The position numbers were made by a program, and so were the translations under genes. Under the pieces are notes generated by a model. The model was not told the origin of the DNA, searched no databases, and was given only the letters and a program-made list of their open reading frames with translations. Source: an archaeon (GTDB lineage: Archaea > Nanobdellota > Nanobdellia > Woesearchaeales > GW2011-AR15). Taken from it: DNA of 64,000 bases. The stretch spans positions 6,308-70,307 of the forward strand of contig JABHXU010000008.1 in assembly GCA_018657065.1 (NCBI GenBank), in the 5' to 3' direction. Positions 1 through 64,000 of this stretch are shown one piece after another (positions within the stretch are counted from its first letter, which is position 1; each line of letters starts with the position of its first letter).

Positions 1-327
1 TTAGCATGGCATGATTCATCTAAAGCAATAGGTAAAATTAAATTTCCTATGGCTGCAGATCCAACAGGAAAAATGTGTCAATATTTTGGCACATATATTG
101 AAGATGAAGGTTTATCTCTTAGAGGTACATTTATTATCAATCCAGATGGAATTTTAAAAGCAATGGATGTTCATGATAATAGTATAGGAAGATGTTCAAG
201 TGAAATACTAAGAAAATTACAAGCTGCAATTTATGTTGAAGGACATGATGGTGAAGTTTGCCCAGGATCATGGAAACCAGGAGACAAAACTCTCAAACCT
301 GGCGTAGATCTTGTTGGAAAAATTTAA
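1..327 (+). CDS. ahpC: Peroxiredoxin (AhpC/TSA family), 5'-truncated by window edge
   Basis: Frame open from base 1 (LAWHDSSKAIGKIKFPMAADP); RGTFIINPDG, GR, and C-terminal EVCPGSWKPG resolving-Cys motif. Confidence 0.9.
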   Translation, partial: LAWHDSSKAIGKIKFPMAADPTGKMCQYFGTYIEDEGLSLRGTFIINPDGILKAMDVHDNSIGRCSSEILRKLQAAIYVEGHDGEVCPGSWKPGDKTLKPGVDLVGKI

Positions 328-398
328 TTTTCTTTTTTATTTTACTAATATAGTATATTTTAAATAACTACTACAATTTAATTCTTTAAGGTGATAAT

Positions 399-896
399 AT
401 GAAAATATCTAAAAAAATGCAAGACGCAATAAATGCTCAAATTAATGAAGAATTTGCTTCAAGTTATATTTATTTAAGTATGGCAGCTTATTTTGAATCT
501 GAAAATCTTTCAGGTATGGCTACGTGGATGAAATTACAAGCAGAAGAAGAAATCGAACATGCTATGAAATTCTTTAATTATGTATTTGAAAGAGGAGGAG
601 ATGTTAAATTAACAGCAATAAAAGAACCTAAAGATAAATGGGAGTCTCCATTAAATGCTTTCGAAGAAGCATATGCACATGAACAATTCATTACAAAAAA
701 AATTCATGCATTAGCAGATGTTGCTGATGAATTAGACGACTTAGCTACTGAAAGTTTCTTAAAATGGTTTATAGATGAGCAAGTTGAAGAAGAAAACAAT
801 GCTTTAACAATTGTTGAAAAACTAAAAATCATGGGTGACAGTAAAGGTTCTTTACTAATGTACGATAGAGTTTTAGGTAAAAGAGGTCAAAAGTAA
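399..896 (+). CDS. ftnA: Non-heme ferritin
   Basis: QINEEFASSYIYLSMAAYF, EEIEHA, EQVEEE ferroxidase motifs; GGTGA SD upstream. Confidence 0.93.
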   Translation: MKISKKMQDAINAQINEEFASSYIYLSMAAYFESENLSGMATWMKLQAEEEIEHAMKFFNYVFERGGDVKLTAIKEPKDKWESPLNAFEEAYAHEQFITKKIHALADVADELDDLATESFLKWFIDEQVEEENNALTIVEKLKIMGDSKGSLLMYDRVLGKRGQK

Positions 897-1027
897 TAAA
901 AATCTGACATGAGAACGCTATTCTTGTCATAAATGACAAAGTATCACTCTCGCCCTTTTATTAGAATCAGATTTTTAACTATGGAAATCGACCTAAAGTC
1001 GGGGTTTTAAACCCTTAAATTTCCATA
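897..1027. repeat. Two tandem branched hairpins (intergenic structured element)
   Basis: TAAAAATCTGA(897-907)/TCAGATTTTTA(967-977) and TATGGAAAT(980-988)/ATTTCCATA(1019-1027) inverted repeats, each with inner hairpins. Confidence 0.6.
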
Positions 1028-1084
1028 TAATTTTAATTAAAAAAGTAGAAACCTATTTATACTTTATTTTTTAATTTAATTCCT

Positions 1085-1657
1085 ATGAACATAAGTTTGT
1101 ATAATTATTTTATTCAAAACAATCAGAATTATTCTATTGAAGTTCTAAAAAATCAAGCTCTTAAATCTGGATATAGTCAAATTGAAATTAATGAAGTATT
1201 AAGTGTAATTAATTCTCAAAAGAATATAGTAACTCAAACTAATAATCAAACTGAATCAATCATGTTTGGATTCCAAGCAAATTCAGGAAATATTGCATGC
1301 GGCCTTTACTTTACAAATAATAGAATTATTGCTTCAAGATTTAAAGGTTCTTTTGGACTTTGTTTTTTTTTAGGATATATTGGTGAATTAATATGTAATT
1401 TAAAAAATCAAAAAAAATTTAGAACAAATTTACAGCTAACTCCGCAAAACTTATATATGTCAAATAATCAAAACCTCCAAATTCCTGTTTCTTCAATTAC
1501 AAATATAAAAATGAGAAAACCTTCTATTTTTTCACCTGGTCAAATGATGATTAAAGGTCATAGAGATTATAAGTTTTCATTTACATATAAAACACAATTT
1601 TTTCAAGCTCTTGAAGCTTTAAAACAATCATTTCCTAGTTTAATTAATGTTCTATAA
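1085..1657 (+). CDS. Hypothetical protein (possible PH-like C-terminal domain)
   Basis: 190-aa ORF; GLYFTNNRII and IPVSSITNI resemble bacterial PH-domain strands. Confidence 0.6.
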   Translation: MNISLYNYFIQNNQNYSIEVLKNQALKSGYSQIEINEVLSVINSQKNIVTQTNNQTESIMFGFQANSGNIACGLYFTNNRIIASRFKGSFGLCFFLGYIGELICNLKNQKKFRTNLQLTPQNLYMSNNQNLQIPVSSITNIKMRKPSIFSPGQMMIKGHRDYKFSFTYKTQFFQALEALKQSFPSLINVL

Positions 1658-1732
1658 ATTAAAGTTAAACAAATCTGTTTAAAATTTTTAAACACAAGTT
1701 TTTTATAGTATCTTTAAAAAGAAAGTTTTACA

Positions 1733-1939
1733 ATGAATAATAGAGGAAGATTAACAGTAATGATGCCGTTCATTTTATCTACTGCATTCACATTTATTGA
1801 TATTTTTTTATTTAGAGTAATTTCTGGATTTTATTTTATTAATCCTGCATTAGTAATAATGAGTTTTTTAGAATTATACTTACTTTCAGCTGTTACCTCA
1901 TTATTTATTAAAAAAGAAATCGACAGAAAACATATATAA
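1733..1939 (+). CDS. Small membrane protein
   Basis: 68 aa, two hydrophobic segments, TATA-like element upstream. Confidence 0.55.
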   Translation: MNNRGRLTVMMPFILSTAFTFIDIFLFRVISGFYFINPALVIMSFLELYLLSAVTSLFIKKEIDRKHI

Positions 1940-1962
1940 ACAATTAAATCAAATTATTTTTA

Positions 1963-2358
1963 ATGGAACCTATTTTTATTTTATTTATAATTATTGGAAG
2001 TATTATATTTTTGTGGCTTGGCTTTAAAATAGGACAATTAACTAAAGATCAAGAATGGGTTGAAAAACTTCCTAAAATCAAACAAGATTCTCTTGACCGA
2101 TCAAAAAGTGTTGTTAAAGGTCAAGTTTCTGAACAATTAGCTCCATTTCTACCTGATTTCCCATTTAATTCAAGCGAATGCAAATTCTTAGGAAAACCTA
2201 TTGATTTACTTGTGTTTAAAGGAATGGACGATAATAACATCAATGAAGTAATTTTTGTTGAAGTTAAAACAGGAAAATCTACTCTTTCAAGTCAAGAAAG
2301 AAAGCTTAGAGACGTAATTAAAGAAAAGCGTGTGAAATGGCAAGAATATAGAATTTAA
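1963..2358 (+). CDS. Membrane-anchored Holliday junction resolvase-like PD-(D/E)XK endonuclease
   Basis: N-terminal TM helix; GQVSEQLAP, FLGKPIDLLVF, FVEVKTG motifs. Confidence 0.85.
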   Translation: MEPIFILFIIIGSIIFLWLGFKIGQLTKDQEWVEKLPKIKQDSLDRSKSVVKGQVSEQLAPFLPDFPFNSSECKFLGKPIDLLVFKGMDDNNINEVIFVEVKTGKSTLSSQERKLRDVIKEKRVKWQEYRI

Positions 2359-2437
2359 AGGCTTTTTTTAAACTGTTTAGTTTAATTCTATTTAACTATG
2401 GATATTTAAATCTATTCACTACTCTAGAATAGGTAAG

Positions 2438-4213
2438 ATGCAACAAATTGCCACTTTAGATGACAAAATTCTTTCCATTAGAGCTACAGACAGTACTGCA
2501 AATCCAATTAACGAAGCTATTAATGCATTTGGACATGCTCTAAAACGAGCTGGTCTCTACTCCAGATTTAATAGAAGAGTTCCATCAAGAAAAACTGGAG
2601 GATTTAAATTTGCTGAAGTTATGGCTTCTGAAAATTATGGATTAAATTTTCCAGCTGGCTTAGATGTTTTTATTGCTCTTGACCCAGAATCCATGTCTGA
2701 AAATTTAGAATATTATACATCTAGATTTGATAATGGAAACACCTTAGTAATTTTAGATGATAAAAGATTATTAGATCCAGCTTTTGATCCAGTAAAAGAA
2801 TATTTATCTGATTTTCAGTTAGATAACACCACATTTCAATTTATGCATCTTCCATTAAGTAAACTTTCTGATGGAGACAAAAATTTAATTAATACTGCTA
2901 TAGGATATTTAGGTCAACAACTAGATGTTCCACTAGATATTCTTAATGATGTTTTTGCACAATCTTTTAGTGGTTTAAAACCTCCATTATTAAAAAAATT
3001 AAAAAATTCACTTGCTGCAGGATATAATCTTGAACAGGAAATTGAAAAATTTGATCTACCTAAGTTTGAATTTAATGATTTATCTGAATATGGATATATG
3101 CACGCCAATCAAGTTCTTGCTGAAGCTTTGCTTGAATTAGGTGTTAATTTTACAGCTGCTTATCCAATTACACCAGCTACTAGTATTATAGAAGTTATGA
3201 AAAATGAATTATGGGCAAGATATGGACCTGGTTCTTTCGTTCAAGCTATGGATGAAAGATCTGCTCTTGCAATTGCAATTGGAAGAGTATGGGGAGGCAT
3301 TCAAAAAGGAACTGAAAGAGTTGCAGTTGTTACTTCAGATCCTGGAATCTCTTTAATGAGTGAAAATCTTGGTGTAGCTTATGATTTACCAATGTTAATT
3401 GTAAACGTAATGAGAGGTGGATATGTTAGTACTGGTGATCCTACTGGTGTTAAACAAGGTGCTCTTAGACAAGCAAAATCTCCAACTCATGGTGACGCAT
3501 TATTTCCAGTAATTGCTCCTAGAACTGTTGACGAAATGTATAGTGCTGCTGCAAACGCATATAATATTATTGAAGAATTATGTATGCCAGTTATGTTTTT
3601 AAGTGATGGTGGAATGTCAGTAAGAAACGAAACTATTCATTTAGATAGTTTAACTGAAGGATTAAAAATTCCTGAAATAAAGGCACATCCTGACAGAACT
3701 GTCTTAACTGGATTATCTTCTAAACCTGATGGACGCCCAATAAAAGGATATCATCATGAAGATGCATTGGCTGAAGCAAAAAGATATAATGATAGAATTC
3801 AAAAATTAAGAGATGATGACTTGTTAATTAATAAAAGAGAAGATTTAGATTTTTATGCTCCTGAAGGAAAAGACAAAAAAGATATTGCTGTCTTAGCTTG
3901 GGGTTCAACTTGGTACGCTGCTAGAGAAGCTGTTGAAATTCTTGGAAGGCAAGGATATAATGCTCATCTAATTTCAACTCAACAAGTATTCCCATTACAA
4001 GATAGTCTAATTGATCAATTAGCTGAATATAATCATGTTATTTTACCTGAGCTAAACTTTACAGGACAATTAGCTGAAATATTGAAAACTGAATGTGACT
4101 CAAGAATGGATATTAATAACATCTATTCAATTGATCCTCAATCCAATGAAATGTTTATTCCAGACGAAATAGTTGCTGAAGTAAAAGAAATATATAAAGG
4201 TGCAAAAAAATGA
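2438..4213 (+). CDS. Divergent 2-oxoacid:acceptor oxidoreductase alpha subunit (gamma-alpha fusion)
   Basis: AYPITPATS, MDE, TSDPGISLMSE, WGST, PELNFTGQL motifs; KorA-like length. Confidence 0.85.
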   Translation: MQQIATLDDKILSIRATDSTANPINEAINAFGHALKRAGLYSRFNRRVPSRKTGGFKFAEVMASENYGLNFPAGLDVFIALDPESMSENLEYYTSRFDNGNTLVILDDKRLLDPAFDPVKEYLSDFQLDNTTFQFMHLPLSKLSDGDKNLINTAIGYLGQQLDVPLDILNDVFAQSFSGLKPPLLKKLKNSLAAGYNLEQEIEKFDLPKFEFNDLSEYGYMHANQVLAEALLELGVNFTAAYPITPATSIIEVMKNELWARYGPGSFVQAMDERSALAIAIGRVWGGIQKGTERVAVVTSDPGISLMSENLGVAYDLPMLIVNVMRGGYVSTGDPTGVKQGALRQAKSPTHGDALFPVIAPRTVDEMYSAAANAYNIIEELCMPVMFLSDGGMSVRNETIHLDSLTEGLKIPEIKAHPDRTVLTGLSSKPDGRPIKGYHHEDALAEAKRYNDRIQKLRDDDLLINKREDLDFYAPEGKDKKDIAVLAWGSTWYAAREAVEILGRQGYNAHLISTQQVFPLQDSLIDQLAEYNHVILPELNFTGQLAEILKTECDSRMDINNIYSIDPQSNEMFIPDEIVAEVKEIYKGAKK

Positions 4214-5403
4214 CATCAATTGATGAAATTACAGCAGACAGAATACGAAGTGATAATTTAGCTTCAATTGTTGCAATGGGACCTCAAGCAGCAAACATAC
4301 CATTTTCATTAAAAAAATTTCCAGAAATTTGGGATAGAAATGATCCAAAATTAAAAGAATTTAAAAGACCACCTGTTGAAAACATTTGGTGTGGTCTTGG
4401 ATGTCAATATTATAATATTATGGATGCTATTTATATGGCAGCTTTAGCACTTGATTTAACTCCTGATGATGTAGAAATTGTAGGAGGAATTGGATGTGCC
4501 GGAAGAAGTCCCTTACATGCTGATGTCGCTCAAACTGCAAATGTAACTCATGGACAAGGAGACGCTGTAGCAGCAGGAGTTGCATTAAGTTCAAATAAAT
4601 TAACAATTTCAATTGGTGGTGACGGTGATAAATTAAATATTGGACTTGCATATGTTGTAGATGCAGGCGCTAGAAATATAAGATTTGTAAATTTAATTTT
4701 TGATAATAATGTATTTGCATTAACAAGTTTACAACCTCCCAGAGGGGCACAAAGTCATGAAAAAGGAATGCTAAAATTAGGAGACTCTAATGCTACACCA
4801 GATCCTGACTTCAAAATGAATGCAGCTGAAGTAGGATATTTAGGTAAAACAGGTTTTATAGCCAGAGGTTTTGGTGGAAATGTTCAAGAATTAGCTTATA
4901 TGTTGTCACAAGCATTTATGTATGAAGGAAATTCACTTATTCATATATTAAGTAATTGTGTAAAAGGTAAAAATTTAAAAGATAATGTTGCATTCAAAAA
5001 TAAAGAATGGGTAAGTCCATATCACGATGTATTTGATGGAAATGCGTTACATAGTTTGACAGCTGAACCAGATAAATTATATGGTGGAATTCTTCACTTT
5101 AGGTCTGATAATCCAATGCCATATAATATTGAACCTGAAGGTTTCACACATTCTGAATTCCATAATGGAAAATTAAGAGATGTAAAATATGATGTTCATG
5201 AAATTCCAATCCAAGAAGGATGGGAATTTAAAAAAGGAGTTTTACAACCTGAAGACACAAAACACATAACAAAATATGTAAGATCTGGTGCAGATATTCA
5301 TGATGGAAGAATAAGGCGAAGAAATTTAAAAGAATGGCAAGCTGAACACATAAAAAGTTTAGAACCTCAAACTGGTAGAGAAAGACTTCAAAAATATGTA
5401 TAA
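4210..5403 (+). CDS. Divergent 2-oxoacid:acceptor oxidoreductase beta subunit (ThDP-binding)
   Basis: WCGLGC, GIGCAGR, GGDGD...DN ThDP motif; ATGA overlap with the alpha gene. Confidence 0.85.
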   Translation: MTSIDEITADRIRSDNLASIVAMGPQAANIPFSLKKFPEIWDRNDPKLKEFKRPPVENIWCGLGCQYYNIMDAIYMAALALDLTPDDVEIVGGIGCAGRSPLHADVAQTANVTHGQGDAVAAGVALSSNKLTISIGGDGDKLNIGLAYVVDAGARNIRFVNLIFDNNVFALTSLQPPRGAQSHEKGMLKLGDSNATPDPDFKMNAAEVGYLGKTGFIARGFGGNVQELAYMLSQAFMYEGNSLIHILSNCVKGKNLKDNVAFKNKEWVSPYHDVFDGNALHSLTAEPDKLYGGILHFRSDNPMPYNIEPEGFTHSEFHNGKLRDVKYDVHEIPIQEGWEFKKGVLQPEDTKHITKYVRSGADIHDGRIRRRNLKEWQAEHIKSLEPQTGRERLQKYV

Positions 5404-5423
5404 TTTGTTTTATTCAAATTTAT

Positions 5424-5993
5424 TCATCCAATACTTAGTTTTGTTATCTCAACAACATCATCAAACAATTTCTCAAACTTAGTAAATCCAGCACTTTCAT
5501 TTAAATGCCCACCATTTTCAATAAGAACTAATTCTGAATCTAATTTATCAGTCATTAATTTTGCGTTTTTAAGTGGAATATAAGGATCATTATCTCCTAT
5601 ATAAGCATAAAACTTTTCACAGTTTTTTTTGATTTTTATCCAATCAAATTCTTTTCTAACAAAACTTTCATTAATTGAATCAAAAGTTGGATTTCCTAGT
5701 GTTCCTAAAGCTGGTGAAGCAAAAAAACATGCTTTTACTGGTTTATCAATTTTCTCTAAAACAGATAAAATAAATGCAGGACCTAAACTATGTCCAATAA
5801 AAACTGTATTTTCATCAACAAGATGTATATATTCATCAAAAACCTTCATCCAATTTTCTAATGTTTGACCTTTTGGTGTAGGAAATTTGGGAACATAAAC
5901 TGTGTGACCAAGTTTTTCTAACTTATTTTTTAACCAAGGAAACCAATTTTCCTCTGAATGTCCATATGCTCCATGTATTAAAAAAAAGTTCAT
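5424..5993 (-). CDS. RBBP9/YdeN-family alpha/beta hydrolase
   Basis: IHG, NWFPWL, GHSLG nucleophile elbow, DNDPY, GGHLN. Confidence 0.9.
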   Translation of the reverse strand: MNFFLIHGAYGHSEENWFPWLKNKLEKLGHTVYVPKFPTPKGQTLENWMKVFDEYIHLVDENTVFIGHSLGPAFILSVLEKIDKPVKACFFASPALGTLGNPTFDSINESFVRKEFDWIKIKKNCEKFYAYIGDNDPYIPLKNAKLMTDKLDSELVLIENGGHLNESAGFTKFEKLFDDVVEITKLSIG

Positions 5994-6772
5994 GCCATCT
6001 CCACCAATAACTTAGCAGCTGTTGTAATAGTCAGTTCACTTATGTCTTTACTTGGATTAACTTCAACTAAGTCCCAAAGCTCAATATTCTTTAAATTTTT
6101 TAACCTTTGAATAAAATATATCAATTGTCTTGTAGTTAGTCCCCCTGGCTCAATATAACCGGTTCCTGGAGCAAAACTTGGATCTAGCACGTCAATATCA
6201 ATTGAAACATAAACTGCGTCAAAAGTCCTTGCTACTGCCGTAAATGCATCAGCAACATCATGTAACCCATCTCTAGTGATTTCTCGCATATCAAAAAGCT
6301 TTAATTTGCTTTTTTTTGCATATTCTATTTCATTACTATGAAAATTTCTTAGACCAATATGTGCAACATTTTCAGGTTTTAGATGTTTTTCTTCGATTAG
6401 TACTCTTAAAAAATCCTCGTGAGTAGGAGGACTAAAATTATTTTCGCAATCTAAATGTGCATCAAAAATAATTAAACCAGGATTTTTATGTTTTTTAGAA
6501 AATTCTTTAAAACTTGAATAAGTAAGTGAATGATCTCCTCCAATAATTATTGCTGGAATATCTAATTCTTGAATTTTTTTTGAAATTGCTAAATTACTTT
6601 TTTCAATATTTAAATTATCTATTTTAACTTCATCAACTGAAAAAAAAGGTAAGACTCCATTTTCTTTTAAATAAAAATTCTCAATTTTAGAATGAATAAC
6701 GTCAGGTCCTTTTTCAATTCCTTTTTTTTTTGATAATGCTCCAGCATTTAATGGAATTTTAATTAATTTCAT
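5990..6772 (-). CDS. Arginase/agmatinase family ureohydrolase
   Basis: GGDHS, DAHLD, SIDIDVLDPSFAPGTG. Confidence 0.92.
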   Translation of the reverse strand: MKLIKIPLNAGALSKKKGIEKGPDVIHSKIENFYLKENGVLPFFSVDEVKIDNLNIEKSNLAISKKIQELDIPAIIIGGDHSLTYSSFKEFSKKHKNPGLIIFDAHLDCENNFSPPTHEDFLRVLIEEKHLKPENVAHIGLRNFHSNEIEYAKKSKLKLFDMREITRDGLHDVADAFTAVARTFDAVYVSIDIDVLDPSFAPGTGYIEPGGLTTRQLIYFIQRLKNLKNIELWDLVEVNPSKDISELTITTAAKLLVEMA

Positions 6773-6773
6773 C

Positions 6774-7295
6774 TTAAATTGGACTTATATTTACTGCAAT
6801 TAAAATTGCAATAACTATAACTAATACCATCATAATAACTGGTAACCATCTTAATTTTGAGGCTTGATAATAAATATCTTTTAATTTTTTAATAATATCA
6901 GACTTTGTAACATATCCAACCACTTTACCATCATGCATTATAGGAAATTTACTTACCTTTCGACTTTTCATCAATGCTGATGTTGCTCTTATACTAGTAT
7001 TTGGTTTAATTGTTATAACTCCAGTACTCATGATTTGCTCTAATTTGACTTTTTTAGGATCTTTGTTTTTTGAATAAACTTTTCTAATTAGATCTCCATC
7101 ACTAATAATTCCAATTGGTATTCCTTTGTCATCGACAATTAAAATACTTGAAATATTTTTTTTAGCCATCATATCTACAGCTTTTTTTACTGTATCATCA
7201 TGTTTCATTGTTACTGGGTTTTTAGACATGATCTCTGAAACAGGGATCTCTCTAATCATTTTATCAATATCTTTGAAAATGTGAATTTTTGCCAT
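6774..7295 (-). CDS. CBS-pair protein with C-terminal TM anchor
   Basis: Two CBS repeats (VSEIMSKNPVT...GIISDGD; IMSTGVITI...GYVTKSD) and a hydrophobic tail. Confidence 0.85.
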   Translation of the reverse strand: MAKIHIFKDIDKMIREIPVSEIMSKNPVTMKHDDTVKKAVDMMAKKNISSILIVDDKGIPIGIISDGDLIRKVYSKNKDPKKVKLEQIMSTGVITIKPNTSIRATSALMKSRKVSKFPIMHDGKVVGYVTKSDIIKKLKDIYYQASKLRWLPVIMMVLVIVIAILIAVNISPI

Positions 7296-7320
7296 TTTTT
7301 TATCTCTCCTACTTTATTCC

Positions 7321-7875
7321 TTATACTAAAGGTTGAACTAATATATAAATAATATTCAAAAGCTGCATTGTAATTATAACACTAAATATACTGTCTCCAT
7401 ATGCATGTACTAAATTTTCTAATTTATCTGAACTAATAAATGAAAAAATAAAATAACTTAAATTTGATGATATTAAAAATGAAATCATAAATGCAGGAAC
7501 AAACTTAAATCCAATCATTGCAAATATTGCACCCAAAATTCCTGAAAAACCCATTAAAAGAGATTTAGTTATTGTTGTAAGCTTTACTAAACCAATGTAA
7601 ATATATCCAGCTAATCCAGTTATAAAACCAAATGCAAACCCTAATTTCCAACCCCATATATATCCAAAGAATACTGCTGAAGCACTTATGGTTTCAATAC
7701 TAATATGAGGAACAACTTTACTAAATCTTAGAGATAAAAGTCCCATAACAAGCATAAAACCAAACAACACAATAATTAATATGTATTCGTGGAATACTAT
7801 TAACAATATCAGAATCAAAAGAATATATTTCAGATTTTTTTTTAATAATTCTATTATATCAGTCTTATTTGCCAT
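7321..7875 (-). CDS. Multi-pass membrane protein, ECF S-component-like (paralog 1 of 3)
   Basis: About 5-6 TM segments; PHISIETISASAVFFGYIWGWKLG shared with 33697..34257. Confidence 0.7.
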   Translation of the reverse strand: MANKTDIIELLKKNLKYILLILILLIVFHEYILIIVLFGFMLVMGLLSLRFSKVVPHISIETISASAVFFGYIWGWKLGFAFGFITGLAGYIYIGLVKLTTITKSLLMGFSGILGAIFAMIGFKFVPAFMISFLISSNLSYFIFSFISSDKLENLVHAYGDSIFSVIITMQLLNIIYILVQPLV

Positions 7876-8005
7876 TATCTGGAATTTAAAAGACTAGAAA
7901 GTTTTTTTAAATACTTTTTGGTATTATACTAACAAAATCTTTAAATAATCCCTGATCTTTAAAATTTGGATAACCTTTAAATACTTGGGGTTTTTGCTTT
8001 CTTCT

Positions 8006-8173
8006 ATGCAAAAGTTAAAGTCATTTATAATTGAATGTAAAAGAGTACTTAAGGTTACAAAAAAACCAACAGGTGAAGAATTTAAGACGATTATCAAAGT
8101 TTCTTTACTTGGTGCATTATTATTTGGTGCAATAGGTTTTACAATCTTTATAATTAAGGAGTTATTGATTTAA
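8006..8173 (+). CDS. secE: Protein translocase subunit SecE/Sec61-gamma
   Basis: ECKRVLKVTKKPTGEEF plus TM helix; directly upstream of spt5; ATG 8006 preferred to TTG 7985. Confidence 0.9.
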   Translation: MQKLKSFIIECKRVLKVTKKPTGEEFKTIIKVSLLGALLFGAIGFTIFIIKELLI

Positions 8174-8662
8174 ATGGCAGATGAAATGGACACAAAATTA
8201 TTTGCAATAAGAACAACTGCAAATAGAGAAGACCAAGTTATGGATTTTTTAACTAGTAATGCTCAAAAAAAAGCATTAGAAGTTTACACAGTTATAAGAC
8301 CTCATGGAATGAGAGGATACATCTTTGTAGAAGCAGCAACTAGATCTGATGCTGAACAAGCAGCATTTAATATTCCTTATGCAAGAGGAGTTTTATCTAA
8401 AGAAGTTGGATATACTGAAATTGAACACATGCTTGAACAAGTTAAAAAGGAAATAAATATCCAAAAGAATGATATAGCTGAGATTATCTCAGGACCATTT
8501 AAAAGAGAAAAAGCAAAAATTACTAGAGTAGATAAAATTAAAGAAGAAGTTGTTGTTGAATTACTTCAAGCAGCTGTTCCTATTCCTATAACAGTTAAAC
8601 TTGATGCTGTTAAAGTTATCAGAAGAGATACTGATGATTCTGAGATAGGAAATACTGAATAA
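8174..8662 (+). CDS. spt5: Transcription elongation factor Spt5
   Basis: NGN domain (RTTANRE, GYIFVE) and KOW (EIISGPFK). Confidence 0.95.
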   Translation: MADEMDTKLFAIRTTANREDQVMDFLTSNAQKKALEVYTVIRPHGMRGYIFVEAATRSDAEQAAFNIPYARGVLSKEVGYTEIEHMLEQVKKEINIQKNDIAEIISGPFKREKAKITRVDKIKEEVVVELLQAAVPIPITVKLDAVKVIRRDTDDSEIGNTE

Positions 8663-8771
8663 TTTACCCTAATTTTATTTTTTTATTTCTTGTAACTATC
8701 GAGTGGATTATTATAAAACTAATTTGTAGACAATAATCTATCAGTAAGCTTTATAAATCACTAGGATTTTC

Positions 8772-9047
8772 TTGAGGAAGATGGTAGATAATTTAGGCGA
8801 TATCAAAAAAAATTTGAAGACAGATAAATTAGTGTTAGGTACAGAGAGGACTGTTAAATTAATGAAACAAGGAAAACTAAGCAAAATATTTGCATGTGCT
8901 AATACAGAAAAAAGTTCTTTTGAAGATTTAGAAAATTATTCTAAATTAGCAAGTGTCCAACTAGTTAAACTTGAAGTTCCTAATGACGAACTAGGAATTA
9001 TTTGTAAAAAACCATTTCCAATCTCAGTAATTGGACTAAAAAAGTAA
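8772..9047 (+). CDS. rpl30e: 50S ribosomal protein L30e
   Basis: LVLGTERTVK, ELGIICKKPF; true start probably ATG 8781. Confidence 0.9.
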   Translation: MRKMVDNLGDIKKNLKTDKLVLGTERTVKLMKQGKLSKIFACANTEKSSFEDLENYSKLASVQLVKLEVPNDELGIICKKPFPISVIGLKK

Positions 9048-9048
9048 T

Positions 9049-9465
9049 ATGTCAAGAATATATAACGCCGAAAGCCTAAAAATTATGACCTTGTTTGAAA
9101 AAATAACAAGGACAAGAATAAAAGATTATTTTATAGATGATAATAATCTTCAAACATTCGTTGTTGACGAAATTGTGCTTGGAAAAGCCATAGGAAAACA
9201 AGCAGTAAATGTTAAAAAACTTCAAAAACTCCTAAACTCAAAAATTAGGATCGTTGGATTTTCAAATAATCCAGAAAAATTCACAAAAAACTTAATATAT
9301 CCACTAAAAGCTGAAATTGAGCTTAAGGAGAATATTATCCTAATCAAAAGCACCGACACAAAAACAAAAGCTTTTTTGATTGGAAGAAACCAAGTAAATT
9401 TAAAGAACAATTTAAAGATTTTAAAAAAATATTTCAAAAATATTGAGGATTTAAAGGTAATATAA
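9049..9465 (+). CDS. nusA: Archaeal NusA (KH domains)
   Basis: GKAIGK and LIGRN KH motifs; position between L30e and S12. Confidence 0.9.
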
Positions 9466-9466
9466 T

Positions 9467-9904
9467 ATGGGAAAAAAAGCTAACGGATTAAATGCTGCTG
9501 TTAAACTAGTTAAGAGAAGAACAAAAGGTAATTGGCAAGATATCAAGTACAAAAGAAGAATTCTGGATCTAAAAAAGAAATCTGATCCTCTTGGTGGAGT
9601 ATCACAAGCCAATGGTATTGTTATTGAAAAAACACAAATTGAGAGAAAACAGCCACATTCAGGTTTGATTAAATGTGTTAAAGTTCAATTAATTAAAAAT
9701 GGAAAGCAAGTCACAGCATTTTTGCCTGGTGACGGTGCAACAAAATTTGTAGATGAACACGACGAAGTCATGATTGAATGCATTGGTGGAGCTAAAGGGA
9801 GATCTAAAGGAGATATTCCAGGAGTTAGATGGTGTGTTATTAAAGTTAATGATCAGTCACTTACAGCATTATTACATGGAAAACTGGAGAAAGCTAGAAA
9901 ATGA
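9467..9904 (+). CDS. rps12: 30S ribosomal protein S12 (uS12)
   Basis: [35 protein letters not shown]. Confidence 0.96.
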
Positions 9905-10500
9905 TAGAAATAAAAGTTTTTAACAGATGGTCAGTAGAAGGAATTAGTGTACATGACAAAGGATTAAAAAAATATATTTCTTTAAAACCTAAAATGGTTC
10001 CTAAAACAGGAGCAAAGTACGCAGGTTCAAGATTTCATAAATCTAAAATATTTGTAGTTGAACGTTTAATCAATAGATTAATGGTTAGTGGCCATAAATC
10101 TAAAAAGCATTTAATTTCATCAGGTAGAAATACTGGTAAAGCACATTCAGTATATGATATGGTTGAAAATGCATTTTTAAAAATTGAAAAAACTTTAAAC
10201 AAAAACCCAATTGAAGTTTTTGTACAAGCTATTGAAAATGCGGCACCTAGAGAAGAAATCATCACTATTGAATATGGTGGAGCTAGATATCCTAAAGCTG
10301 TTGAAGTAGCTCCTCAAAGAAGAATTGACATGGCACTTAAATACATGGTTCAAGGTATTTACCAAAAATCATTTAACAAAAAAAAGAGTGCAGTTGATAA
10401 TATTGCTGATGAAATAATGCATGCATATAATCTTTCAACTAATTCAGTTGCAGTTGCTAAAAAATTAGAATTAGAAAGACAAGCTGATTCAAGTAGATAA
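9901..10500 (+). CDS. rps7: 30S ribosomal protein S7 (uS7)
   Basis: [20 protein letters not shown]. Confidence 0.96.
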
Positions 10501-10527
10501 TTATAATTTTTCTTAATATTTTTTATA

Positions 10528-11748
10528 TTATCCTTCTATATTTGCTTTAAGTCCATATCCATTTAGAACTAATATTTTAAACACTATTGGACTAATTATT
10601 GTGGTTAACAATGCCATAAAGACTATTGCACCAAAAATATTATCCGAAACAATACCTTGTGACCTAGCAATTAATAAAGCAAACAATTCTGTAGCTCCTC
10701 TAGCATTAAGTCCCCACCCAATTAATATTCCTTCTTTTATTGATTCTTTACAAAAATAATTACCCAAAACAGCCCCAATTAATTTTCCAGATATTGCAAG
10801 AACAGTTAAAACAATTCCAAACCAAATATTACTAAACAAAAGTTGGGTATTTATAGTTAAACCTATCCAAATAAAAATTAGTGGATGAAATACACTAAAA
10901 TCAAAAATTTCTAATGCCTCGGTAATATTATGCTCTTCAAAATATAGCATATCATCAGTTAATTTGTCTTTGAGCAAAATTCCTGCTAATAATGCTCCAA
11001 TTATTGCGCTAAAATTAAGAATTTCAGATGCTCCTGCCATAACTAGTAATATAACCATAGAAACTGTAAAATATTCAAATTTTGAGCCTTTCTTACCTAC
11101 TAAATTAAGTAACCATTCAATAATATAAAATCTCATTAAAAGAGTTATGAGCAAAAACAAAAATAATTCAAATAAAAAACTATAAACTGTAAATTTCATT
11201 GTTTGGGCTCTAATAAATAAACCTAGTATTGCTATAGCAAAAATTTCAAAAACATCACCAATAATTCCTGCTTCAATAATCAATTGTCCAATTCGTTTAT
11301 GAAGTAAATTTAATTCATCCAAAATACTTATAGCAACTTCTTCAGCAGTTATAGCTAAAGCAATTCCTACAAAAATTGATTCAATCCAATTTTTTGTAAT
11401 TAAAAAGGTAGCAAAACATCCAAGAAAAAAAGGTACATGTCCTGCATTTAAAGCCATAATTGACGAATTTCTAGATAAATCTTTCATATATCTAAAATCT
11501 ACACCAAGCCCAACAAAAAATAATACAATTATAATACCAAAATTAGCAAAAATTGAAATAATATTTACAAATGAAGGAATAAAATCCAAATATGAAATAA
11601 AACCAATATTAATTATTAAACCTATAAAAAGCGGTGCTATCATCTTTGGAAGCTGTAATTTCTTCGCTGCAACATTTAAAAAAAAAGTAGAAACCAAACA
11701 GATTCCTATACTTAATATAATCTGTGCTTCAAAACTAAAATTCACCAT
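10528..11748 (-). CDS. Cation:proton antiporter (CPA2/NapA-like)
   Basis: About 12 TM segments; LFFVGL, IGALLAG, GLNARG motifs. Confidence 0.88.
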   Translation of the reverse strand: MVNFSFEAQIILSIGICLVSTFFLNVAAKKLQLPKMIAPLFIGLIINIGFISYLDFIPSFVNIISIFANFGIIIVLFFVGLGVDFRYMKDLSRNSSIMALNAGHVPFFLGCFATFLITKNWIESIFVGIALAITAEEVAISILDELNLLHKRIGQLIIEAGIIGDVFEIFAIAILGLFIRAQTMKFTVYSFLFELFLFLLITLLMRFYIIEWLLNLVGKKGSKFEYFTVSMVILLVMAGASEILNFSAIIGALLAGILLKDKLTDDMLYFEEHNITEALEIFDFSVFHPLIFIWIGLTINTQLLFSNIWFGIVLTVLAISGKLIGAVLGNYFCKESIKEGILIGWGLNARGATELFALLIARSQGIVSDNIFGAIVFMALLTTIISPIVFKILVLNGYGLKANIEG

Positions 11749-11802
11749 CTTTTGAATTTTTATGAGTGGTTTTTGTATTTAAAATGTGTGGTTAAATTAT
11801 AT

Positions 11803-11931
11803 CTAGAAACAGCCAAAAACACTTCCACATTTTTTACATTTATAACAATAAAATTCTTCATGTGAACAACATTCATCACATTTACATTTTGGACAACTTA
11901 TTTTTAAAAAAGTAATTTCTTGCATCATCAT
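11803..11931 (-). CDS. Cys-rich microprotein (42 aa, 9 Cys), not in ORF track
   Basis: MMMQEITFLKISCPKCKCDECCSHEEFYCYKCKKCGSVFGCF; ATGA overlap with upstream small ORF. Confidence 0.6.
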   Translation of the reverse strand: MMMQEITFLKISCPKCKCDECCSHEEFYCYKCKKCGSVFGCF

Positions 11932-12023
11932 TCCCTTTGTTCAAACCAAATAAAAAAATCATCATCCTCTTTTTTTTTAATTTTTTCATACATAAATCCA
12001 TTAACATATCCTTTTGATATCAC
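11928..12023 (-). CDS. Microprotein (31 aa), not in ORF track
   Basis: GTG start, MISKGYVNGFMYEKIKKKEDDDFFIWFEQRE; GGTGA SD-like upstream. Confidence 0.45.
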   Translation of the reverse strand: MISKGYVNGFMYEKIKKKEDDDFFIWFEQRE

Positions 12024-12041
12024 CTTACTCTTCACCCTTTT

Positions 12042-12140
12042 TTATGCATATGGATCCATTAGAGTTTCTTGCATGTATTGAACAACCATTGGTCTACCAT
12101 TGTCGTATAGTGTGTATGTCATTAAATTTCCTTTTGTCAT
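12042..12140 (-). CDS. Microprotein (32 aa), not in ORF track
   Basis: MTKGNLMTYTLYDNGRPMVVQYMQETLMDPYA; AGGTGAT SD just upstream. Confidence 0.5.
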   Translation of the reverse strand: MTKGNLMTYTLYDNGRPMVVQYMQETLMDPYA

Positions 12141-12229
12141 GTATAATCACCTTTAATTTTATAGAATTAGATATATGACTAATGAATATGAATCTTTCAC
12201 AATAACAATAATTAAAATAATTATAATAA

Positions 12230-12769
12230 TTATAATTTCATAATGTGAACAATAAAATCCCCAAATGAGAGATAAATAAACACCCAAAACACAAAATTAA
12301 ATATTCTTCTTGGAATTTGATGCACAGCTTTCATTGTACCTACATAATACATCTCAAAGGTCATTTGAATCATGTACCTAACCAATAAAAATCCAATACC
12401 TACAAATTTTATTGGAAGATTTGAAAAAAACGACACAAAATATCCTAAAAAATATAATAAAAATTGTGAAAACAAAATTCTTACTCCTACTCTAGCTGAA
12501 AAGAGTATACTTATCCACGAAGAGGAAACTACAATAATGGCCTCTGCAGGTCCATATACATATCCGGCCATTGTTGTAGCAAAAGATATGACTTCTATTG
12601 GTAGTTTTATACCTGTCCAACGTCTAAAATTTAAAACAATAAAATTCAAAATAATGTATAATACAACAAAAAAAAACTTCTTAAAAAAAAAAATTGATAA
12701 GAAAATCAATAGTAAGTACACAATAACTTGTTTATTAACATACTTTATTTGTTTTTTTTTCTTACGCAT
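12230..12769 (-). CDS. Multi-pass membrane protein, ECF S-component-like (divergent paralog 2 of 3)
   Basis: LPIEVISFATTMAGYVYGP resembles the IET..A...GY.WG motif of the other two; ATG 12769 preferred. Confidence 0.65.
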   Translation of the reverse strand: MRKKKKQIKYVNKQVIVYLLLIFLSIFFFKKFFFVVLYIILNFIVLNFRRWTGIKLPIEVISFATTMAGYVYGPAEAIIVVSSSWISILFSARVGVRILFSQFLLYFLGYFVSFFSNLPIKFVGIGFLLVRYMIQMTFEMYYVGTMKAVHQIPRRIFNFVFWVFIYLSFGDFIVHIMKL

Positions 12770-15032
12770 ATAAACCACCCATTGTCTGAGCAAGTTGCTT
12801 TGCTCCTTCTTGATATTGAGAATTTTGATTAAATAAGTGTAAATAAGCTATGGTATCACTTATAGCTCCCACTATAGGCTGTAATTCTGTTTGTGTCACA
12901 GATTCAAGATTTTGATACGCTTCTATTAAAAGTTCAGGAATACTAATATTTACATTTGAATCTTGCTCAATAATTGGAATAACTTCACTAATTTTTTCTA
13001 ATGATGATGCAATACCTTCTGAAACATTTCCATCCCCAATTATTGTATCTGCTAAATCTTGAGCATAAACAAATGATGAATCAACAGCATTCCCTAATTC
13101 ATCTCTAGCGCAAGTTAAATACCAATCTAGAATTTTAGTTTTTTCTGCAGGATCATAATGATTTCCATCAAGCACAATATCGGCCATCCTATAATCTTGA
13201 ACAAATCCTAAATGTGTTCTTCGATACTCCTTCACAAAATCTTCTGCCGTCAATGGAAAACTCTTTATATCCTCGCTATCATTATAAAACAAATGTTTTT
13301 GCCACTGCTTTAAATTTTCAAAAATCTCTAATTGTTCAAGTGCCATTTCAACTTCTTCATACTTAACGTCTAAATAAATATCAGGTACATTATCAGAATC
13401 TAGAGTATTTAAAAATGCAATTTCGTGTACAATTTCAAAAAAAATTTCAGCTTCATTTAATACTTCATCAAACAACTGTTCATTTTCTTCAATTTGAGAT
13501 GAATGTTCAAACATGTAAGAAATTGTTGCATTTCCCAAATGTAAACACAATTGACTTAATTTAGCCATTTCCTGTGTTTGTTCAAATTCTGAATCAATTT
13601 CAAGTGAAGGAGTTCTAGAATGATGATGATACCAAACAGGCATTTCTAAATTAAAAGATGATTTGTTCTTCGAAGTTTGAACAACATCAAACGAATAATA
13701 AGTTTGCATTATTGAGTGAAATGTGTCTGCAAATGCACTTGGTCCTGAACTTATATCTCTTGCATTTATTTTTTTAAACAAATGATTAACTTTTTGATGA
13801 TAAGTTTCTTGATCTTTTGAAAGTGAAACAGCTTTTGGATCAATATTAGTCAAATTTCTCAATTTTTTAGTTCCATAACTACCATCAAATTCAATATCTG
13901 CAAAATTTCCTGGATTAATATCACTCTGAAAACTTGGAAACAAAAACATTGACCTTTCAACAGCTCCATTTTTTCCAAAAACTCTTTCATCAACTAATTC
14001 ATCTAATGTTGATAAAGCTACTGGAGATGTAATAAATGCTGCTCTTAATCTTTTTTCTGCATCTTTAAATCTTTTATTAAAATGATATGTTCTTTCAGGT
14101 GTAAATTCAGATATATTATTCAACAACAAAGACTCCAAAGCCAACCTTGAAGATGCCATTAAATCCAAACTTGATAGTAAGACATTTTTAAATGGTGCTC
14201 TATCTGCTTTAATTTGCGGTAAAACTTCTGCTACAGTTAATACATTTTCTCCAGATCCCGTACTAAAATTATTCAACCAAAAAGGCTCAACTTGTTCTAT
14301 ATCATATGCATGCCATACATCTGTATATACTGGCATAGGCATAAAAGCAAATAAATTTTGAATTCTTTTACCTAATCCATAATTTTTTAGTGGACTTTTT
14401 TCTTTTAATCTTTTTTTCCTTTCCTTTTTTGTTAATGGAAATAAGTTCTTAAATCCTTCATTTGTAAATGATGAATAAAAATCTAAATTAGAATTCTCAT
14501 TAGGTAATGTATTAATCCTAGCATTTCTAAAAGTACTACTAAGAACTCTTAACATTTTTGTAATTCTAGATTCAGCGTCCCGTTCTTCTTCTGTTTTGAT
14601 TTTTTTTGTCCAAAAACCTCTTCGAAGTTCAGAAACTTGTGGATTATAAGGATTTGGAGTTACGTGAACTACTTTTTTTTGCTGAAGATATCCTGCTAGA
14701 GTAAAATAATATCTTTTTCTAAATATTGATTCTTCCTCTGCTAGTTCCATTAATTCTGAATGTAATTTAAACAAGTCAGAATTTTGAGAACCTAAAACAT
14801 ACCTGTTTATTGATTCTTCTGATTGTTTTGAATCATTACTTAAATAAATTAATGGCTTTGATTCTTCCACTGAAATTTCTGTTTCAAGAATTTCAAAGAC
14901 TTGTTTTAATTTCTCATCAAGACTCAAGCCTTCCACAATTTGTGCCTCGATTTTTGATTTATCCTCAATATCTCTACCTAATTGAACTTTTAAATCAACA
15001 CTCCCATGAATATTTTGAGGCATTTTTACCAT
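12762..15032 (-). CDS. Large hypothetical protein with a possible protein-kinase-like (APH/ChoK) domain
   Basis: About 756 aa from ATG 15032; QSDINPGNF ... NIDP ... GPSAFAD resemble phosphotransferase motifs. Confidence 0.6.
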   Translation of the reverse strand: MVKMPQNIHGSVDLKVQLGRDIEDKSKIEAQIVEGLSLDEKLKQVFEILETEISVEESKPLIYLSNDSKQSEESINRYVLGSQNSDLFKLHSELMELAEEESIFRKRYYFTLAGYLQQKKVVHVTPNPYNPQVSELRRGFWTKKIKTEEERDAESRITKMLRVLSSTFRNARINTLPNENSNLDFYSSFTNEGFKNLFPLTKKERKKRLKEKSPLKNYGLGKRIQNLFAFMPMPVYTDVWHAYDIEQVEPFWLNNFSTGSGENVLTVAEVLPQIKADRAPFKNVLLSSLDLMASSRLALESLLLNNISEFTPERTYHFNKRFKDAEKRLRAAFITSPVALSTLDELVDERVFGKNGAVERSMFLFPSFQSDINPGNFADIEFDGSYGTKKLRNLTNIDPKAVSLSKDQETYHQKVNHLFKKINARDISSGPSAFADTFHSIMQTYYSFDVVQTSKNKSSFNLEMPVWYHHHSRTPSLEIDSEFEQTQEMAKLSQLCLHLGNATISYMFEHSSQIEENEQLFDEVLNEAEIFFEIVHEIAFLNTLDSDNVPDIYLDVKYEEVEMALEQLEIFENLKQWQKHLFYNDSEDIKSFPLTAEDFVKEYRRTHLGFVQDYRMADIVLDGNHYDPAEKTKILDWYLTCARDELGNAVDSSFVYAQDLADTIIGDGNVSEGIASSLEKISEVIPIIEQDSNVNISIPELLIEAYQNLESVTQTELQPIVGAISDTIAYLHLFNQNSQYQEGAKQLAQTMGGLYA

Positions 15033-15181
15033 TGTACAGTAGTTAATATATATAAATATTACTCTTTTTGACTTCTTTAAGTTAAAATAACGCATGCAAT
15101 TCTTAAAATTGTAGTAATATCAATAAGTAAAATAAGTATTTTCGAAATATTTAAGTATAAATTGCAATTAACCATTATAAA

Positions 15182-16153
15182 ATGATTAGAAAAGTATCAA
15201 AAGTTGGCCAAAGTTCATTAGTTGTATCATTACCTTCAAAATGGGTTAAATTATATGGGATAAAAAAAGGAGATGAAGTCGATATTAAAAGTCAAGGTCG
15301 ATCACTTCAAATTATTACTGAAAAAATTTCAAAAGGAGATAAGACGCAAATTGACATTACTAACATGGGAAGCAGTCTTGTTTGGAAACATGTTGTTGGT
15401 GCTTATAAAAGAGGTTTCAAAGAAATTAAAATCAAATTTTCTGGAGAAAGCATTAAAGTTACTGATAAATTCTACAAACGAAAACATTTAGAAGTTATCT
15501 CACCTTATGAATTAATTAATCAAATATCTAATTCTTTAATTGGAATTGAAGTAGTTGATCAAGGATCTAATTTTTGTACAATTAAACAATTAGCAACTAT
15601 TAATGATGATGAATTTAATACAACTTTTAGACGTGTATTTTTATTAATTAAATCAATGCTATCTGATATAATTTCTAACATGAAAAATTCGGAAAACATA
15701 AATTTAGATAGTATATTTTTTACAGATGAATCTATTAACAAATTTTCTATTTTTTGTATTAGAATTCTCTCACATAGAGGATATATTGATTCATTGAAAG
15801 TAGAATTATTTTATGATTTAATCAACTCTCTTGAATCAATAGGAGATGAAATTAAAATTCTTGCTACAAAAATATCAAAGAAAGATACTACTTTAATTCT
15901 ACCTATTCTTGAATCATTACTTGAATCATATGATTTATTTTATACTTGTTTTTACAATTATGAAAAACATAAAGTTGAAACTATTTTGAATTCAACTAGA
16001 GATATTAAAAGATCCTGCGATAAACTTTTAACCAAACATAATTCCGAGTCAATCAATAGTATCACCAACCATATAAAAAATATTACAAAAATAATAAGAG
16101 ATCAAACTCAAAGCATTATTGAATTAAATTTTAGTATCAATTCAATATTATAA
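15182..16153 (+). CDS. AbrB-domain/PhoU-family phosphate uptake regulator
   Basis: RKVSKVGQSSLVVSLPSKWVK AbrB motif; LESIGD PhoU helix. Confidence 0.85.
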   Translation: MIRKVSKVGQSSLVVSLPSKWVKLYGIKKGDEVDIKSQGRSLQIITEKISKGDKTQIDITNMGSSLVWKHVVGAYKRGFKEIKIKFSGESIKVTDKFYKRKHLEVISPYELINQISNSLIGIEVVDQGSNFCTIKQLATINDDEFNTTFRRVFLLIKSMLSDIISNMKNSENINLDSIFFTDESINKFSIFCIRILSHRGYIDSLKVELFYDLINSLESIGDEIKILATKISKKDTTLILPILESLLESYDLFYTCFYNYEKHKVETILNSTRDIKRSCDKLLTKHNSESINSITNHIKNITKIIRDQTQSIIELNFSINSIL

Positions 16154-16211
16154 TTATTATAATTATTATACTTGAATATTCTATATATTATGTTTTTCTC
16201 TTCTTTTTTAT

Positions 16212-16991
16212 ATGAATCAATTAGAAGATAGACTTTCAACAGGCAGATTATCTGTAATGGAAATAGGTTATGATCTTAGACATTACAACCCTCTTGTTAA
16301 ATTAGATTTAGGACTTGATACAAAATTAGAAAGAGAATTTATCGATAAAGTATTAAATAAATTTCCTACAGATTCAATTCTTGGAGAAGAAACAGGAATG
16401 ACAAATGGAACTTCTAATTACGAATGGGTAATTGATCCAATTGATGGAACAAGATATTTAAACAGGGGTGGAAAAAGAGTTTCAATCAATTTAGCTTTAA
16501 AATACCAAGGAAATATTGTAGGTGCTTGGGTATACAATCCCTTCGTACAAGAGTTTTATTCATTTGAACAAAATGCAAATCCAACACTAGAAAAAATTGA
16601 TAATATGGCTAAAGTAAGTTTACCAATAAAAACTTCAGAAACTTTAAGAGATATGCCTGTCGTATATCAAGGTTCAAGACATTATAGAGAAGATTATAAT
16701 TTGTTAGGTGAAGCATACAGCCAAGAAAAAATCCTTAAACTAGAAGAAACAGGAGGATCAATTGCATATAATGCTTTGCAAATAACTAAAAATCTTGGTG
16801 CTTATATATACCACCAAACAACTCCTGCTAACGCCTGGGATATAGATGCTGCACTTTCAATTCTACACGCATCTAATTGTGTAGTTTCATCTTCTAATGA
16901 GGGAAATAGATTAATTTTTGCACAAAACCAATCCATTCATGATGAATTAACTTCAATTCTAAATATTACTGATGCAACATATGTAAAGTAA
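16212..16991 (+). CDS. Inositol monophosphatase-family (FIG) phosphatase
   Basis: ILGEE, WVIDPIDGT, AWD. Confidence 0.88.
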   Translation: MNQLEDRLSTGRLSVMEIGYDLRHYNPLVKLDLGLDTKLEREFIDKVLNKFPTDSILGEETGMTNGTSNYEWVIDPIDGTRYLNRGGKRVSINLALKYQGNIVGAWVYNPFVQEFYSFEQNANPTLEKIDNMAKVSLPIKTSETLRDMPVVYQGSRHYREDYNLLGEAYSQEKILKLEETGGSIAYNALQITKNLGAYIYHQTTPANAWDIDAALSILHASNCVVSSSNEGNRLIFAQNQSIHDELTSILNITDATYVK

Positions 16992-17023
16992 TTTATTTAA
17001 ACAAATATCAATTATCTTTAACT

Positions 17024-17692
17024 ATGAAAACCCTTTACATAGAAGCTAAGTATGAAAAACAAGTTACTGTTCCTAAAAAAATCATAGAGAAATTAGAGAA
17101 AAAAATTGCAATTTTCACAACATTACAATTTATTGATTCTCTTCCAGGAATTAAAAGAGAAATTGAAGAAAGTGGAAGAACTGTTAAAATTTTTAAAACA
17201 ACTCACACAAAAAACCCTGGACAAATTTATGGATGTAATATGGATAAGTTTCCCGGGGTTGACAGTTTTTTATATATTGGAGACGGATTTTTTCATCCTA
17301 AAGCAATAATTGTAGGAAATGATAAACCAGTCCACACATATAATCCTTTTTCAAATAAATATAAACTTTTTACTAGAGAAGACGCAAAAGCAGATTTTCA
17401 AAGACAAAAAGCAGGATATTCATTATTTATAATGAAAAAAAATATTGGAGTTTTAATTTCAACAAAAATTGGTCAAAGTTATCCTGTGCTTGCATTAAAA
17501 TTAAAAAAAGATTTCCCAGATAAAAATTTTTATTTTATTGCTTTTGATACTGTTGACCTAAATAGAGTAAATGATTTCCCATTTATTGATGTAATAGTTA
17601 ATACTGCATGCCCTAGAATAGGATGGGATGATAAGACAGATAAGCCAATGGTGGATCTGCAAACCATATATTTTTATAGTAAATTAATTTAG
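17024..17692 (+). CDS. dph2: Diphthamide synthesis Dph2-like protein (short form)
   Basis: TTLQF, GQIYGC, YIGDGFFHP, STKIGQ, NTACPRI. Confidence 0.88.
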   Translation: MKTLYIEAKYEKQVTVPKKIIEKLEKKIAIFTTLQFIDSLPGIKREIEESGRTVKIFKTTHTKNPGQIYGCNMDKFPGVDSFLYIGDGFFHPKAIIVGNDKPVHTYNPFSNKYKLFTREDAKADFQRQKAGYSLFIMKKNIGVLISTKIGQSYPVLALKLKKDFPDKNFYFIAFDTVDLNRVNDFPFIDVIVNTACPRIGWDDKTDKPMVDLQTIYFYSKLI

Positions 17693-17701
17693 AAAAAGCA
17701 T

Positions 17702-18199
17702 ATGGATGATCTTAATTTACCTAAACAAAGAGTTATTAAAACAAATGCAGGAATTTGGAAACGAACATTAGCTTTTTTTATTGATTTTATAATTATTAGA
17801 ATTATAATCTTAAATCCATTTGCAAATGCTATATCACAAAAATTACCTATTCCTGAAGACTTAGGAACATATTTCCAATTTTTACAATCAAATCAAGAGC
17901 TAGTGCAATCTTTTGCTCCAATGATGTTTGCTATGTCTGCTTTAACTTTAGCTTATTTTGTGCTATTTGAATATAAGATGTTTCAGACACCCGGAATGAT
18001 GTTAATGAAACTAAAGGTAGAACCAGAAAAACATATTAAATTAAATTTATGGAGAGTTATTCTTAGAAATTTATTTGCTTTTCCTATTGGTCCATTGTTT
18101 TTACTTTGGATAATTGAACCAATATATGTTATAGTAGCAAAACGAAGAATGACTGAAATCTTTTCTAAAACAAATACTGTAATGGAGGTAGTAATATGA
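17702..18199 (+). CDS. RDD-family membrane protein
   Basis: AGIWKRTLAFFID, QTPGM, ILRN. Confidence 0.85.
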   Translation: MDDLNLPKQRVIKTNAGIWKRTLAFFIDFIIIRIIILNPFANAISQKLPIPEDLGTYFQFLQSNQELVQSFAPMMFAMSALTLAYFVLFEYKMFQTPGMMLMKLKVEPEKHIKLNLWRVILRNLFAFPIGPLFLLWIIEPIYVIVAKRRMTEIFSKTNTVMEVVI

Positions 18200-19080
18200 A
18201 AGACAATAAAACAAAACTTTGGAAAACCTTGAAAATTATATTTAGTATTTGGATTTTAAGTTTTTTAGTCTCTAGTTTTTTTAGTTTTAATACTGAATTT
18301 GATATTGCTGGAGGAAATGTTGCAATTATTCCTATAACTGATATTATTTTAACTTCATCAGGCGGTTTTAATAATCCTGCAACAAGTAGTGAGACTGTTA
18401 TTTCATTTTTAGATCAAGCGCAAAACAATCCTAATATTAAAGCAATATTACTTGATATAAATTCTCCAGGTGGAAGTGGTGTTGCAGCTGATGAAATTGG
18501 ACAAAAAATAAAAGAAATTAATAAACCCACAATTGCAGTTATTCGAGAAATGGGCGCTAGTGCAGCTTATTGGATTGCTTCATCTTCAGATTATATTTTT
18601 GCTAATAGATTATCACTAACTGCTAGCATTGGTGTAATTGGATCTTATTTAGATTTCTCTGAATTAATTGAAGAATATAATGTTTCATATCAACGATATG
18701 TATCAGGTGAGCTTAAAGACATGATTTCACCTTTTAAAGAAGATACCCCTAAAGAAGAAAGATTATTTCAAGAAATTATTGATCAATCACATGAATTTTT
18801 TATAATGGAAGTTGCTCAAAATAGAAATATGAGTAAAGAAGAAATTAGAAAGCTTGCAGATGGAAGAATAATGCTAGGCAGTCAAGCTTTTGAAGCCGGA
18901 TTAGTTGATGAACTAGGAACCAAACAAGATGCTATTAAATATATAGAATCATCATTAAATATAACAGCGGTCACTGTTGAATATAAAGAAAAAGTATCGA
19001 TTACTGAACTATTATACGGTTTTACTTCAAGCAAAGGCGGAAAATTTATAAACTCTAACATACCAATTCAGTTTAAATAA
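18196..19080 (+). CDS. sppA: Signal peptide peptidase SppA (S49)
   Basis: INSPGGS, ASAAYWIAS, SIGV, GLVDELG. Confidence 0.93.
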   Translation: MKDNKTKLWKTLKIIFSIWILSFLVSSFFSFNTEFDIAGGNVAIIPITDIILTSSGGFNNPATSSETVISFLDQAQNNPNIKAILLDINSPGGSGVAADEIGQKIKEINKPTIAVIREMGASAAYWIASSSDYIFANRLSLTASIGVIGSYLDFSELIEEYNVSYQRYVSGELKDMISPFKEDTPKEERLFQEIIDQSHEFFIMEVAQNRNMSKEEIRKLADGRIMLGSQAFEAGLVDELGTKQDAIKYIESSLNITAVTVEYKEKVSITELLYGFTSSKGGKFINSNIPIQFK

Positions 19081-19092
19081 AAAGGGGTTAAA

Positions 19093-19413
19093 ATGTTTGG
19101 TAGAAAAATAAACATATTTGAAAAAATACTTTTGCCAGTAGGTATAGCATTAACATTTTTAGGATTTTATCTAATTCTTTTAGCTGAACAATCTAGTTCA
19201 TTACTCAATTGGATACGATTAGCTACTTTATTTTCATGGATGATGCTTTTATTCATTATAATTGTAACTGCAACTACTGAAGATATGAAAGAAGAACTTG
19301 CACTTATTCAAAAAGAACATGTCACTGAAATTAAAATACTAAAAGAAATATCACATGATCAATTAAATGAAATAAAATTACTTAGACAAGATCTACAAAA
19401 GCGTAAAAAATAA
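19093..19413 (+). CDS. Two-TM hypothetical protein with coiled-coil tail
   Basis: 106-aa ORF with two hydrophobic helices. Confidence 0.6.
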   Translation: MFGRKINIFEKILLPVGIALTFLGFYLILLAEQSSSLLNWIRLATLFSWMMLLFIIIVTATTEDMKEELALIQKEHVTEIKILKEISHDQLNEIKLLRQDLQKRKK

Positions 19414-19436
19414 TTTTATTTTGAATAATTATACTC

Positions 19437-19568
19437 ATGGCTCAAGAATGTATTATTTGTGAAAACAATAATGCAAATTATTGTATAAAAGGAATGGATA
19501 ATTATAGTTATTGTAAAGAATGTGCACTACAACAGTTCTCTGATGTGTCATTATTACAAAGACTTTAA
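19437..19568 (+). CDS. Small zinc-finger protein (43 aa), not in ORF track
   Basis: MAQECIICENNNANYCIKGMDNYSYCKECALQQFSDVSLLQRL; two CxxC. Confidence 0.65.
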   Translation: MAQECIICENNNANYCIKGMDNYSYCKECALQQFSDVSLLQRL

Positions 19569-19606
19569 CCTATATTTTTCATTATAACTATTAATTTCCA
19601 AGTATC

Positions 19607-19686
19607 TTTAAATATCTATTTCACCATTTAATAATTGATCACAAGATATTGTGTATTCTTAAAATTAAACATACAACATATTGTAT
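19607..19686 (+). promoter_or_regulatory. TATA box plus two tandem NrdR-box-like palindromes upstream of nrdJ
   Basis: TTTAAATA 19607-19614; TCACAAGATATTGTGT 19639-19654 and ATACAACATATTGTAT 19671-19686 match acaCwAtATaTwGtgt; 32 bp apart start to start. Confidence 0.75.
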
Positions 19687-19710
19687 ATTAGTAGAAAACG
19701 GTGGGGAAAG

Positions 19711-21798
19711 ATGGGAATTAAAGAAGATTTTGAAGATTACATCAAAGAAGTTCCTAAAGAAGATAAATTAGGATTAAATGATAATCAACTTAGAATCATA
19801 TATGCAAAATATTTAATGAGAGATCCAAAAGGTAATGTTATTGAAACACCTAAACAAATGTTTCAAAGAATTTCTAAAACTATTGCTATGCCTGAATCAA
19901 TGTATAAGACAGATGAAGAAGTAGCAATAATTGCTGATAAATTTTATAACATGATGTCAACTTTGGATTTTTTACCTGGTGGAAGAACAATAGCTAATGC
20001 TGGAACTCCAGTAAAAAATTTGGCAAATTGTTTTGTTATTCCAGTTGAAGATAGTATGGAAGGTATTTTTGAAGCAGTAAAAAAAGCTGCTTTAATTCAA
20101 AAAAGAGGAGGAGGAGTGGGATATTGTTTCTCAACTTTAAGACCTAGAAATTCTTGGGTTTCAGGATGCAGTGGAGTTGCATCAGGTCCAATTTCATTCA
20201 TGAGAGTATTTGATGTTATGTGTTCAACAATTATGCAAGGAAATAGAAGAGGAGCACAAATGGCAACATTCCATGTTTCTCACCCAGACATCTTAGATTT
20301 TGTAACAGCTAAAGACGATTTAACACAATTAACTAATTTCAATATTTCTGTTATGGTTGATGACAAATTTATGACTGCTGTTGAAAATGATGGACCTTAC
20401 GATTTAGTTGATCCTCATTCAAATAAAGTAGCTACTACTCTACGAGCTCGTGATTTATTTGACAAAATTGTATATCATGCTTGGAAAACTGGTGAACCAG
20501 GACTTCTATTTGTTGACACAGCTAATAGATATAATACAGTTAGACATTTAGGGGAATTTAAAGCAACAAATCCTTGTGCTGAAATTTGGTTACTTGATCA
20601 CGAAGTTTGTAATTTAGGTAGTATAAACCTAAATAAAATGACAAAAATTGTTGAAGGTAAAACACAAGTAGATTATGAAAAAATTAAAAATATTACACAT
20701 CTAGGAATTCGCTTTTTAGATAATGTTATTGATGCTGGTGAATACCCAACACCTGAAATTGCTATGATGGCTAAAAAAACCAGAAGAATTGGCCTCGGTG
20801 TCATGGGTTTTGCAGATTTATTATATCAATTAGGTCTTCCTTATTCTAGCGAAGAAGGTAGAAAAATTGCTAAGGAAGTAATGAAAATTATTAATGAAGA
20901 AGGTTGGAAAGCAAGTGAAGAAATTGCTAAAGAAAAAGGTGCTTTTCCTGCAATAAGAGGTAGTGATTTTGAAAAACAAGGTAGAATTGTCAGAAATTGT
21001 GCTATAACTGCTATTGCCCCAACTGGAACATTAAGTATGGTTGCAAATACATCTGGAGGATGTGAACCTAATTTTGCTTTAGCTTATATTAAAAATAGTC
21101 ATTCAATTAAAGAAACATTTACTTATGTTAATCAACATTTTGAAAATATAGCTAAACAAAGAGGCTTTTATTCTAAAGAATTAATGGAAACAATTGCAAA
21201 CCAAGGCACTTTAGATGGAATTGATGAAGTTCCGCAAGATGTTAAAAAAATCTTTGAAGTTTCTTTTAATATTTCTGCAGAAGAACATATTTTAATGCAA
21301 GCAGCATTTCAAGAACATGTTAGTAATGCTGTATCTAAAACTATTAATTTTTCAAATTCAGCTACAATTGACCAGGTTAAAGAAGGTTATATGCTAGCTT
21401 GGAAATCAGGTACAAAAGGCGCTACTGTTTATAGAGATGGTTCAAGAGGAAATCAAGTTTTAAATATTAAAGAAGTTAAAAAAGAAGCTAATAAAGAAAC
21501 TCCAAAAGTTGAAGAGATTAAAATTCAAGAAAAACCTTCTGAACCTATGGTCGAATCAATTTTAAAAAATAATGAACTTGAAACTGATGAATCCGTTGAA
21601 AATTCTACAGAGATGCCTTCAACAATTCAAGTTGCACAAATGACTGCAACTTCTGGTGATGCTTCAGTAGTTTTAGAACAGCCTCAAATTTTAAGTTCAA
21701 AACAAATGACTGATTGTCCAGAATGCAAAACAGATCTTGTTAAACAAGAAGGATGTGTTTTATGTCCTGATTGTGGCTGGAGTGCATGTAGTCATTAA
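19711..21798 (+). CDS. nrdJ: Class II (AdoCbl-dependent) ribonucleotide reductase, catalytically intact, no ATP-cone
   Basis: LANCFV, TNPCAE, VCNLGS, IAPTGT, VSKTIN, C-terminal CPEC...CPDC...C; ATG 19711 follows GGTGGG SD. Confidence 0.95.
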   Translation: MGIKEDFEDYIKEVPKEDKLGLNDNQLRIIYAKYLMRDPKGNVIETPKQMFQRISKTIAMPESMYKTDEEVAIIADKFYNMMSTLDFLPGGRTIANAGTPVKNLANCFVIPVEDSMEGIFEAVKKAALIQKRGGGVGYCFSTLRPRNSWVSGCSGVASGPISFMRVFDVMCSTIMQGNRRGAQMATFHVSHPDILDFVTAKDDLTQLTNFNISVMVDDKFMTAVENDGPYDLVDPHSNKVATTLRARDLFDKIVYHAWKTGEPGLLFVDTANRYNTVRHLGEFKATNPCAEIWLLDHEVCNLGSINLNKMTKIVEGKTQVDYEKIKNITHLGIRFLDNVIDAGEYPTPEIAMMAKKTRRIGLGVMGFADLLYQLGLPYSSEEGRKIAKEVMKIINEEGWKASEEIAKEKGAFPAIRGSDFEKQGRIVRNCAITAIAPTGTLSMVANTSGGCEPNFALAYIKNSHSIKETFTYVNQHFENIAKQRGFYSKELMETIANQGTLDGIDEVPQDVKKIFEVSFNISAEEHILMQAAFQEHVSNAVSKTINFSNSATIDQVKEGYMLAWKSGTKGATVYRDGSRGNQVLNIKEVKKEANKETPKVEEIKIQEKPSEPMVESILKNNELETDESVENSTEMPSTIQVAQMTATSGDASVVLEQPQILSSKQMTDCPECKTDLVKQEGCVLCPDCGWSACSH

Positions 21799-21874
21799 TT
21801 TTTTTCTTTAATTTATTCTTTAACGTACTAAAACTTTAAAAATACATAAACAATCTTTTTTTATGGGGTGTATT

Positions 21875-23893
21875 ATGGGAGTTTCTAAAGTTAGAAAGAG
21901 AGATGGAACTATAGTTAGATTTAAACCTTCAAAAGTTTCAACTGCTATTGAAAAATCTATGCTTGCTGTAGGTATGGATGATGATAATTTATCTAAAGAT
22001 CTAGCTGAAAAAGTCATTGATTACGTTAACGAAATCCATGATGATGATTATATAATTGATATTGAAGAAATTCAAGATATTGTTGAAAAAATTTTAATTG
22101 ATGACAACCAAGCTAAATTAGCAAAAGCTTATATTCTTTATAGACAAAAAAGAGCAGAAATTAGAAGATTAAAAGAACATATTCTAGGAAGAATTGAAGA
22201 TTCCAAATTAAATGTTAATGGACTTCTTATAGCCAAATCAAGATATTTATTAAAAGATGATCAAGGTAAAGTTATTGAAACTCCTAAAGAAATGTTTAGA
22301 AGAGTAGCTAAACATATTGCAAGTGCTGAAAGCTTATATAATACACATGAAGTTGATATTGAAGAACTAGAAGAAGAATTTAACGAAATGATTTATTCTT
22401 TAGAATTTATACCTTCAGGTAGAATTCTTGCTAATTCTGGAACAAAAAATAGTATGTTGTTTAGTAGTTTTGTTATTCCTATTGAAGATAGTATGAAAGG
22501 TATTTTTAGAGCTCTTTATTATAAAGCTTTGATCCAAAGATTAGATGGTGGAACAGGTTTTTCATTTTCAAGACTTCGACCAAAAGGAATGAAACTTTCA
22601 ACTACTTCAGGATATGCGTCAGGTCCAACTGCTTTTATAAAATTATTTGATCATGCTAGTAGTTTAAGGGTAGCCGCAGGAAACAGAAAACCTGCTAACA
22701 TGGGATCATTAAATGTTGAACATCCCGATATTATTGAATTTGTTACCATGAAAGACAGAAGAGAAATTAAAAATTTTAATATCTCAGTAGAAATGACTGA
22801 CAGATTCATGGAAGCTGTCAAAAATCACACTCAATATCCTTTAGTTGATCCTAATACTAATGAAGAAATAGATAAGGTTGACGCAAATAATATTTTTAAT
22901 TTAATTGTAACAATGGCCTGGAAAAATGGAGATCCTGGTGTTTTATTTATTGATAGAATAAATAGTGATAACCCTCTTCCATCAATTAGTAAAATAGAAA
23001 CAACTGATCCTTGTGGTGATCAAATGCTCTTACCATATCAGGGAGGAAATTTAGGTGCAATTAATTTAAGTAAATTTGCAAGAAATAAAAAGATTAAATG
23101 GAAACAACTAGAAAAAGTAACTAAACTAGCTGTAAGATTTTTAGATAATACTATTGATTTAAGCAAATTTCCAGTTAAACAAATTGATGATATTGTTAAA
23201 GGAAGTCGAGCTATTGGCCTAGGTATTATGGGCTTTGCTGACATGCTTTATAAATTAAGGATTCCCTATAATAGTGAAAAAGCTTTAGAAACTGCTGACA
23301 AAATTATGAAATTTATTTCACAATCAGCAATGGAAGCATCTAAAGAATTAGCTAATAAAAAAGGTGTTTTTCCTTTTATTGAAAAAAGTATTTACAAAAA
23401 TAAAATTAAGCTTAGAAATTCTTCATTAATTGCAATTGCTCCAACTGGATCAAGAAGTATTTTAGCTGAAACCTCACCAGGTATTGAACCAAATTTTGCA
23501 TTAGGTTATACTAGAAAAATTTTAGGTAGTACTGAAATAGTTCAAATAAATAAAATTCTTGAAAATTTGCTCAAAGAAAAAGATATTTATTCAGAAGAAG
23601 TTGTTAGAAAAATTGTTAAAAACAGATCTTTAGATGAAATTGAAATTGAAGAAAATCTCAAAGAAGTGTTTGTAACTGCACATGATATAAATCCTGAGTG
23701 GCATATAAAAATGCAATCTATTTTTCAAAAACATATTGATAATGGAATTTCTAAAACAATTAATTTTCCTAAAAATGCTACAATGGATGATATTAAAAAA
23801 GCATTTATCATGGCTTATGATTCTGGATGTAAAGGTATAACTGTTTATAGAGAAGGAAGCCTACAAGAAGAGGTGATTTCTTTTGGAAAATAA
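21875..23893 (+). CDS. NrdJ paralog with N-terminal ATP-cone and substituted active site
   Basis: VRKRDG...IEEIQDIVE...AKAYILYR ATP-cone; LFSSFV, TDPCGD, GGNLGA replace catalytic motifs; no Cys tail; ATG 21875 follows GGGGTG. Confidence 0.9.
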   Translation: MGVSKVRKRDGTIVRFKPSKVSTAIEKSMLAVGMDDDNLSKDLAEKVIDYVNEIHDDDYIIDIEEIQDIVEKILIDDNQAKLAKAYILYRQKRAEIRRLKEHILGRIEDSKLNVNGLLIAKSRYLLKDDQGKVIETPKEMFRRVAKHIASAESLYNTHEVDIEELEEEFNEMIYSLEFIPSGRILANSGTKNSMLFSSFVIPIEDSMKGIFRALYYKALIQRLDGGTGFSFSRLRPKGMKLSTTSGYASGPTAFIKLFDHASSLRVAAGNRKPANMGSLNVEHPDIIEFVTMKDRREIKNFNISVEMTDRFMEAVKNHTQYPLVDPNTNEEIDKVDANNIFNLIVTMAWKNGDPGVLFIDRINSDNPLPSISKIETTDPCGDQMLLPYQGGNLGAINLSKFARNKKIKWKQLEKVTKLAVRFLDNTIDLSKFPVKQIDDIVKGSRAIGLGIMGFADMLYKLRIPYNSEKALETADKIMKFISQSAMEASKELANKKGVFPFIEKSIYKNKIKLRNSSLIAIAPTGSRSILAETSPGIEPNFALGYTRKILGSTEIVQINKILENLLKEKDIYSEEVVRKIVKNRSLDEIEIEENLKEVFVTAHDINPEWHIKMQSIFQKHIDNGISKTINFPKNATMDDIKKAFIMAYDSGCKGITVYREGSLQEEVISFGK

Positions 23894-24545
23894 AAAAGTC
23901 AATGATATGCAAAGCTTATCAGGACATAAAAATTCAAAAGAAACTTCTCGTGAAAAACAGTATACTCTCAAAATTTATACAAAAAGGGGTGACGGTGGAG
24001 AAACTTCTTTATGTAATGGATCTAGAACTTTTAAAGATTCATTAAGAGTTGAAGCATATGGTAGTGTTGATGAAGTTAGTTCATATATTGGTCTAGCTAT
24101 TGTTAAAACTTCTCAAGCAGATCTTAAACATCATTTAATGGAAATTCAAAAAGATTTATTTTCTGTTGGAAGTAATTTAGCATTACCTGGAATTTTGGCA
24201 CAATCTCAAATAGGAAAAACATCTCCAATTGAACAAAAAATTCCTAAAATTACTGATGAAATGATTACTAAATTGGAAAATTTAATTGATAAATATGATA
24301 AAGAACTACCTCCACTACACAAATTTATTTTATCTGGTGGAATTGAAGTTTCAACTTTACTTCATGTAGCTAGAGCAATTTGTAGAAGAGCTGAAAGACG
24401 AGTTGTTTCTTTAAAAAGAAGTGAAGAAATTAATAAAAATGTTCTAATATATATGAACAGGTTATCTGATTATTTATTTACAGCAGCAAGACTTGCCACT
24501 CATAGATCTGGAAAAGAAGATCATAAGTGGAATCCTAAAGGGTGA
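23883..24545 (+). CDS. pduO: PduO-type ATP:cob(I)alamin adenosyltransferase
   Basis: [38 protein letters not shown]. Confidence 0.93.
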
Positions 24546-25483
24546 AAAACATGGATGAATATCTTAAATTATTAAATCATATTATGCAAAATGGGTCTGA
24601 AAAAGACGATAGAACTGGAACAGGCACAAAAAGTGTTTTTGGTTATCAAATGAGATTTGATTTAAACAAAGGTTTTCCTCTTTTAACTACTAAAAAAATG
24701 TATATTAGAAGTATTATACATGAACTATTATGGTTTTTGACAGGTAACACAAATATTAGATATCTAGCGAAAAATAAAGTTCATATCTGGGATGAATGGC
24801 CATTTCAAGGATATTTAAATTCAAATGATTTAGAAAAAGATTTTCCAATGTATTCAGATAGCTGGAAAGAAAAAAAAAAGTGGTTTATTAACCAAATAAA
24901 GGAAAATGAAGATTTTGCTAAAAAATATGGTGATCTCGGTCCTGTTTATGGAAAACAATGGAGAGATTTTGATGGTGTTGATCAAATTTCTTGGGTTTTA
25001 AAAGAAATTAAAAAAACTAAAGAAAATAGTAATCATCCTAGTTCTAGAAGACTTCTTGTATCAGCTTGGAATGTTTCGGATATTCAAACCTTAATTAAAG
25101 GAAAAACTTCAGCACCACCTCTTTGCCACACTATGTTTCAGTTTTATGTAAGAAACAATAAACTATCTTGTCAATTATATCAGAGAAGTGCGGATGTATT
25201 TTTAGGAGTTCCGTTTAACATTGCTTCATATTCTCTATTAACAATGATGATTGCACAAATAACTGAATTAGAATTAGGTGACTTTGTTCATACCTTTGGT
25301 GATGCACATTTATACAACAATCATTTAGAACAAACAAATCTACAATTAAGTAGAGAACCTAAAGAACTTCCAAAGATGATTCTAAATCCAAATGTAACGA
25401 ATTTATTTGACTTTAAATTTGAAGATTTTGAATTAAAAGATTACAACCCACACCCTAGAATTAAAGCACCTATCGCCGTTTAA
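24542..25483 (+). CDS. thyA: Thymidylate synthase
   Basis: [39 protein letters not shown]. Confidence 0.96.
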
Positions 25484-25543
25484 TAGGAGCGCGGGGAACG
25501 GCGCATAATTTAAAAAATTAAAAAATAATTAAATGAGGAAAAA

Positions 25544-26026
25544 ATGACTTTATCAATGATTTGGGCAATGGGAAAAAATAGAGAATTAGGAAAAGGATTA
25601 AAGATTCCTTGGCACATACCTAGAGACTTTAAACATTTTAAAAAAATTACTTCAAGGCATAGCATTATTATGGGACTCAAAACTTATGAATCTCTAGATA
25701 AACCTTTACCAAATAGAAGAAATATTGTTTTAGATTTCAAAATTCATGACATTAAAGATGTTGAATTTGCTACTTCAATTCCTATGGCAATTGAAATGGT
25801 CAAAGATGAAGATGAAGCTTTTGTTATTGGAGGAGCTTCAATATATAAACAATTCTTTCCTTTTGTCAATAAATTATACATCACTCATATTGAACATGAA
25901 TTTGATGCAGATATTTTTTTTCCTGAGTTTGATTTAAATAAATGGGAACTTGTTAGTGAAACCAAAGGAATAAAAGATGAAAAAAATCCTTTTGATTATT
26001 TTTTTAGAGAATATGTCAGAAAATGA
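25544..26026 (+). CDS. folA: Dihydrofolate reductase
   Basis: IPWHIPRDF, IMGLKTYES, PLPNRRNIV, IGGASIY, DIFFP. Confidence 0.95.
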   Translation: MTLSMIWAMGKNRELGKGLKIPWHIPRDFKHFKKITSRHSIIMGLKTYESLDKPLPNRRNIVLDFKIHDIKDVEFATSIPMAIEMVKDEDEAFVIGGASIYKQFFPFVNKLYITHIEHEFDADIFFPEFDLNKWELVSETKGIKDEKNPFDYFFREYVRK

Positions 26027-26307
26027 ATTCAATTAAACTTGGTAAATATCAACATCCTAAATAAAAGCTCTGGCTTTTATTGGGATCCTAGAAATCCAAA
26101 GATTTCTATGATTTTAAAGGTAATTTTTACAATGTTTTAGGTGTTGCTAGACATAGTGAAACATTAGAAGAATATGTAGTATATCAAGGATTATATGATT
26201 CAAAAGAATTTGGGAAAAATCCAATTTTTGCTAGACCTATTAATATGTTTAATGATTTAAAAGAAATTAATGGAGAAAAAATTCATAGATTCAAATTTAT
26301 TAAATAA
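26023..26307 (+). pseudogene. DUF1653-family gene interrupted by a 57-nt insertion
   Basis: MNSIKLGKYQH|FKGNFYNVLGVARHSETLEEYVVYQGLY...RP..MF...RF; ATGA overlap with folA; insert carries TAA and TAG in frame. Confidence 0.85.
26056..26112. mobile_element. 57-nt double-hairpin insertion element
   Basis: AATAAAAGC-TCTG-GCTTTTATT and TAGAAATC-CAAA-GATTTCTA hairpins; precise removal restores the DUF1653 frame. Confidence 0.65.
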
Positions 26308-26308
26308 T

Positions 26309-26695
26309 TTATTTATGTTTTCTAATTACCTTAACTAAATTAATAATTAAAACAATAATCATAGCAAAAAATAAGGGAATAACAATTATGTTAAATTTCA
26401 TTGCTTCTTTTATATCTCCATGAAGAAATCTATTCATTCCCCTAGTAATTCCACAAAAAGGACAATTGCATTCAAAAAATAATCCTGAACTTGGACAACT
26501 GCCTTTAAAAACAATTGGCAATAAAAAATATTTAAAAACACATCTCACAGGTAAATAGCTTAAATCTGAAACTGGAAGAATTGCAAGAATAATAAGTATT
26601 AAGGAAATATTAAAAACAATTGCCTCAGGTGTATTAAAACTAAGACAATTAAGAAAAAAATAATAAAGTTTTTTTAAGCTTTGTCTGTCACCCAT
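26309..26695 (-). CDS. DUF2752-family membrane protein
   Basis: CVFK...CPFCGITRG...LHGD...A.KFN. Confidence 0.8.
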   Translation of the reverse strand: MGDRQSLKKLYYFFLNCLSFNTPEAIVFNISLILIILAILPVSDLSYLPVRCVFKYFLLPIVFKGSCPSSGLFFECNCPFCGITRGMNRFLHGDIKEAMKFNIIVIPLFFAMIIVLIINLVKVIRKHK

Positions 26696-26913
26696 TCTAT
26701 TCCTTCAAATTTATGTTTTTGGGCAATTAATATAATATCAACAATCCACCAAATACCACAACCTCCTCCTGTAAGAAGTTTTAATATTCCCATACCTACT
26801 TGACCCATAATGAATCTATCTACACCTAGTGTTCCAAATAGGACTGACATAATGATTGCTAATGTCCAATTTACTTTTTTAACTGGTGTTGCATTTGAAC
26901 TTTTTTGTGCCAT
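26674..26913 (-). CDS. TM2-domain protein
   Basis: GTLGVDRFIMG...GILKLLTGGGCGIWWIVD. Confidence 0.9.
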   Translation of the reverse strand: MAQKSSNATPVKKVNWTLAIIMSVLFGTLGVDRFIMGQVGMGILKLLTGGGCGIWWIVDIILIAQKHKFEGIEWVTDKA

Positions 26914-27035
26914 TTTTTTAACCTCGTCCTCTTGAAATATATTATAATATATTTTTACTTTGTTAAATTAAGTATTTAAGTCTTTCTACACAAATCTCAA
27001 TATCTTTTTAAAATAAACCAAATTACAATTGATCC

Positions 27036-27818
27036 ATGAAACTAATTGATGTTCATTGTCATCTTGATAATTTTTTTTATAAAAATGATATAGAAAAAAT
27101 TATAAAAAATTGTAAAAAAAATAATTGTATTGTTATTCCCGCAGGAATAACTCCTGATACTAATAGACAAGTTCTTGAATTAAAAGAAAAATATCCTGAA
27201 ATTATATTTCCAACATTAGGCATGTATCCACCTGATGCATTAAGTAAAGATAAGGAATCAAATTCTAATTTAGAAATTAATTATGATATTGATGAAGAAT
27301 TAAAATTTATTGAACAAAATGCTGATAAAATTGTAGGAATTGGGGAAGTTGGAATGGATGGTAAAGATGGAATTGATTTAGAAAAGCAAGAAATCATATT
27401 TAGAAAAACAATTCAGCTTGCAATTAAATTAGAAAAACCTCTTGTCATCCACTCAAGAAAAACTGAAAGTAAAGTTATTGAAATCTTAGAAGAATATAAT
27501 TATAGAAAAATAGTTATGCATTGTTTTGGTGGAAATCATAAACTAGTTGAAAAAATTAGACAAAACCAATGGATGTTCTCAATACCAACAAATGCTGTAA
27601 GAGACGGTCATTTTCAAAAAATAATCAAAGAAACACCAATTCATTTATTATTAACTGAAACAGATTCACCTTTTTTATCCCCATTTAAAGAGCAAAAAAA
27701 TGAACCAATTAATGTTATTGAAACTATTAAAATTATATCAAAAATTAAAAGATTACCTATAGAAGATGTCGCCAATATTATTTATAGAAATGCAACAAAA
27801 ACATTTACCTTCAACTAA
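27036..27818 (+). CDS. tatD: TatD-family deoxyribonuclease
   Basis: DVHCHL, IGEVGMD, IHSRK, MHCF, TETDSPF. Confidence 0.92.
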   Translation: MKLIDVHCHLDNFFYKNDIEKIIKNCKKNNCIVIPAGITPDTNRQVLELKEKYPEIIFPTLGMYPPDALSKDKESNSNLEINYDIDEELKFIEQNADKIVGIGEVGMDGKDGIDLEKQEIIFRKTIQLAIKLEKPLVIHSRKTESKVIEILEEYNYRKIVMHCFGGNHKLVEKIRQNQWMFSIPTNAVRDGHFQKIIKETPIHLLLTETDSPFLSPFKEQKNEPINVIETIKIISKIKRLPIEDVANIIYRNATKTFTFN

Positions 27819-28417
27819 TTCTTAAAAACTATAACTGTGTGAAATATTTTACTTTGCCTATTTAAAAAAGTAATATTAGTTTTTTTAATTAGTTTAGGTT
27901 TATGCTTAATATTTTTTAAAAATCTGTTAAGTTTAGTTAAGTCTGCTTTTCTAATTAACATAAAAACTGCGCCATCTTTAGTAATGTTATCTAAGGATTT
28001 ATTTAGAACTTCTTCCCAATTATTTCTTTCAAATAAATCTGGAAATCTAATATATACCAAATCAAATTTTTTTATTCCTAGTTTTTTCTTTGCATTCTCC
28101 CACATTAATTCTTTACTTGCGTCACCCTTAAAACCACCAAATCTATAATCATAGTTTATTGAATGCATTAAATAAATAGGTAAAATATTACAAGCACTAA
28201 CAATTGAACTTTTAATATTATAATTTTTCTTATGAAATAATTTTATTAAATCATGTTCTCCATACATACCACCAATACATATCACATAATTTTTAGATCT
28301 AGGTTTATATAATTTAAATAAAAATGTTTCAAGAACATATAAATCAATTTTTTTAATTGGTAAAAATAATGAAATTTTTTTTTTATATTTCATTAAAATC
28401 TCAAATAATTTAGGCAT
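27815..28417 (-). CDS. Hypothetical protein, possible degenerate Rossmann/methyltransferase fold
   Basis: VICIGG, GDA, FDLVYIRFPD weakly resemble MTase motifs. Confidence 0.5.
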   Translation of the reverse strand: MPKLFEILMKYKKKISLFLPIKKIDLYVLETFLFKLYKPRSKNYVICIGGMYGEHDLIKLFHKKNYNIKSSIVSACNILPIYLMHSINYDYRFGGFKGDASKELMWENAKKKLGIKKFDLVYIRFPDLFERNNWEEVLNKSLDNITKDGAVFMLIRKADLTKLNRFLKNIKHKPKLIKKTNITFLNRQSKIFHTVIVFKN

Positions 28418-28447
28418 AAATAATAAAAAATAGAAACTAGATATTAA

Positions 28448-29827
28448 TTACTTTCTCTTTTTTGAATCAATTTCAAAAAAACCTCTATGTGGCATAATAA
28501 AAATTTCATCTTCTTTTCCTTTGAATTTAATATTAATAAAACGTTCATCTCTTAGTTTAGGAATAAAATAAAATGAAATACATACTCTAATAACAACAGA
28601 TAATCCAAAAACTAAGTGATAACTATTAATAAAAAAATCTTTAGGAATAAATTGCATAATTAGACCTCCTAACATCGAACCTGCAAAAATAAATACACCT
28701 AAAAAAAAATGATAATATGCATTTAAAATAATTCTAGATTTTCTATCTGTAGCATCCATAATAAATGTTGCTGTGCTTAAATCATAAGCTGCCCATATTG
28801 CTCCAGTAATAAACTGAAAAAATAAAAAATAAATTGGTTCTTTAAAGAATATCCAAAGTAATGGAAAAAAAGGAATCAAAAGTCCTGATATTGAAAGCAT
28901 CCATCTACTTCCTCTTTTATCAATATGTTGTCCCCATGCTTTTAAAACAACCAAGCTTGATATAATTGATGCACTAGTGATTAGAGTAAAAGTCATCATA
29001 TTCCAACCTAAATATTCAAGCATATATGGTGCAAAAAAAGGTCTAGATACTCCGAGTGCAAATTGAATTAAACTTGAGAATAAAACAAATTTGCCAAAAT
29101 TAGTTTTTCTTAAATTCTTACCAAAATTGAGTAATGATTGCATTTTATTACCCATATCTAATGGCTTATCAGTATATCTTGCTCGAACAGTAGCTGCAAA
29201 TGTCCTAAGAATTGCTTGAATAAAAAATATAATCGCAAACCCCATAAAAATGTTTATGTTCTCAAATAAGCTTAAAATAAAACCAAATAATAAATTTCCA
29301 AAAAAAGCAGCACCACTTGAAATCATATTCATATTACCAAGTATCTTTCCTCTTTTGTAAATAGGCATAATGTCACCAATTAAACTATTATAAAAAGGCC
29401 TAAGAAGTGATAATGCAATTGACTGTAAAATTATTATATTTAGTAGAAGTACATAATTATTGTTCCATAAAAAGGGAATCAATAAAATTGGAATCCAAAG
29501 CATGGCATCTAAAAGTGAAGTAAAAACAATTATTTCTTTTCTTCTTCTAACTATTTTCATTAAATCAGCAACAAATAATTGAAAAAAGCTTCCTACTAAA
29601 AGTGGAACTGAACTAATTAAAGCAATAAATGCCGGTGGTGCATTAAGTGCTAAAGCAAAAGGAATTATAAAAGTTGAATTGAATCTATTTTTAATAGCTG
29701 TTGTAGCAGAATCAGTACCATAAAGTGAATCTGTATATAGAATTTTTTCAGTTTTATTTAGACCACTAATTTTATTCTCTATAAATGATTTTAATTCTGA
29801 TTTTTTTTTTGTTTTTCTCTTTGACAT
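28448..29827 (-). CDS. MFS transporter
   Basis: About 12 TM; GDIMP..KRGK..G and WGQHIDKRG loop motifs. Confidence 0.88.
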   Translation of the reverse strand: MSKRKTKKKSELKSFIENKISGLNKTEKILYTDSLYGTDSATTAIKNRFNSTFIIPFALALNAPPAFIALISSVPLLVGSFFQLFVADLMKIVRRRKEIIVFTSLLDAMLWIPILLIPFLWNNNYVLLLNIIILQSIALSLLRPFYNSLIGDIMPIYKRGKILGNMNMISSGAAFFGNLLFGFILSLFENINIFMGFAIIFFIQAILRTFAATVRARYTDKPLDMGNKMQSLLNFGKNLRKTNFGKFVLFSSLIQFALGVSRPFFAPYMLEYLGWNMMTFTLITSASIISSLVVLKAWGQHIDKRGSRWMLSISGLLIPFFPLLWIFFKEPIYFLFFQFITGAIWAAYDLSTATFIMDATDRKSRIILNAYYHFFLGVFIFAGSMLGGLIMQFIPKDFFINSYHLVFGLSVVIRVCISFYFIPKLRDERFINIKFKGKEDEIFIMPHRGFFEIDSKKRK

Positions 29828-29916
29828 TTGCTATATTAATATAGAATTTAGTATATTAGAATACATTTTAATTTAAAAACTTTATTCTTTAATAGTTTGT
29901 AGTTTTGTAAATAAAG

Positions 29917-29948
29917 TAAAAGTATTGGAATGCATTACACTACTTTTA
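29917..29948. promoter_or_regulatory. 32-bp imperfect palindrome between divergent genes
   Basis: TAAAAGTATTGGAATGCATTACACTACTTTTA, 14 of 16 positions pair. Confidence 0.5.
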
Positions 29949-30006
29949 TGATAATAAGTTATAATCAAAAATTTTATATACTTATTAAAAATTAAATATT
30001 TTTATC

Positions 30007-30468
30007 ATGAAAAAAAAATCAATTGATACTCCACTTTGTGAAATTACATTAAGAAGATATGAAAAACCATATAACCTAAGTAAAAGAGAAATTGTCAGAA
30101 AACTATGTTTAAGTTTTGGTCTTTTAAATCCTGGAGATTCTAGAGATGTTATCGTGGATGTATTATATGTATTTTTACGAGCAAAAAAAACAAATGAATT
30201 TATTAGTAGTGAAAAAGTTAGAGAACTTGTTATTGAATTTAGAACTTCAGAAAAACTTGATCTAAATGGAAGTGCTGCTTCAAATATTAGAAGACAAATT
30301 CGTAGACTTCGAGAAGTATTATTAGTTGAAAAAATTAAAAATGATTATAGAATAACTGAATTTGGAAATTTAATAGATATTTATGAAGATAAAATTGAGA
30401 AATTTTTAATTCCAAGCATTATAAATAGAGTTAAAGAATATTTAAAAACAATTGACGAGGGATTTTAA
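30007..30468 (+). CDS. Conserved archaeal hypothetical protein, winged-helix-like
   Basis: EITLRRYEKP, LCLSFGLLNPGDSRD, SNIRRQIRRL...LVEK. Confidence 0.7.
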   Translation: MKKKSIDTPLCEITLRRYEKPYNLSKREIVRKLCLSFGLLNPGDSRDVIVDVLYVFLRAKKTNEFISSEKVRELVIEFRTSEKLDLNGSAASNIRRQIRRLREVLLVEKIKNDYRITEFGNLIDIYEDKIEKFLIPSIINRVKEYLKTIDEGF

Positions 30469-30469
30469 A

Positions 30470-31276
30470 ATGGTAAGTATTGACAATGTTAACGAATCAA
30501 GTTTAAAAAAAATCAAAAAATATGGATTTAGTGAACTCCCTATAAAATCTGAAAAAGAAATTGCTAGATATAAAGGAATTTCAACTCTTGTTCTATATAA
30601 AACTGGAAAGCTATTAATTCAAGGTTCAAGTAATAATATTAAAGAAACTAAAAAAATTGCTGAATATTTAGGTATTGGAAAAAAACCAAAATTTTCAGGA
30701 GTAGCTGTAGGAACTGATGAAACACTAAAAGGAGATACTTTTGGTGGACTTGTTGTTTGTGGATTTAAAGCCGATGACCAAATTAGAAATAATTTAAAAG
30801 AACTTGGTGTAAAAGATTCTAAATCAATGTTAAATCCTGACATAGTAAAATTAGCAAAAACATTAATTGAAAAATATCCAAAAAACTATCACGTAGAAAA
30901 CTTATCTCCTAAAGATTATAACAAATTAAATGTTAAAATGAATGTCACCCAAATTATGGATTTATTACATAAAAAATGCTATACTAAATTAGCCAGAACA
31001 GCCGTCCATATTGTTGATAAATATCCTGGGTGTTCTGTAGGAAATATAATGGAGACTAAAGCTGAGTCAAAATACTATGAAGTTGCAGCTGCTTCAATTA
31101 TCGCTAGATATTTTGGACTTATGCAAATAAGGACACTTGAAATGAAAGCAGGATTTTTTATTCCCTTTGGCAGTTCTAATGTAGAATCTGCCTTACTTGA
31201 AATTAGAAAAAAATCTCTAGATCCAAGTAAACTCGTTAAGATGAAGTTTAGAAATGTTATTCGCTTTTTTGAATAA
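30470..31276 (+). CDS. rnhC: Ribonuclease HIII (RNase HII fold with N-terminal TBP-like domain)
   Basis: TLVLYKTGKLLIQG N-domain; GTDETLKGDTFG, DSK, KAES, VAAASIIAR; ATG 30470 preferred. Confidence 0.8.
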   Translation: MVSIDNVNESSLKKIKKYGFSELPIKSEKEIARYKGISTLVLYKTGKLLIQGSSNNIKETKKIAEYLGIGKKPKFSGVAVGTDETLKGDTFGGLVVCGFKADDQIRNNLKELGVKDSKSMLNPDIVKLAKTLIEKYPKNYHVENLSPKDYNKLNVKMNVTQIMDLLHKKCYTKLARTAVHIVDKYPGCSVGNIMETKAESKYYEVAAASIIARYFGLMQIRTLEMKAGFFIPFGSSNVESALLEIRKKSLDPSKLVKMKFRNVIRFFE

Positions 31277-31673
31277 ACACTTCTCTTATAAAATATTCTA
31301 GACCTAATAATAAAAATATTATCCCCATAATACTTATAGACGCAGACATAATATAAATGATCAAGTGAATTTTTGCGTACTTAATTAAAACTGTAAGTCC
31401 AATAAAAACTAGTACCATGCCAATTCCTAAATAGTTAGGAAAATGATTTTGCTTTGTCTTTTCAAAAAAAGGTTTTTTATTTTCTACATGCCAAAATAAA
31501 AGCATTCCTAGTCCAATAATACTAATAATAATACTTCCAAAAAATGCTAAAACATATATTGAATTTAAATATGAAAATATGAGAATTTTCTGATTCACCA
31601 TATTAAGTGTAAAAATCAAAAATCCTAAAAACATTATAAATATTGATATAAAAAGTGAATCTTCATGTTTCAT
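31257..31673 (-). CDS. Four-TM hypothetical membrane protein
   Basis: Four hydrophobic helices. Confidence 0.6.
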   Translation of the reverse strand: MKHEDSLFISIFIMFLGFLIFTLNMVNQKILIFSYLNSIYVLAFFGSIIISIIGLGMLLFWHVENKKPFFEKTKQNHFPNYLGIGMVLVFIGLTVLIKYAKIHLIIYIMSASISIMGIIFLLLGLEYFIREVFIQKSE

Positions 31674-31736
31674 AATAGAAGATGTTTACTTAATTAAGTA
31701 TAAAAATCTTATTAATTAAAAAAAATAAAGAAGATA

Positions 31737-32195
31737 TTACGAAGTATCATTTTTTGATCGATATTCTCTTACTTTACTGATCCCATCCTTAATCAAATAC
31801 GGAATATTTAGTATTGCTGAACCCATATGGCCATTACCTTCTGATAAATTATTGATTGTTGCGTTCTCCAATAACAGGTCTTCTTTTTTTTCATAACCTG
31901 ATGCAATAAAATTTGCAACACCATCAAAAATTAAAACTGCTCCTAAAGTTAGGTGATCTGTAGCTATTGCGCCTACACCTACTCCAACTTCAACAATTGA
32001 ACCAACTGTTGAATAAGTTCCATCTCTAAAACCTTTTAATCGTTCTTGAACAATATCATTTACCCAATCATATTCATTTGATAAATATTGAACACTTTCA
32101 ATAGGTAAATTACCTAAAACTACTCCTGAAAAAACTTCTTCTGCTATTCTTCTTCTTAATGATTTTTCTTGATTTTGATTATCCATAATTATCAC
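31737..32195 (-). CDS. Hypothetical protein
   Basis: 152-aa ORF with a central Gly-rich hydrophobic hairpin; archaeal promoter upstream. Confidence 0.6.
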   Translation of the reverse strand: MIIMDNQNQEKSLRRRIAEEVFSGVVLGNLPIESVQYLSNEYDWVNDIVQERLKGFRDGTYSTVGSIVEVGVGVGAIATDHLTLGAVLIFDGVANFIASGYEKKEDLLLENATINNLSEGNGHMGSAILNIPYLIKDGISKVREYRSKNDTS

Positions 32196-32292
32196 CTAAT
32201 CCTAAATCATAACTACATATATATAAATATTTCTATTTTATTGTCACTGTAAAGTAATAATATTTATATATTAGTTAAAATAAAACATCTAC

Positions 32293-32766
32293 ATGGGAAA
32301 TGTCATAGCAAATTTGTCATCAAAAGTAAAGGAGCACTACAAAGATAATGAGAAGTTTAGAAAATTTGTAAATTATAGTGCTGCAACATTGGGTTCTCAT
32401 CTAGCTTTTAAAGGTGTAGGACACTTGGCTACTATGATTACTGGAAATCCAGATTTTGCTGTATATGGTGATTTACTTGCAACAAATACTTCAGCTGCTC
32501 TTGCTTTTGTTGGTACAAATCAAATATTGCCTCATGGAAATAAATTTAGAAAATTACTTCAAGTAGGTATAGGCTTTTATGTTGGTGCAGACATGGCACA
32601 TATTCTTTCAAATTATGCAGGTAATAATGATGTTTTACAAATGGGTCAAGATTTAGTAAACACTGTTAACCTAGAATATATTCAATATATGTTTGGAAAT
32701 TCTTATCCAAGATTAAGTGGTGGAGTATTAGGTGCAACAACCACTGCTTTATTTAGTAAAGGTTAA
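32293..32766 (+). CDS. Hypothetical protein (Gly/Ala-rich hydrophobic helices)
   Basis: 157-aa ORF; TTTATATA box upstream. Confidence 0.6.
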   Translation: MGNVIANLSSKVKEHYKDNEKFRKFVNYSAATLGSHLAFKGVGHLATMITGNPDFAVYGDLLATNTSAALAFVGTNQILPHGNKFRKLLQVGIGFYVGADMAHILSNYAGNNDVLQMGQDLVNTVNLEYIQYMFGNSYPRLSGGVLGATTTALFSKG

Positions 32767-32767
32767 A

Positions 32768-33280
32768 TTACATATCCCATTTAATTTTTCTTCTATCTAA
32801 ATTAAATACTGCTAGAACTTTTTCAGGTTTTTGTAAGACTACTTTTAAAACAATTGTCATAGTAATAATAAATAAAATACAACAAAGGATAATTATATCA
32901 GTCATAAGTGGAAATTTATTTAGTACCATAGCCATTGAGAGACCTAATGCTGGAGCGTGTTGAAATTCCAAAAGAGTCATAATAACAAATGAAGAAACTG
33001 TAGCTAAAGTTAAATTTAAAGAGGCTATTGTAGTAATCTTTGAAAATAAAAAACCAATAGCTGCTGCTAACATATAAGAACCATATACTTTTTTCTTTGA
33101 CAAATTACTTCTTGACAAAATCATAAATATTGTTGCTCCAAAAGATGCAATTGTTATTCCATAATCTGAAACATTAAATAAAAGCATGATTACAAAACCA
33201 CTAATTACAAAACCAAAAGCTAATAAAAAATAGGTCGCAAGTTTCCTCTTTAGTTCATTTTGGTTTTTATTTACCCCCAT
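32768..33280 (-). CDS. HPP-family membrane protein
   Basis: IASFGAT and MTLLEFQHAPA (HPP variant). Confidence 0.75.
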   Translation of the reverse strand: MGVNKNQNELKRKLATYFLLAFGFVISGFVIMLLFNVSDYGITIASFGATIFMILSRSNLSKKKVYGSYMLAAAIGFLFSKITTIASLNLTLATVSSFVIMTLLEFQHAPALGLSMAMVLNKFPLMTDIIILCCILFIITMTIVLKVVLQKPEKVLAVFNLDRRKIKWDM

Positions 33281-33409
33281 TCTATAAATTAAGAGTCAAG
33301 GTAGATATATAAATATTTCTATATTTTCGTATATTAATATGGAAAAATGTATACTAAATATTACAAAATTACAAAAAAATAAAAAGAATCTAATAGTTTC
33401 CTCCAAATA

Positions 33410-33700
33410 ATGAATAACTTAATCACTGAAGAAAAGCTAAAAAAATACTTTTCTGTAACTAATGAAGCTTTACAAAAAGTTAAAGATAATTTTGACAATA
33501 CAAGATTAGATCAAGCAAAAGATTTCTTTGATATGGCTTCTAGGTATTTTTCTGATGCAAATTTTTTTTATAAAAATAAAAATTATGTAAATGCTTTTGC
33601 AGCATTAAATTATGCACATGGCTGGCTTGATGCTGGAGCTAGAATTAGACTCTTTAAAGTTAATGATTCTAGACTCTTTACTGTAGACGATGAATCTTAA
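33410..33700 (+). CDS. DUF357-family protein
   Basis: MASRYFSDA...AFAALNYAHGWLDAGAR. Confidence 0.9.
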   Translation: MNNLITEEKLKKYFSVTNEALQKVKDNFDNTRLDQAKDFFDMASRYFSDANFFYKNKNYVNAFAALNYAHGWLDAGARIRLFKVNDSRLFTVDDES

Positions 33701-34257
33701 GCAATTGGAAGAATTAACCTATAGATTGCTGCCATAATTTGACTTACAATTAAAACATTAAAAAGTGCGTCTCCATATGAATGAATAACATTTTCTAGTA
33801 AATCCGGTTTAATTAATTGAAATACAAAAAAACCTAAATTCGCTCTAACTATGTATGTTAATAAAAAAGCCCACCAAAATGAAAAACCTAGTGACGCAAA
33901 TATTGCGCCAAAAATTCCACAAACTCCCATGAACATAGCATTAACCATAGTTGTTAATTTCAAAAAACCATTATAAATTGTTCCAAACATTCCCGCCCCA
34001 AATCCAAAAATTAGTCCAATTTTCCAACCCCATACATATCCAAATAAAATAGCTGAAGCACTAACTGTTTCAATACTTATATGAGGAACAAATCTAGTTA
34101 TTCGTAGTGTAGCTGTACCAAGGATAGTAAATACTAACATTAAAACAATTATAATAAAATATTGTCTTAAAATTATTAATATTACTAAACCAAACAAGAC
34201 TAACTTGGTTTTTTGATTTAATATTGCATTTTTTTTCCTACGTCGCTTACGAACCAT
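33697..34257 (-). CDS. Multi-pass membrane protein, ECF S-component-like (paralog 3 of 3)
   Basis: PHISIETVSASAILFGYVWGWKIG, ENVIHSYGD; closely similar to 7321..7875. Confidence 0.7.
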   Translation of the reverse strand: MVRKRRRKKNAILNQKTKLVLFGLVILIILRQYFIIIVLMLVFTILGTATLRITRFVPHISIETVSASAILFGYVWGWKIGLIFGFGAGMFGTIYNGFLKLTTMVNAMFMGVCGIFGAIFASLGFSFWWAFLLTYIVRANLGFFVFQLIKPDLLENVIHSYGDALFNVLIVSQIMAAIYRLILPIA

Positions 34258-34404
34258 TGTAAAGAATTACTATAATACCCCCTGTAGTAAACAATATTTT
34301 ATTGTCAACGTAATATAAAAATGTTTCTTAAGAGATTTATAAAGAAACAAAGATAAAATAAGACTACTACGGCAAGACAAAAAATGACTAAAAAATTCTT
34401 TTAT

Positions 34405-37400
34405 TTATTTAAAATTTTTAAGAACATGTTCTATAACATCTTTAGGTAAATTAAGTTGTTCCATATATGTTTTTGCTTGATCTTTGTTTGCAAAACCTTG
34501 AGCTTTAATTCTGTCTTCCCAATGATATTTCAAAGCTTGTATAGTTTCTTCATTGCTTCCTGTTTTAGGTTTATTAAATCCTAAATGAAGTTTATTAAAT
34601 TTTACTTCCATCCAAACAGTCGCAACAATTGCTAAAACTATTAAAACACCTATTAATATAGGTGTCATTGGACTAGGTTCAGTATAATCAATCATATCTG
34701 CTATAGCCATTCCTTTAATATTTTCAAGACAATCTTTTGATATCTTTCCTTTAACCCTATAATTAAAATTTGCAGGTCTATCCATTTCTGCAAAATGCCA
34801 AGCAATTATTGAGTCTTCCTTAATTATTTTATAATCTTCTACTTCAAACTCAATTTCATCAATATATTCTGCTAAACATTTAGGAATATATAAGTGATAA
34901 TTTGCTTCACCTAGATTTTTTTGAGGATTTAAATTAATTTCAATATCAGTCATTCCAGATTCTTCATCATAACTAAAACTATATGATTGTTCAATGTGTT
35001 TTCCTGTTTCTTCACCTTTTAATAAATCTTCATCTGAGTAATATCCGTCACCTTCTTCTTCAAATGTGTCAATTGTATCATCATCAACAACACTATCTAC
35101 TTGTTCACAACTGTCTTGATTGATCAAATGAAATATGATTGATTTTTGTGTATCTCCACATTTTAATGTTAAATCATTTTGTCCTTTTTTTGCTTTAATT
35201 GTGTCAGTTACACCTTTATATTGTCCTGTATTTAACTTATATCTACATGAATCACTTCCATCAAAATCATAATCAAGTTTAATATAAGTTTCATCGTAGC
35301 AAGTTTTATATGTAAGATCTGCAACAGGAACATTAATTTCTAAATTATAACTCTGCACAATATTATCACCACAATCTGCAACACATTCATTTCCCCATTC
35401 ATTATTTTCACATTTAAATGATCCTTGAATTTGTTTTTTGTCTGCACAGGTTTTAATACAACTCTTAGTAGCACCAGTACTACAACAATTTGCTAAACCA
35501 TCTTCTTGATCTATTTTTCCATCACAATCATTATCTTTTCCGTCACACTTTGTTTCTGTTACTTCATAATCTAATAAACTAGAATAATCACAAGAAGGAA
35601 TAAACCCATCTAACCCACAAAATAATTCTAATTCAGCACATACTCCGTCTGGATCACAGCCAATTGGATCTCCTTCATTACATTCACATCCTTCAGCGAC
35701 TTGCCCATTACAATTATGATCAATTTGATCACAAATTTCTTCTTGTCCTGGATACACTACATTATTTGAATCATCACAATCTGTTCCAAAGGTATTACAT
35801 GCTCTTTCTATATTATTTCCATCAATAAATGAATTAATACAATCAATAGAAATATTAGCGTAATTATCTTTATCTAAATCACAAGTCTCATCTATTTTTC
35901 CATCGCAATCATTATCAAGTAAATCACAAGTTTCATTTTGTTTTATGTCTAAACAAATAAATTCTCCGCCTACACAAGTCTTTTTTTGATCTTTACAAAT
36001 TCCTAAACCACTAGATGCTTCATCACATAAAGGTATATCTTTATCAGCAAGATCATCAATAACTCCATTACAGTCATTGTCATCTCCATCACATTTTTCT
36101 TTTCCAAAATTAGTGATTTCACATTCACATCCATCACTTGCGTCTTTGTTTGCATTACCATATCCAGATTCACAACTGATGTCACCAGGAGAATATTGAC
36201 ATGGATAAAAGTGAAGTGCTTGTTCAAAAAAAGAAGTGCAATCTTCAATATCAGCACAATCAATAAAATCATCACAATCATCGTCTTGATCATTATCACA
36301 AACTTCATTTTGTGCTGCTGGACATCCTTGCCATTGGCCGTTCACACAATCTGCTTGTCCTACACCACAAATTCCATGAAATATTTCTGAGCAAGGTTTA
36401 GAGTCACCAGGAGTACAAGTAAATCCTTCATCTGTTTGCCCATCACAATCATTATCTTTTCCATCAGGTATTTCAGTTGCACCATCATAAATAGTATTGT
36501 CTGAGTCATCACAATCTTCATTATTGTTGTTTGATGTTACATAATGGTCATCATTATCTAAATCTTCACCAATTTGAAATGTTTTAACTTGAGATGTTGA
36601 TGTTCCAAAATTATTACATTTATTGGTTGTATCAATAGAAACTACTGATAAATTTGCACTATAATCACCTGGATTAGTTGTTTCCCATGAAACTGTAAAA
36701 TCTTGAGGTGTATTAGATACTGCGTTTTTTCCAAATCTATCTGTAACAGTATAAGCAACTGCGTCAGAATCTCTATCAGTTATAGTTAATGTATAATCTG
36801 ACATAAACATAAATACTTCAGCTAAAGAAGTATCTTGTAAATTACATTCATCAATATAAGTATAATCCCAATCTTGAAACTCCATTAGTTTTTTTCCATT
36901 AAAATTAACCCTATAACTTGTATCAGTTAATTCACTTTGAGAAACAGAAAAATCACTTATTTCACATCTACATGTATCTGGTGAAGGTGATAAAGTTATG
37001 GTCATTGTTTGCTCAACAGGAACCATTGTTGCTTGATCACACTTATTATCAGGAACAGTTGAAATCATTGTAATTTCATATTGACCTGGTGCAGTGTCTT
37101 TACTTGTTTCCCAGAGGAATTCGAAGTCGTGAGTTGTACTTCCACTTATTCCCCATGTATCAGTTTTAGGAAATCCACTTTCTGAAGTAGATGCACCAAC
37201 TTTTTTTACATCTGCGAACATGTTTGTTGTTGCATTAATCCAATCGTTATATTCTGGAGAGGGATAATGAGATGTACCAGTGGAAAGTGCAGATTGGGTT
37301 GTTGCTTCAAGTTCAGTATCTGTTAAAATACTAATCGGAAATCCAGCTTCCGCGCAACTTTGAATTGCTTGTGTAAATTCTGCTTTGCAATTTTGTGCTA

Positions 37401-37767
37401 TTTTCAAAGAGTTAATTGTATAGTCACTTTTCCTTCCTGTACCTGAAACTGCAAATTTTACTCTTCCGGACAAATAATTCGAGGGAAAAAATCTTAGTAA
37501 ATATATACCTGGCTCAGCAAGTGTAACATCATAAAAACTATTACCACCTGAAGATTTTCCATTTGGAGCTAAAGAAGGAATCATTGAAGTAACATCAACA
37601 CAACTCTCATCAACACATTTCCAGCCAATTACAATTACATCTGTAACTGGTTGATTTTGTTCATTCTCCCAAATGAATTTTTTATAAATTTCTGCATAAG
37701 AAAAACTAGAGATTAATATCATGTAAAACAAAAATAGTAGTGATAAAATAACTCTTTTTTTTAACAT
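34405..37767 (-). CDS. Large surface protein with Cys/Asp-rich (MopE-related, Ca-binding-like) repeats
   Basis: Signal peptide; repeated E.CDG.DNDCDG..D; C-terminal TM anchor. Confidence 0.85.
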   Translation of the reverse strand: MLKKRVILSLLFLFYMILISSFSYAEIYKKFIWENEQNQPVTDVIVIGWKCVDESCVDVTSMIPSLAPNGKSSGGNSFYDVTLAEPGIYLLRFFPSNYLSGRVKFAVSGTGRKSDYTINSLKIAQNCKAEFTQAIQSCAEAGFPISILTDTELEATTQSALSTGTSHYPSPEYNDWINATTNMFADVKKVGASTSESGFPKTDTWGISGSTTHDFEFLWETSKDTAPGQYEITMISTVPDNKCDQATMVPVEQTMTITLSPSPDTCRCEISDFSVSQSELTDTSYRVNFNGKKLMEFQDWDYTYIDECNLQDTSLAEVFMFMSDYTLTITDRDSDAVAYTVTDRFGKNAVSNTPQDFTVSWETTNPGDYSANLSVVSIDTTNKCNNFGTSTSQVKTFQIGEDLDNDDHYVTSNNNNEDCDDSDNTIYDGATEIPDGKDNDCDGQTDEGFTCTPGDSKPCSEIFHGICGVGQADCVNGQWQGCPAAQNEVCDNDQDDDCDDFIDCADIEDCTSFFEQALHFYPCQYSPGDISCESGYGNANKDASDGCECEITNFGKEKCDGDDNDCNGVIDDLADKDIPLCDEASSGLGICKDQKKTCVGGEFICLDIKQNETCDLLDNDCDGKIDETCDLDKDNYANISIDCINSFIDGNNIERACNTFGTDCDDSNNVVYPGQEEICDQIDHNCNGQVAEGCECNEGDPIGCDPDGVCAELELFCGLDGFIPSCDYSSLLDYEVTETKCDGKDNDCDGKIDQEDGLANCCSTGATKSCIKTCADKKQIQGSFKCENNEWGNECVADCGDNIVQSYNLEINVPVADLTYKTCYDETYIKLDYDFDGSDSCRYKLNTGQYKGVTDTIKAKKGQNDLTLKCGDTQKSIIFHLINQDSCEQVDSVVDDDTIDTFEEEGDGYYSDEDLLKGEETGKHIEQSYSFSYDEESGMTDIEINLNPQKNLGEANYHLYIPKCLAEYIDEIEFEVEDYKIIKEDSIIAWHFAEMDRPANFNYRVKGKISKDCLENIKGMAIADMIDYTEPSPMTPILIGVLIVLAIVATVWMEVKFNKLHLGFNKPKTGSNEETIQALKYHWEDRIKAQGFANKDQAKTYMEQLNLPKDVIEHVLKNFK

Positions 37768-37812
37768 TACAGAAAACAGTATTTTAAAACTTTAAATATT
37801 TTAGTATTTAAA

Positions 37813-39228
37813 TTAATCACAGTCCACTCCTTCTGTACAATCATCAATGATAATATCATCTCCAGGATCTACCGGAGGATCTGGATCTGTGATAACAACT
37901 GTTGTTGTAGATCCATCATCAGCTGAATAAGTTACAGTGGTTGACCCATCATCAGCAACATTTACTAAAGGAACTGCAGGTTTCAAAGTTAAAATATCTG
38001 GGCTTGGTTCAACTTGGATATATACATCATCCCCGTTTATTGCTGCAATAGGTAATTCTATTCCTTCAAGTTGGCATTCAGCATATTCATTTGAAGACAT
38101 TTTTCTAAGAACTTTAAAATCAGCCATATTTCCTAAACCTGCTATATCAAACTGTAATTTATCTTCTAAAACCTCACCTACAAATTCAAGAGGATTAGCA
38201 AAATCATATTCTAATGCTCCATTAAGTTTCATAAGTACATAATCTATACCGGGATTTAGAACCAATGCTGGATTAGTATATGTAAAGGATCCTGCTGCAG
38301 GACCTGCATTATCGTCACCTGTTTTTTGAAAATATAATGAAAAATGCCATCCTCCATTCAACCACTCTTGTTCAGATCCCTCAACAGGTTCGTATGTTGG
38401 TGATGGTGTAGCAACTTGTGTAGCAACTTCTGTAGGTCCTACTGCTTCTGTTGTTGGTGTTGGTGTACAATATGGTGGTGGTTCAGGAACTGGTTCAACT
38501 TCAGGTACAATTGCTGTCGGATCAGGTTCTACACTTTCTATTGGAACACCAGCAGTATCAATTTCTGTATCTGGAGTTGGTGCTTCATGAATTTCAACAG
38601 GTCCTCGTGTTGGAGTTGGTTCTGGTTCTGCTACGGGTTTATATCCTTCAGGTTGAGGTGTTTCACTTGGTGCCGGTGCACATCCAGATTGTAAATACAA
38701 TGTAAGTAATATAGTTCCTAATGCAGCTACTCTATGTCCTTTTCCTTTAATATTTCCTAAAAACATTGCACCTACAGGTGCTCCAGCTCCAGCTCCAGTT
38801 CTAATTGCATAATCTTTCCCTAGTTCTGCAGCTAAATCTCCTACATCCATTTGACCTACAGTTTCTGCATTTGCATGCATTTGTTCAGTTACTGCATCAA
38901 TTGTTAAATATCCTGCATATAATCTTGCTATGTTAGTTAATCCATGAACCCATTGATCTGCTTTTTCATTTTTAGATTTTATAAATTGATTTGATGCAGC
39001 ATCAATTAATGAAGATCCTGCTAAAATTCCTGCAGCTAATTTACTATAATTTAAAGCAATTCCTGCTGTAATTAATCCTGTTGCTGTTAAAACAAATTCA
39101 TTTTGCGCTGCATCAGCATCTGCTTTTTTATTTCTAAGTTTATCAAATAAAACTCCTGTTGCAGCTGTATTTGCAAAATATAATAATGAATTTGCAGCAG
39201 CACCTATTAAAGGTGCATATTCAGCCAC
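37813..39228 (-). CDS. Hypothetical membrane protein with Pro/Thr/Glu linker (3' part of TGA-split gene)
   Basis: Same frame as 39244..39831, separated by one TGA plus 5 sense codons. Confidence 0.7.
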   Translation of the reverse strand: MAEYAPLIGAAANSLLYFANTAATGVLFDKLRNKKADADAAQNEFVLTATGLITAGIALNYSKLAAGILAGSSLIDAASNQFIKSKNEKADQWVHGLTNIARLYAGYLTIDAVTEQMHANAETVGQMDVGDLAAELGKDYAIRTGAGAGAPVGAMFLGNIKGKGHRVAALGTILLTLYLQSGCAPAPSETPQPEGYKPVAEPEPTPTRGPVEIHEAPTPDTEIDTAGVPIESVEPDPTAIVPEVEPVPEPPPYCTPTPTTEAVGPTEVATQVATPSPTYEPVEGSEQEWLNGGWHFSLYFQKTGDDNAGPAAGSFTYTNPALVLNPGIDYVLMKLNGALEYDFANPLEFVGEVLEDKLQFDIAGLGNMADFKVLRKMSSNEYAECQLEGIELPIAAINGDDVYIQVEPSPDILTLKPAVPLVNVADDGSTTVTYSADDGSTTTVVITDPDPPVDPGDDIIIDDCTEGVDCD

Positions 39229-39243
39229 AGCTTCATTTTGTCC

Positions 39244-39831
39244 TCAATATTGTTGACCAATTGCAACACCATTTGTTGCCCAAAGACCTAGACCAATTGC
39301 TTTTTGTGTAGCATGTAAAACATAAGGGTTAAGAAGAGTTCGCTCTGCAGCAAAATGAATTTTTCCTCTTGCATTTACTAATTGCCTATAAATAGGTAAA
39401 TCTGTTTCTTTTCCAAGTTGTCTTGCAACTTGATTTCTTAAATGTGATGGAATTTTTGCTTGATCTAACGCACTAGCACCAATATAAGCTATAGCTTCAT
39501 CAACTGTTCCTAAACCTTGTAAATCTTGAATCGTAACTCCTAGAGGCAGAGTCATTCCTTCAGGTATTTGCCCATCAATTATTTGTTGAAATTGTGGCCT
39601 ATATTCTTGAACTCCTTGCACTAAACTATAAACTTGATCATGAAGTGCTTCTTTAGCAGCAATTTCATTAGGAGAATTAGATAAAGGTCCTAAAATTGCT
39701 TTTTTTGCCGGAGTTTTCCAATCGTATTTCATTGTGCTTTCTAGAGTATTATCTCGTTCTATATATTTTTTTCTTTGGAATGATCTTGTTCCCCATGTAG
39801 GGGCGTTTAGCATATTTTGTACCTCTGGCAC
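39244..39831 (-). CDS. Hypothetical protein (5' part of TGA-split gene)
   Basis: 195-aa ORF with BRE-TATA upstream; ends in TGA in frame with the downstream ORF. Confidence 0.65.
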   Translation of the reverse strand: MPEVQNMLNAPTWGTRSFQRKKYIERDNTLESTMKYDWKTPAKKAILGPLSNSPNEIAAKEALHDQVYSLVQGVQEYRPQFQQIIDGQIPEGMTLPLGVTIQDLQGLGTVDEAIAYIGASALDQAKIPSHLRNQVARQLGKETDLPIYRQLVNARGKIHFAAERTLLNPYVLHATQKAIGLGLWATNGVAIGQQY

Positions 39832-40071
39832 GTATTTTTACAAATATTAGTGGATTTGAGTATTTAAATCTTTCGATTTTGTTGTCACTATGAAATTACA
39901 ATCACTTATTAGTTGAAAAAAGTTAAACTTTTATGTTTTAGTATATAAAAATTACTCCTAATTTAAAATAAATTCAAAATAATGTCTAAACCAATCAGTT
40001 TACTATTATTTAGAAAAGATTAATCTACTCAAGCAAAACTTTAAATAATATTAGTGCGTAACTCTTCAAGA

Positions 40072-40920
40072 ATGGGAAATGAGATAACTATTGGCGGACA
40101 AGCTGTAATGGAAGGAGTTATGATGCGCTCTTTAGATAAATATGCAATAGCTGTTAGACAACCTGATAAAAAAATTAAAATTAAAAAAATTAAAATTAAA
40201 AAAAACAAAAATAAAATTGCAAATTTACCAATTATTAGAGGATGTGTTAGATTTATTGAAACAATGAATATTGGAATCAAAGCATTATCTTTTTCTGCTT
40301 CAGTTTCACAAGGTGACGAAGAAGAATCACTTTCAACTTTGGAATTAATTTTTACAATAACTCTATCAATTGCTATGACTATTTTACTATTTTACATTGC
40401 TCCATTATTTTTAACTAGATTTATTACAGATAAAGTAGGAATTTTATTTAATATTATAGACGGTGTATTTAGATTACTCATTTTTTTTGCTTATTTATTA
40501 TTAATTTCATTAATGCCTGATATTAGAAGAATCTTTCAATACCATGGAGCTGAACATATGACTGTTTTTGCCTATGAAAATAAAGAAAAACTAACAGTTA
40601 AAAATGTAAAAAAATATACAACACTTCATCCTAGATGTGGTACTAGTTTTTTATTATTAGTATTTGTCTTATCTGTATTTTTCTTTACATTAATTAAAGT
40701 TGAAGGTTATTTTCCTAGATTAGGTTTAAGATTGCTATTATTACCTTTAATTGCAGGCGTATCTTATGAAATTTTAAAATTTGCTGGAAAACATACAGAC
40801 AATATTTTTGTTAAAATTTTAATTGCTCCTGGACTTTTACTTCAAAAAATTACAACAAGAAGGCCAACCGATGATATGTTAGAAGTAGCTATCAAATCAC
40901 TTAAAGCTGCTCTTTCTTAA
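40072..40920 (+). CDS. DUF1385-family membrane protein
   Basis: IGGQAVMEGVMM, FQYHGAEHM, HPRCGTSF, LQKITT. Confidence 0.9.
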   Translation: MGNEITIGGQAVMEGVMMRSLDKYAIAVRQPDKKIKIKKIKIKKNKNKIANLPIIRGCVRFIETMNIGIKALSFSASVSQGDEEESLSTLELIFTITLSIAMTILLFYIAPLFLTRFITDKVGILFNIIDGVFRLLIFFAYLLLISLMPDIRRIFQYHGAEHMTVFAYENKEKLTVKNVKKYTTLHPRCGTSFLLLVFVLSVFFFTLIKVEGYFPRLGLRLLLLPLIAGVSYEILKFAGKHTDNIFVKILIAPGLLLQKITTRRPTDDMLEVAIKSLKAALS

Positions 40921-41265
40921 AAATTCATCTTTAGTTATTAAATTTTCAAAATTCATTCTATCAACATTATTTTCAAGTTTTCTTAAATCATCTTTATCAG
41001 CTTTTAATTTAAATTCTCTAACATTTGATAAAAAAACAGACTTAAAGTTTTCTACACGTCTTTTTAAATCACTTACCTGATTTTTAAAAAAATGAATTTC
41101 TCTTTTAATTTCAGAAATATGTGTATCCCATTCTAATTCACGCATATTCATAAAAGCAGATCTGTCTTTACTTTCTTGCTCTAATGCTTCAACCCTAACT
41201 AGAAATCTAAGTAGATCTGGTTCTAAATTATTTTCATAATCATATACAGGTGCTTGTTTTTTCAT
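40897..41265 (-). CDS. Hypothetical coiled-coil protein
   Basis: Heptad-like charged helix, 122 aa. Confidence 0.6.
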   Translation of the reverse strand: MKKQAPVYDYENNLEPDLLRFLVRVEALEQESKDRSAFMNMRELEWDTHISEIKREIHFFKNQVSDLKRRVENFKSVFLSNVREFKLKADKDDLRKLENNVDRMNFENLITKDEFLRKSSFK

Positions 41266-41306
41266 TATTAATTTTTAATCTAAAGAAGTATAAATATTTT
41301 ATTATC

Positions 41307-42647
41307 TTAACAAGGATAAATCTCTTGAATCATTTTTTTAGTTATAACTAAATTTTTAAAAATTGTTTCACTAGTTTTAACAGCAAAATCTTGGACTGTT
41401 TCAGGCAAAATTTCTTTGTAATCACTATAACCTTGCCTTTTTTTTACAAAACTAATTATTTCATCAGATTTACTCTTTTCATCCATAACACTTTTTTGAA
41501 ATACTCTAAAAGGTGCCATCATTTCTACACTAACAATTGTCTTTAATAATTTTAAAAGTGATTTACAATATCTTAAAACTCTTTGAGATTCAAATCCATA
41601 AATTGCAGATTCTTTTTGTAGATTAGATAAATACGCTTGATCAGGTACATATAAATTTCCATCTTCTAATTTGAATGGATCATTATTACCGATTATACCA
41701 GGGATAATTTTAATAAAATTTTTTTCAACATATTTAGAAACATTATTCATAAGAGTTGAAAGAGCAACAACTTTTCTAATTGAATTCATATCTGGTCCTC
41801 TCATTTCAATTGTTCCATGAGGACTAATCTTTATTGGTTTCCATGATGAGTCTAGTAATGACGCACCCTTTCTTTTAGCAAAATCCGAAAATGATGAGTT
41901 ATTTGCTGCAAGAAGTTCTTTCCATTTAGAAGTTCTATTTGTAATTGTTTTAATAAATGAATTAAAATCAGGAGAATATTCATTCAAGTTCCCAAACTCA
42001 GGATGATTTGCATAAAGTGAATCTGGATATTCAAAACTTTTGTCCCCCCTATAAACCATAATTCTTGAATCTTTTCCCATTAGTTTTCCTTCAAAATAAG
42101 GACTAGATTGCATTAATGTTGTAATTGCAGGATCTAAAGCAATATATAAATTATACAAACTAAGAATTTTTTGTTTTTTTCTATCATTTAAATCAGGATA
42201 TAAGAACAAAATATTTGGATTAAACGAATTTCTAGGAAGCGAATAATGATAATGAAAACCAATACATTTTCCTGCATTGACAAAATTTTTCTCACCAAGA
42301 ATATTTTTCTTAACATTATATCTACTTTCAGTTCTCATCTCATTATTATTTATGCCTGGATAAGTTCCAAAATTATAGATTCCTAAATCATTTACATCTA
42401 ATTCATATAAAAAAGTTTCAAAATCTTGAATATATTTAATAAAAGTTTCTCTAGATGATCTATGAGGAAAACTAACTAGTTCCAACATTGATTTACCACA
42501 TTCCAAAGTGATATCTGTTTTAGTTAATTTACTTTTTAAAGCTTTAACTATACTGTCTGCTTTGTTAACAAGTTTTCCCTCTCTATCTACCAAGAAAAAT
42601 TCTAATTCTATTCCAAACATCTTAGTGATACTAGGTAAACCATCCAT
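41307..42647 (-). CDS. Glutamate--cysteine ligase family 2 (GCS2)-like carboxylate-amine ligase
   Basis: GIELEFFLVD, GFHYH, SSPYFEG, DSR, TIEMRGPD. Confidence 0.82.
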   Translation of the reverse strand: MDGLPSITKMFGIELEFFLVDREGKLVNKADSIVKALKSKLTKTDITLECGKSMLELVSFPHRSSRETFIKYIQDFETFLYELDVNDLGIYNFGTYPGINNNEMRTESRYNVKKNILGEKNFVNAGKCIGFHYHYSLPRNSFNPNILFLYPDLNDRKKQKILSLYNLYIALDPAITTLMQSSPYFEGKLMGKDSRIMVYRGDKSFEYPDSLYANHPEFGNLNEYSPDFNSFIKTITNRTSKWKELLAANNSSFSDFAKRKGASLLDSSWKPIKISPHGTIEMRGPDMNSIRKVVALSTLMNNVSKYVEKNFIKIIPGIIGNNDPFKLEDGNLYVPDQAYLSNLQKESAIYGFESQRVLRYCKSLLKLLKTIVSVEMMAPFRVFQKSVMDEKSKSDEIISFVKKRQGYSDYKEILPETVQDFAVKTSETIFKNLVITKKMIQEIYPC

Positions 42648-42748
42648 ATAAGGAATGAATATAACCTGGATTAAAAAGGTTCCGCAAAAAGTAGGACAAT
42701 ATATTATCTACAAAATATTTATATACTACAAAACCATATATGTAAATA

Positions 42749-42898
42749 GGCCTGATCAAGATGAGGGGGAGGCTAAATTTAATACAACAGGCAAGTGCCT
42801 TAGGGAATTGTTAAAGCTCATAAAAACTTTGACACACAGGAAACGTAAGTGACTGTGTTTACCCATACTTTACCTCAGAAACTCATGATACACAGGCT
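42749..42898 (+). ncRNA. Candidate structured non-coding RNA (unknown family)
   Basis: TTTATATA at 42718-42725; end pairing GCCTG/CAGGC; three internal hairpins; T-run after 42898; GC-richer than flanks. Confidence 0.45.
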
Positions 42899-42993
42899 TT
42901 TTTTAATTTTATAATAAGAAAAAAATTATTTGTCAAAAAACAACAAACCTATAATTTAGCTTCTTGATCATGCTCAAAAACCTTACTTATTAG

Positions 42994-44241
42994 TCAGTCG
43001 GTTTTTGACATTTGAATGATACCAAATCCAATTAATCTAAATCGTGTTCCCATTCTTCGTGATATTGTTACTCTTGCACCAATATCAGCACAAACAGGTA
43101 ATTTTAATTTACATTCAACAACATCTTTGCTTAATTTAGAGATTATACCTACAGTTGCAGCACTATTTACATTAAGCATTAACATTTCACCCATTTTAAG
43201 AGCATCAACTTTAGTATCTTCTGCACTACCTACAACTCTTTCAAGTAAATTAGTTTTTAGTTTTAAATTATCCCACACAGGAGGCAATTTTCCTGGATAT
43301 CCTACAACATTCCCTGTAAATCTATCAGATTTAACTACTGAAGGATCTAAATTTGTAAGCAATGCCACAGATCCACCTGGTGTTACTTCATCAACAGTTG
43401 AACCTCCTGTCATCATACTAACAACTTTAGTTGTTATAGGTTTCCAAACTTTTTTATTTGCTTCTTCATATACATGCCCAGGCCTAATTTCAACTTCATC
43501 TCCTTTTTTAATAATCCCTTGACCTAAAGCACCGCCTAAAACACCACCTTTAAGATTTTTAATTTCTTGACCTGGTTTATTAACATCAAAGGATCTTGCA
43601 ACAAACATTCTAGGTTCAACTTTTAAATTTCGTTTAGGTGTTGGTATGTTTTTTTCAATTGCTTCAATTACATACCCTGTATTAATATTATGTTGTGCAG
43701 AAATAGGAATTATTGGAGCATCTTCATAATCTGTTCCTTTTAAAAATTCTTTAATTTTATTATAGTTTTCAAGTGCTTTTTCTTCTGTAACTAAATCAAT
43801 TTTATTTTGAATTATTACAACATTTTTAATTCCACTAATTTTTAATGCCATTAAATGTTCTCTTGTTTGAGGTTGAGGACATTCTTCATTAGCTGCAATT
43901 AAAAGCATTGCTCCATCCATTAATGTTGCTCCTGCAAGCATAGTAGCCATCAAAGATTCGTGACCTGGAGCATCTACAAAACTAACTTTTCTTAAAACTT
44001 TATATTCTTTTTTTTGTTTTTTAGCATCAACTTCAGTCATTAATTCTTTATCTTTAGTTTTAACAAAAACAGAATCAGCATAACCTAGCCTAATTGTAAT
44101 TCCTCTTTTTAATTCTTCAGAATGAGTGTCTGTCCATTTTCCTGATAGACATTCAGTAAGTGTTGTTTTTCCGTGATCAACATGACCAACAAGTCCAATA
44201 TTAACTTCTGGTGCTAAAATTTTTTCTTTTGCTTTTGCCAT
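42994..44241 (-). CDS. eif2g: Translation initiation factor aIF2 gamma subunit
   Basis: GHVDHGKTT, RGITIRLGYA, DAPGHE, PQPQTREH, QNKID, RSFDVNKPG. Confidence 0.96.
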   Translation of the reverse strand: MAKAKEKILAPEVNIGLVGHVDHGKTTLTECLSGKWTDTHSEELKRGITIRLGYADSVFVKTKDKELMTEVDAKKQKKEYKVLRKVSFVDAPGHESLMATMLAGATLMDGAMLLIAANEECPQPQTREHLMALKISGIKNVVIIQNKIDLVTEEKALENYNKIKEFLKGTDYEDAPIIPISAQHNINTGYVIEAIEKNIPTPKRNLKVEPRMFVARSFDVNKPGQEIKNLKGGVLGGALGQGIIKKGDEVEIRPGHVYEEANKKVWKPITTKVVSMMTGGSTVDEVTPGGSVALLTNLDPSVVKSDRFTGNVVGYPGKLPPVWDNLKLKTNLLERVVGSAEDTKVDALKMGEMLMLNVNSAATVGIISKLSKDVVECKLKLPVCADIGARVTISRRMGTRFRLIGFGIIQMSKTD

Positions 44242-44276
44242 TCAATCAAATTGAAAACTCAAGACATTTATAAGAA

Positions 44277-45701
44277 TTATCCTTTAATTACTCCTATTGG
44301 CCTAACTTTGGCAACTAAATTGCTAATTCCTGCTTTTTGAGTAATTTTTACTACTTCATCAATATCTTTATAGACTTGAGGTGCTTCTTCAGAAATACCT
44401 CTCCATGAAGCACTTTTAATAAAAATGTTTTTATTTTTTAATTCTGTTTTGATTCTTTCTCCTTTAAACTCTTGATTTGCTTGATGTCTTGACATAACTC
44501 TTCCTGCACCATGAGCTGTACTTCCAAATGCAATATTCATTGTATTTTTTGCTCCTACCATTACATATGATGCTGTTCCCATACTTCCTGGAATTATTAC
44601 AGGATGACCTACTTCCTTATAATCTTCAGGTAAGTCGCAGTGATTTGCTGGAAAACATCTAGTTGCTCCTTTTCTATGCACAATTAACTTTTTTTGTTTT
44701 CCATCAATTTCATGATCTTCAATTTTTGCTATATTATGTGCTACATCATAAACCGTACTTATTTTTACATCACCAAAAACTCTTTCAAAAGCTTTTCTTA
44801 CATTATGTCCTATAACATGCCTATTAGTCCATGCATAATTTGCAGCACATGCCATTGCCCCAAAATAATCTTGACCAAGTTTAGAATCAAAAGGTGCGTA
44901 TGCTAAATCTTTTTCAGGAAGCTTAGCAATTATATCTGCATATTCATCTTCCATTTTTCTTAAATAATCTGTACATATTTGATGTCCAAATCCTCTACTT
45001 CCACAATGAATCATAACAACTACTTGACCCTTTTTTTCAATTCCAAATATCTTTGCAATTTTTTTATCATAAATTTCATCCACAAACTGTATTTCTAAAA
45101 AATGATTACCTGCACCAAGTGTTCCTAACTGTTTTTTACCTCTAGCTTTTGCTTTTTGTGAAACACAACTAGGTTTTGCCCATTCTAATAATCCATTAGA
45201 TTCACAATGCTTAACATCTTCTTCAATACCCATCCCTTGTTCAACTGCCCATCTAGGCCCCATAGTCATAACTTTATTTAAAGTCTCATCATCAATTTTC
45301 AAAGTTGATCCTCTGCCTATACCACAAGGAACTCTTTTAAATAATTGATTTATCAATTCTTCAATTTTTTCTCTAACTTTTTTTTCTGTTAAATTTGTAG
45401 CAAGAAGTCTAACTCCACAATTAATATCAAATCCTATTCCCCCCGGTGTAATGATCCCTTTTTCTAAATCAAAAGCAGCTACTCCACCAATTGTAAATCC
45501 ATATCCTTGATGCATATCAGGCATAGCATATGCAAATTTTTGTATCCCTGGTAAAGATGCAACATTTGATACTTGTTGCAAAGACTTATCTTGTTTAACT
45601 AAATCAAGCAATTTTTTTGATGAAAAAAGTTTTCCAGGTACTTTCATTTGACCTTTTTTTGGTAAATCAAATTCATAAGGTGTTATTTTCTTTATTTCCA
45701 T
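44277..45701 (-). CDS. rtcB: tRNA-splicing ligase RtcB
   Basis: MPDMHQGYGF, DINCGV, GNHFLE, HNIAK, HRKGAT, HGAGR, EEAPQVYK. Confidence 0.96.
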   Translation of the reverse strand: MEIKKITPYEFDLPKKGQMKVPGKLFSSKKLLDLVKQDKSLQQVSNVASLPGIQKFAYAMPDMHQGYGFTIGGVAAFDLEKGIITPGGIGFDINCGVRLLATNLTEKKVREKIEELINQLFKRVPCGIGRGSTLKIDDETLNKVMTMGPRWAVEQGMGIEEDVKHCESNGLLEWAKPSCVSQKAKARGKKQLGTLGAGNHFLEIQFVDEIYDKKIAKIFGIEKKGQVVVMIHCGSRGFGHQICTDYLRKMEDEYADIIAKLPEKDLAYAPFDSKLGQDYFGAMACAANYAWTNRHVIGHNVRKAFERVFGDVKISTVYDVAHNIAKIEDHEIDGKQKKLIVHRKGATRCFPANHCDLPEDYKEVGHPVIIPGSMGTASYVMVGAKNTMNIAFGSTAHGAGRVMSRHQANQEFKGERIKTELKNKNIFIKSASWRGISEEAPQVYKDIDEVVKITQKAGISNLVAKVRPIGVIKG

Positions 45702-45885
45702 ATAAATCTAAGAAGTTAAGACCTGTTTAAAAAAATTACCTTAAACAAATTGTTTATAATTGTTAATTTGAAAAAAATCATCTTGATTTTACATATTTAC
45801 AACTATATTTTTAAAAAACTTTATATAGGATTAATACATCTTAATATATTGTAAGTTATACCAGTATACAAAAGAGTATATTAAA

Positions 45886-46767
45886 ATGAGAAATTCTATA
45901 AAGAAAAAAGTTGATTTCATATCATTAATAGAAAAAACTTCATTTTTGAAAATCTTCTTTGTTTGGATTATGTTAATTATTGCTTTTGGTTTATTTTATC
46001 ATGTCATTAGTGGAACTTCTGGAACATTGATCAATGCACAGGGAAATAAGGTTACAGGAATGTTTGATTATGTTTACTATAGTTTTATCACTGCAACTTC
46101 AACAGGTTACGGAGATATTATTCCTCAAGGTCCAGGTATGAGAGTAATGGCAATAGCAAATATCATAATTGGTATGCTTATGATGGCAGTTGTAACTTCA
46201 AAATTAGTTTCAATTAAACAAGATAGACTTTTAGAAAAAATTTATCATTTATCTTTTTCAGAAAAAATAAACAGAAATATTTCAGGAATTGCACTTTTTA
46301 ATGCTGAAAGTGATAAAATTATTGAAACACTTAAAGAAGAAGAAATTGTTGATAGAAAAAATTTATTTGCAATTAGAATGTCTCTTTCCACCCTAAAAAA
46401 TAATTTAGTTGATTTAAAAAGAGAATTTATGGATGAAAAAAGAATCATAAAAATAGACAAACTAATTGTTGAACAAACTCTATCAGGTATAGACCAATCA
46501 TTTGAAAATTTAAATCATATTATTCAAACATTAGACAAAAATGAGGTCTCATTTAAAAATCCTAAATTATTGGAAGATATTTATGAAATAACAAATATTG
46601 GAAGTCAACTTGTGAATAAAGCAAAAGATGAATTTCCAGTTTTCACTTCTAGAATTAAAAAAATATTTCACAATATTACTGAAGTCAGAACTAAAATTAT
46701 GAAATTTAAAATTGTTGATTTAAGTAAAGATATTGAAATAAATGTTCACTTCCCTATTGCAAATTAA
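45886..46767 (+). CDS. Potassium channel (2-TM) with helical cytoplasmic tail
   Basis: YYSFITATSTGYGDIIP selectivity filter. Confidence 0.88.
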   Translation: MRNSIKKKVDFISLIEKTSFLKIFFVWIMLIIAFGLFYHVISGTSGTLINAQGNKVTGMFDYVYYSFITATSTGYGDIIPQGPGMRVMAIANIIIGMLMMAVVTSKLVSIKQDRLLEKIYHLSFSEKINRNISGIALFNAESDKIIETLKEEEIVDRKNLFAIRMSLSTLKNNLVDLKREFMDEKRIIKIDKLIVEQTLSGIDQSFENLNHIIQTLDKNEVSFKNPKLLEDIYEITNIGSQLVNKAKDEFPVFTSRIKKIFHNITEVRTKIMKFKIVDLSKDIEINVHFPIAN

Positions 46768-46807
46768 ATAATTAAGTTTAAAAAACTACATTATTTTAGA
46801 ATAATTT

Positions 46808-47626
46808 ATGACTTGTCCAGATTGTGGTTCTAATGAAAAAAATTTAGCATCAGATGGTGTATACTGCAAAAAGTGTGGTTTAGAACTTGATGAACTTGTA
46901 ACATTAAAAGATAGAGGAAAGACTTTAAGTGTAGTTCAAATACCTAAATTAATTTGGAAAGCCAGTTCAAAACATGAGTTATTTGCTTTAAAATTAGGAT
47001 TAAAACATAAAAAGTTACATCCTCTTTGGGAGCAAAGATTAGGTTTTACTGTTGATTATTTAAAGCCTGAACACAAACAAAAAGCTCTTCAATTAATTAA
47101 TCTCGCTTTTGATAAACATAAACCTGAATTAATTTTAGCTAAAAAAAAATTGGATACTAACTGGCAAGAAATTAACAATAAATTTTTTTTTGAAATTGAA
47201 AACTTAATGAATTTTAAATGGCCAAATTATGACATTGATGTATTTTTGAGTCTATGTGCTAAATATGGTTTTCATAATTCATCTAAAAATTATATAATTT
47301 TACAATATTCACTTGAAAAAATTGGAAACTATGTCATTGCTCATGAATTATTTCATATTATTTATCGATCATATGTAAATAGATTTTTTAAAGAAAAATT
47401 TACTCCTATTGATGATAAAATGTTAAAAATAATTGCTGTATTTGTCCTCTTAGATTATTTGAACTGTTTTTCTGAAATGAAATTTTCTATGGATATATTC
47501 CAAGATGAATATAAACAAATTGCAACGAGATTACTTGAAATTTGGAAACAAAAAACTTCATTTAAAGAATTCATGATTAATTCTTATAAAAGTCTAGGCC
47601 ATAATAAAAAATGGGTTAGTTATTGA
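46808..47626 (+). CDS. Zinc-ribbon (TFIIB-type) plus HExxH protein
   Basis: CPDCGS...YCKKCG; VIAHELFH. Confidence 0.7.
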   Translation: MTCPDCGSNEKNLASDGVYCKKCGLELDELVTLKDRGKTLSVVQIPKLIWKASSKHELFALKLGLKHKKLHPLWEQRLGFTVDYLKPEHKQKALQLINLAFDKHKPELILAKKKLDTNWQEINNKFFFEIENLMNFKWPNYDIDVFLSLCAKYGFHNSSKNYIILQYSLEKIGNYVIAHELFHIIYRSYVNRFFKEKFTPIDDKMLKIIAVFVLLDYLNCFSEMKFSMDIFQDEYKQIATRLLEIWKQKTSFKEFMINSYKSLGHNKKWVSY

Positions 47627-47631
47627 TAATT

Positions 47632-48393
47632 TTATTTTTGACAAATATAAAAAACAGGTGGATGTTTACGAATATCGTTCTTAGAAACCTGATAATCACC
47701 ATTTACTTCTAAAAGATTAAAATTTGTTTTTTGAATAATTTTTTTAACTTCACGAACTGAAGGTATATGAATATATTGCCTAGTTTTGTAAGTTTTTTTA
47801 TTATCACTAGTTTCTCTTTCAAAAAATCTATCCCCATAATCAATTTCTTCAATTTTAAATCCCATAGGTTTTAACAAGTAAAATCTACCCCACTGTTTAA
47901 TCCAAAAAAATGTAAATTGTCTAGATAAGACCCTAGGATGTGTTGTAAAAATAAAAATTCCCTCTTTTTTTAGGACCCTATAAATTTCTTTAAGTGCATT
48001 TAATCGTTTTTCATTTCCAGGAATTTGCGTCCAACCTTGATTTGAAAAAATAGCATAATCAAAAGAATTATCTTCAAATTTTAAATTTGTAGCATCGCCA
48101 ATTTTATAATTAATTTTCAATTTTTTCTTTTTTGCAATTTTCTTTGCATTTTGTATCATGTTTGGAACTAAATCAATTCCAGTAACATTAAAACCTTTTT
48201 TAAACAAAGAAATAGTAGTTCTTCCTGTACCACAACCAACATCTAATAATTTACCTTTTTTTATGAAATATTTATTTATAAAATGTTTTTCAGAAATCCA
48301 TAAACCATCTTCTGCTTTTTTTGAATATAGTATTTGTGCATTTTTTCCTGAAAATTCTTCAATAATTTTCTTTTGCAAATTATTACTCATCAA
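47632..48393 (-). CDS. Class I SAM-dependent methyltransferase
   Basis: [34 protein letters not shown]. Confidence 0.9.
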
Positions 48394-48430
48394 ATTAATA
48401 AGACTAAGAAAATATATTAATGTTTAGATT

Positions 48431-48600
48431 TAAAAAATGAGCCTGCGAGGATTACAACCAACTGATACCGGTTGACATGTCAGAAAGCAACTGACAAATT
48501 GACTAGCTTTCTGATCATCCTTGAAATCTTTGATTTCTATGAGCTAGCGTTTGCTAGATATAAAATCTAGCTTAGAATAAAAAATGAGCCTGCGAGGATT
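48431..48600 (-). repeat. Duplicated tRNA-Arg 3' end (23 bp) enclosing a hairpin-rich spacer
   Basis: TAAAAAATGAGCCTGCGAGGATT at 48431-48453 and 48578-48600. Confidence 0.85.
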
Positions 48601-48690
48601 TGAACCCCGGTCATCCGGTCCGAAGCCGAACGCACTATGTGCACTATCGTGACCAAATCGTACACGATATCCAGACTATGCTACAGGCCC
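48585..48690 (-). tRNA. tRNA-Arg(TCG) with a 32-nt D-loop insertion/intron
   Basis: Acceptor GGGCCTG/CAGGCTC-A; anticodon arm TTCGG-CT-TCG-GA-CCGGA; T-loop TTCAAAT; removing about 48637-48668 gives 74 nt. Confidence 0.85.
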
Positions 48691-48738
48691 ATGTAATTTA
48701 AACTAATTATTTATATATATATAAAATTTAAGAAAAAA

Positions 48739-49029
48739 TTATTTCTTGTTTTTAGACATAAGTATTTCAATTGTACTTACTCTAACTTGTTTTCCTTCTT
48801 TATTTTCAAACTCTTCACTATTAATATTTACATCATCTACTTTAGCTTGACCTTCAAGAAATCTTTTACATGCTACTTCAGCAACATCAACTGCTCTACT
48901 AATAAATTTTCCCCGAGCTTTGATAATAACTTCAGAAGCATTTTTTGTTGTGAACTGCATTACAACTCCAGTAACATAGTTCATAAATGGTTTACCACCT
49001 ATAAAGATACTATTATCTTTGTCTGTCAT
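48739..49029 (-). CDS. albA: Chromatin protein Alba
   Basis: IFIGGKPFMNYV, KARGKFISRAVDVAE, VSTIEI. Confidence 0.95.
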   Translation of the reverse strand: MTDKDNSIFIGGKPFMNYVTGVVMQFTTKNASEVIIKARGKFISRAVDVAEVACKRFLEGQAKVDDVNINSEEFENKEGKQVRVSTIEILMSKNKK

Positions 49030-49040
49030 TTCTTACCACC

Positions 49041-49235
49041 TCAAAGTGTTTCTCTAGACTTAACTCTTCTAGTAACATAACCGGTAATAATATTTCTTAA
49101 TTTTTTTGATGAGATCTCTGCGTGTTTTTCAACAATTGCTTTATTTTGATCAAAATCTTCTGTAAAATCATCAAAATGATTATCTACTAGTTCCTCTGTA
49201 ATTCTTTTAGCTGCTTTAGTTTTAATACGTCCCAT
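49041..49235 (-). CDS. rps17e: 30S ribosomal protein S17e
   Basis: MGRIKTK...FTEDFDQNK...SKKLRNIITGYVT; start reassigned to 49235. Confidence 0.93.
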   Translation of the reverse strand: MGRIKTKAAKRITEELVDNHFDDFTEDFDQNKAIVEKHAEISSKKLRNIITGYVTRRVKSRETL

Positions 49236-49332
49236 AGGGTCTAAAGAAATCGTACCTTGTTTATAAATATTATTGAAATAGGGTTTATTTATCACAAACT
49301 TAATAAATCATCTTTTTTTCTCAGAATATTAC

Positions 49333-49404
49333 GCGTCTGTGATCTAATGGCTATGATCCTGGCCTTCCAAGCCGGGTATCCGGGTTCAAATCCCGGCGGA
49401 CGCA
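49333..49404 (+). tRNA. tRNA-Gly(TCC)
   Basis: Acceptor GCGTCTG/CGGACGC-A; anticodon arm CTGGC-CT-TCC-AA-GCCGG; GGTTCAAATCC. Confidence 0.93.
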
Positions 49405-49487
49405 TAACTTTCTTTAGGATTTGAACACACGGTCACTATCGTTCTCGTGCCACTCGCTTTGCTCGATGGAATCCCGGCGGACGCATA
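49389..49487 (+). repeat. Duplicated tRNA-Gly 3' end (18 bp) enclosing minihairpins
   Basis: AATCCCGGCGGACGCATA at 49389-49406 and 49470-49487. Confidence 0.85.
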
Positions 49488-49611
49488 TCTTTTCTTTATA
49501 TGAACATAAACATTAGAAATCAAAGGTTTTAAAACTTTTCAACTCCTAGAATTAAAAAACTTTATAAACGTCCATTAAATCCAACACTGTATATTTTGAG
49601 GTGTTTTTATT

Positions 49612-49839
49612 ATGGAAAACCAACAAAGGCCTTTAGATGCCTTAAACCAAGCAAGAAACAAAAGAGTCATTTTAGACTTAAAAAACGGTAAACAATTAAT
49701 CGGAGATTTAAAAGCATTCGATATTCACATCAACGTAGTTTTAGAAAATTGCGAAGAAAGAGTGGATGGCGAAGTTAAAAGAAAATTAGGTAAAGTCTTT
49801 GTTAGAGGAGACACAATTATCATAATTTCAACTGAGTAA
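49612..49839 (+). CDS. Sm-like archaeal protein (Lsm)
   Basis: [24 protein letters not shown]. Confidence 0.93.
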
Positions 49840-49841
49840 AA

Positions 49842-50024
49842 ATGTCAAAAGGAACTGCATCCCACGGAAAGAAATCTGGAAAAAAGACACATATTAGATG
49901 TAGAAGATGTGGAAACAAAACTTATCATATGAGAGATAGTGTCTGTAGTTCTTGTGGATATGGTAAATCCTCAAAAACAAGATCTTATGCTTGGCAAAAG
50001 AAAAAATTACTTACTCATTCTTAA
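49842..50024 (+). CDS. rpl37e: 50S ribosomal protein L37e
   Basis: [14 protein letters not shown]...CSSCGYG; follows Lsm as usual in archaea. Confidence 0.95.
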
Positions 50025-50092
50025 TTTTTTTATTAATTTTTATAGCAAAATATTTAAAACAATCATTGTTCTTCCTGAATTATTCTTAGCAT

Positions 50093-50176
50093 GCGGAGTT
50101 GCCGGAGCGGTCAAACGGGATAGGCTTAGGACCTATTAGCTTAGTGCTTACGCAGGTTCGAATCCTGCACTCCGCA
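50093..50176 (+). tRNA. tRNA-Leu(TAG)
   Basis: Acceptor GCGGAGT/ACTCCGC-A; ATAGG-CT-TAG-GA-CCTAT; long variable arm; GGTTCGAATCC. Confidence 0.93.
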
Positions 50177-50271
50177 TATTTTTAAATAAAATTTCTCTAG
50201 GATTTAAACGATCATTTATTAAAAAATTCAAAGATAAACTTAATATGCAATGATAACTTTTGTATATATTT

Positions 50272-50637
50272 ATGTCACGTTATCCTAAAATTTCTAATAC
50301 GCCAAATAAATTTGATAGTCTAGGAAATAAACTTTGCAGAAATTGCGAAAATAAAATTGCAGAAAATAGAAGACATTATTGTTCTAAAAAATGTATGAAT
50401 GAGTTTAATAGAAACAATTCTTGGTTTTGGGTTAGAAAAGATGTTCTTAGAAGAGATAGATATACTTGTCAGATATGCAAAAACCGAATGAGAAAAATAT
50501 TTCTTGATGTTGATCATATAATTCCTATAAATATGGCAACTCATCGCAATCCTTATGACAAAAACAATCTTAGAACACTTTGCAAAGAATGTCATAAAGC
50601 AAAAACTAAATTAGATAGAGAAGTATTTTCAAATTAA
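50272..50637 (+). CDS. HNH endonuclease with N-terminal zinc finger
   Basis: CRNC..YCSKKC; RDRYTCQIC, VDHIIP, NLRTLCKECH; ATG 50272. Confidence 0.88.
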   Translation: MSRYPKISNTPNKFDSLGNKLCRNCENKIAENRRHYCSKKCMNEFNRNNSWFWVRKDVLRRDRYTCQICKNRMRKIFLDVDHIIPINMATHRNPYDKNNLRTLCKECHKAKTKLDREVFSN

Positions 50638-51468
50638 TTATTTCTTAATCTCCTTCTCAAACTCTTCAAAGTTCATACAAATTTCACTGGCAAACTGATA
50701 CATAACATCCCATCTTGTTTCAGGTTCCTTATCAAATAAAATATAACCTTTATTTCCTACACCAACTGCATAGCCAAGCTCAAGATGACCTAATTTGCTT
50801 CCTGGCTGATAAAGAATTGTTATTCCACATTCTTTTAAAAGTTTAGGATCAAAATCCTTTGGACCAAGTTTATGCCAATCTTCAATCACATCAAAACCAT
50901 ATCCTCTTATCTTTTCAGCCATTTTCGAAGCTTTTTTTATTGTTTCCTCGCTTGTTACATCTCCAATCAAACAAATTTTCTTTTTGTCTCCAGAATGAGT
51001 TAATTTGTCTTCAGATAAAATTTTATTCTTTGAATTTTCAAGTTCTAATTTAAGTTCATTTTCTAATTCAGTCACGCTAGAAACAACTTTTTTAGGTAAT
51101 TTGTAAATTACTTCTCTTTTAGTAGAATCATCATCAAATAATACATAGCCTCTTTTTCCTTGACCTATTGCATAGCCTAATTCAAGATGTCCTGATTTAC
51201 CACAGGGCATATACATTACAACAGCGTCACTTCTATCAATATGAAATTTATCAAATTCAAACACATGAGTTGCTGACCAATCTTTTAATGCTTCTCTATA
51301 TGTCAACCCTCTTAATTTAGAATATTTTTTCCAAAAATCATCTGCTTCAGGTCCAGGTGAAATCCATGAATCAAATATTTCCACTCCTGGAAATTGCTTT
51401 CTTAGATGATTTGATAAATCAATAACTTTCCAATTTTTTAAACTTCCAATAATATAAACAGTTTTCAT
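50638..51468 (-). CDS. Tandem nucleoside 2-deoxyribosyltransferase-like domains
   Basis: VYIIGSL...D..HIDRSDAVV...SGHLELGYA and a second LGHLELGYA; GGAGG SD before ATG 51468. Confidence 0.75.
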   Translation of the reverse strand: MKTVYIIGSLKNWKVIDLSNHLRKQFPGVEIFDSWISPGPEADDFWKKYSKLRGLTYREALKDWSATHVFEFDKFHIDRSDAVVMYMPCGKSGHLELGYAIGQGKRGYVLFDDDSTKREVIYKLPKKVVSSVTELENELKLELENSKNKILSEDKLTHSGDKKKICLIGDVTSEETIKKASKMAEKIRGYGFDVIEDWHKLGPKDFDPKLLKECGITILYQPGSKLGHLELGYAVGVGNKGYILFDKEPETRWDVMYQFASEICMNFEEFEKEIKK

Positions 51469-51496
51469 ATTGTCGCCTCCTATCATAGAATTTTAA

Positions 51497-54400
51497 TTAA
51501 TAATCTTTCAATATATCAAAAATAACATTGTAACTTGGGTTATCCCATGTACTTCCACCGAATGCTCTAAGTGTTGCCTCAGCTTGAGAATGAGACCAGC
51601 CTAAATTTTTCATGCCATAATACCCAACAAACATTCCAGTTCTATGAACTCCATATGTACAATGTACATATGATTTTTGACCAGAAGATGCAATGTTAAT
51701 TGCATTTCTAACTCTACTGATTAATTCTGCTTCAGCTGCACTTTCTCTAGGATATCTAATATAACCTCCTAATGCAATACATGTATGGCTTAAACCTGCT
51801 GCTTGCGCATTTGCAGCTGCATTAGGATCTTCACAAGCCAAGTCAACAATAGTTGTAAATCCTTGTTCTTTTAATGTTAGAAAATCATCTGCATTAGGTT
51901 GTCCACCTACAAAAATTGAACTTGTTAAGGACCTATAAGTTAACCACATGTCACTATTACCACTACCACCTCCACCTAACCCTAATCCCCCCATAGTTCC
52001 TGAAGCAGATCCTCCACTAACACCAACACCTAAATGATTAGCTACACCTCTTTCACCACCAGGATCTGATGGTGTGTTTACAAGTAACGGTGTTCCTCCT
52101 TGATCAGCAACTAAAGTTGTTGAACCTCCTCCATCCATATTAACTCCATGTGTTGCTTTATGATGAACAAATATTTCTCCTAATTCTCTTAAATTTACTC
52201 CTTCACTACTTTCTGCTCCTCTACCATTAACAACAACGATATACATTAAATCATTTTTTTCATCTAATCCAATACCTGTTCTTGGATCAGCTACTGCGTG
52301 CCCATCTTCAATCTTATCAGGACTAAATCTATCTAAAACCCCATTTTCATCTGAAACTGTTTGAAAACCTGTAACTGCATGATAAGGGTCAACAGAATTA
52401 CCAAATCCAACTTTATTTTCTTTACTTGCAACAAAGGTAGCATCATTAATTTTAAGATCAGGACTTGAATATACATCACCAGATGACATTGCATAATATC
52501 CTACATTCTCATTCCCTCCACCATATTCAAAACCTCCACCATTAATAGCTAATACTAAATCATTAACTGGTCCGTACATAGATAAAAATTGTGATGTTTG
52601 CATTAATGTTTCTTGTCTAGGTGTAACAAAAAAATTTGGATCTTTTGTTAAGTCAATTTTTACAACATAATAAACAACGTGTCTAGGAATATCAATTTCT
52701 GGATTAACTGAATTATCAACTTTTTTCATCTCAATTCCAGGATATAATTCTTGGAAATCACCTGGAGGTATATCTAAAAATCCACCTGTTCCTCCACCTA
52801 ACTCTGAAAATCCGCCTCCTCCATCTGAATTTAAATCATCTGGATTTCCTGATACAGATATTCCTTCTCCTTTAAAATGTAAGTAACCTGAGGCATAAGC
52901 TTTTTGATCTTTATTTAAATTTTCAACTTCAACTATTAACGTGTTTTCGTTAGCAACCAATTCACCTTTAGAATTTCCTTCTAAACTCCAACTACATTTA
53001 TCTTCTTTACTACAATCTCCAGTAGCTTCACTAAGGGATTTTAAAGTCTTATCTTCTTTACCTATCACATACCAACTATCAACACATGCATCACCACCAT
53101 CTTTAAGATCAATTATAAATTTTCCAGAACCTCCAACATCTTCAAAACTTGGATAACCATAAGTGTAAGGAGTTGCAAAAAATCTAGTTTCTTTTTCAAG
53201 AGTTCCTTTAATATTTTTATCATCTTCTATTGGTTCATACGAAATTGAATCGGATGGAATATCACAAACATTTCCTGTACATGATAAAGATGTACCACCT
53301 ATAAACATATTTTCATAACTAAGAAGCATTTTATCAATTGGACTATACCACCAAGATGGATTTTTAATTGCAGACAAACTCTCAGAACTACAAGAGTCAA
53401 GACCATAGTAACATTCTAAAAGAGCTTCACCTAAAGTTAAACAAGAATTCCTACATGTGTCATCTCCTGAAATAGTATATACTTCTTTTGTGTCTTCATC
53501 CCAATCTTTAATCATACTATCACAAGTTCCCTTATAATTATATATCATTGAATCATCATATTTAGTACATGATGCATTTCCCATAGCTTCAGGAATTAAA
53601 TGCAATCCTTCCGGATTTTCTCCAGTATCTGGATTATTTCTCCAATACGTGTCTTCTGAAGGTTTAATTAAATGTCTATATACATATCCCATAAAATATG
53701 GTTCAGGTTTAGTTGATCCACCACAAGTCACAACAGCCATAGGTGTAAAATGTGAAACTTGAGCACTATAATAATAATAATTTTCATCTTCATCAAATCC
53801 CAAGCTTGGATATGTTCTCCATATATCTCCTAATTCATCATAATAAGCTATTTGTGGTGCAATTTTGGGATATGCTAAAGGTAATTCTTCTTTTCTTAAT
53901 CCAATAGTAACTTTTAATGGAGGATCAAATATTGCTCCACTAGGAAGCCCTTCATAAACAATATTTCCTAAAACAACTTCATTACTTAATTCGTTAAAAT
54001 TTTTATCAAGTAAATTAAATGCAATTTTTTCAATAGGTTTTCCATTTTCATCAATAGCAACAGTATCTTCACTAACTGACACAACCATATTTTCATCACT
54101 AGAAAAAAATGTAGATCCTGCAGAGATTGATCCCTCAATTTTAAAACTACTCAATCGTTTTAAAGAATATTGAAATTCTTCAATTTCTACTGAAGTATTA
54201 TTTCTAAAAATTTTAACTGGAAAATTTAGATCAACAAAAACAACTTCTTCATTAATCAAAACATTTGATGATGGTTTTCCGTATTCAACATTATAATCTT
54301 TAATAAATGAAAAATTTCCAACACATGAAACTAATTTTAAATCTACATAAGAAGCAACAGCATTTTCTGAATTAAAACCAAACAATTCAACAGCATTTGT

Positions 54401-54574
54401 TGTAGTATGATCTAAGCAAGTATCAATATAATATTTAGTATTTGTTTTTTCTAAAGATAACCCTTCACTAGGTGCTTCAACCCCTCTAGGAAGTTTATAA
54501 GCTAAGAATGACACTGAAATTAAGATAATAAATCCAATTAAAACAAAAATTGAAATACTATGAGCCCTACCCAT
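51497..54574 (-). CDS. Large membrane-anchored protein with phosphodiester glycosidase (NAGPA-like) and C-terminal CX5R phosphatase domains
   Basis: N-terminal TM; AINGGGF, DPRTGIG, VNGR, NMDGGGST; GGQP...YVHCTYGVHRTG. Confidence 0.8.
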   Translation of the reverse strand: MGRAHSISIFVLIGFIILISVSFLAYKLPRGVEAPSEGLSLEKTNTKYYIDTCLDHTTTNAVELFGFNSENAVASYVDLKLVSCVGNFSFIKDYNVEYGKPSSNVLINEEVVFVDLNFPVKIFRNNTSVEIEEFQYSLKRLSSFKIEGSISAGSTFFSSDENMVVSVSEDTVAIDENGKPIEKIAFNLLDKNFNELSNEVVLGNIVYEGLPSGAIFDPPLKVTIGLRKEELPLAYPKIAPQIAYYDELGDIWRTYPSLGFDEDENYYYYSAQVSHFTPMAVVTCGGSTKPEPYFMGYVYRHLIKPSEDTYWRNNPDTGENPEGLHLIPEAMGNASCTKYDDSMIYNYKGTCDSMIKDWDEDTKEVYTISGDDTCRNSCLTLGEALLECYYGLDSCSSESLSAIKNPSWWYSPIDKMLLSYENMFIGGTSLSCTGNVCDIPSDSISYEPIEDDKNIKGTLEKETRFFATPYTYGYPSFEDVGGSGKFIIDLKDGGDACVDSWYVIGKEDKTLKSLSEATGDCSKEDKCSWSLEGNSKGELVANENTLIVEVENLNKDQKAYASGYLHFKGEGISVSGNPDDLNSDGGGGFSELGGGTGGFLDIPPGDFQELYPGIEMKKVDNSVNPEIDIPRHVVYYVVKIDLTKDPNFFVTPRQETLMQTSQFLSMYGPVNDLVLAINGGGFEYGGGNENVGYYAMSSGDVYSSPDLKINDATFVASKENKVGFGNSVDPYHAVTGFQTVSDENGVLDRFSPDKIEDGHAVADPRTGIGLDEKNDLMYIVVVNGRGAESSEGVNLRELGEIFVHHKATHGVNMDGGGSTTLVADQGGTPLLVNTPSDPGGERGVANHLGVGVSGGSASGTMGGLGLGGGGSGNSDMWLTYRSLTSSIFVGGQPNADDFLTLKEQGFTTIVDLACEDPNAAANAQAAGLSHTCIALGGYIRYPRESAAEAELISRVRNAINIASSGQKSYVHCTYGVHRTGMFVGYYGMKNLGWSHSQAEATLRAFGGSTWDNPSYNVIFDILKDY

Positions 54575-54689
54575 ACATAATTTCAGAAGGTTTCTACTAT
54601 ATAAATTTTAGCAATATTTATAAACAAAAGTTGATTCTTTTAAGGAAGAGAGAGAAGAAACTGGAAGTTTGTTTCTCAGTGGCGGATTA

Positions 54690-55052
54690 ATGAAAGGAAA
54701 ACCACTATTACCTGTACTTCGTACAAAGAAAAGATATATTGTCTATGAAACAATATCAAGAACTAAAACCAAACACAATGAAGTAGTTAATGCGATAATA
54801 GAATCACATAAAAATTGTTTTGGAATGTTTGGACTCGGTAATGCAGGAATAATGGACACTAAAATATTTAAAGAAAATAAAGGAATATTAAAGGTCAATA
54901 ATAAATACTTAAATGATCTTAAAACATCAATTGCTATGATAAATAATATAAATGGAAAAGAAGTCATAGTAAATATTATACTTGTATCGGGGAAAATAAA
55001 TAAAACAAAATTAATGGTTAACAGAGGATATGAAAAGCAACAAACACGTTGA
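54690..55052 (+). CDS. rnp2: RNase P protein component Pop5/Rpp14
   Basis: LPVLRTKKRYIVY, FGMFG, VSGKINK; position before psmA. Confidence 0.82.
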   Translation: MKGKPLLPVLRTKKRYIVYETISRTKTKHNEVVNAIIESHKNCFGMFGLGNAGIMDTKIFKENKGILKVNNKYLNDLKTSIAMINNINGKEVIVNIILVSGKINKTKLMVNRGYEKQQTR

Positions 55053-55097
55053 TTACCTTTTCAGTACACCTCATAAAAACACTCGGAGGACAATAAA

Positions 55098-55817
55098 ATG
55101 CAACCACTACAACATCAAATGATGGGATATGATAGAGCAATTACAATGTTTAGTCCTGATGGTAGATTACTACAGGTTGAATATGCAAAAAAAACAGTCA
55201 GACAAGGAAGTACTGCTATAGGAATAACATGCCAAGATGGAGTTGTTCTTGTAACAGATAAACGAATTGTTGATAAATTAATTGTACCTAAATCAGTTGA
55301 AAAAATTTGGCAAATTGATTCTCATATTGGTGCAACAGCATCAGGTATTATTAGTGATGCCAGAGTTCTTATCGAAAGATCTCAACTTCAAGCTCAACAA
55401 CATAGAGTTACATATGACTCACCAATTGACATTATTTCAATTGTTAGAGACATTGCAAACTTAAAACAATTAACAACTCAATCTGGTGGATACAGACCTT
55501 TTGGTGTATCTTTACTAATTGCAGGTGTTGATAATGGAAAAGCAAAATTATATGAGACAGACCCAACTGGAATTTATTTCCAATATAAAGCCTGTGTAAT
55601 AGGTGAAGCTGAACCTGAAGTAGAAGAAATACTAAATAAAGATTACAAAGAATCTATGAAAATGGATGAAGGATTTAAGTTAGCAATTAAAGCACTTAAA
55701 AAATCACTTGACAAAAACTTTGATCCAGAAAGAATAGATGCAGCTTACGTTTCAAATAAAGATCAGAAATTTAGTAGGCTAACAAAAAACGAAATTATGA
55801 ACTACATGAAAAAATGA
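55098..55817 (+). CDS. psmA: Proteasome alpha subunit
   Basis: GYDRAITMFSPDGRLLQVEYA, RPFGVSLL. Confidence 0.97.
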   Translation: MQPLQHQMMGYDRAITMFSPDGRLLQVEYAKKTVRQGSTAIGITCQDGVVLVTDKRIVDKLIVPKSVEKIWQIDSHIGATASGIISDARVLIERSQLQAQQHRVTYDSPIDIISIVRDIANLKQLTTQSGGYRPFGVSLLIAGVDNGKAKLYETDPTGIYFQYKACVIGEAEPEVEEILNKDYKESMKMDEGFKLAIKALKKSLDKNFDPERIDAAYVSNKDQKFSRLTKNEIMNYMKK

Positions 55818-56527
55818 AATCATTCAAAACATTCGACAAGGAAAAAGTATCTTTCAACTTAGCTAAGCTAAAAAAAGGCGGAGAAATGTTTGAAGTAATT
55901 ATTGATCCTGACAAAATCCTTGAGTTCAAAAAAGGAAAACTTAAAGCAAAAGAATCTGTAATGTATGAAAAAGTTTTTTTTGATGCAAAAAAAGGTTTAG
56001 AAGCTTCAAGCGAAATAATGAACAAAGTGTTTAACACAGAGAATGTAGTTGAAGTAATTGATGTAATACTTAATGACGGTGAAATTCAATTCACTCAAGA
56101 GTATAGAGAGGAAAAACAAAAAGAAAAGTTTAATAGAATTTTAGAGATTATTTCTAGAAATGCTATTGACGCAAAAACAGGACTACCTCATCCAAGAAAT
56201 AGAATAGAAAGTGCTATGGAAGAGGCTCGTGTTAAAATTGATGTATTTAAAGACGCAGAAGAACAAGTTGATGACATTGTTCATAAACTTAAACCAATTA
56301 TTCCTATAAAACTTGCAATGAAAGAAATTCAAATAAAAATTCCAGCTCAATATACTGGGACTGCATATGGAGTTGTTTCAAAGTATGGAAAAATATTAAT
56401 GGATAACTGGTTAAATGATGGATCATGGCTATGTTCTGTTGAAATTCCAGCTGGAATTCAAAATGATTTTTTTGATGCATTAAATAGATTAACACAAGGT
56501 ACAGTTGAGTCCAAAGTTTTAAGATAA
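55814..56527 (+). CDS. Ribosome maturation factor SBDS
   Basis: GEIQFTQEYR, TGLPHPRNRIE, EIPAG. Confidence 0.93.
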   Translation: MKSFKTFDKEKVSFNLAKLKKGGEMFEVIIDPDKILEFKKGKLKAKESVMYEKVFFDAKKGLEASSEIMNKVFNTENVVEVIDVILNDGEIQFTQEYREEKQKEKFNRILEIISRNAIDAKTGLPHPRNRIESAMEEARVKIDVFKDAEEQVDDIVHKLKPIIPIKLAMKEIQIKIPAQYTGTAYGVVSKYGKILMDNWLNDGSWLCSVEIPAGIQNDFFDALNRLTQGTVESKVLR

Positions 56528-56588
56528 CTCAGAATCAAAAGATTCTGTGGGATCTGAAAATTCGAGCAAAGCTCAAATTTAAAGATAA
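56521..56588. repeat. Double-hairpin insertion between SBDS and rrp4 flanked by AAGATAA direct repeats
   Basis: CAGAATC-AAAA-GATTCTG and GAGC-AAA-GCTC hairpins; AAGATAA at 56521-56527 and 56582-56588. Confidence 0.6.
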
Positions 56589-56602
56589 ATTATGGTGAAA
56601 AA

Positions 56603-57304
56603 ATGGAAAAAGGAAAACTATTAATCAAAGATAAAGAAGTAGTAGTCCCTGGAGAAGTATTGGCACAAGGTATGTCTTATTTACCTAGCCAAGGCACTTA
56701 CAGAAAGGGAAACGATGTTATTGCCTCAAAATTAGGCTTAGCAAGAGTAGAAGGAAATGTTGTTAAAATCATTCCAGTATCTGGGAGATACCTACCAAAA
56801 AAAGGAGATGTGATCATTGCAAAAGTCACAGACATCAATATTGCTGGATGGACTGTTGATACAAATTCAGCATATAGAGCTATGCTATCAATGAAAGATG
56901 CCACATCTGATTTTATTAGAAGAGGTTCTGATCTAACAAGATATTTTGACATTGATGATTACATGGTTACAAAAATATTTAACGTAACCAGTCAAAATTT
57001 AGTTGATTTAACAATGAAAGGACCTGGTTTAAAAAAACTTGAAGGTGGAAGAATAATGACTGTAAGTCCTTCAAAAGTTCCTAGAATTATAGGAAAACAA
57101 GGTTCAATGGTCAGTATGATCAAACAAGCAACTAGTTGCAACATAATTGTTGGACAAAATGGAGTTGTTTTTGTAAAAGGAATTAATCCTGAAGATGAAA
57201 TTTTGACTGTCAAAACAATCAAAAAAATCGAAGAAGAAAGCCATGTTGCTGGATTAACTGATAAAATCAAAGAATTCCTTGATAAAAAGAGTAAGAAAAG
57301 GTGA
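56603..57304 (+). CDS. rrp4: Exosome RNA-binding protein Rrp4
   Basis: VVPGEVLA, YLPKKGDVII, KVPRIIGKQGSM, IVGQNG. Confidence 0.95.
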   Translation: MEKGKLLIKDKEVVVPGEVLAQGMSYLPSQGTYRKGNDVIASKLGLARVEGNVVKIIPVSGRYLPKKGDVIIAKVTDINIAGWTVDTNSAYRAMLSMKDATSDFIRRGSDLTRYFDIDDYMVTKIFNVTSQNLVDLTMKGPGLKKLEGGRIMTVSPSKVPRIIGKQGSMVSMIKQATSCNIIVGQNGVVFVKGINPEDEILTVKTIKKIEEESHVAGLTDKIKEFLDKKSKKR

Positions 57305-58021
57305 ATGATTAAAATGGCTTATAAAAAAAGATTAGATGGTAGAAAATTTGATGAGCTAAGACCAATAACAGCAGAAGTTGGTGTTATCCCTAATGCGATT
57401 GGTTCTGCATATTTTAAGATTGGTAAAACTGGAGCTTACGCTGCAGTATATGGACCTAGAGATTTATATCCTAGATTCTTAAAAAATCCTAAAAGAGGAG
57501 TCTTAAGATGTAATTACAATATGATGCCTTTTTCGGGCGCTGGTGACAGAGTCAGACCTGGTACAAGTAGAAGAAGTAAAGAAATTAGTTTAGTAACTAA
57601 TCAAGCTTTACTACCTGTTGTTAACCTAGATGATTTTCCTAACTCAGTTGTTGATGTTTTTGTTGAACTAAATGAAACTGATGCAGGATCCAGATGTGCT
57701 GGAATTTGTGCAGCTTCTATGGCTTTAGCAGATGCAGGAATTGAAATGAAGGATTTAGTTGGTGCAATCAGTATTGGTATTGTAGACGGACAAGTAGTTC
57801 TTGATTTAGATTACCAAGAAGAAGCATATAAAGACGGTCATGTAGCTGATGTTCCTATGGCCTATATCCCTAGCATGGACAAAATTTCATTATTACAATG
57901 TGATGGAAGAATCAAAAAAGATGATTTGCTTAAAGGTTTAGAAATGGGTAAAAAAGCAGCTAAACAATTAATTGAAATCCAAAAAAAAGCATTAAAAGCT
58001 AAATTTGAGGTGCCAAAATGA
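57305..58021 (+). CDS. rrp41: Exosome exonuclease Rrp41
   Basis: RLDGRKFDELRPI, VYGPR, RRSKEIS, DAGSRCA. Confidence 0.95.
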   Translation: MIKMAYKKRLDGRKFDELRPITAEVGVIPNAIGSAYFKIGKTGAYAAVYGPRDLYPRFLKNPKRGVLRCNYNMMPFSGAGDRVRPGTSRRSKEISLVTNQALLPVVNLDDFPNSVVDVFVELNETDAGSRCAGICAASMALADAGIEMKDLVGAISIGIVDGQVVLDLDYQEEAYKDGHVADVPMAYIPSMDKISLLQCDGRIKKDDLLKGLEMGKKAAKQLIEIQKKALKAKFEVPK

Positions 58022-58791
58022 ACAAAGGCAAAAGAGATCACGTTATTCACTATCTAAATAATAATATTAGATATGATGGAAGAAAAAAAGAAGAATACAG
58101 AGAAATCTCTGTTGAAACAGGAGTTATTAGAACAGCTGAAGGTTCTGCTCGAGTTAAATTTGGTGAAACTGAAGTTATAGCAGGAGTTAAATTTGAAGTT
58201 GGAAAACCTTATCCAGATAGTCCTGATGCAGGTACTATGATGGTAAACGCAGAACTTATTCCTATGAGTAGTCCAGATTTTGAATCAGGTCCTCCAGGAA
58301 TTGTTGCTATTGAACTTGCAAGAGTTGTTGATAGAGGAATTCGAGAGTCTGGAGCAATTGACTTTAAAAAACTCTGTATTAAACATGGAGAACTCGTTTG
58401 GACAATTATAGTTGATATTGTACCTGTTAATGCATTTGGGAATTTATTTGATGTTGCTTCATTAGCTGTTATGTCAGCAATTAAAAACGCCAAATTTCCT
58501 GAACTTGATGGGGAAAAAATTGATTACAAAAAATTAACTAAAAATAGTATTCCTATGGAAGAAGAACCAATTTCAGTAACTGTTCTTAAAATTGGAGACC
58601 ATTTAATAGTTGATCCAATTCCTGATGAGGAAAAAGTCCTTGACGCAAGACTTACTGTTGCAACATTAAAAGATGAAACAATTGTAGCTATGCAAAAAGG
58701 TGGAGAATTGTCTTTGTCAACCGAAGATATTAAAAGTATGATTGAAATCTCAATCAAAAAAGCAAAGGAAATTCGAAAATTCCTAAAATAA
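58018..58791 (+). CDS. rrp42: Exosome subunit Rrp42
   Basis: RYDGRK, AEGSARV, FESGPP, ELARVVDRGIRES, MQKGG. Confidence 0.95.
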   Translation: MNKGKRDHVIHYLNNNIRYDGRKKEEYREISVETGVIRTAEGSARVKFGETEVIAGVKFEVGKPYPDSPDAGTMMVNAELIPMSSPDFESGPPGIVAIELARVVDRGIRESGAIDFKKLCIKHGELVWTIIVDIVPVNAFGNLFDVASLAVMSAIKNAKFPELDGEKIDYKKLTKNSIPMEEEPISVTVLKIGDHLIVDPIPDEEKVLDARLTVATLKDETIVAMQKGGELSLSTEDIKSMIEISIKKAKEIRKFLK

Positions 58792-58793
58792 AA

Positions 58794-59015
58794 ATGAAAT
58801 ACACAAAATACGAAAAAGCCAGGATGATTGGTGCTAGAGCACTACAATTATCAATGGGTGCTCCTTTTATGATTAAAATTAGCAAAAAAGAACTAGCAGA
58901 GGTTAAATTTAACCCTGTTAGAATTGCTACATTAGAATTTAATAAAGGTGCATTGCCTATTAATGTACTAAGATCACATCCTGACACAAGAGTAAAACAG
59001 GAAGTTCAAGGTTAA
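58794..59015 (+). CDS. rpoK: RNA polymerase subunit K (Rpo6)
   Basis: YTKYEKARMIGARALQLSMGAP. Confidence 0.95.
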   Translation: MKYTKYEKARMIGARALQLSMGAPFMIKISKKELAEVKFNPVRIATLEFNKGALPINVLRSHPDTRVKQEVQG

Positions 59016-59047
59016 ATTTATTAAAATTTTTATTTTTTATATTTACT

Positions 59048-59809
59048 ATGAACGCACTAATAGTTTACCACAATAAAAATAGTATTATTCTACCTTATAT
59101 TATTTCAAAATTTCCTAAATATACTGCTAAATCTAGAGTAAAATTAACTATTGATGATTATAAAAATAAAGAAATAATTATTGTTATAGGTGGTGATGGA
59201 ACTTTTTTAAGAGCAAGTCATCTAAATACCAACATTCCAATGTTTGGTATCAATCCTAAACCTCATAGAAAGGTTGGATTTTTTACAAGAGCTAATAACT
59301 TAAATTTTAAAAAAAAAATTGAATTAATTCTAAAAAATGATTTTTTTATAACTAAAACACTCAGATTAGAAGCAAAAATTAATGATCAATTGATTAAAGA
59401 TTTATGCTTAAATGAAATATATGTAGGGCATCATAAACCATATTATATGTTTAATTATGATTTGTCCATTAATAAAAAAACTGAGTTTCAGAGAAGTTCA
59501 GGTGTATTGATTGGAACTCCAAGTGGATCTCATGCTTGGATTGCTTCAGCTGGTGGGAAAAAATTAAATATTAAATCTAGAAAATATCAATTAATTGCTA
59601 GAGAACCTTACATTAGTAGATTGACATCTAATTATAATTTAACTAAATTAAATCTAGTTGAAAAAGATATTGTTAAAATTAAATGTAAAACTAAAAGTGT
59701 TTTAGTTATGGATTCAATTGGAAAAGTTCATAAATTAAACCCAAAAGATATTGTTGAAATTTCTGTATCAAAACACGATTTAAAAATAATCTCTTTTCAA
59801 AAATCTTAA
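59048..59809 (+). CDS. nadK: NAD(+) kinase
   Basis: GGDGTFLRA, LNE, GTPSGSHAW..SAGG. Confidence 0.88.
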   Translation: MNALIVYHNKNSIILPYIISKFPKYTAKSRVKLTIDDYKNKEIIIVIGGDGTFLRASHLNTNIPMFGINPKPHRKVGFFTRANNLNFKKKIELILKNDFFITKTLRLEAKINDQLIKDLCLNEIYVGHHKPYYMFNYDLSINKKTEFQRSSGVLIGTPSGSHAWIASAGGKKLNIKSRKYQLIAREPYISRLTSNYNLTKLNLVEKDIVKIKCKTKSVLVMDSIGKVHKLNPKDIVEISVSKHDLKIISFQKS

Positions 59810-59834
59810 ATACTCGTTTTCTAAATTAATAGTT

Positions 59835-60215
59835 ATGACAGAAAAAAATCAGATATATAAATGTGATAAATGTGGAAATATTGTTGAAATTCTTGACAAT
59901 GGAATGGGTACATTAGTATGTTGTGCTCAACCTATGAGATTGTTTAAAGAAATTGAACAAGATGCAGGACAAGAAAAACATGTTCCTGTTGTTGAAAAAA
60001 CACAAACAGGAATAATAGTTAAAGTTGGTGATATTCCTCATCCAATGGATGAAGATCATTATATTCAATGGATTGAAGTAATTGCAAAAGGCGTTATTTA
60101 TAGAAAACATCTTCATCCAGGTGATGAACCAATTGCAGAATTTCCAATTGCAAGTGAAATGTTTACAGTTAGAGAATATTGTAACAAACACGGTGTTTGG
60201 AAAACTAGTAGTTAA
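59835..60215 (+). CDS. dfx: Desulfoferrodoxin (2Fe superoxide reductase)
   Basis: CDKCGN...CC, EKHVP, HPM..DHYIQWI, CNKHG. Confidence 0.95.
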   Translation: MTEKNQIYKCDKCGNIVEILDNGMGTLVCCAQPMRLFKEIEQDAGQEKHVPVVEKTQTGIIVKVGDIPHPMDEDHYIQWIEVIAKGVIYRKHLHPGDEPIAEFPIASEMFTVREYCNKHGVWKTSS

Positions 60216-60233
60216 TTTTTTTTATTTCTTTAA

Positions 60234-60719
60234 TTACTCAAATTCATTCCAACTAACTTCTCTACCTGGATATGCAACTTTCTTAAATGGCCATTTTTCA
60301 TGAATCCATTTTTTTACAGAAGAAAATAAAATTTTATCTAATCCATTTGCTATTTCACTTTTCCTAACCCACATAATAATTACGGCGTCATAATTTGGGT
60401 TATCAGATGGATAAATATACATACATCCAAGACATTCAGATTCATCTAAATTCATCATAGTGTAAGCGAATGAGGTTCTTCTTTGAAATTCTTTTTGATG
60501 CCATCCTAAATCAATCAAATCTTGTTCATAAGATAACTCTTTAGTTGGCCAATTATGATTAGGTCCAAATGGTTTTGTTTTTTGTAAATGATCTATACTA
60601 CTCATTACAGCATCATAATCTAATTTAACATCATTTATTGTAAGCATTCTTAAGCGAAATTTCTCAGTTTCTAAACTTTTAGGAATCTTAAAATCTCTAG
60701 GAACAAATATTTTTTTCAT
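60234..60719 (-). CDS. GNAT/RimJ-like acetyltransferase family protein
   Basis: FRLRML..DV.LDYDAVMSS, SFAYT, CLGCMYIYP, WPF. Confidence 0.75.
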   Translation of the reverse strand: MKKIFVPRDFKIPKSLETEKFRLRMLTINDVKLDYDAVMSSIDHLQKTKPFGPNHNWPTKELSYEQDLIDLGWHQKEFQRRTSFAYTMMNLDESECLGCMYIYPSDNPNYDAVIIMWVRKSEIANGLDKILFSSVKKWIHEKWPFKKVAYPGREVSWNEFE

Positions 60720-60780
60720 TTTAATTATAATGATAAATTAAGTATTATTAATGTTTTGTATTAATCATTTAATTTTTTCG

Positions 60781-61335
60781 TTATTGTAAAATCTTTCTTA
60801 CTAATTCAGGAAACTTTTCAGTTCCCATACCAGCTTGAGTATAATGCCCTTGATTTTTTAATTCGATAATTTCTCCTCCGAGTGCATTATGAAAAATTAT
60901 CAAACTGTCTTTACCTTTAGGATCTTCGTTATCAGAAGTAAACATAATAATTTCTTCTATTCTGTTTGAAACAGTTTTATCAATATCATAAGTATAAAAT
61001 TTTTCTCTAGAACTATCTCCTTTATCATTAACTTTCCAAGGTGCAACAAGAATAAGTTTGAAAATTTTAGTTTTAGTTTCTCCAAGCCAACGAACTAAAA
61101 ATGCACAACCACAACTGTGACCTACTAAAATTGTATTTTTATCAACATCATATTTTTCAAATTCAGATTTAAATTTTTCATAATCAGGTTGCCAAGGAGA
61201 AGGCATTATTGGAGTTTTTGTTTTTATTCCTTTTTCAATAAGTTGCTTTTTAGTCCAAGGAATCCAATGTTTATTATAGGATGAATCATCAGAAGTTGAA
61301 GGACATCCATGAATTATGATACATTTCTTTTCCAT
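60781..61335 (-). CDS. RBBP9/YdeN-family alpha/beta hydrolase (second copy)
   Basis: IIHG, HWIPW, GHSCG, GH. Confidence 0.85.
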   Translation of the reverse strand: MEKKCIIIHGCPSTSDDSSYNKHWIPWTKKQLIEKGIKTKTPIMPSPWQPDYEKFKSEFEKYDVDKNTILVGHSCGCAFLVRWLGETKTKIFKLILVAPWKVNDKGDSSREKFYTYDIDKTVSNRIEEIIMFTSDNEDPKGKDSLIIFHNALGGEIIELKNQGHYTQAGMGTEKFPELVRKILQ

Positions 61336-61475
61336 AACAATTAATGATTGTTAATAGTTTAAAAGATTTTCTTAAGATAATATCAAAGATAAATTACACA
61401 TAGCATTAGAATTAAATAAAAGTTGTTCAATTAAATTTATGAAGTTTTATAGACGAAATAGCTTTAATAAATTTA

Positions 61476-61811
61476 TTATTTTTTGTATCTTGTTGCGATA
61501 TAATCTATTATGATACCATAAAGAATTCCTGCAAAAAATCCTGGCATATCCTTAAATGATGTTGCAAGATAAAATGAACCACTTATTATAAAACCTAGTA
61601 GTGCTCCTCTTAACAAAATTTTAGAAATTCTTTTAGTTTTGATAGGCGATGCTAAACCTATAACAAGACCTATAATAATTCTATTTACCCAAGTTGCTAA
61701 TATGAATAACTCATTTCCTACAAAACCCATCCTTAAACTTATACCAATAATACAAAATATTCCAAGTATTGCACTTGTTACAATAGATATGGTTAATCTT
61801 TTATTTTTCAT
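61476..61811 (-). CDS. Four-TM hypothetical membrane protein
   Basis: GIFCIIG, NRIIIG, RGALLG, AGILYGIIID. Confidence 0.7.
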   Translation of the reverse strand: MKNKRLTISIVTSAILGIFCIIGISLRMGFVGNELFILATWVNRIIIGLVIGLASPIKTKRISKILLRGALLGFIISGSFYLATSFKDMPGFFAGILYGIIIDYIATRYKK

Positions 61812-61936
61812 TTATTAAGTATAGAGTATTAGCATATATAAATTTATAGTAGATATTAATGTGCCAATTATAGGGTAAAAATAAAAAAGAAATTTCTATT
61901 GTTAGTAACTCAAATCTATTGTATATAATATTGGGA

Positions 61937-62103
61937 TCCCTGTTAAATACTTTTACTCTACGAAGTGTGGGAAAATTGCGTCCGCAAAGTAAAATTTCCA
62001 TTTCCAATAAATTCGAACGTAGTGAGTCTATGTGTGCGTAGCACTGGGGAGTTCAGTTCCTTCAAAAGAGCGAAGCGTTACATCAAGAACAAGTATCAAG
62101 GGA
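61937..62103 (+). repeat. Intergenic element rich in GNA-triloop minihairpins
   Basis: ACGAAGT, GAACGTAGTGA, GTGCGTAGCAC, GCGAAGC enclosed by TCCCT/AGGGA and ATACTT/AAGTAT. Confidence 0.55.
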
Positions 62104-62148
62104 CAATTTTTTTAGAAATGAACATCATAAATAGATTGTCTTAATTTT

Positions 62149-62217
62149 TATTTGATTTCAGTAAACTTTATGTTTGATTTCATCTTATGTAATCATAGAA
62201 TATTTGATTTCAGTAAA
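62149..62217 (+). promoter_or_regulatory. Direct repeats upstream of the ABC-exporter operon promoter
   Basis: TATTTGATTTCAGTAAA at 62149-62165 and 62201-62217; partial TGTTTGATTTCA at 62171-62182. Confidence 0.6.
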
Positions 62218-62270
62218 TAAGATATATGTTCTCACATTAAGATATATTAAACTAAATGGAGGTTTGAACA

Positions 62271-62639
62271 ATGGAAACAAATAAAAAAATCATAATTGGA
62301 GTTTTTTCTATGTTATTGGTAGGAATAGCTCTTGTAAGTGCGAGTAGTTATTTTAGTATGAATGAATTACATCAGAGAATGATGGCATCAGACGACTTTG
62401 AAGCTATGCATACAGCAATGATTAGTGGTGACTTTGAAGCAGCAGAGAAATATCATGAAACACTTGATTTTGAATGTCCTATGCACGAGCTAGTAAAAGA
62501 AGGGGATATTTCTACAGATGAATTCCAAGTAATGCACCAATGGATGATAAGTGGTGATTTCCCACAAGAAAAGCCTAAAGAAATAAGTAATGCAGGTTGG
62601 CAATTACATAAGAGTCACCATCCAGAAAGTTATAAGTAA
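62271..62639 (+). CDS. Secreted His/Met-rich protein
   Basis: Signal peptide; repeated MH..MISGDF; CPMH; GGAGG SD. Confidence 0.7.
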   Translation: METNKKIIIGVFSMLLVGIALVSASSYFSMNELHQRMMASDDFEAMHTAMISGDFEAAEKYHETLDFECPMHELVKEGDISTDEFQVMHQWMISGDFPQEKPKEISNAGWQLHKSHHPESYK

Positions 62640-62656
62640 ATAATAGGGTTTGAAAA

Positions 62657-63946
62657 ATGTTACGATATGCTGTAAAAGAATTAGTCAAAAGAAAAAAGAA
62701 ATATGCTCTGAATATACTAGTAATAAGTTTAGTGGTAGTTTTACTTATTACATTAACTTCTCTTAATACAGCTTATAAAGATGCTTCAAAACTCCCATTT
62801 GAAAGCATTCATAGTAGCATAATTGTCCAAAAGAATGGAAATGTTGCAGAGAATACTACTGGGGCGCTTGTTTCATGTTCTTTAGCACCTATAAAAAAAG
62901 ATCTCATAAGTAATATTAAATCATTAGACGGTGTTTCAGAAGTGTCATACGGCTTGTCATTATGGGTTTTTGATGAAGATACTTTTAAGCGAGTTCTTGG
63001 AGTTAATTGGGATGATTCTCTTGGGAGGAAAATAAAATCCAAAATATACGTTGGTTCTTTGCCACAATCTGATGAAAAAATAATTGTTGAGAAAACATTT
63101 GCTCAAGAAAACAACATCATATTAAATCAAAAAATAATCATATCGGGTGAAGCATTTATTGTTGCTGGACTCAGTGAAACATCTGGAAAGGATATTGTTT
63201 CATCAGACATCTATGCAAATCTTAAACCAGTACAAGAGATGGCGTACAACTCAAAGAATCTCCAAGATACAGAAACATTTGATAGATCTGATATTAATAT
63301 AATCTTTGTTGATGCAAAACAGACAAAAGTGGCTGATGTATCTGAGGAATTAGATTCTTTACTGAATAAGCAAGACTCTTTTTCAGGAAAAACACCAACA
63401 GGACAAAAAATTGGATCTTATTCCATTTATACTCCTGAATCATTTGAAAATCAAATAAGTTCAATATTCAACATATCTGACAAGATTGTTTTATTGTTAA
63501 CTATTGTAATATTAATCGGTACTGCACTCATTCTCTTTAAGAGCATGGCTCATGCAATCACTGAAAGAAAAAAAGAGTTTGGAATAATGAAAGCAGTAGG
63601 ATTCACAAATAAAGATTTGAAAAAACAATTAACACTAGAAATATTAATCCAAGTAATAGTGGGCTTTTTAATTGGGATTCTAATTTCACTAATGGTGCTT
63701 TTTGCATTGTCAGGATTAACAGTTTCAGTAAATATTCCTTGGGAATTAAATCCATATCCCCATTTTTTAGCAAGTAATCCAAGTTCTGTTAATACAATAC
63801 AAACTTATCCATTGCCAATACAATTTAATCCACAGCAGGTTATTTTGCCAATGCTAAGCATATTAATAATAAGTTTTCTCACCATTCACATATTGCTTAA
63901 AAATATAGGGAAGCTAAAGCCAATGGAGGTATTAAAATATGAATGA
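62657..63946 (+). CDS. ABC transporter permease (MacB/FtsX family)
   Basis: ERKKEFGIMKAVGF, C-terminal KLKPMEVLKYE. Confidence 0.9.
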   Translation: MLRYAVKELVKRKKKYALNILVISLVVVLLITLTSLNTAYKDASKLPFESIHSSIIVQKNGNVAENTTGALVSCSLAPIKKDLISNIKSLDGVSEVSYGLSLWVFDEDTFKRVLGVNWDDSLGRKIKSKIYVGSLPQSDEKIIVEKTFAQENNIILNQKIIISGEAFIVAGLSETSGKDIVSSDIYANLKPVQEMAYNSKNLQDTETFDRSDINIIFVDAKQTKVADVSEELDSLLNKQDSFSGKTPTGQKIGSYSIYTPESFENQISSIFNISDKIVLLLTIVILIGTALILFKSMAHAITERKKEFGIMKAVGFTNKDLKKQLTLEILIQVIVGFLIGILISLMVLFALSGLTVSVNIPWELNPYPHFLASNPSSVNTIQTYPLPIQFNPQQVILPMLSILIISFLTIHILLKNIGKLKPMEVLKYE

Positions 63947-64000
63947 ACTAATTACAGTCAAGGAATTATCAAAAACTTTGGGAAAAGTTAAAGCAGTAAA
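63939..64000 (+). CDS. Probable ABC transporter ATP-binding protein, 3'-truncated
   Basis: MNELITVKELSKTLGKVKAV overlapping the permease stop. Confidence 0.7.
   Translation, partial: MNELITVKELSKTLGKVKAV

Follow-up and report, generated by a model that had tools for sequence, protein, structure and literature searches.

Short hairpin-forming inserts bounded by displaced tRNA ends in a small archaeal genome: candidate miniature integrative elements

Two of the eight hairpin loci flagged in a 64,000-nucleotide stretch of archaeal DNA (the window; GCA_018657065.1 JABHXU010000008.1:6308-70307), those at 49405-49487 and 48438-48584, are genuine repeats tied to tRNA genes. At each, a short non-coding insert lies downstream of an intact tRNA, and its far end is a copy of the 3' end of that same tRNA, from T-loop position 58 to the discriminator. 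With about an even chance of being right, such inserts can be read as miniature, integrase-less integrative elements that target tRNA genes, are mobilised in trans and each leave a regenerated gene together with a displaced fragment. Short folded inserts beside many tRNA genes do look like traces of very small mobile elements by which the targeted tRNA gene is left unbroken. The source is a marine archaeon, Woesearchaeota-like, with a small genome (1.49 Mb) of 28% GC that is 95.65% complete (G000 below). The initial annotation had assigned all eight loci to one mix-and-match family of hairpin modules. The sequences it named are all present where it placed them, but the single family dissolves into at least four unrelated sequence families lumped together with two chance-looking loci, and the signal is above chance only in part. 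What does stand is that small hairpin-forming repeats exist and behave as insertions, at tRNA genes, in tandem stacks and as nested copies (Table 1).

Table 1. Features of the window at and around the eight loci (coordinates counted from the first nucleotide of the window)
Coordinates	Strand	Feature	Basis
897..1030	+	Two-domain structured element, apart from the tRNA-linked families	z -4.79; 0/200 shuffles as good
26050..26115	.	Intergenic double hairpin just past DHFR gene (Pfam)	z -4.2 and -3.6, both strands
42826..42870	-	Solitary hairpin like type-1 P2	z -1.05 and +0.32; no better than shuffles
48438..48453	-	Copy B of tRNA-Arg 3' end (position 58 to discriminator), then T6	23-nt exact BLAST self-match
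48454..48584	-	Type-2 element downstream of tRNA-Arg: T-run, covarying hairpin, linker, conserved right core	
48454-48476	-	Conserved 23-nt right core of type 2	
48477..48541	-	Nested 65-nt double hairpin within type 2	Three-copy comparison; missing from two other full copies
48585..48690	-	tRNA-Arg(TCG), interrupted in D-loop	Rfam partial tRNA match, 28.5 bits
48636..48667 (+/-3 nt)	-	32-nt D-loop intervening sequence of tRNA-Arg(UCG); 48637-48668 in the initial annotation	In-silico removal
49333..49404	+	tRNA-Gly(TCC), intact	ARAGORN; Rfam tRNA, 58.4 bits
49389-49404	+	Copy A of direct repeat: last 16 nt of tRNA-Gly, position 58 to discriminator	
49405..49415	+	Short T-rich spacer, tRNA to type-1 element	Sequence
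49416..49426	+	Type-1 left arm: inverted copy of tRNA T-loop and 3' T-stem strand	
49428..49449	+	Type-1 helix P2: covarying 5-bp stem closing conserved loop (TCACT..GTTC)	Alignments A1, A2
49450..49469	+	Type-1 P3: conserved 3-bp base, variable interior, then GG	Alignment
49470..49487	+	Copy B: displaced tRNA-Gly 3'-end duplicate (position 58 to discriminator + TA), then T-run	Exact 12-mer
56521..56590	.	Intergenic double hairpin between SBDS and Rrp4 genes (Pfam)	z -4.4 and -5.4, both strands
61930..62112	.	GC-richer stretch, no stable fold	z +0.99; 169/200 shuffles fold at least equally

The element behind tRNA-Gly(TCC) represents what is here termed type 1. The interval originally marked, 49427-49469, is the core of a true repeat, with a 39-nt copy that is 100% identical on contig C8 and a 90% copy on C3 (BLAST). 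Its copy B, 66-67 nt downstream of the tRNA, matches the tRNA end at 14/14 nt and pairs with the left arm to give helix P1. That arm is tRNA-specific in every type-1 copy: its T-loop variant is that of the host tRNA in 27 of 28, the remaining arm being degenerate. Spacers in the other copies run from 9 to 186 nt and commonly contain an oligo-T run. Six of the seven P2 pairs have changes on both sides (alignments A1, A2), as do 3/3 pairs at the base of P3, the interior of which differs among copies. On its own, the window's copy is thermodynamically unremarkable next to shuffles (z +1.89 sense, +0.08 antisense); support for its structure comes from family-wide covariation, not from folding energy. 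The element at tRNA-Gly(TCC) is kept in 4/6 genomes of the genus.

Type 1 is present in four copies in this genome, each after a tRNA, and model R1 yields 47 matches spread over 12 of the 61 related genomes, among them 9 of the 19 others in the same family; the elements are restricted to that one archaeal family. A pattern scan of a genome collection, serving as negative control, gave 24 real matches among 80 loci, all in archaeal MAGs and 0 at bacterial loci. Just downstream of a tRNA, and in fixed orientation to it, lie 28 of the 32 matches inspected, linkage being called where the terminal 15 nt recur (<=2 mismatches) upstream on the same strand, directly after the GTTC[AG] of a T-loop; the tRNA-to-element distance is 9-186 nt in all 28. 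Covariation is extensive, with 88.8% of cells paired, changes on both sides in 16/20 pairs and a score of 0.463 vs 0.169 for shuffles (reached by 0/500; slid controls <=0.088), counts that lean towards the model's own structure since the alignment was fitted to it. Tandem units occur at L018, L037, L029, L038 and tRNA-Val. At several loci the distal tRNA copy has decayed, and there the left arm tracks either copy A or copy B, depending on the locus. In G000 (0.88) and G002 (0.91), the Gly-linked core is nearest to a core found at another tRNA of that genome and not to the Gly-linked cores of congeners. Across the family the nearest partner is in the same genome for only 8/23 cores (mean identity 0.64 vs 0.59), and gene conversion could account for the within-genome similarity equally well.

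The second tRNA-linked locus combines two things. ARAGORN labels the host gene Ala(tgc) with an intron, a label set aside as the gene, once stripped of the insert in silico, is called as a standard tRNA-Arg(tcg). The D-loop insert is alone among the tested elements in interrupting a mature tRNA sequence, types 1 and 2 following intact tRNA. Exactly 48636-48667 is skipped in one DNA contig of run X14, which comes from a related population and is weak evidence at a depth of 4.3. Most simply, this insert would be an archaeal non-canonical tRNA intron of the bulge-helix-bulge kind. A 9-mer that it has in common with type 1 occurs 6 times in the genome, so the likeness is due to chance. The lineage is rich in D- and T-arm introns, and a splicing endonuclease is present. 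Downstream of the same gene, the type-2 element (fold z -2.9) ends in a copy B that matches at 14/14 nt, 132-133 nt from the tRNA. Its homologues follow tRNA-Thr(CGT) on C4 and tRNA-Arg(CCT) on C9, and an incomplete one lies behind tRNA-Ser(GCT). The type-2 core pattern is found three times in this genome vs in 0/19 family relatives and so is species-specific; on this distribution type 2 looks young and lineage-specific. The 65-nt module nested within it resembles a 54-nt double hairpin located in frame within ogt on contig C11, an insert missing from 4/4 congeners with a match to the gene.

Displaced tRNA ends extend well beyond these loci. Of 38 ARAGORN tRNA calls, nine have a 3'-end duplicate (>=12/14 nt) within 400 nt downstream and seven a 5'-end duplicate upstream, 14 tRNAs in all having one and/or the other, with background best matches at 6-10/14. 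The duplicate extends from position 58 to the discriminator on the 3' side and from +1 to the D-loop on the 5' side. The direct repeats of the tRNA end that bound the elements are 16-22 nt long, their start being fixed at position 58 and their end variable. CCA is absent after all displaced copies inspected, and at most tRNAs an oligo-T run precedes the element.

The reading as mini integrative elements is favoured because an intact tRNA with its own end displaced is the classic footprint of tRNA integration. Mobilisation would be in trans, with a tyrosine recombinase as the likeliest agent and the crossover placed in the T-loop (or D-loop); insertion would regenerate an intact tRNA gene and displace the old end to the far side of the element, and the elements can stack in tandem and nest in one another. 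In type 1, the inverted T-arm copy at the 5' end pairs with the displaced fragment (P1), and with P2 and P3 this closes a fold of three helices. That the elements move, that a tyrosine recombinase moves them and how the target-specific arm is made are inferences. PMC8371274 describes archaeal integrases with targets in the T stem-loop, 3' end and 5' half of tRNA genes, restoration of the gene, possible tandem integration, and a plasmid family whose diversification has reached 14 tRNA targets; PMC4383910 describes island ends as marked by a regenerated target and a displaced fragment. Islands, proviruses and plasmids that use tyrosine recombinases (in archaea pTN3-, pT26-2- and SSV-type) share with the present elements the regenerated tRNA and displaced direct repeat, a repeat from the T-loop or over the 5' part, tandem accretion and many tRNAs per family (PMC8371274, PMC4383910). 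They differ in that the elements here are miniature (about 55-150 nt), non-coding with no ORF, and have a covarying RNA-like fold, one arm that is the inverted target T-arm and, within one genome, closely similar cores behind different tRNAs. Weighing against the favoured reading, a site-specific recombinase leaves unexplained how both arms come to be specific for each new tRNA. The covarying helices and the conservation of the P2 loop point to a fold under selection, which a functional RNA fits as well as a recombination site does.

In bacteria, CIME-like elements are integrase-less derivatives mobilised in trans. The present elements contain no integrase gene, and no full-length parent or autonomous partner turned up in the genome, 60 relatives or viral contigs, where none of the 10 hits of a pattern scan was a real match. 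Three genes for Xer-like tyrosine recombinases, candidates for the enzyme, lie outside the elements, a fourth Pfam hit being below cut-off and lacking an NCBIfam match; a XerA-like protein scores 186 bits on the integron-integrase model, the cut-off being 265 bits. The suggested co-occurrence of a TnpA/RAYT or reverse transcriptase is not borne out in G000: Y1 transposase (PF01797) and TnpB (PF07282) have 0 matches each there, the control searches matching 6 and 8 of 14 genomes, no Y1/HUH transposase is found, and reverse transcriptase (PF00078) likewise gives 0 matches, as does Cas1 (PF01867). No element could be shown to be polymorphic (present or absent) between identical flanks.

The modules proposed to unite the loci were counted in the whole genome on both strands and compared with 8 first-order Markov simulations. 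The AGAA(A)TC-type hairpin is enriched as GAAATC-N3-4-GATTTC (10 vs 1.2 +/- 1.0 simulated, corresponding to 5 loci of which 2 are in the window), and GAATC-N3-4-GATTC counts 18 vs 8.8 +/- 3.6, but the other two modules are not enriched. The GNA/GCGAAGC type does not exceed background, whether as GC[AG]AAGC (89 vs 116 +/- 9) or GAGC[AG]AAGC (8 vs 6.6 +/- 3.2), and the excess of GAACG-N0-4-GTGA (9 vs 5.0 +/- 2.1) is weak and supplied in part by type-1 copies. TGGGATC is not enriched either (54 vs 89 simulated). The idea of a preference for DNA or for one strand in folding likewise finds no support, DNA and RNA parameters and both strands giving similar values (z -1.9 to -2.7).

An unlikely alternative is that the elements are related to archaeal tRNA introns or arise as their by-products, placed at the same T- and D-loop sites with the interrupted exon duplicated such that splicing is unnecessary, and hence an intermediate in intron gain or loss. 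The congener G004 has, at its orthologous tRNA-Gly(TCC), no downstream element but a 31-nt intron in the T-arm at the corresponding place, for which a hand-drawn reading gives the canonical motif (T-loop UUCA pairing with intron UGAA, 3-nt bulges either side). A similar T-arm intron, for which a bulge-helix-bulge was also drawn by hand, is in tRNA-Ala(TGC) of G000; in G021, P2-like hairpins are inside a tRNA-Arg T-arm intron with the proximal copy absent; and the window's tRNA-Arg has both D-loop insert and downstream element in a genome encoding the splicing endonuclease. However, types 1 and 2 are outside the mature tRNA and leave it uninterrupted, no bulge-helix-bulge could be drawn by hand at their borders, the shared 9-mer counts as chance, and no sequence homology is established between T-arm introns and elements. 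A shade less probable again is that these are small structured RNA genes in dicistronic tRNA precursors cut by RNase Z, or made just after the tRNA, whose tRNA-like 3' tail and T-arm-complementary 5' arm would act on tRNA or processing enzymes. The strong covariation, invariant hairpin loop, fixed orientation behind tRNAs, retention at tRNA-Gly(TCC) and four G-U pairs in the 5-bp outer stem of P2 in the tRNA sense (5 with inner pairs) all fit. A structured unit directly downstream of a tRNA is known from another DPANN archaeon, N. equitans, as tRNA-Val with C/D box sRNA8 (PMC3491384); unlike that unit as described there, the present elements have a tRNA-end copy and no C/D boxes, the type-1 consensus having neither C/D nor H/ACA boxes on either strand (inspection of A1 and A2). 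Also against an RNA gene are the oligo-T run between most tRNAs and the element, the lack of an Rfam match at E up to 0.5, metatranscriptome contigs that do not cover the elements, the decay of the distal copy with the arm tracking either copy, the confinement of type 2 to one species, and the selfish look of tandem and nested copies.

Also improbable is true transposition, in which staggered cuts spaced about 16-19 bp, one in the T-loop (or D-loop) and the other at the gene end, would give a long target-site duplication, so that the terminal tRNA segment is doubled and the gene survives, as for casposons at tRNA 3' ends. The 16-22 nt repeats are compatible with it and fairly uniform in length, and the 3' and 5' cases are mirror images; as the element would need no tRNA-specific att site, spread to many tRNAs would be easy. 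On the other side, neither Cas1 nor another transposase is identified, the spacer beside the tRNA varies in length and sequence so that the element has no defined left end, the repeat is constant at one end only, and the inverted copy of positions 53-66 is left unexplained. A casposon in particular was rejected, given the missing Cas1, repeats longer than the 14-15 bp casposon duplication and no generic terminal inverted repeats. Least probable, and very much so, is the original proposal of one modular repeat system spreading via a single-stranded DNA intermediate with hairpin recognition, as in IS200/605, REP/RAYT or retroelement-like systems. Hairpins are abundant, some are inserted in other sequences, the GAAATC..GATTTC type is enriched, and the alignment indicates that the P2 internal loop antisense to the tRNA would give tandem G-A pairs. 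These points are countered by the missing enzymes in a 95.65%-complete genome, the GC[AG]AAGC and GAGC[AG]AAGC counts, the indistinguishable DNA and RNA, sense and antisense folding, and loci that are unrelated sequence families, 2/8 folding no better than shuffles. To our knowledge, IS200/605 elements make no direct repeats of their target. In place of an IS200/605 or REP footprint, then, the 16-22 nt tRNA-end repeats indicate tRNA-gene integration. A retroelement was also rejected, with no reverse transcriptase and displaced copies lacking the CCA expected of copies derived from mature tRNA.

Other known systems have partial parallels to the elements. Like MITEs they are short, non-coding, multi-copy, hairpin-forming and nesting, with one within a gene; unlike MITEs they are strictly placed at tRNA ends in fixed orientation, their inverted arms derive from the target and are not generic, and they lack both a short target duplication of fixed length and, in the genome, 60 relatives and viral contigs searched, an autonomous partner. 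With archaeal bulge-helix-bulge introns they share D-loop/T-loop insertion sites in an intron-rich lineage. In folded single-strand attachment sites such as integron attC and CTX phage attP, an imperfect hairpin stem imitates the duplex target, the target is regenerated, and tandem arrays form. The elements would resemble these in all three respects, and differ in the specificity of the stem for each tRNA, with neither an integron integrase nor single-stranded DNA evidence.

Among the remaining loci, the solitary hairpin at 42826-42870 goes unmatched by model R1 in a genome search and is probably a relic or chance match. The stretch at 61930-62112, which has no Rfam match, is conserved in only 1/5 congeners, with 76% identity to G003 over 61941-62031. 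Also lacking an Rfam match, the element at 897-1030 has a single paralogue, at C1:12437-12551 (two copies), and its inner two-hairpin motif occurs in 4 other genomes of the family, the first stem covarying. The second hairpin of 26050-26115 is of the enriched GAAATC..GATTTC type.

A duplicate of one gene end accompanies about one third of the tRNA genes in the genome that carries the window (G000; 1.49 Mb, 25 contigs, 26-30% GC), 14 of the 38 detected by ARAGORN with introns allowed having such a duplicate on either side. The census of tRNA flanks, with a 14-nt probe and at least 12/14 matching, found a copy of the 3' end downstream of nine and, upstream of seven, a copy of the 5' end that extends as far as the D-loop; the best chance matches elsewhere reach 6-10/14. 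With a spare end and a structured insert at 14 of 38 tRNAs, the genome preserves an unusually dense and clear trace of traffic at tRNA genes, in an archaeal group that has been little studied. Many of the 38 have intervening sequences and several are plainly mislabelled. Standard tRNA finders overlook or misname several tRNAs here. Rfam matches in the window are to tRNAs only, even at E up to 0.5. The protein genes of the window (C10:6308-70307 of G000) include, by Pfam, those for Alba, ribosomal protein S17e, an LSM protein, aIF2-gamma, SBDS and exosome Rrp4, which mark the organism as an archaeon, and two very long ones are described in the table; the sequencing runs that contain the stretch derive from seawater and marine metagenomes.

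Three kinds of insert are involved. The core of type 1, the element following tRNA-Gly(TCC), is also found behind three other G000 tRNAs, and every copy has as its 3' terminus the 3' end of its own host tRNA and as its start the reverse complement of that host's T-loop and 3' T-stem strand. The core of type 2 is located behind the minus-strand tRNA-Arg(TCG) of the window and behind two further tRNAs, and in part behind a fourth; these likewise terminate in the host's 3' end from position 58. It occurs three times in G000 and in none of 19 family relatives. A 65-nt double hairpin is nested in the window's type-2 copy, the other two full copies being without it; a C/D-like K-turn read there by eye was rejected on register misfit, a plain 9-bp helix sufficing. 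Elements on the 5' side mirror the 3' ones ahead of seven tRNAs (on C4, C5, C8, C12 and C2, contigs of G000), each with positions 1 to ~13-17 of the tRNA duplicated, then hairpins, a core of their own common to these inserts, and an A/T-rich stretch abutting the gene that may be the tRNA's present promoter. At tRNA-Val several units stand in tandem. Beyond the displaced copy at tRNA-Gly, ~75 extra nt precede the flank common to the congener G004, and suggest further old insertions at this locus.

Coordinates of the features discussed, in the window unless a contig (C) of G000 or an extracted locus (L) is named; fold z-scores are against dinucleotide shuffles, as one value or for the + and - strands
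Feature	Coordinates	Fold z	Remarks
Two-domain element	897-1030	-4.79	
Two-hairpin motif within it	984-1017 (L193-L200)		stem with CUAAAG loop, then GGGUUUUAAACCC
Double hairpin	26050-26115	+ strand -4.2; - strand -3.6	strong; directly after DHFR gene; includes the enriched GAAATC hairpin
1120-aa protein gene	34405-37767		repeated MopE-type metal-binding motifs, which account for the direct repeats detected there
P2-like hairpin	42826-42870	+ strand -1.05; - strand +0.32	no better than shuffles; not significant
Type-2 element	48438-48584	+ strand -3.2; - strand -2.9	
Nested double hairpin	48477-48541		
Minus-strand tRNA-Arg(TCG), type-2 host	48585-48690		
D-loop intervening sequence of tRNA-Arg(TCG)	48636-48667		
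tRNA-Gly(TCC)	49333-49404		then a short spacer and the conserved type-1 core
Type-1 copy of the window	49413-49487	+ strand +1.89; - strand +0.08	no better than shuffles
Displaced tRNA-Gly end	49470-49487		exact copy of last 16 nt plus two more, from T-loop position 58
Extra stretch after displaced end	49488-49575		includes a degenerate GAAATC-type hairpin
HNH endonuclease gene	50260-50637		83 nt downstream of tRNA-Leu(TAG)
1025-aa protein gene	51497-54574		phosphodiester glycosidase and dual-specificity phosphatase domains
Double hairpin	56521-56590	+ strand -4.4; - strand -5.4	strong; directly after SBDS gene
Region without stable fold	61930-62112	+0.99	no better than shuffles; 91 nt 76% conserved in 1/5 congeners
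5'-side element	C4:20172-20281		
T-arm intron, tRNA-Ala(TGC) of G000	C4:16710-16850		
T-arm intron, tRNA-Gly(TCC) of G004	L041:2266-2433		
RNase P RNA gene	C7:10750-11034 (L188:1-285)		archaeal RF00373, 87.7 bits
ogt insert, minus strand	C11:~157500-157553 (L187:~150-205)		GAAATC hairpin and second hairpin
GC-rich motif sites	C11:157756-157834, C13:161901-161953, C1:64198-64260, C5:18294-18344, C5:20238-20302		

Type 1 is widespread in the family. With a covariance model based on the four G000 copies, 12 of 61 genomes had matches (47 in all), among them nine of the 19 other same-family genomes, with two weak matches outside the family. On re-scoring 32 matches in 29 loci, the terminal 15 nt were found to recur, with at most two mismatches, 9-186 nt upstream in 28, in all of these on the same strand and directly after the T-loop GTTC[AG]. 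Of the four that do not fit, one copy has decayed, one is a degenerate tandem unit, one is probably a false match, and the last, in a related genome (G021), has P2-like hairpins, resembling the second type-1 helix, within the T-arm of tRNA-Arg and no proximal copy. Hosts, by ARAGORN labels, include tRNAs for Pro, Ala, Ser, Gly, Glu, Leu, Gln, Phe, Ile, Val and Met. The T-loop variant in the inverted left arm (TTTGAA or TTCGAA) is that of the host tRNA in 27 of 28 copies (the last has a degenerate arm), and TTCGAA arms are always paired with a P2 stem beginning GT. In an alignment that was fitted to the model, a caveat on these figures, 88.8% of cells are paired, both sides have changed in 16 of 20 pairs, and the covariation score is 0.463 versus 0.169 when shuffled (none of 500 shuffles reaching 0.463), with slid controls at or below 0.088. 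A pattern scan of a genome collection yielded at least 24 real matches among the 80 loci listed, all in archaeal MAGs, and none among the bacterial chance matches listed. A viral source was rejected, none of ten pattern matches in viral contigs being real (best E 0.055). Two genomes that fall in the family or genus of G000 (L079, L084, L086, L092, L104, L106) are titled 'uncultured Methanosarcinales archaeon', at odds with this placement and probably through record mislabelling, other records of the family being titled Candidatus Woesearchaeota or Nanoarchaeota.

The tRNA-Gly(TCC) locus shows signs of turnover. The element is present in G000 and the congeners G001, G002 and G005 and lacking in G003; the syntenic gene of G004 has no element and three intervening sequences, one in the T-arm. 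The Gly-linked core of G000 is nearest to the core behind another G000 tRNA (0.88) and that of G002 to the Glu-linked core of G002 (0.91), the nearest partner of neither being another Gly-linked core. The overall same-genome effect is modest (8/23 nearest partners; mean identity 0.64, n=28, versus 0.59, n=225). Cores either shift between tRNAs or are homogenised by conversion, the arms being tRNA-specific in both cases. Among loci with a mutated distal copy, the left arm tracks that copy in one (L011) and the tRNA in two (L032 and L030), and the P1 pairing between arm and distal copy therefore looks to have been set at origin and not steadily maintained.

Since a tRNA gene left intact with a displaced fragment beside it is an established mark of integration, we interpret all three kinds of insert (types 1 and 2 and those on the 5' side) as miniature integrative elements without an integrase. 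The regenerated gene with its fragment as direct repeat is the signature described for integration into tRNA genes (Islander, PMC4383910), and archaeal integrases are described as acting on the T stem-loop, 3' end and 5' half of tRNA genes, regenerating the target, integrating in tandem and, in one plasmid family, reaching 14 tRNA targets (PMC8371274). The present elements differ from textbook counterparts in size, in their covarying fold, in the inverted target copy of type 1, and in that no full-length parent was found for them. That the arms of an 80-nt element match each new tRNA is a mechanistic puzzle. A search of the open full-text literature returned no description of such elements; if mobile, the inserts would be the smallest tRNA-targeting integrative units known to us.

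Other explanations have to be set beside integration. The direct repeat might be a long target-site duplication. The insert might be a small RNA co-transcribed with its tRNA, for which the tRNA-sRNA of N. equitans is a precedent (PMC3491384); in two metatranscriptome runs, contigs cover the Alba and S17e genes only (48858-49193), a result that is silent on the elements. A connection to tRNA introns is a further rival. Insert sites coincide with T-arm and D-arm introns of close relatives, and the T-arm introns in tRNA-Gly of G004 and tRNA-Ala of G000, genes missed by ARAGORN, both terminate in TGAAAGT. Drawn by hand, both have a canonical bulge-helix-bulge motif with T-loop UUCA paired to intron UGAA, the equivalent partners in G021 being UUCG and CGAA. 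For type 1 such a motif could not be drawn in an alternative pre-tRNA fold, and a 9-mer common to type 1 and the D-loop insert of tRNA-Arg occurs six times in G000, including in RNase P RNA, a matter of chance. A bolder reading, to which we give a low probability, is that type 1 is a new self-targeting mobile DNA that writes target-specific ends, and that T- and D-loop insertions are a DNA-level route of non-canonical tRNA intron gain and loss. On arrival it would write inverted and direct T-arm copies of the target at its own ends, these would fold into a tRNA-specific attachment hairpin, and the loop insertions would be the long-sought route by which archaeal tRNA genes acquire or lose such introns. 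The orthologous tRNA-Gly has an element in G000 and, in a congener, an intron in its T-arm. How introns arrive is treated as still open in an Asgard tRNA intron preprint (10.64898/2026.10.13.758758). The sharing of sites provides a testable handle on that arrival.

The initial annotation had placed eight hairpin loci in one modular family spreading through a single-stranded DNA intermediate. Its sequences are in the window where it put them; the single family was given up on BLAST of seven intergenic regions against G000 and clustering of 168 GC-rich intergenic islands, which connect only the tRNA-associated loci. Significant matches outside the locus were obtained for only three of the seven: the stretch after tRNA-Gly (39 nt, with 100% identity at C8 and 90% identity at C3), that after the minus-strand tRNA (C4 and C9) and 897-1084 (63 nt, 90%, C1). 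Against first-order Markov simulations of G000, the claim of recurrent modules holds for GAAATC-N3-4-GATTTC (10 observed versus 1.2 +/- 1.0, at five loci), barely for GAACG..GTGA (9 versus 5.0 +/- 2.1), and not for GC[AG]AAGC (89 versus 116) or GAGC[AG]AAGC (8 versus 6.6).

Among the readings considered, the single-stranded DNA model has the weakest support: its enzymes were not found, enrichment is lacking for two of the three modules, and DNA and RNA folding are alike. Searches for reverse transcriptase, Y1 transposase, TnpB and Cas1, all of which matched in control genomes, came back empty for G000. In the best 28 of 32 rows of the type-1 alignment, either chemistry on either strand gives a similar z, -1.9 to -2.7, against mononucleotide shuffles. 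As to the strand of action, G-U versus A-C counts in P2 and P1 are mixed (4 versus 3 cells in the P2 outer stem, 5 versus 4 with inner pairs) and folding energies separate neither strands nor chemistries. Reverse transcription halting at position 58, where the repeat starts, was discarded, there being no reverse transcriptase gene and no CCA. G000 encodes a tRNA splicing endonuclease and three Xer-like tyrosine recombinases, the best XerA-like at 196.8 bits against a cut-off of 220; a fourth Pfam match, below cut-off, lacks an NCBIfam match. The HNH endonuclease was dismissed as mobiliser, being single-copy and with no link to the elements.

The remaining loci are diverse. The element at 897-1030 is a separate one with one paralogue, and its inner two-hairpin motif, which matches no Rfam family, is kept in four other family genomes with a covarying first stem. 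GAAATC hairpins also occur elsewhere in G000. One is in RNase P RNA, whose P12 tip is unusually long (~85 nt versus ~10 in the model); a GAUGAUG..CUGA taken as C/D-like there is part of the normal P12 K-turn. Another is in ogt (methylguanine methyltransferase), in an in-frame double-hairpin insert of 54 nt (18 aa if translated) just ahead of the PCHRV active-site motif and missing in all four congeners with a matched gene. A GC-rich motif of ~22 nt (GGGGCGCG.GGAACGGCGC) is present in five copies, on both strands, in AT-rich intergenic DNA of G000.

Follow-up and report, generated by a model that had tools for sequence, protein, structure and literature searches.

To our knowledge, most class II RNRs (NrdJs) are cone-less, and the control of overall activity in this class is poorly understood. 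Class I RNRs are known in which the catalytic subunit likewise has no ATP-cone and the on/off domain is located on a partner protein. That partner is an active, radical-generating ferritin subunit, whereas the partner proposed here would be a dead copy of the catalytic subunit in a class II system. The yeast Rnr2/Rnr4 heterodimer pairs an active protein with an obligate partner, an inactive paralog deprived of its cofactor or catalytic residues. The gene pair described here, gene 1 (a cone-less NrdJ) and gene 2 (its cone-bearing paralog), resembles the yeast pair in that an inactive paralog, which would bind the active one, is retained beside it. The yeast proteins differ in being the small (beta) subunit of a class I enzyme, with no ATP-cone involved.

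Catalytically inactive homologs of the RNR large subunit are also retained in herpesviruses (R1 homologs of the HCMV UL45 type). Unlike gene 2, these have been co-opted for signalling in the host and for the control of cell death (PMC5469499), and they lie outside dNTP operons and lack any conserved cone or pocket. Frankia and some Alphaproteobacteria have two NrdJd genes with the Cys-rich domain on only one of them (PMC5704485, in part), and Pseudomonas has a split NrdJa/NrdJb (PMC4520616, in part). As at the present locus, class II functions are distributed in these systems over two polypeptides with one tail per system; unlike for gene 2, the available passages of both sources do not report a loss of active-site residues.

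The best solved match of both proteins is the dimeric class II NrdJ of T. maritima (1xje; E 1.2e-114 for gene 2 and 4.9e-121 for gene 1), which has the same fold and domain order. Compared with this enzyme, gene 2 is without the Cys pair, the Asn, the Glu and the reducing tail, and has a full ATP-cone. Its apical loop is P-S-G-R (triphosphate type) versus P-N-S-P in T. maritima (PMC8365446). In the literature searched, no description was found of a redox-dead ATP-cone NrdJ partner, or of the arrangement in this marine DPANN archaeon, in which a cone-less NrdJ stands with a redox-dead cone-bearing sister.

Results

Gene 1 is an intact cone-less NrdJ and gene 2 an ATP-cone paralog without the reducing residues

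The features of the locus, which lies in a 64-kb stretch of DNA (the window), are collected in Table 1. The gene 1 ORF extends over 19681..21798 if a TTG start is used, but ATG 19711 is likely the true start because the TTG sits within a palindrome. Pfam detected the RNR all-alpha (PF00317) and barrel (PF02867) domains of gene 1 above cut-off and no ATP-cone, and the TIGR02504 score was 672.8 bits (cut-off 399.95). In the alignment to 1xje, with T. maritima residue numbers taken from alignment offsets, gene 1 keeps five of five positions (C134, N320, C322, E324 and C333). Its redox Cys pair on strands betaA and betaF is C117 and C310, its finger loop is N-P-C-A-E, and its loop 1 is strongly conserved. 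The C-terminus (DCPEC...CVLCPDCGWSACSH) is a Cys-rich/zinc-finger tail of the form CPEC...CPDC...C, with six Cys within the last 45 aa.

Table 1. Positions of the genes, motifs and putative regulatory elements at the locus
Feature	Position in window	Strand	Evidence
Small Cys-rich ORF, 43 aa (C-x2-C ... C ... C-x2-C)	19437..19568	+	Translation
Two NrdR-box-like palindromes (ACAAGATATTGT at 19641, ACAACATATTGT at 19673)	19641..19684	.	
Gene 1, intact cone-less class II RNR (NrdJ)	19711..21798	+	ORF, Pfam, alignment
Gene 2, ATP-cone NrdJ paralog without reducing residues or tail (DPCGD family)	21863..23893	+	
Gene 2 ATP-cone, residues 9-98	21887..22156	+	Pfam PF03477, 68.7 bits (cut-off 25.8)
Gene 2 apical phosphate loop P184-S-G-R187, triphosphate type	22412..22423	+	G186 and R187 invariant, 38 sequences
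Gene 2 S202, replaces first redox Cys (T. maritima C134)	22466..22468	+	Alignment
Gene 2 finger loop D382-P-C384-G-D386, replaces N-P-C-x-E	23006..23020	+	5/5 residues invariant, 38 sequences
Gene 2 G395, replaces second redox Cys (T. maritima C333)	23045..23047	+	Alignment
Gene 2 R531, distal phosphate loop (APTGSRS vs APTGTIS)	23453..23455	+	Invariant in gene-2 family
PduO-type ATP:cob(I)alamin adenosyltransferase	23883..24545	+	Pfam PF01923; TIGR00636 199.4 bits
Thymidylate synthase ThyA	24542..25483	+	Pfam PF00303, E 1.2e-110
Dihydrofolate reductase	25544..26026	+	Pfam PF00186, E 7.8e-56

Gene 2 is an uninterrupted ORF of 676 aa, in which Pfam found the ATP-cone, the RNR all-alpha (PF00317) and the barrel (PF02867) domains. 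It is 43% identical to gene 1 over 566 residues. In this pairwise alignment, the gene 1 motifs LANCFV, QGNRRGA, TNPCAE and VCNLG correspond to LFSSFV, AGNRKPA, TDPCGD and GGNLG. The redox Cys pair, the radical Cys, the Asn and the Glu have established catalytic roles in RNRs. Against 1xje, C134 is replaced by S202, N320 by D382, E324 by D386 and C333 by G395 in gene 2, and C322 is kept as C384. The protein stops three residues past the barrel, and neither translation nor alignment revealed a Cys tail (0 tail Cys). The radical Cys, the finger loop, the phosphate loops and the alphaA/alphaB helices are retained, and the active-site pocket is remodelled to new fixed residues around a retained triphosphate-type phosphate loop.

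The ATP-cone residues K12, R13, F20, E68, Q71, D72, E75, K88, R94 and R101 are invariant in 38 of 38 gene-2 family members; the KR of VxKRDG is among the cone residues that contact the nucleotide. The apical loop of gene 1 is P-G-G-R and is also of the triphosphate type, a reading of the G-R loop that comes from PMC8365446.

Of the features of a competent NrdJ, N-P-C-x-E, the redox Cys pair and the C-terminal Cys tail are absent from gene 2; NPCxE is present in 3,175 of 3,347 class II sequences in the available part of PMC9669993. Gene 2 is predicted to be incapable of nucleotide reduction, because the electron-delivering thiol pair is gone, the Asn and the Glu, which act on the 2'/3' hydroxyls, are both Asp, and there is no re-reducing tail.

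The six codon positions given for these motifs in the first-pass annotation (20029, 20575, 20608, 22466, 23012 and 23045) all agree with those computed from the ORF starts. Its account of gene 1 as having all class II residues and no ATP-cone was borne out by Pfam and the alignment to 1xje, and so was its account of gene 2 as uninterrupted, with an ATP-cone, Ser and Gly for the redox Cys, DPCGD, AGNRKPA and no tail.

Gene 2 belongs to a conserved family of a separate NrdJ lineage

The gene 2 clade contains 46 rows with identities of about 50-100% (support 98 in FastTree; SH-aLRT 99 in IQ-TREE with 19 sampled rows). The finger loop is DPCGD in 45 of these rows and DPCGE in the remaining one, and both redox Cys are kept in a single row (P0027). 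The combination of Ser, DPCGD and Gly first noticed at this locus exceeds chance because it recurs as a conserved family. Across the eight genomes with both genes, gene 1 averages 78% pairwise identity and the gene 2 core 73%. Between the two closest genomes (G123-G128), gene 1 has a dN/dS of 0.074, compared with 0.069 in the gene 2 core and 0.157 in the gene 2 cone, all below 1, and the reading frame is intact in each gene 2 copy examined. These comparisons support purifying selection, not decay, in shaping gene 2. The view that the substitutions were selected, already taken in the first-pass annotation, is upheld by the low dN/dS, by DPCGD across a deep clade and by the invariant ligand residues of the cone.

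The gene-1 clade (8 cone-less rows, support 100, IQ-TREE) sits inside a 13-row clade (support 100) whose other five members are intact and cone-bearing, and a cone-bearing relative of gene 1 is the sole RNR match in G082. Because the gene-1 clade is nested among cone-bearing NrdJs, gene 1 has lost its cone. On the tree, gene 1 and gene 2 derive from different NrdJ lineages, and the recent tandem duplication of gene 1 into gene 2 that the first-pass annotation implied is not upheld.

Gene 2 is accompanied by an intact NrdJ and an adenosyltransferase gene

A gene-1 type NrdJ is present in all 14 genomes with a tight-clade gene 2, a count that takes in one genome (G139) with only an N-terminal gene 2 fragment. 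Conversely, gene 2 is present in 14 of the 15 genomes with a gene-1 type; it was not detected in G138, for which genome completeness is not given. The adjacency of the two genes, proposed earlier as a feature to follow across homologs, is conserved in part. They are neighbours on one contig in six genomes (G000, G067, G125, G137, G127 and that of L077, with an 850-nt gap in the last), on separate contigs in seven, and 8-10 kb apart in two further genomes (G121 and G122). Another motif-intact NrdJ is carried by five of five other DPCGD genomes checked (G045, G063, G077, G124 and G126); in G077 this only other RNR has its own ATP-cone. Every gene 2 clade member examined shares its genome with another RNR. 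In the source genome (95.65% complete), no RNR was found beyond gene 1 and gene 2, NrdD and NrdB included in the search.

In 10 genomes, tblastn located the 43-aa Cys-rich ORF, which matches no Pfam family above cut-off, directly ahead of the gene-1 type nrdJ, and it stays with this gene even where gene 1 and gene 2 are on different contigs. The two palindromes lie 32 bp apart, shortly upstream of ATG 19711. They are NrdR-box-like in sequence and spacing, and they are the only exact matches to ACAANATATTGT in the window. The genome has an NrdR gene (TIGR00244, 192.7 bits, cut-off 124.65). Downstream, the adenosyltransferase ORF, whose exact start is uncertain, overlaps the end of gene 2, and the ThyA gene overlaps the adenosyltransferase gene by 4 nt. 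Gene 1 and gene 2 are within one dNTP operon with putative NrdR-type boxes upstream. A tight and often overlapping pair of gene 2 and an adenosyltransferase gene (PduO or CobA type) occurs at 11 of 13 assessable DPCGD loci. Since an adenosyltransferase gene is also directly downstream of 11 of 15 ordinary cone-bearing NrdJ genes of the order, this adjacency is inherited and not specific to gene 2.

Other degenerate paralogs and fused NrdJ units occur in the order

A survey of 121 genomes from the order turned up further tail-less NrdJ paralogs that have an ATP-cone but whose lesions differ. Their finger loops are TDSCAS, VSACAE, TSACAE, TSPCAE and TIPTGE, the last without the radical Cys. Such paralogs adjoin an intact NrdJ in G102, G107 and G116; the intact NrdJ is on a different contig in G003, and none was found in G037. 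In four of five genomes with a TSSCAE-clade paralog, an intact long NrdJ is located 2-3 kb away. The degenerate, tail-less cone-bearing paralogs beside intact NrdJs had separate origins. Tandem fusions of two NrdJ units make up 84 of 146 long homologs, and a single Cys-rich tail region was recorded for 40 of the 40 fusions with tabulated tails; therefore, single molecules exist in which two dissimilar NrdJ units have one tail in common.

Discussion

A partner role for gene 2 is favoured by its missing redox residues, the purifying selection on it, its intact cone, its co-occurrence with a gene-1 type NrdJ, the complementary loss on the tree and the dNTP operon. The leading explanation, which we hold to be about as likely as not, is that complementary loss made gene 2 a non-catalytic ATP/dATP-sensing subunit acting with a catalytic NrdJ, and we infer from sequence a physical interaction of the two proteins and regulation by ATP/dATP. 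Gene 2 would be a pseudo-subunit descended from a class II RNR, and gene 1, with its Cys-rich tail and no cone, would be the NTP reductase of the pair. Both would assemble into a hetero-oligomer, whether an alpha/alpha' dimer joined at the customary four-helix interface or something larger, and the ATP/dATP state of the gene 2 cone would determine how active gene 1 is. A further nucleotide-sensing site may be provided by the remodelled dead pocket. Under strong selection, gene 2 has kept an ATP-cone that is predicted to work, the entire barrel with its alphaA/alphaB dimer helices, and the nucleotide-triphosphate pocket.

Between the two options of the first-pass annotation, a regulatory subunit and a non-reductive AdoCbl enzyme, the former is better supported by complementary loss, co-occurrence and recurrence. 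However, the partner in G077 has its own cone, and therefore cone supply in trans is not the whole story for the wider clade. Should the RNR specificity site span two subunits, the strongly conserved loop 1 of gene 1 would face a dead site in a simple 1:1 heterodimer. The split contigs in seven genomes, the 8-10 kb distance in two others, and G138 with a gene-1 type and no detectable gene 2 speak against a partner.

The invariant DPCGD, radical Cys, G-R loop and distal-loop Arg exceed what a scaffold needs and point to ligand binding or chemistry in the pocket. A rather unlikely alternative is that gene 2 is an AdoCbl enzyme that binds an NTP, forms a thiyl on C384 and, having Asp for both Asn and Glu and no reducing thiols, performs a non-reductive reaction gated by the ATP-cone, such as redox-neutral 2'-dehydration to a 3'-keto-2'-deoxynucleotide, hydrogen exchange or isomerisation. 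RNR mutants and inhibitors that block the reducing face yield 3'-keto-2'-deoxynucleotides, consistent with such a reaction, but this product is unstable and reactive. What speaks for non-reductive chemistry in gene 2 is the invariance of its radical Cys and triphosphate-type phosphate pocket: C384, D382, D386, G186-R187 and R531 are the same in 38 of 38 sequences, and PMC8365446 links the G-R loop to triphosphate substrates. In seven of seven split-contig genomes (G123, G128, G129, G130 and G136 among them) and in G121 and G122, the adenosyltransferase gene remains beside gene 2, although ordinary cone-bearing NrdJs commonly share this neighbour (11/15). Against this reading, the operon holds only dNTP/dTMP genes, none able to use an odd product, an intact RNR always accompanies gene 2, and the related degenerate paralogs vary in the finger loop, one of them without the radical Cys. 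It is decidedly unlikely that the DPCGD proteins represent a new AdoCbl/thiyl-radical enzyme on the RNR scaffold, which would take an NTP, abstract the 3'-hydrogen, and either complete a non-reductive reaction under ATP-cone control or use the chemistry as a nucleotide sensor.

It is also quite unlikely that gene 2 acts without binding gene 1, as a free dNTP/ATP sensor or buffer or as an AdoCbl helper relaying from the adenosyltransferase. The invariant cone and phosphate pocket would fit this role, and so would the tight pairing with the adenosyltransferase gene at 11 of 13 assessable loci, which is kept apart from gene 1 in nine genomes. However, ordinary NrdJ genes show the same synteny, a free protein leaves the link between cone loss in gene 1 and the presence of gene 2 unaccounted for, and we know of no precedent of a B12 chaperone for a class II RNR.

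A true reductase with another electron source, for instance a small-molecule reductant as in class III enzymes, is highly improbable. The radical Cys and substrate-type phosphate loops are kept, gene 2 scores 618.9 bits against TIGR02504 (cut-off 399.95), and gene 2-type proteins carry the name of an adenosylcobalamin-dependent reductase in NCBI. In contrast, 45 of 46 clade rows have lost the Cys pair, the finger loop is DPCGD (45/46) or DPCGE (1/46) instead of NPCxE, and every member examined has another RNR in its genome. Decay into a pseudogene after duplication, suggested by the loss of several catalytic residues, is almost certainly wrong, being refuted by the dN/dS of 0.069 and the invariant residues in 38 sequences, with an intact frame in every copy examined and new fixed residues in a clade spanning about 50% identity.

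Because TIGR02504 and NCBI naming accept gene 2-type proteins, counts of organisms with two NrdJs may include non-reductases. This may apply to published counts and predicted phosphate specificities such as those in PMC8365446, where 1,108 organisms were counted with two NrdJs and phosphate specificities were predicted. Metabolic reconstructions of DPANN archaea may likewise miscount RNRs. If the pocket of gene 2 is chemically active, B12 radical chemistry on nucleotides would be extended. If the partner role is true, the pair would illustrate cleanly, in nature, how complementary loss leads to subfunctionalisation, and RNR allostery would here be built in a new way, on a dead copy of the catalytic subunit dedicated to bearing the cone.

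Residues of the two reductase genes

Gene 1 had been described in the first-pass annotation as an intact class II RNR (NrdJ) without ATP-cone, and LANCFV, QGNRRGA, TNPCAE, VCNLG and the CPEC...CPDC...C tail are all present. Gene 2 was likewise borne out as an ATP-cone together with a full RNR core in which the redox residues have changed. When aligned to T. maritima NrdJ, gene 2 has Ser at C134, Asp at N320, Asp at E324 and Gly at C333, and the radical Cys at C322 is retained. Its loop 2 is AGNRKPA and the tail is absent, as annotated, and all of the annotated codon coordinates were correct. The two proteins also differ by a charge swap in helix alphaA, with K212, R216 and Y219 in gene 2 versus E127, E131 and K134 in gene 1; these residues may or may not face the partner, and the swap was given no weight as evidence.

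Full-text literature searches turned up no account of an NrdJ paralog that bears a cone and is redox-dead; supplementary tables may still list such sequences. The relevant passages of the Burnim et al. preprint and of Lundin et al. 2010 make no mention of such paralogs. According to the relevant passages of PMC9669993, NPCxE is missing in 172 of 3,347 class II sequences, and many class II tails without zinc finger have no Cys; neither point is followed up in those passages. Organisms with two NrdJd, one of them without the Cys-rich domain, appear in the part of Loderer et al. 2017 (PMC5704485) that bears on this.

Operon and genome

The pair lies in a same-strand gene row at 19.4-26.0 kb of the window, which has a GC content of about 28%. 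Gene 1 and gene 2 were the sole RNR-type genes in a search of the 1.49 Mb genome, and neither NrdD nor NrdB was found in this 95.65% complete assembly.

Features of the nrdJ locus and of related loci (window positions unless a locus or genome handle is given)
Feature	Position	Strand	Remark
43-aa Cys-rich ORF	19437-19568	+	C-x2-C, C, C-x2-C; no Pfam family above cut-off
Two 12-bp palindromes	19641 and 19673 (span 19641-19684)		32 bp apart; ACAANATATTGT has no other exact match in the window
Gene 1, NrdJ	19711 (ATG)-21798	+	
Gene 2	21863-23893	+	
PduO-type cobalamin adenosyltransferase	23883-24545	+	
ThyA	24542-25483	+	
DHFR	25544-26026	+	
NrdR, same genome	L004:1354-1812, contig C14		TIGR00244, 192.7 bits vs cut-off 124.65
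Gene-1 type nrdJ of genome G127 (locus L073)	G127:C197:1-843		one in-frame TAA
Three NrdJ genes of genome G020 (locus L046)	G020:C60:944-6746	-	CobA-type adenosyltransferase downstream

ThyA and DHFR, a bacterial-type thymidylate route, share the operon with the nrdJ pair (24542-26026). The order gene 2, PduO, ThyA, DHFR recurs in genomes G125 and G130, and the G136 locus stops inside ThyA. The 43-aa Cys-rich ORF is conserved directly upstream of nrdJ genes of the gene-1 type (cone-less and close to gene 1) in 10 genomes, some of which have gene 2 on another contig; it is a possible third component, such as a zinc or redox mini-protein. The named relatives are Woesearchaeota and Nanoarchaeota. 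The stretch is present in marine and seawater metagenome runs, and its sampled words were found at a fraction of 0.07-0.13 in three metatranscriptome runs.

Conservation and selection of gene 2

With gene 2 as the sole query, 8 related loci were recovered, all of them distant relatives with 43-49% identity. Motifs were counted in the best 120 of 7,981 gene 2 database hits with E <= 1e-20. PF03477 was present in all 120, and the finger loop was [TS]DPCGD in 41, TDPCGE in 1, TSSCAE in 7, TGPCAD in 1 and canonical NPC[GA]E with both Cys present in 70. A FastTree of 138 rows was built without the window's own protein (P0001) and without hits >900 aa, which were omitted to avoid inteins. Gene 2 relatives form a clade of 46 rows (support 98) with DPCGD in 45 and DPCGE in 1; the first redox Cys is retained in 5 of these rows and the second in 2, and only the database protein P0027 has both. 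In an IQ-TREE of 78 chosen rows (LG+G4, SH-aLRT only), the DPCGD clade received 99, and DPCGD and TSSCAE jointly received 98.

In a 38-sequence alignment of the family, the core residues D382, P383, C384, G385, D386, G398, A399, G186, R187, P527, G529 and R531 (gene 2 numbering) are invariant, and so are K12, R13, F20, E68, Q71, D72, E75, K88, R94 and R101 of the ATP-cone. Of 281 columns with conservation of 90% or more across 66 canonical cone-bearing NrdJs, the family keeps 187. Several universal residues were replaced by near-fixed new ones (T188I, C202S, K219Y, R276K, N382D, E386D, S399A, and TGTIS to TGSRS), and these are new states, not noise. Nei-Gojobori values were calculated over the 8 genomes holding both genes; synonymous sites are saturated in most pairs. 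The closest genome pair has a dN/dS of 0.069 in the gene 2 core against 0.074 in gene 1, with 0.157 in the cone. The mean identity across these genomes is 78% for gene 1 versus 73% for the gene 2 core. The near-uniform DPCGD, the new fixed residues and the low core dN/dS of the closest pair indicate that gene 2 is not decaying, in line with the annotation's view of it as selected.

Co-occurrence and arrangement of the pair

The back-translated gene 2 motif TDPCGDQxL[LF]PY matched in 14 species genomes and the back-translated gene 1 motif ATNPCAEIWLLD in 13. By whole-genome Pfam searches and motif reading, gene-1 type NrdJ occurs in 15 genomes, 14 of which carry a DPCGD gene 2; all 14 genomes with a gene 2 of the tight clade (its closest relatives) have the gene-1 type. 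Gene 2 was not found in the remaining genome, G138, whose completeness is not given, and in G139 only its first 238 aa are present, at a contig end. The annotation had asked for conservation of both the altered pattern and the adjacency. DPCGD held in 45 of 46 clade rows, and adjacency held in part: the two genes are neighbours on one contig in six genomes (G000, G067, G125, G137, G127 and the genome of locus L077, with an 850-nt gap), lie 8-10 kb apart on one contig in G121 and G122, and are on separate contigs in G123, G128, G129, G130, G136 and G139. The in-frame TAA of the G127 nrdJ, which stands beside an intact DPCGD gene, may reflect a sequencing error or a recoded codon, or the gene may be broken.

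In five genomes whose DPCGD members are more distant, another kind of intact NrdJ is present. It adjoins the DPCGD gene in G126 and G124 and is elsewhere in the genome in G077 and G063; the one in G077 bears its own ATP-cone. In G045 a cut C-terminus resembling that of gene 1 stands upstream, and another contig carries a long NrdJ.

Of 13 assessable pattern loci, 11 have an adenosyltransferase gene downstream of the DPCGD gene (PduO type in 10, CobA type in 1), and this gene remains beside gene 2 where gene 1 is elsewhere. This adjacency was rejected as specific proof of B12 use by gene 2, since ordinary NrdJs share the neighbour: among 15 ordinary NrdJ genes with a cone in this order, a CobA-type adenosyltransferase is 3-297 nt downstream in 11, upstream in 1 and not in the locus in 3. 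As inherited synteny, the adjacency speaks only weakly for B12 use by gene 2.

Ancestry of the two genes

A recent tandem duplication of gene 1 as the origin of gene 2 was rejected by the trees, which place the two (43% identity) in different NrdJ lineages. With two long PF08471-type NrdJs as the root of the tree, the 8 cone-less rows of the gene-1 clade (support 100) fall within a 13-row clade (support 100) whose other 5 members are intact, tailed and cone-bearing; the cone was thus lost in the lineage of gene 1. In G082 the only RNR match is a relative of gene 1 that bears a cone. In the gene 2 lineage the cone persisted, and the redox residues and tail were lost. On the tree the label "variant" changes 4 times, with at least 2 changes forced by starred branches, so paralogs of this kind arose more than once.

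Similar paralogs and tandem fusions

An RNR match at E <= 1e-30 was obtained in 65 of 121 genomes of the order. The other 56, many of them >90% complete, gave none at this threshold with this query, as would be expected if many depended on host deoxynucleotides. Among the matches are further cone-bearing, tail-less NrdJ paralogs. An intact NrdJ is adjacent to those of G102 (TDSCAS), G107 (TSPCAE) and G116 (TIPTGE, radical Cys lost), to the milder forms of G094 and G020 (TNQCGE and TNLCGE, Cys kept), and is on another contig for that of G003 (VSACAE). In 4 of the 5 Woese-/Nanoarchaeota genomes of the TSSCAE clade, a long NrdJ precedes the paralog by 2-3 kb on the same strand. No intact NrdJ was found in G037, a 97% complete genome whose sole RNR match (L052, G037:C11) is a 739-aa cone-bearing TSACAE protein that lacks the tail and the usual betaA Cys and belongs to a clade other than that of gene 2. 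This protein may be a working variant and was counted neither for nor against the reading of gene 2; G037 has either an unusual working RNR or no ribonucleotide reduction. Of the three L046 genes in a row, the outer two encode tail-less, cone-bearing forms (TNLCGE and TNPCGE) and the middle one a 567-aa form that has no cone.

Of 146 homologs of at least 1,184 aa, 84 consist of two NrdJ units fused in tandem, mostly labelled Patescibacteria. This large family (P0391-P0472, P0121, P0122; 1,370-1,625 aa) has intact finger loops in both units, and a Ham1/ITPase domain (PF01725) occurs in some of its members. All 40 tandem NrdJs with tabulated tails have a single C-terminal Cys-rich tail region. 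No fused gene 1-gene 2 protein was found, DPCGD being absent from all 146.

Proposed cone-based control and a possibly functional pocket

The most economical mechanism would be a hetero-oligomer in which the cone of gene 2 senses ATP/dATP for gene 1. An ancestor with cone, core and tail would have degenerated complementarily into the gene 1 and gene 2 types, and the two proteins would then need each other. Judged from sequence, we give this reading about an even chance and no more, because the gene 2 pocket shows more conservation than a passive scaffold would need, because the wider DPCGD clade can sit with a cone-bearing NrdJ (G077), and because loop 1 of gene 1 remains highly conserved. RNR specificity sites are perhaps built across subunits; if so, the conserved loop 1 would point to an assembly beyond a simple 1:1 dimer.

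The rival that is kept alive is that the gene 2 pocket may still bind or do something. The relevant part of Schell et al. 2021 (PMC8365446) divides NrdJs by the apical phosphate loop into diphosphate reducers (P-N-S-P) and triphosphate reducers (P-[ASG]-G-R). The loop is P-G-G-R in gene 1 and P-S-G-R in gene 2, in contrast to P-N-S-P in the canonical cone-bearing NrdJs nearest gene 2. Its G-R pair is invariant across the gene 2 family, which is the main reason for retaining this rival, and by its motifs the pocket still resembles a site for nucleotide triphosphates.

Under the hetero-oligomer reading, control by a cone may not be confined to the enzyme. The two palindromes upstream of the nrdJ operon are, we assume, NrdR-box-like (candidate boxes), and given these and the bona fide NrdR gene of the same archaeal genome, the dNTP operon would also face cone-based control at the level of transcription.

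Follow-up and report, generated by a model that had tools for sequence, protein, structure and literature searches.

A 57-nt double-hairpin insert that splits a DUF1653 gene in a Woesearchaeales archaeon is probably a small palindromic mobile element

We analysed a 57-nt insert that splits a DUF1653 gene in the genome of a Woesearchaeales archaeon (assembly GCA_018657065.1, here G000; 1.49 Mb, 28% G+C, 25 contigs, 95.65% complete). With high confidence we read these 57 nt as a small non-coding, non-autonomous palindromic mobile DNA element that most likely killed the gene in which it lies. An earlier note on the 64,000-nt stretch of DNA under study (the whole of which we call the window) had suggested a very small non-autonomous mobile element, and this suggestion is now supported by several copies in the genome, by spread across the order, and by three comparisons in which the inserted unit is bounded by AT on both sides.

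The insert and the gene it interrupts

The insert and the two pieces of the gene around it are organized as follows, together with a second unit found elsewhere in the window (R1 is the covariance model described in the next section):

26023..26055, plus strand: 5' fragment of the DUF1653 gene, 11 codons (MNSIKLGKYQH); homologs start alike
26054..26112, plus strand: double-hairpin unit, 59 nt when both flanking AT are counted; 57 of these (26056-26112) are the net insertion
26056..26084, plus strand: hairpin 1, arms 26056-26068 and 26073-26084, loop TCTG
26062..26064, plus strand: in-frame TAA contributed by the insert, at which the product would stop after 13 residues
26085..26112, plus strand: hairpin 2, arms 26085-26096 and 26101-26112, loop CAAA
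26113..26307, plus strand: 3' fragment of the DUF1653 gene, 64 codons and stop, matching PF07866
48477..48543, plus strand: second, more diverged double-hairpin unit, 45 bits with R1, E 1.9e-5

Two hairpins abut within the insert. Hairpin 1 has a 2-bp foot (CC/GG), a 2x1 internal loop (TA opposite G) and a 9-bp stem; its 3' arm is T-rich, and this geometry is common to the members of the family described below. The arms of hairpin 2 are ATCCTAGAAATC and GATTTCTATGAT, and they contain a conserved C/T mismatch. The sole repeat at the two junctions is the dinucleotide AT, which leaves three equivalent placements for the cut (26053/26110, 26054/26111 or 26055/26112). The earlier description of two abutting hairpins with AT as the lone terminal repeat is thus borne out.

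The DUF1653 gene starts with the ATG at 26023, which overlaps the folA stop codon (ATGA). Its 5' fragment closes at 26055 with the codons GGT AAA TAT CAA CAT, and the frame resumes after the insert with TTT AAA GGT AAT and runs to the TAA at 26305-26307; the protein is thereby split between ...GKYQH and FKGNFY.... The 3' piece (26113-26304) matches the Pfam DUF1653 profile (PF07866) at E 6.9e-19 over profile positions 6-61 of 62, and its 68.4 bits against a family cut-off of 23.5 place it in that family. A DUF1653 homolog is present in 12 of the 41 genomes searched, this genome counted, and the other 11 loci are all uninterrupted, with the motif G-x-[YC]-x-H-[FY]-K-G lying exactly at the insert position. 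The earlier claim that excising 26056-26112 restores the frame and leaves no further lesion holds against these homologs. From the upstream in-frame TAG (26089-26091) to 26113, the frame of the 3' fragment contains no ATG, GTG or TTG. With a product that would end after 13 residues and a 3' part that lacks a start codon, the gene most likely became a pseudogene recently.

DUF1653 is the last gene of a thyA-folA-DUF1653 string. The wider region, 19681-26307, is a string of nucleotide-metabolism genes that ends in the broken gene: two ribonucleotide reductase large-chain genes in tandem, one of them with an ATP cone, followed by cobalamin adenosyltransferase, thyA, folA and DUF1653.

Copies within the genome

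Using a covariance model (R1) built on 13 units, with 58 positions and 22 pairs, we find the insert (26054..26112) as the top match in the genome (62.7 bits, E 4.8e-9). Eleven rows are returned at E <= 10; four are clear sense-strand copies (E 4.8e-9 to 1.9e-5), and the other seven are reverse-strand echoes or weak; three of the weak rows resemble decayed or related pairs of hairpins. Each 12-nt arm of hairpin 2 occurs exactly three times in the genome, always paired with the other: in the window at 26085, on contig 2 at 40199, and on the minus strand of contig 5 at 4965-5002. Hairpin 1 is wholly different among these three copies, which are therefore not explained by a single recent burst.

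The note had also pointed out a likeness between hairpin 2 and the arms at 48517-48542. This likeness is real and belongs to a full unit, whose hairpin 1 has a loop of 17 nt and whose hairpin 2 (48517-48543) carries two arm changes, that is, 2 mismatches in 24 arm bases relative to the insert. No match to hairpin 2 at up to three mismatches appears in any of 100 shuffles of the window. Two doubts that the note had attached to its own reading, that the insert might be single copy and that the likeness might be expected by chance, are thus answered by the four clear copies and by the shuffles.

Weaker relatives are also present in the genome: a diverged double hairpin at C11:157498-157553(-), a copy with a decayed hairpin 2 at C13:238256-238310(-), and a lone hairpin of the hairpin-1 type at C7:10892-10908. 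Near the second unit of the window, the 3' end of an intron-bearing tRNA gene (Ala, tgc; ARAGORN -i; minus strand, 48584-48691) is repeated about 145 nt downstream, with 22 identical bases followed by a diverged T-loop (48439-48462 and 48585-48608). The roughly 120 nt between the repeats contain that second unit, and the arrangement looks like the scar of an integration into a tRNA gene. On contigs 2, 13 and 22, introns of Arg, Cys, Ser and Tyr tRNA genes contain paired GATGA-type motifs around a small hairpin, which look like K-turn or C/D-box modules.

A structured family across the order

Units share one layout: AT, hairpin 1 (variable and covarying), AT, hairpin 2 (conserved, with the C/T mismatch), AT. 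Both hairpins are bounded by AT, the middle one being common to both. A unit starts with AT-[GAC]-[CT] and ends with TGAT. Hairpin 1 stands on a 2-bp foot that covaries (GC/GC, GT/AC, AC/GT, CC/GG), followed by one extra base on the 5' side; above this, an A-rich arm and a T-rich arm that closes with TTTTTG-R-Y enclose a loop whose length ranges from 3 to more than 40 nt. The foot is conserved, whereas the upper stem varies freely but is paired in every case. Hairpin 2 reads CC-T-AGAAATC, loop, GATTTCT-A-TG. The insert in the window matches this geometry exactly.

The model has matches at E <= 0.01 in 32 of 61 genomes of the order (25 of 45 among the high-quality ones); individual genomes have up to 16 matches, and 29 have none. 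The exact hairpin-2 pattern, with a free loop of 2-30 nt, is found in 2 of 41 related genomes, and the reversed-pattern control gives 0 in all 41. In a species-level genome collection the exact pattern occurs at 15 loci; 13 of these are loci in archaeal metagenome-assembled genomes, and the remaining two lie in bacterial coding sequence without a hairpin 1 and are taken as chance matches. In the archaeal cases the conserved hairpin 2 is always directly preceded by another hairpin. Metagenomes contain the pattern at 30 loci, about 27 of which, judged by eye, have an abutting upstream hairpin; loci L119 and L129 are without one and L145 is ambiguous. A strict test for an abutting upstream hairpin in a 45-nt window is passed by 22 of 40 loci versus 136 of 2000 random positions, and a 100-nt version of the test is uninformative, with 384 of 1000 random positions passing. 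Exact hairpin-2 matches in the viral contig collection (viral_contigs) number 0.

Distant copies keep both stems through compensatory changes (TAGAAATC/GATTTCTA, TGGAAATC/GATTTCCA and TGAAAATC/GATTTTCA) and retain the C/T mismatch. In an alignment of 41 rows, 96.2% of the cells are paired and both sides have changed in 19 of 22 pairs, figures that are somewhat overstated because the alignment was fitted to the model and some rows come from the reverse strand. In 500 shuffles the observed values are never reached, and every slid control is far lower. Hairpin 2 is identical across genomes of different families whose orthologous proteins are only 21-41% identical. In Rfam, no family reaches its gathering threshold in the window, and around the insert (E <= 10) the best score is 17 bits versus thresholds of at least 40. 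Full-text literature searches returned no description of this double-hairpin family.

Most copies of the family are intergenic. In a survey of neighbour genes at 15 loci, every relative orientation occurs and no neighbour gene is held in common. On contig 5 of this genome, the copy at the stop codon of a gene for a large surface protein runs antisense to its two neighbours.

In some genomes, units lie nested in the middle of longer repeats or of other palindromes. In genome G054 (L096-L102) a repeat of about 165 nt, bounded by 11-nt terminal inverted repeats, has the unit in its middle. This repeat is conserved apart from two stretches, each of some 20 nt and flanking the unit, that differ in every copy; hairpin 1 is the hairpin that the copies share. 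Genome G014 contains a repeat of about 212 nt (for example L062:2945-3160) in at least 15 near-identical copies (97-100% over the aligned part), mostly at contig ends, and the core of this repeat scores 33 bits with the unit model.

Comparison of filled and empty sites

We compared three gene-internal copies with uninterrupted orthologs. All three are clean DNA insertions of the whole unit, both hairpins included, with AT on both sides. One is the insert in DUF1653. In the other two, on contig 2 of this genome and on contig 114 of genome G020, dropping the unit while keeping one AT restores a C-terminus like that of the orthologs.

The unit on contig 2 (40140-40228) starts 11 codons short of the end of a gene for a membrane protein. 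Orthologs at seven loci lack the unit, end in ...PH[FMV]-x-[YH]-K-[IL]... (for example ...PHFIYKIKETK before the stop codon) and directly abut the next gene. With the unit dropped, the right flank on contig 2 reads FKIRERKNEP and stop; as it stands, the membrane-protein gene ends in 10 residues encoded by the element. On contig 114 of G020, a unit of 114 nt with a hairpin 1 loop of 46 nt lies 9 codons from the end of a gene for a fumarate-hydratase-like protein. Read in the matching frame, its right flank gives NNGKVLIE and stop, and orthologs end in ...RLIYYNSNIIIE and ...RLVVEGDEIKIE, each followed by a stop codon.

The flanks of the three insertions are A/T-rich (left ...CAAC, ...CATATT and ...GATTAAT; right TTTAAAGG..., TTTTAAGA... 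and ATAACAAC...). The AT...AT arrangement could stem from duplication of 2 bp, from a crossover core that both sides share, or from an element that itself ends in ...AT and inserts after ...AT.

An automatic scan of 50 copies for reading frames restored by excision proved too noisy in this form. Of the two flagged rows inspected, L050 lay between two genes of DNA polymerase D, and L046 gave nothing clear. At the former locus (genome G024, L050:1501-1556) the unit is located between the small- and large-subunit genes of the polymerase, and the stop codon of the first of these genes now lies inside hairpin 2.

Presence in public sequencing runs

A 1-kb stretch around the insert is represented, with at least half of the sampled words each, in 18 public DNA runs, and in small part in 2 RNA runs; these 20 listed runs come from 17 studies of seawater from 2016-2020. 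A contig from DNA run X17 spans 26019-26169, including the whole insert, with 0 differences. From the RNA library X19, a contig of 209 nt (26017-26225, depth 2.7) retains the insert with 0 differences and 0 gaps. We see no empty allele, excised form or joint across the insert in the contigs of these runs, which drop rare variants. The possibility raised earlier that reads might not support the insert is set aside by the independent DNA contigs that contain it.

Alternative explanations

The unit might be a module useful to the host, made of hairpins that end transcripts or stabilize RNA or of a protein-binding site, in which selection keeps hairpin 2 and the copy in DUF1653 serves as a terminator for thyA-folA. 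This explanation would account for a hairpin 2 that stays identical across families at 21-41% protein identity, for the covarying stems, and for the T-rich 3' arm of hairpin 1 together with the many copies that lie just after genes. However, copies occur in both orientations to their neighbours, including antisense to both; close relatives differ in copy number over a range of 0 to 16, with none in 29 of 61 genomes; three copies damage or alter coding regions; and Rfam gives no match (17 bits at best against thresholds of at least 40). We regard a host module as unlikely, and it is in any case compatible with mobility.

The earlier note had offered as its other reading an archaeal mRNA intron, in which a bulge-helix-bulge is cut by the tRNA splicing endonuclease, the ends are joined by RtcB and the gene is intact in RNA. 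The host is an archaeon with RtcB (44277-45701) and many intron-bearing tRNA genes, eIF2-gamma being also among its gene content, and removal of exactly 57 nt restores a frame with no other lesion. There is a precedent in the bulge-helix-bulge introns of a protein-coding gene of Crenarchaeota, cbf5 (PMC2738675); like these, the insert is short, interrupts a protein gene of an archaeon and leaves an open frame when taken out. In contrast to the cbf5 introns, the insert has no bulge-helix-bulge, nor relaxed forms (hBH or HBh') above chance, and belongs to a mostly intergenic repeat family.

We searched for the motif with a script that places an outer helix, a 3-nt bulge, a 4-bp helix, a 3-nt bulge and an inner helix, with cuts after the second base of each bulge. 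As a control on the genome's own tRNA introns, it returns for 5 of 6 an outer helix of 5 bp with 3-4 of the 4 central pairs formed. For the insert, by comparison, the central helix has 1, 1 and 2 of 4 pairs at the three alternative junctions and the flanking helices have 0-1 bp, in agreement with the note's own failure to draw a bulge-helix-bulge that would give in-frame splicing. Relaxed candidates number 63 versus 69 +/- 19 in shuffles, and those that are in frame would delete conserved residues. Most family members are intergenic and lie in all orientations to genes. The X19 contig retains the insert, a weak point against splicing because contigs miss rare forms and RNA libraries can contain DNA. 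With no bulge-helix-bulge at the junctions and relaxed motifs at chance level, splicing is very improbable, and we have removed the tempting claim of a new archaeal mRNA intron as unsupported.

Translational bypassing, in which the ribosome hops over a stretch of message, occurs in phage T4 gene 60 and at the yeast mitochondrial byp elements. The insert offers a matched in-frame pair TAT...TAT (26047-26049 and 26107-26109) with a hairpin after the first. Such a hop would lose a His conserved in every one of the 11 homologs, and for this reason we reject it as scarcely credible; the take-off codon is also not followed by a stop codon, and family members elsewhere lie mostly outside genes. An assembly artefact or chimeric contig, for which the metagenome-type assembly speaks and nothing further, has next to no likelihood given 18 public DNA runs that match the stretch and an X17 contig that crosses the insert without a difference.

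Search for a mobilizing enzyme

The preferred reading, a mobile element moved in trans, calls for an enzyme. The note had proposed a search for HUH/Y1 transposases elsewhere, and in this genome it came back empty: at 95.65% completeness, G000 gives 0 hits to the Y1/HUH, TnpB, serine-recombinase, IS630 and IS110 profiles (PF01797, PF07282, PF00239, PF13358 and PF01548). It does contain one PF01609 (DDE) gene and four tyrosine-recombinase hits. The PF01609 gene was considered as the source and rejected, its flanks being unrelated to the unit.

Across the 61 genomes, PF01797 is found in 19, namely 13 of 32 unit-bearing versus 6 of 29 unit-free genomes (odds ratio 2.6, Fisher p = 0.11, with genomes that are not independent). 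An IS200-type tnpA element beside a unit on contig 58 of G020, the one element compared in detail, has unrelated GC-rich end hairpins. IS110 was set aside as the mover, being present in only 6 of 61 genomes. No insertion sequence with matching ends is located near the 50 copies examined, and at the loci examined we saw no Y1 gene flanked by units. When the 212-nt repeat of G014 is compared with Y1 loci, a single match emerges, 28 nt at 86%, between the left part of the repeat and the left-end region of a G007 element of the IS200 type. Genome G014 has 13 PF01797 matches.

Y1/HUH transposases recognise folded single strands at the ends of IS200/IS605 elements. Hairpin recognition by such enzymes is also described for REPs (PMC3733652). 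A Y1/HUH transposase of the IS200/IS605-RAYT kind is our leading guess for the mover of the units, a weak and tentative one that the above searches do not bear out.

Discussion

Bacterial REP/REPIN doublets and MITEs are closest to the units in form and behaviour. REP, BIME and REPIN sequences are mobilised by RAYT, a Y1/HUH transposase. REPs are imperfect palindromes of 20-40 nt that form hairpins, often paired or arrayed; they are mostly extragenic, sometimes located in genes or nested in other palindromes, and their copy number varies between relatives (PMC3733652). Our units share with REP, BIME and REPIN the hairpin-folding imperfect palindromes arranged in doublets, the mainly extragenic position with some copies in genes, the nesting and the variable copy number. 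Unlike REPs and REPINs, they are archaeal, their two hairpins have the same orientation and share an AT, they are present in low copy (4 here, up to 16), and they bear no GTAG or CGTC tag; we also find no RAYT-like gene flanked by units and no PF01797 hit in G000.

The units resemble MITEs in being non-coding, non-autonomous, short and repeated, with copy number that varies (4 in G000, 0-16 in 61 genomes). In 3 of 3 cases the unit is flanked by AT left and right, as a target-site duplication would leave it, although a crossover core or insertion beside AT would look identical. They differ from MITEs in that no parent insertion sequence with matching ends is found near the 50 copies examined, unit ends are hairpin feet and not plain terminal inverted repeats, and hairpin 1 is conserved in structure, through covariation, and not in sequence. 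A large census reports many MITEs in archaea, with a minimum size of 41 bp and a Woesearchaea genome among the densest (PMC11602168).

Rickettsia palindromic elements (RPEs) are palindromic repeats inside protein-coding genes, according to PMC3733652, and the insert resembles them in this respect. They differ in being longer, in frame, stop-free and translated, whereas the unit adds a stop codon. In fungal and other mitochondria, double-hairpin elements and GC clusters likewise consist of two adjacent small mobile hairpins between genes and occasionally within them, and for these too no mobilizing activity is known. The original work on the double-hairpin elements is reportedly a paper on Allomyces. 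Those elements reside in eukaryote organelles and have unrelated sequence, and the likeness is one of form only.

Palindrome-associated elements derived from IS200/IS605 (PATEs) have a hairpin near each end on the same strand. The units share this arrangement, and insertion beside a short fixed sequence, as in PATEs, would mimic the repeated AT. The cut sites of IS608 lie 10-19 nt from its hairpins, whereas the hairpins of the units reach the very ends. The IS200-type copy examined (G020 contig 58) has ends unlike those of the unit.

Taking the insert as a mobile element, we propose the following course of events. A copy of the element would have inserted at the AT between codons 11 and 12 of DUF1653. 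A trans-acting enzyme would cleave the feet of the hairpins and make its join at an AT, so that both ends of the insert keep this dinucleotide. Since stems remain paired over loop lengths of 3 to more than 40 nt, what the enzyme recognises is probably a folded single DNA strand or a cruciform; the fixed asymmetry in each hairpin and the cuts at the hairpin feet also point to recognition of a folded strand or cruciform. The T-rich hairpin of the insert may now end the folA transcript.

A more far-reaching reading, which we offer as speculation and think rather improbable, is that the units form an undescribed order-wide archaeal family of AT-inserting double hairpins of 55 to about 120 nt, moved by a hairpin-specific enzyme of a kind unlinked to archaeal transposition. 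Hairpin 2 would then be a fixed recognition handle, and hairpin 1 would be exchanged or rebuilt between moves, as the three copies in this genome with identical hairpin 2 and unrelated hairpin 1 suggest. No transposase family that we searched for tracks the units. Bolder still would be the idea that neutralisation in the RNA allows genes to tolerate the unit.

As a mobile family, the units would represent very small palindromic repeats of the REP/MITE type that are active in reduced archaeal genomes of the DPANN type. The covariance model and the AT...AT boundaries can be used in annotation, where they would avoid false calls of frameshifts or introns, and the family model may aid the hunt for an archaeal enzyme that moves hairpin DNA. 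With one gene broken and two C-termini replaced, the units can knock out or re-tail the genes that they enter.
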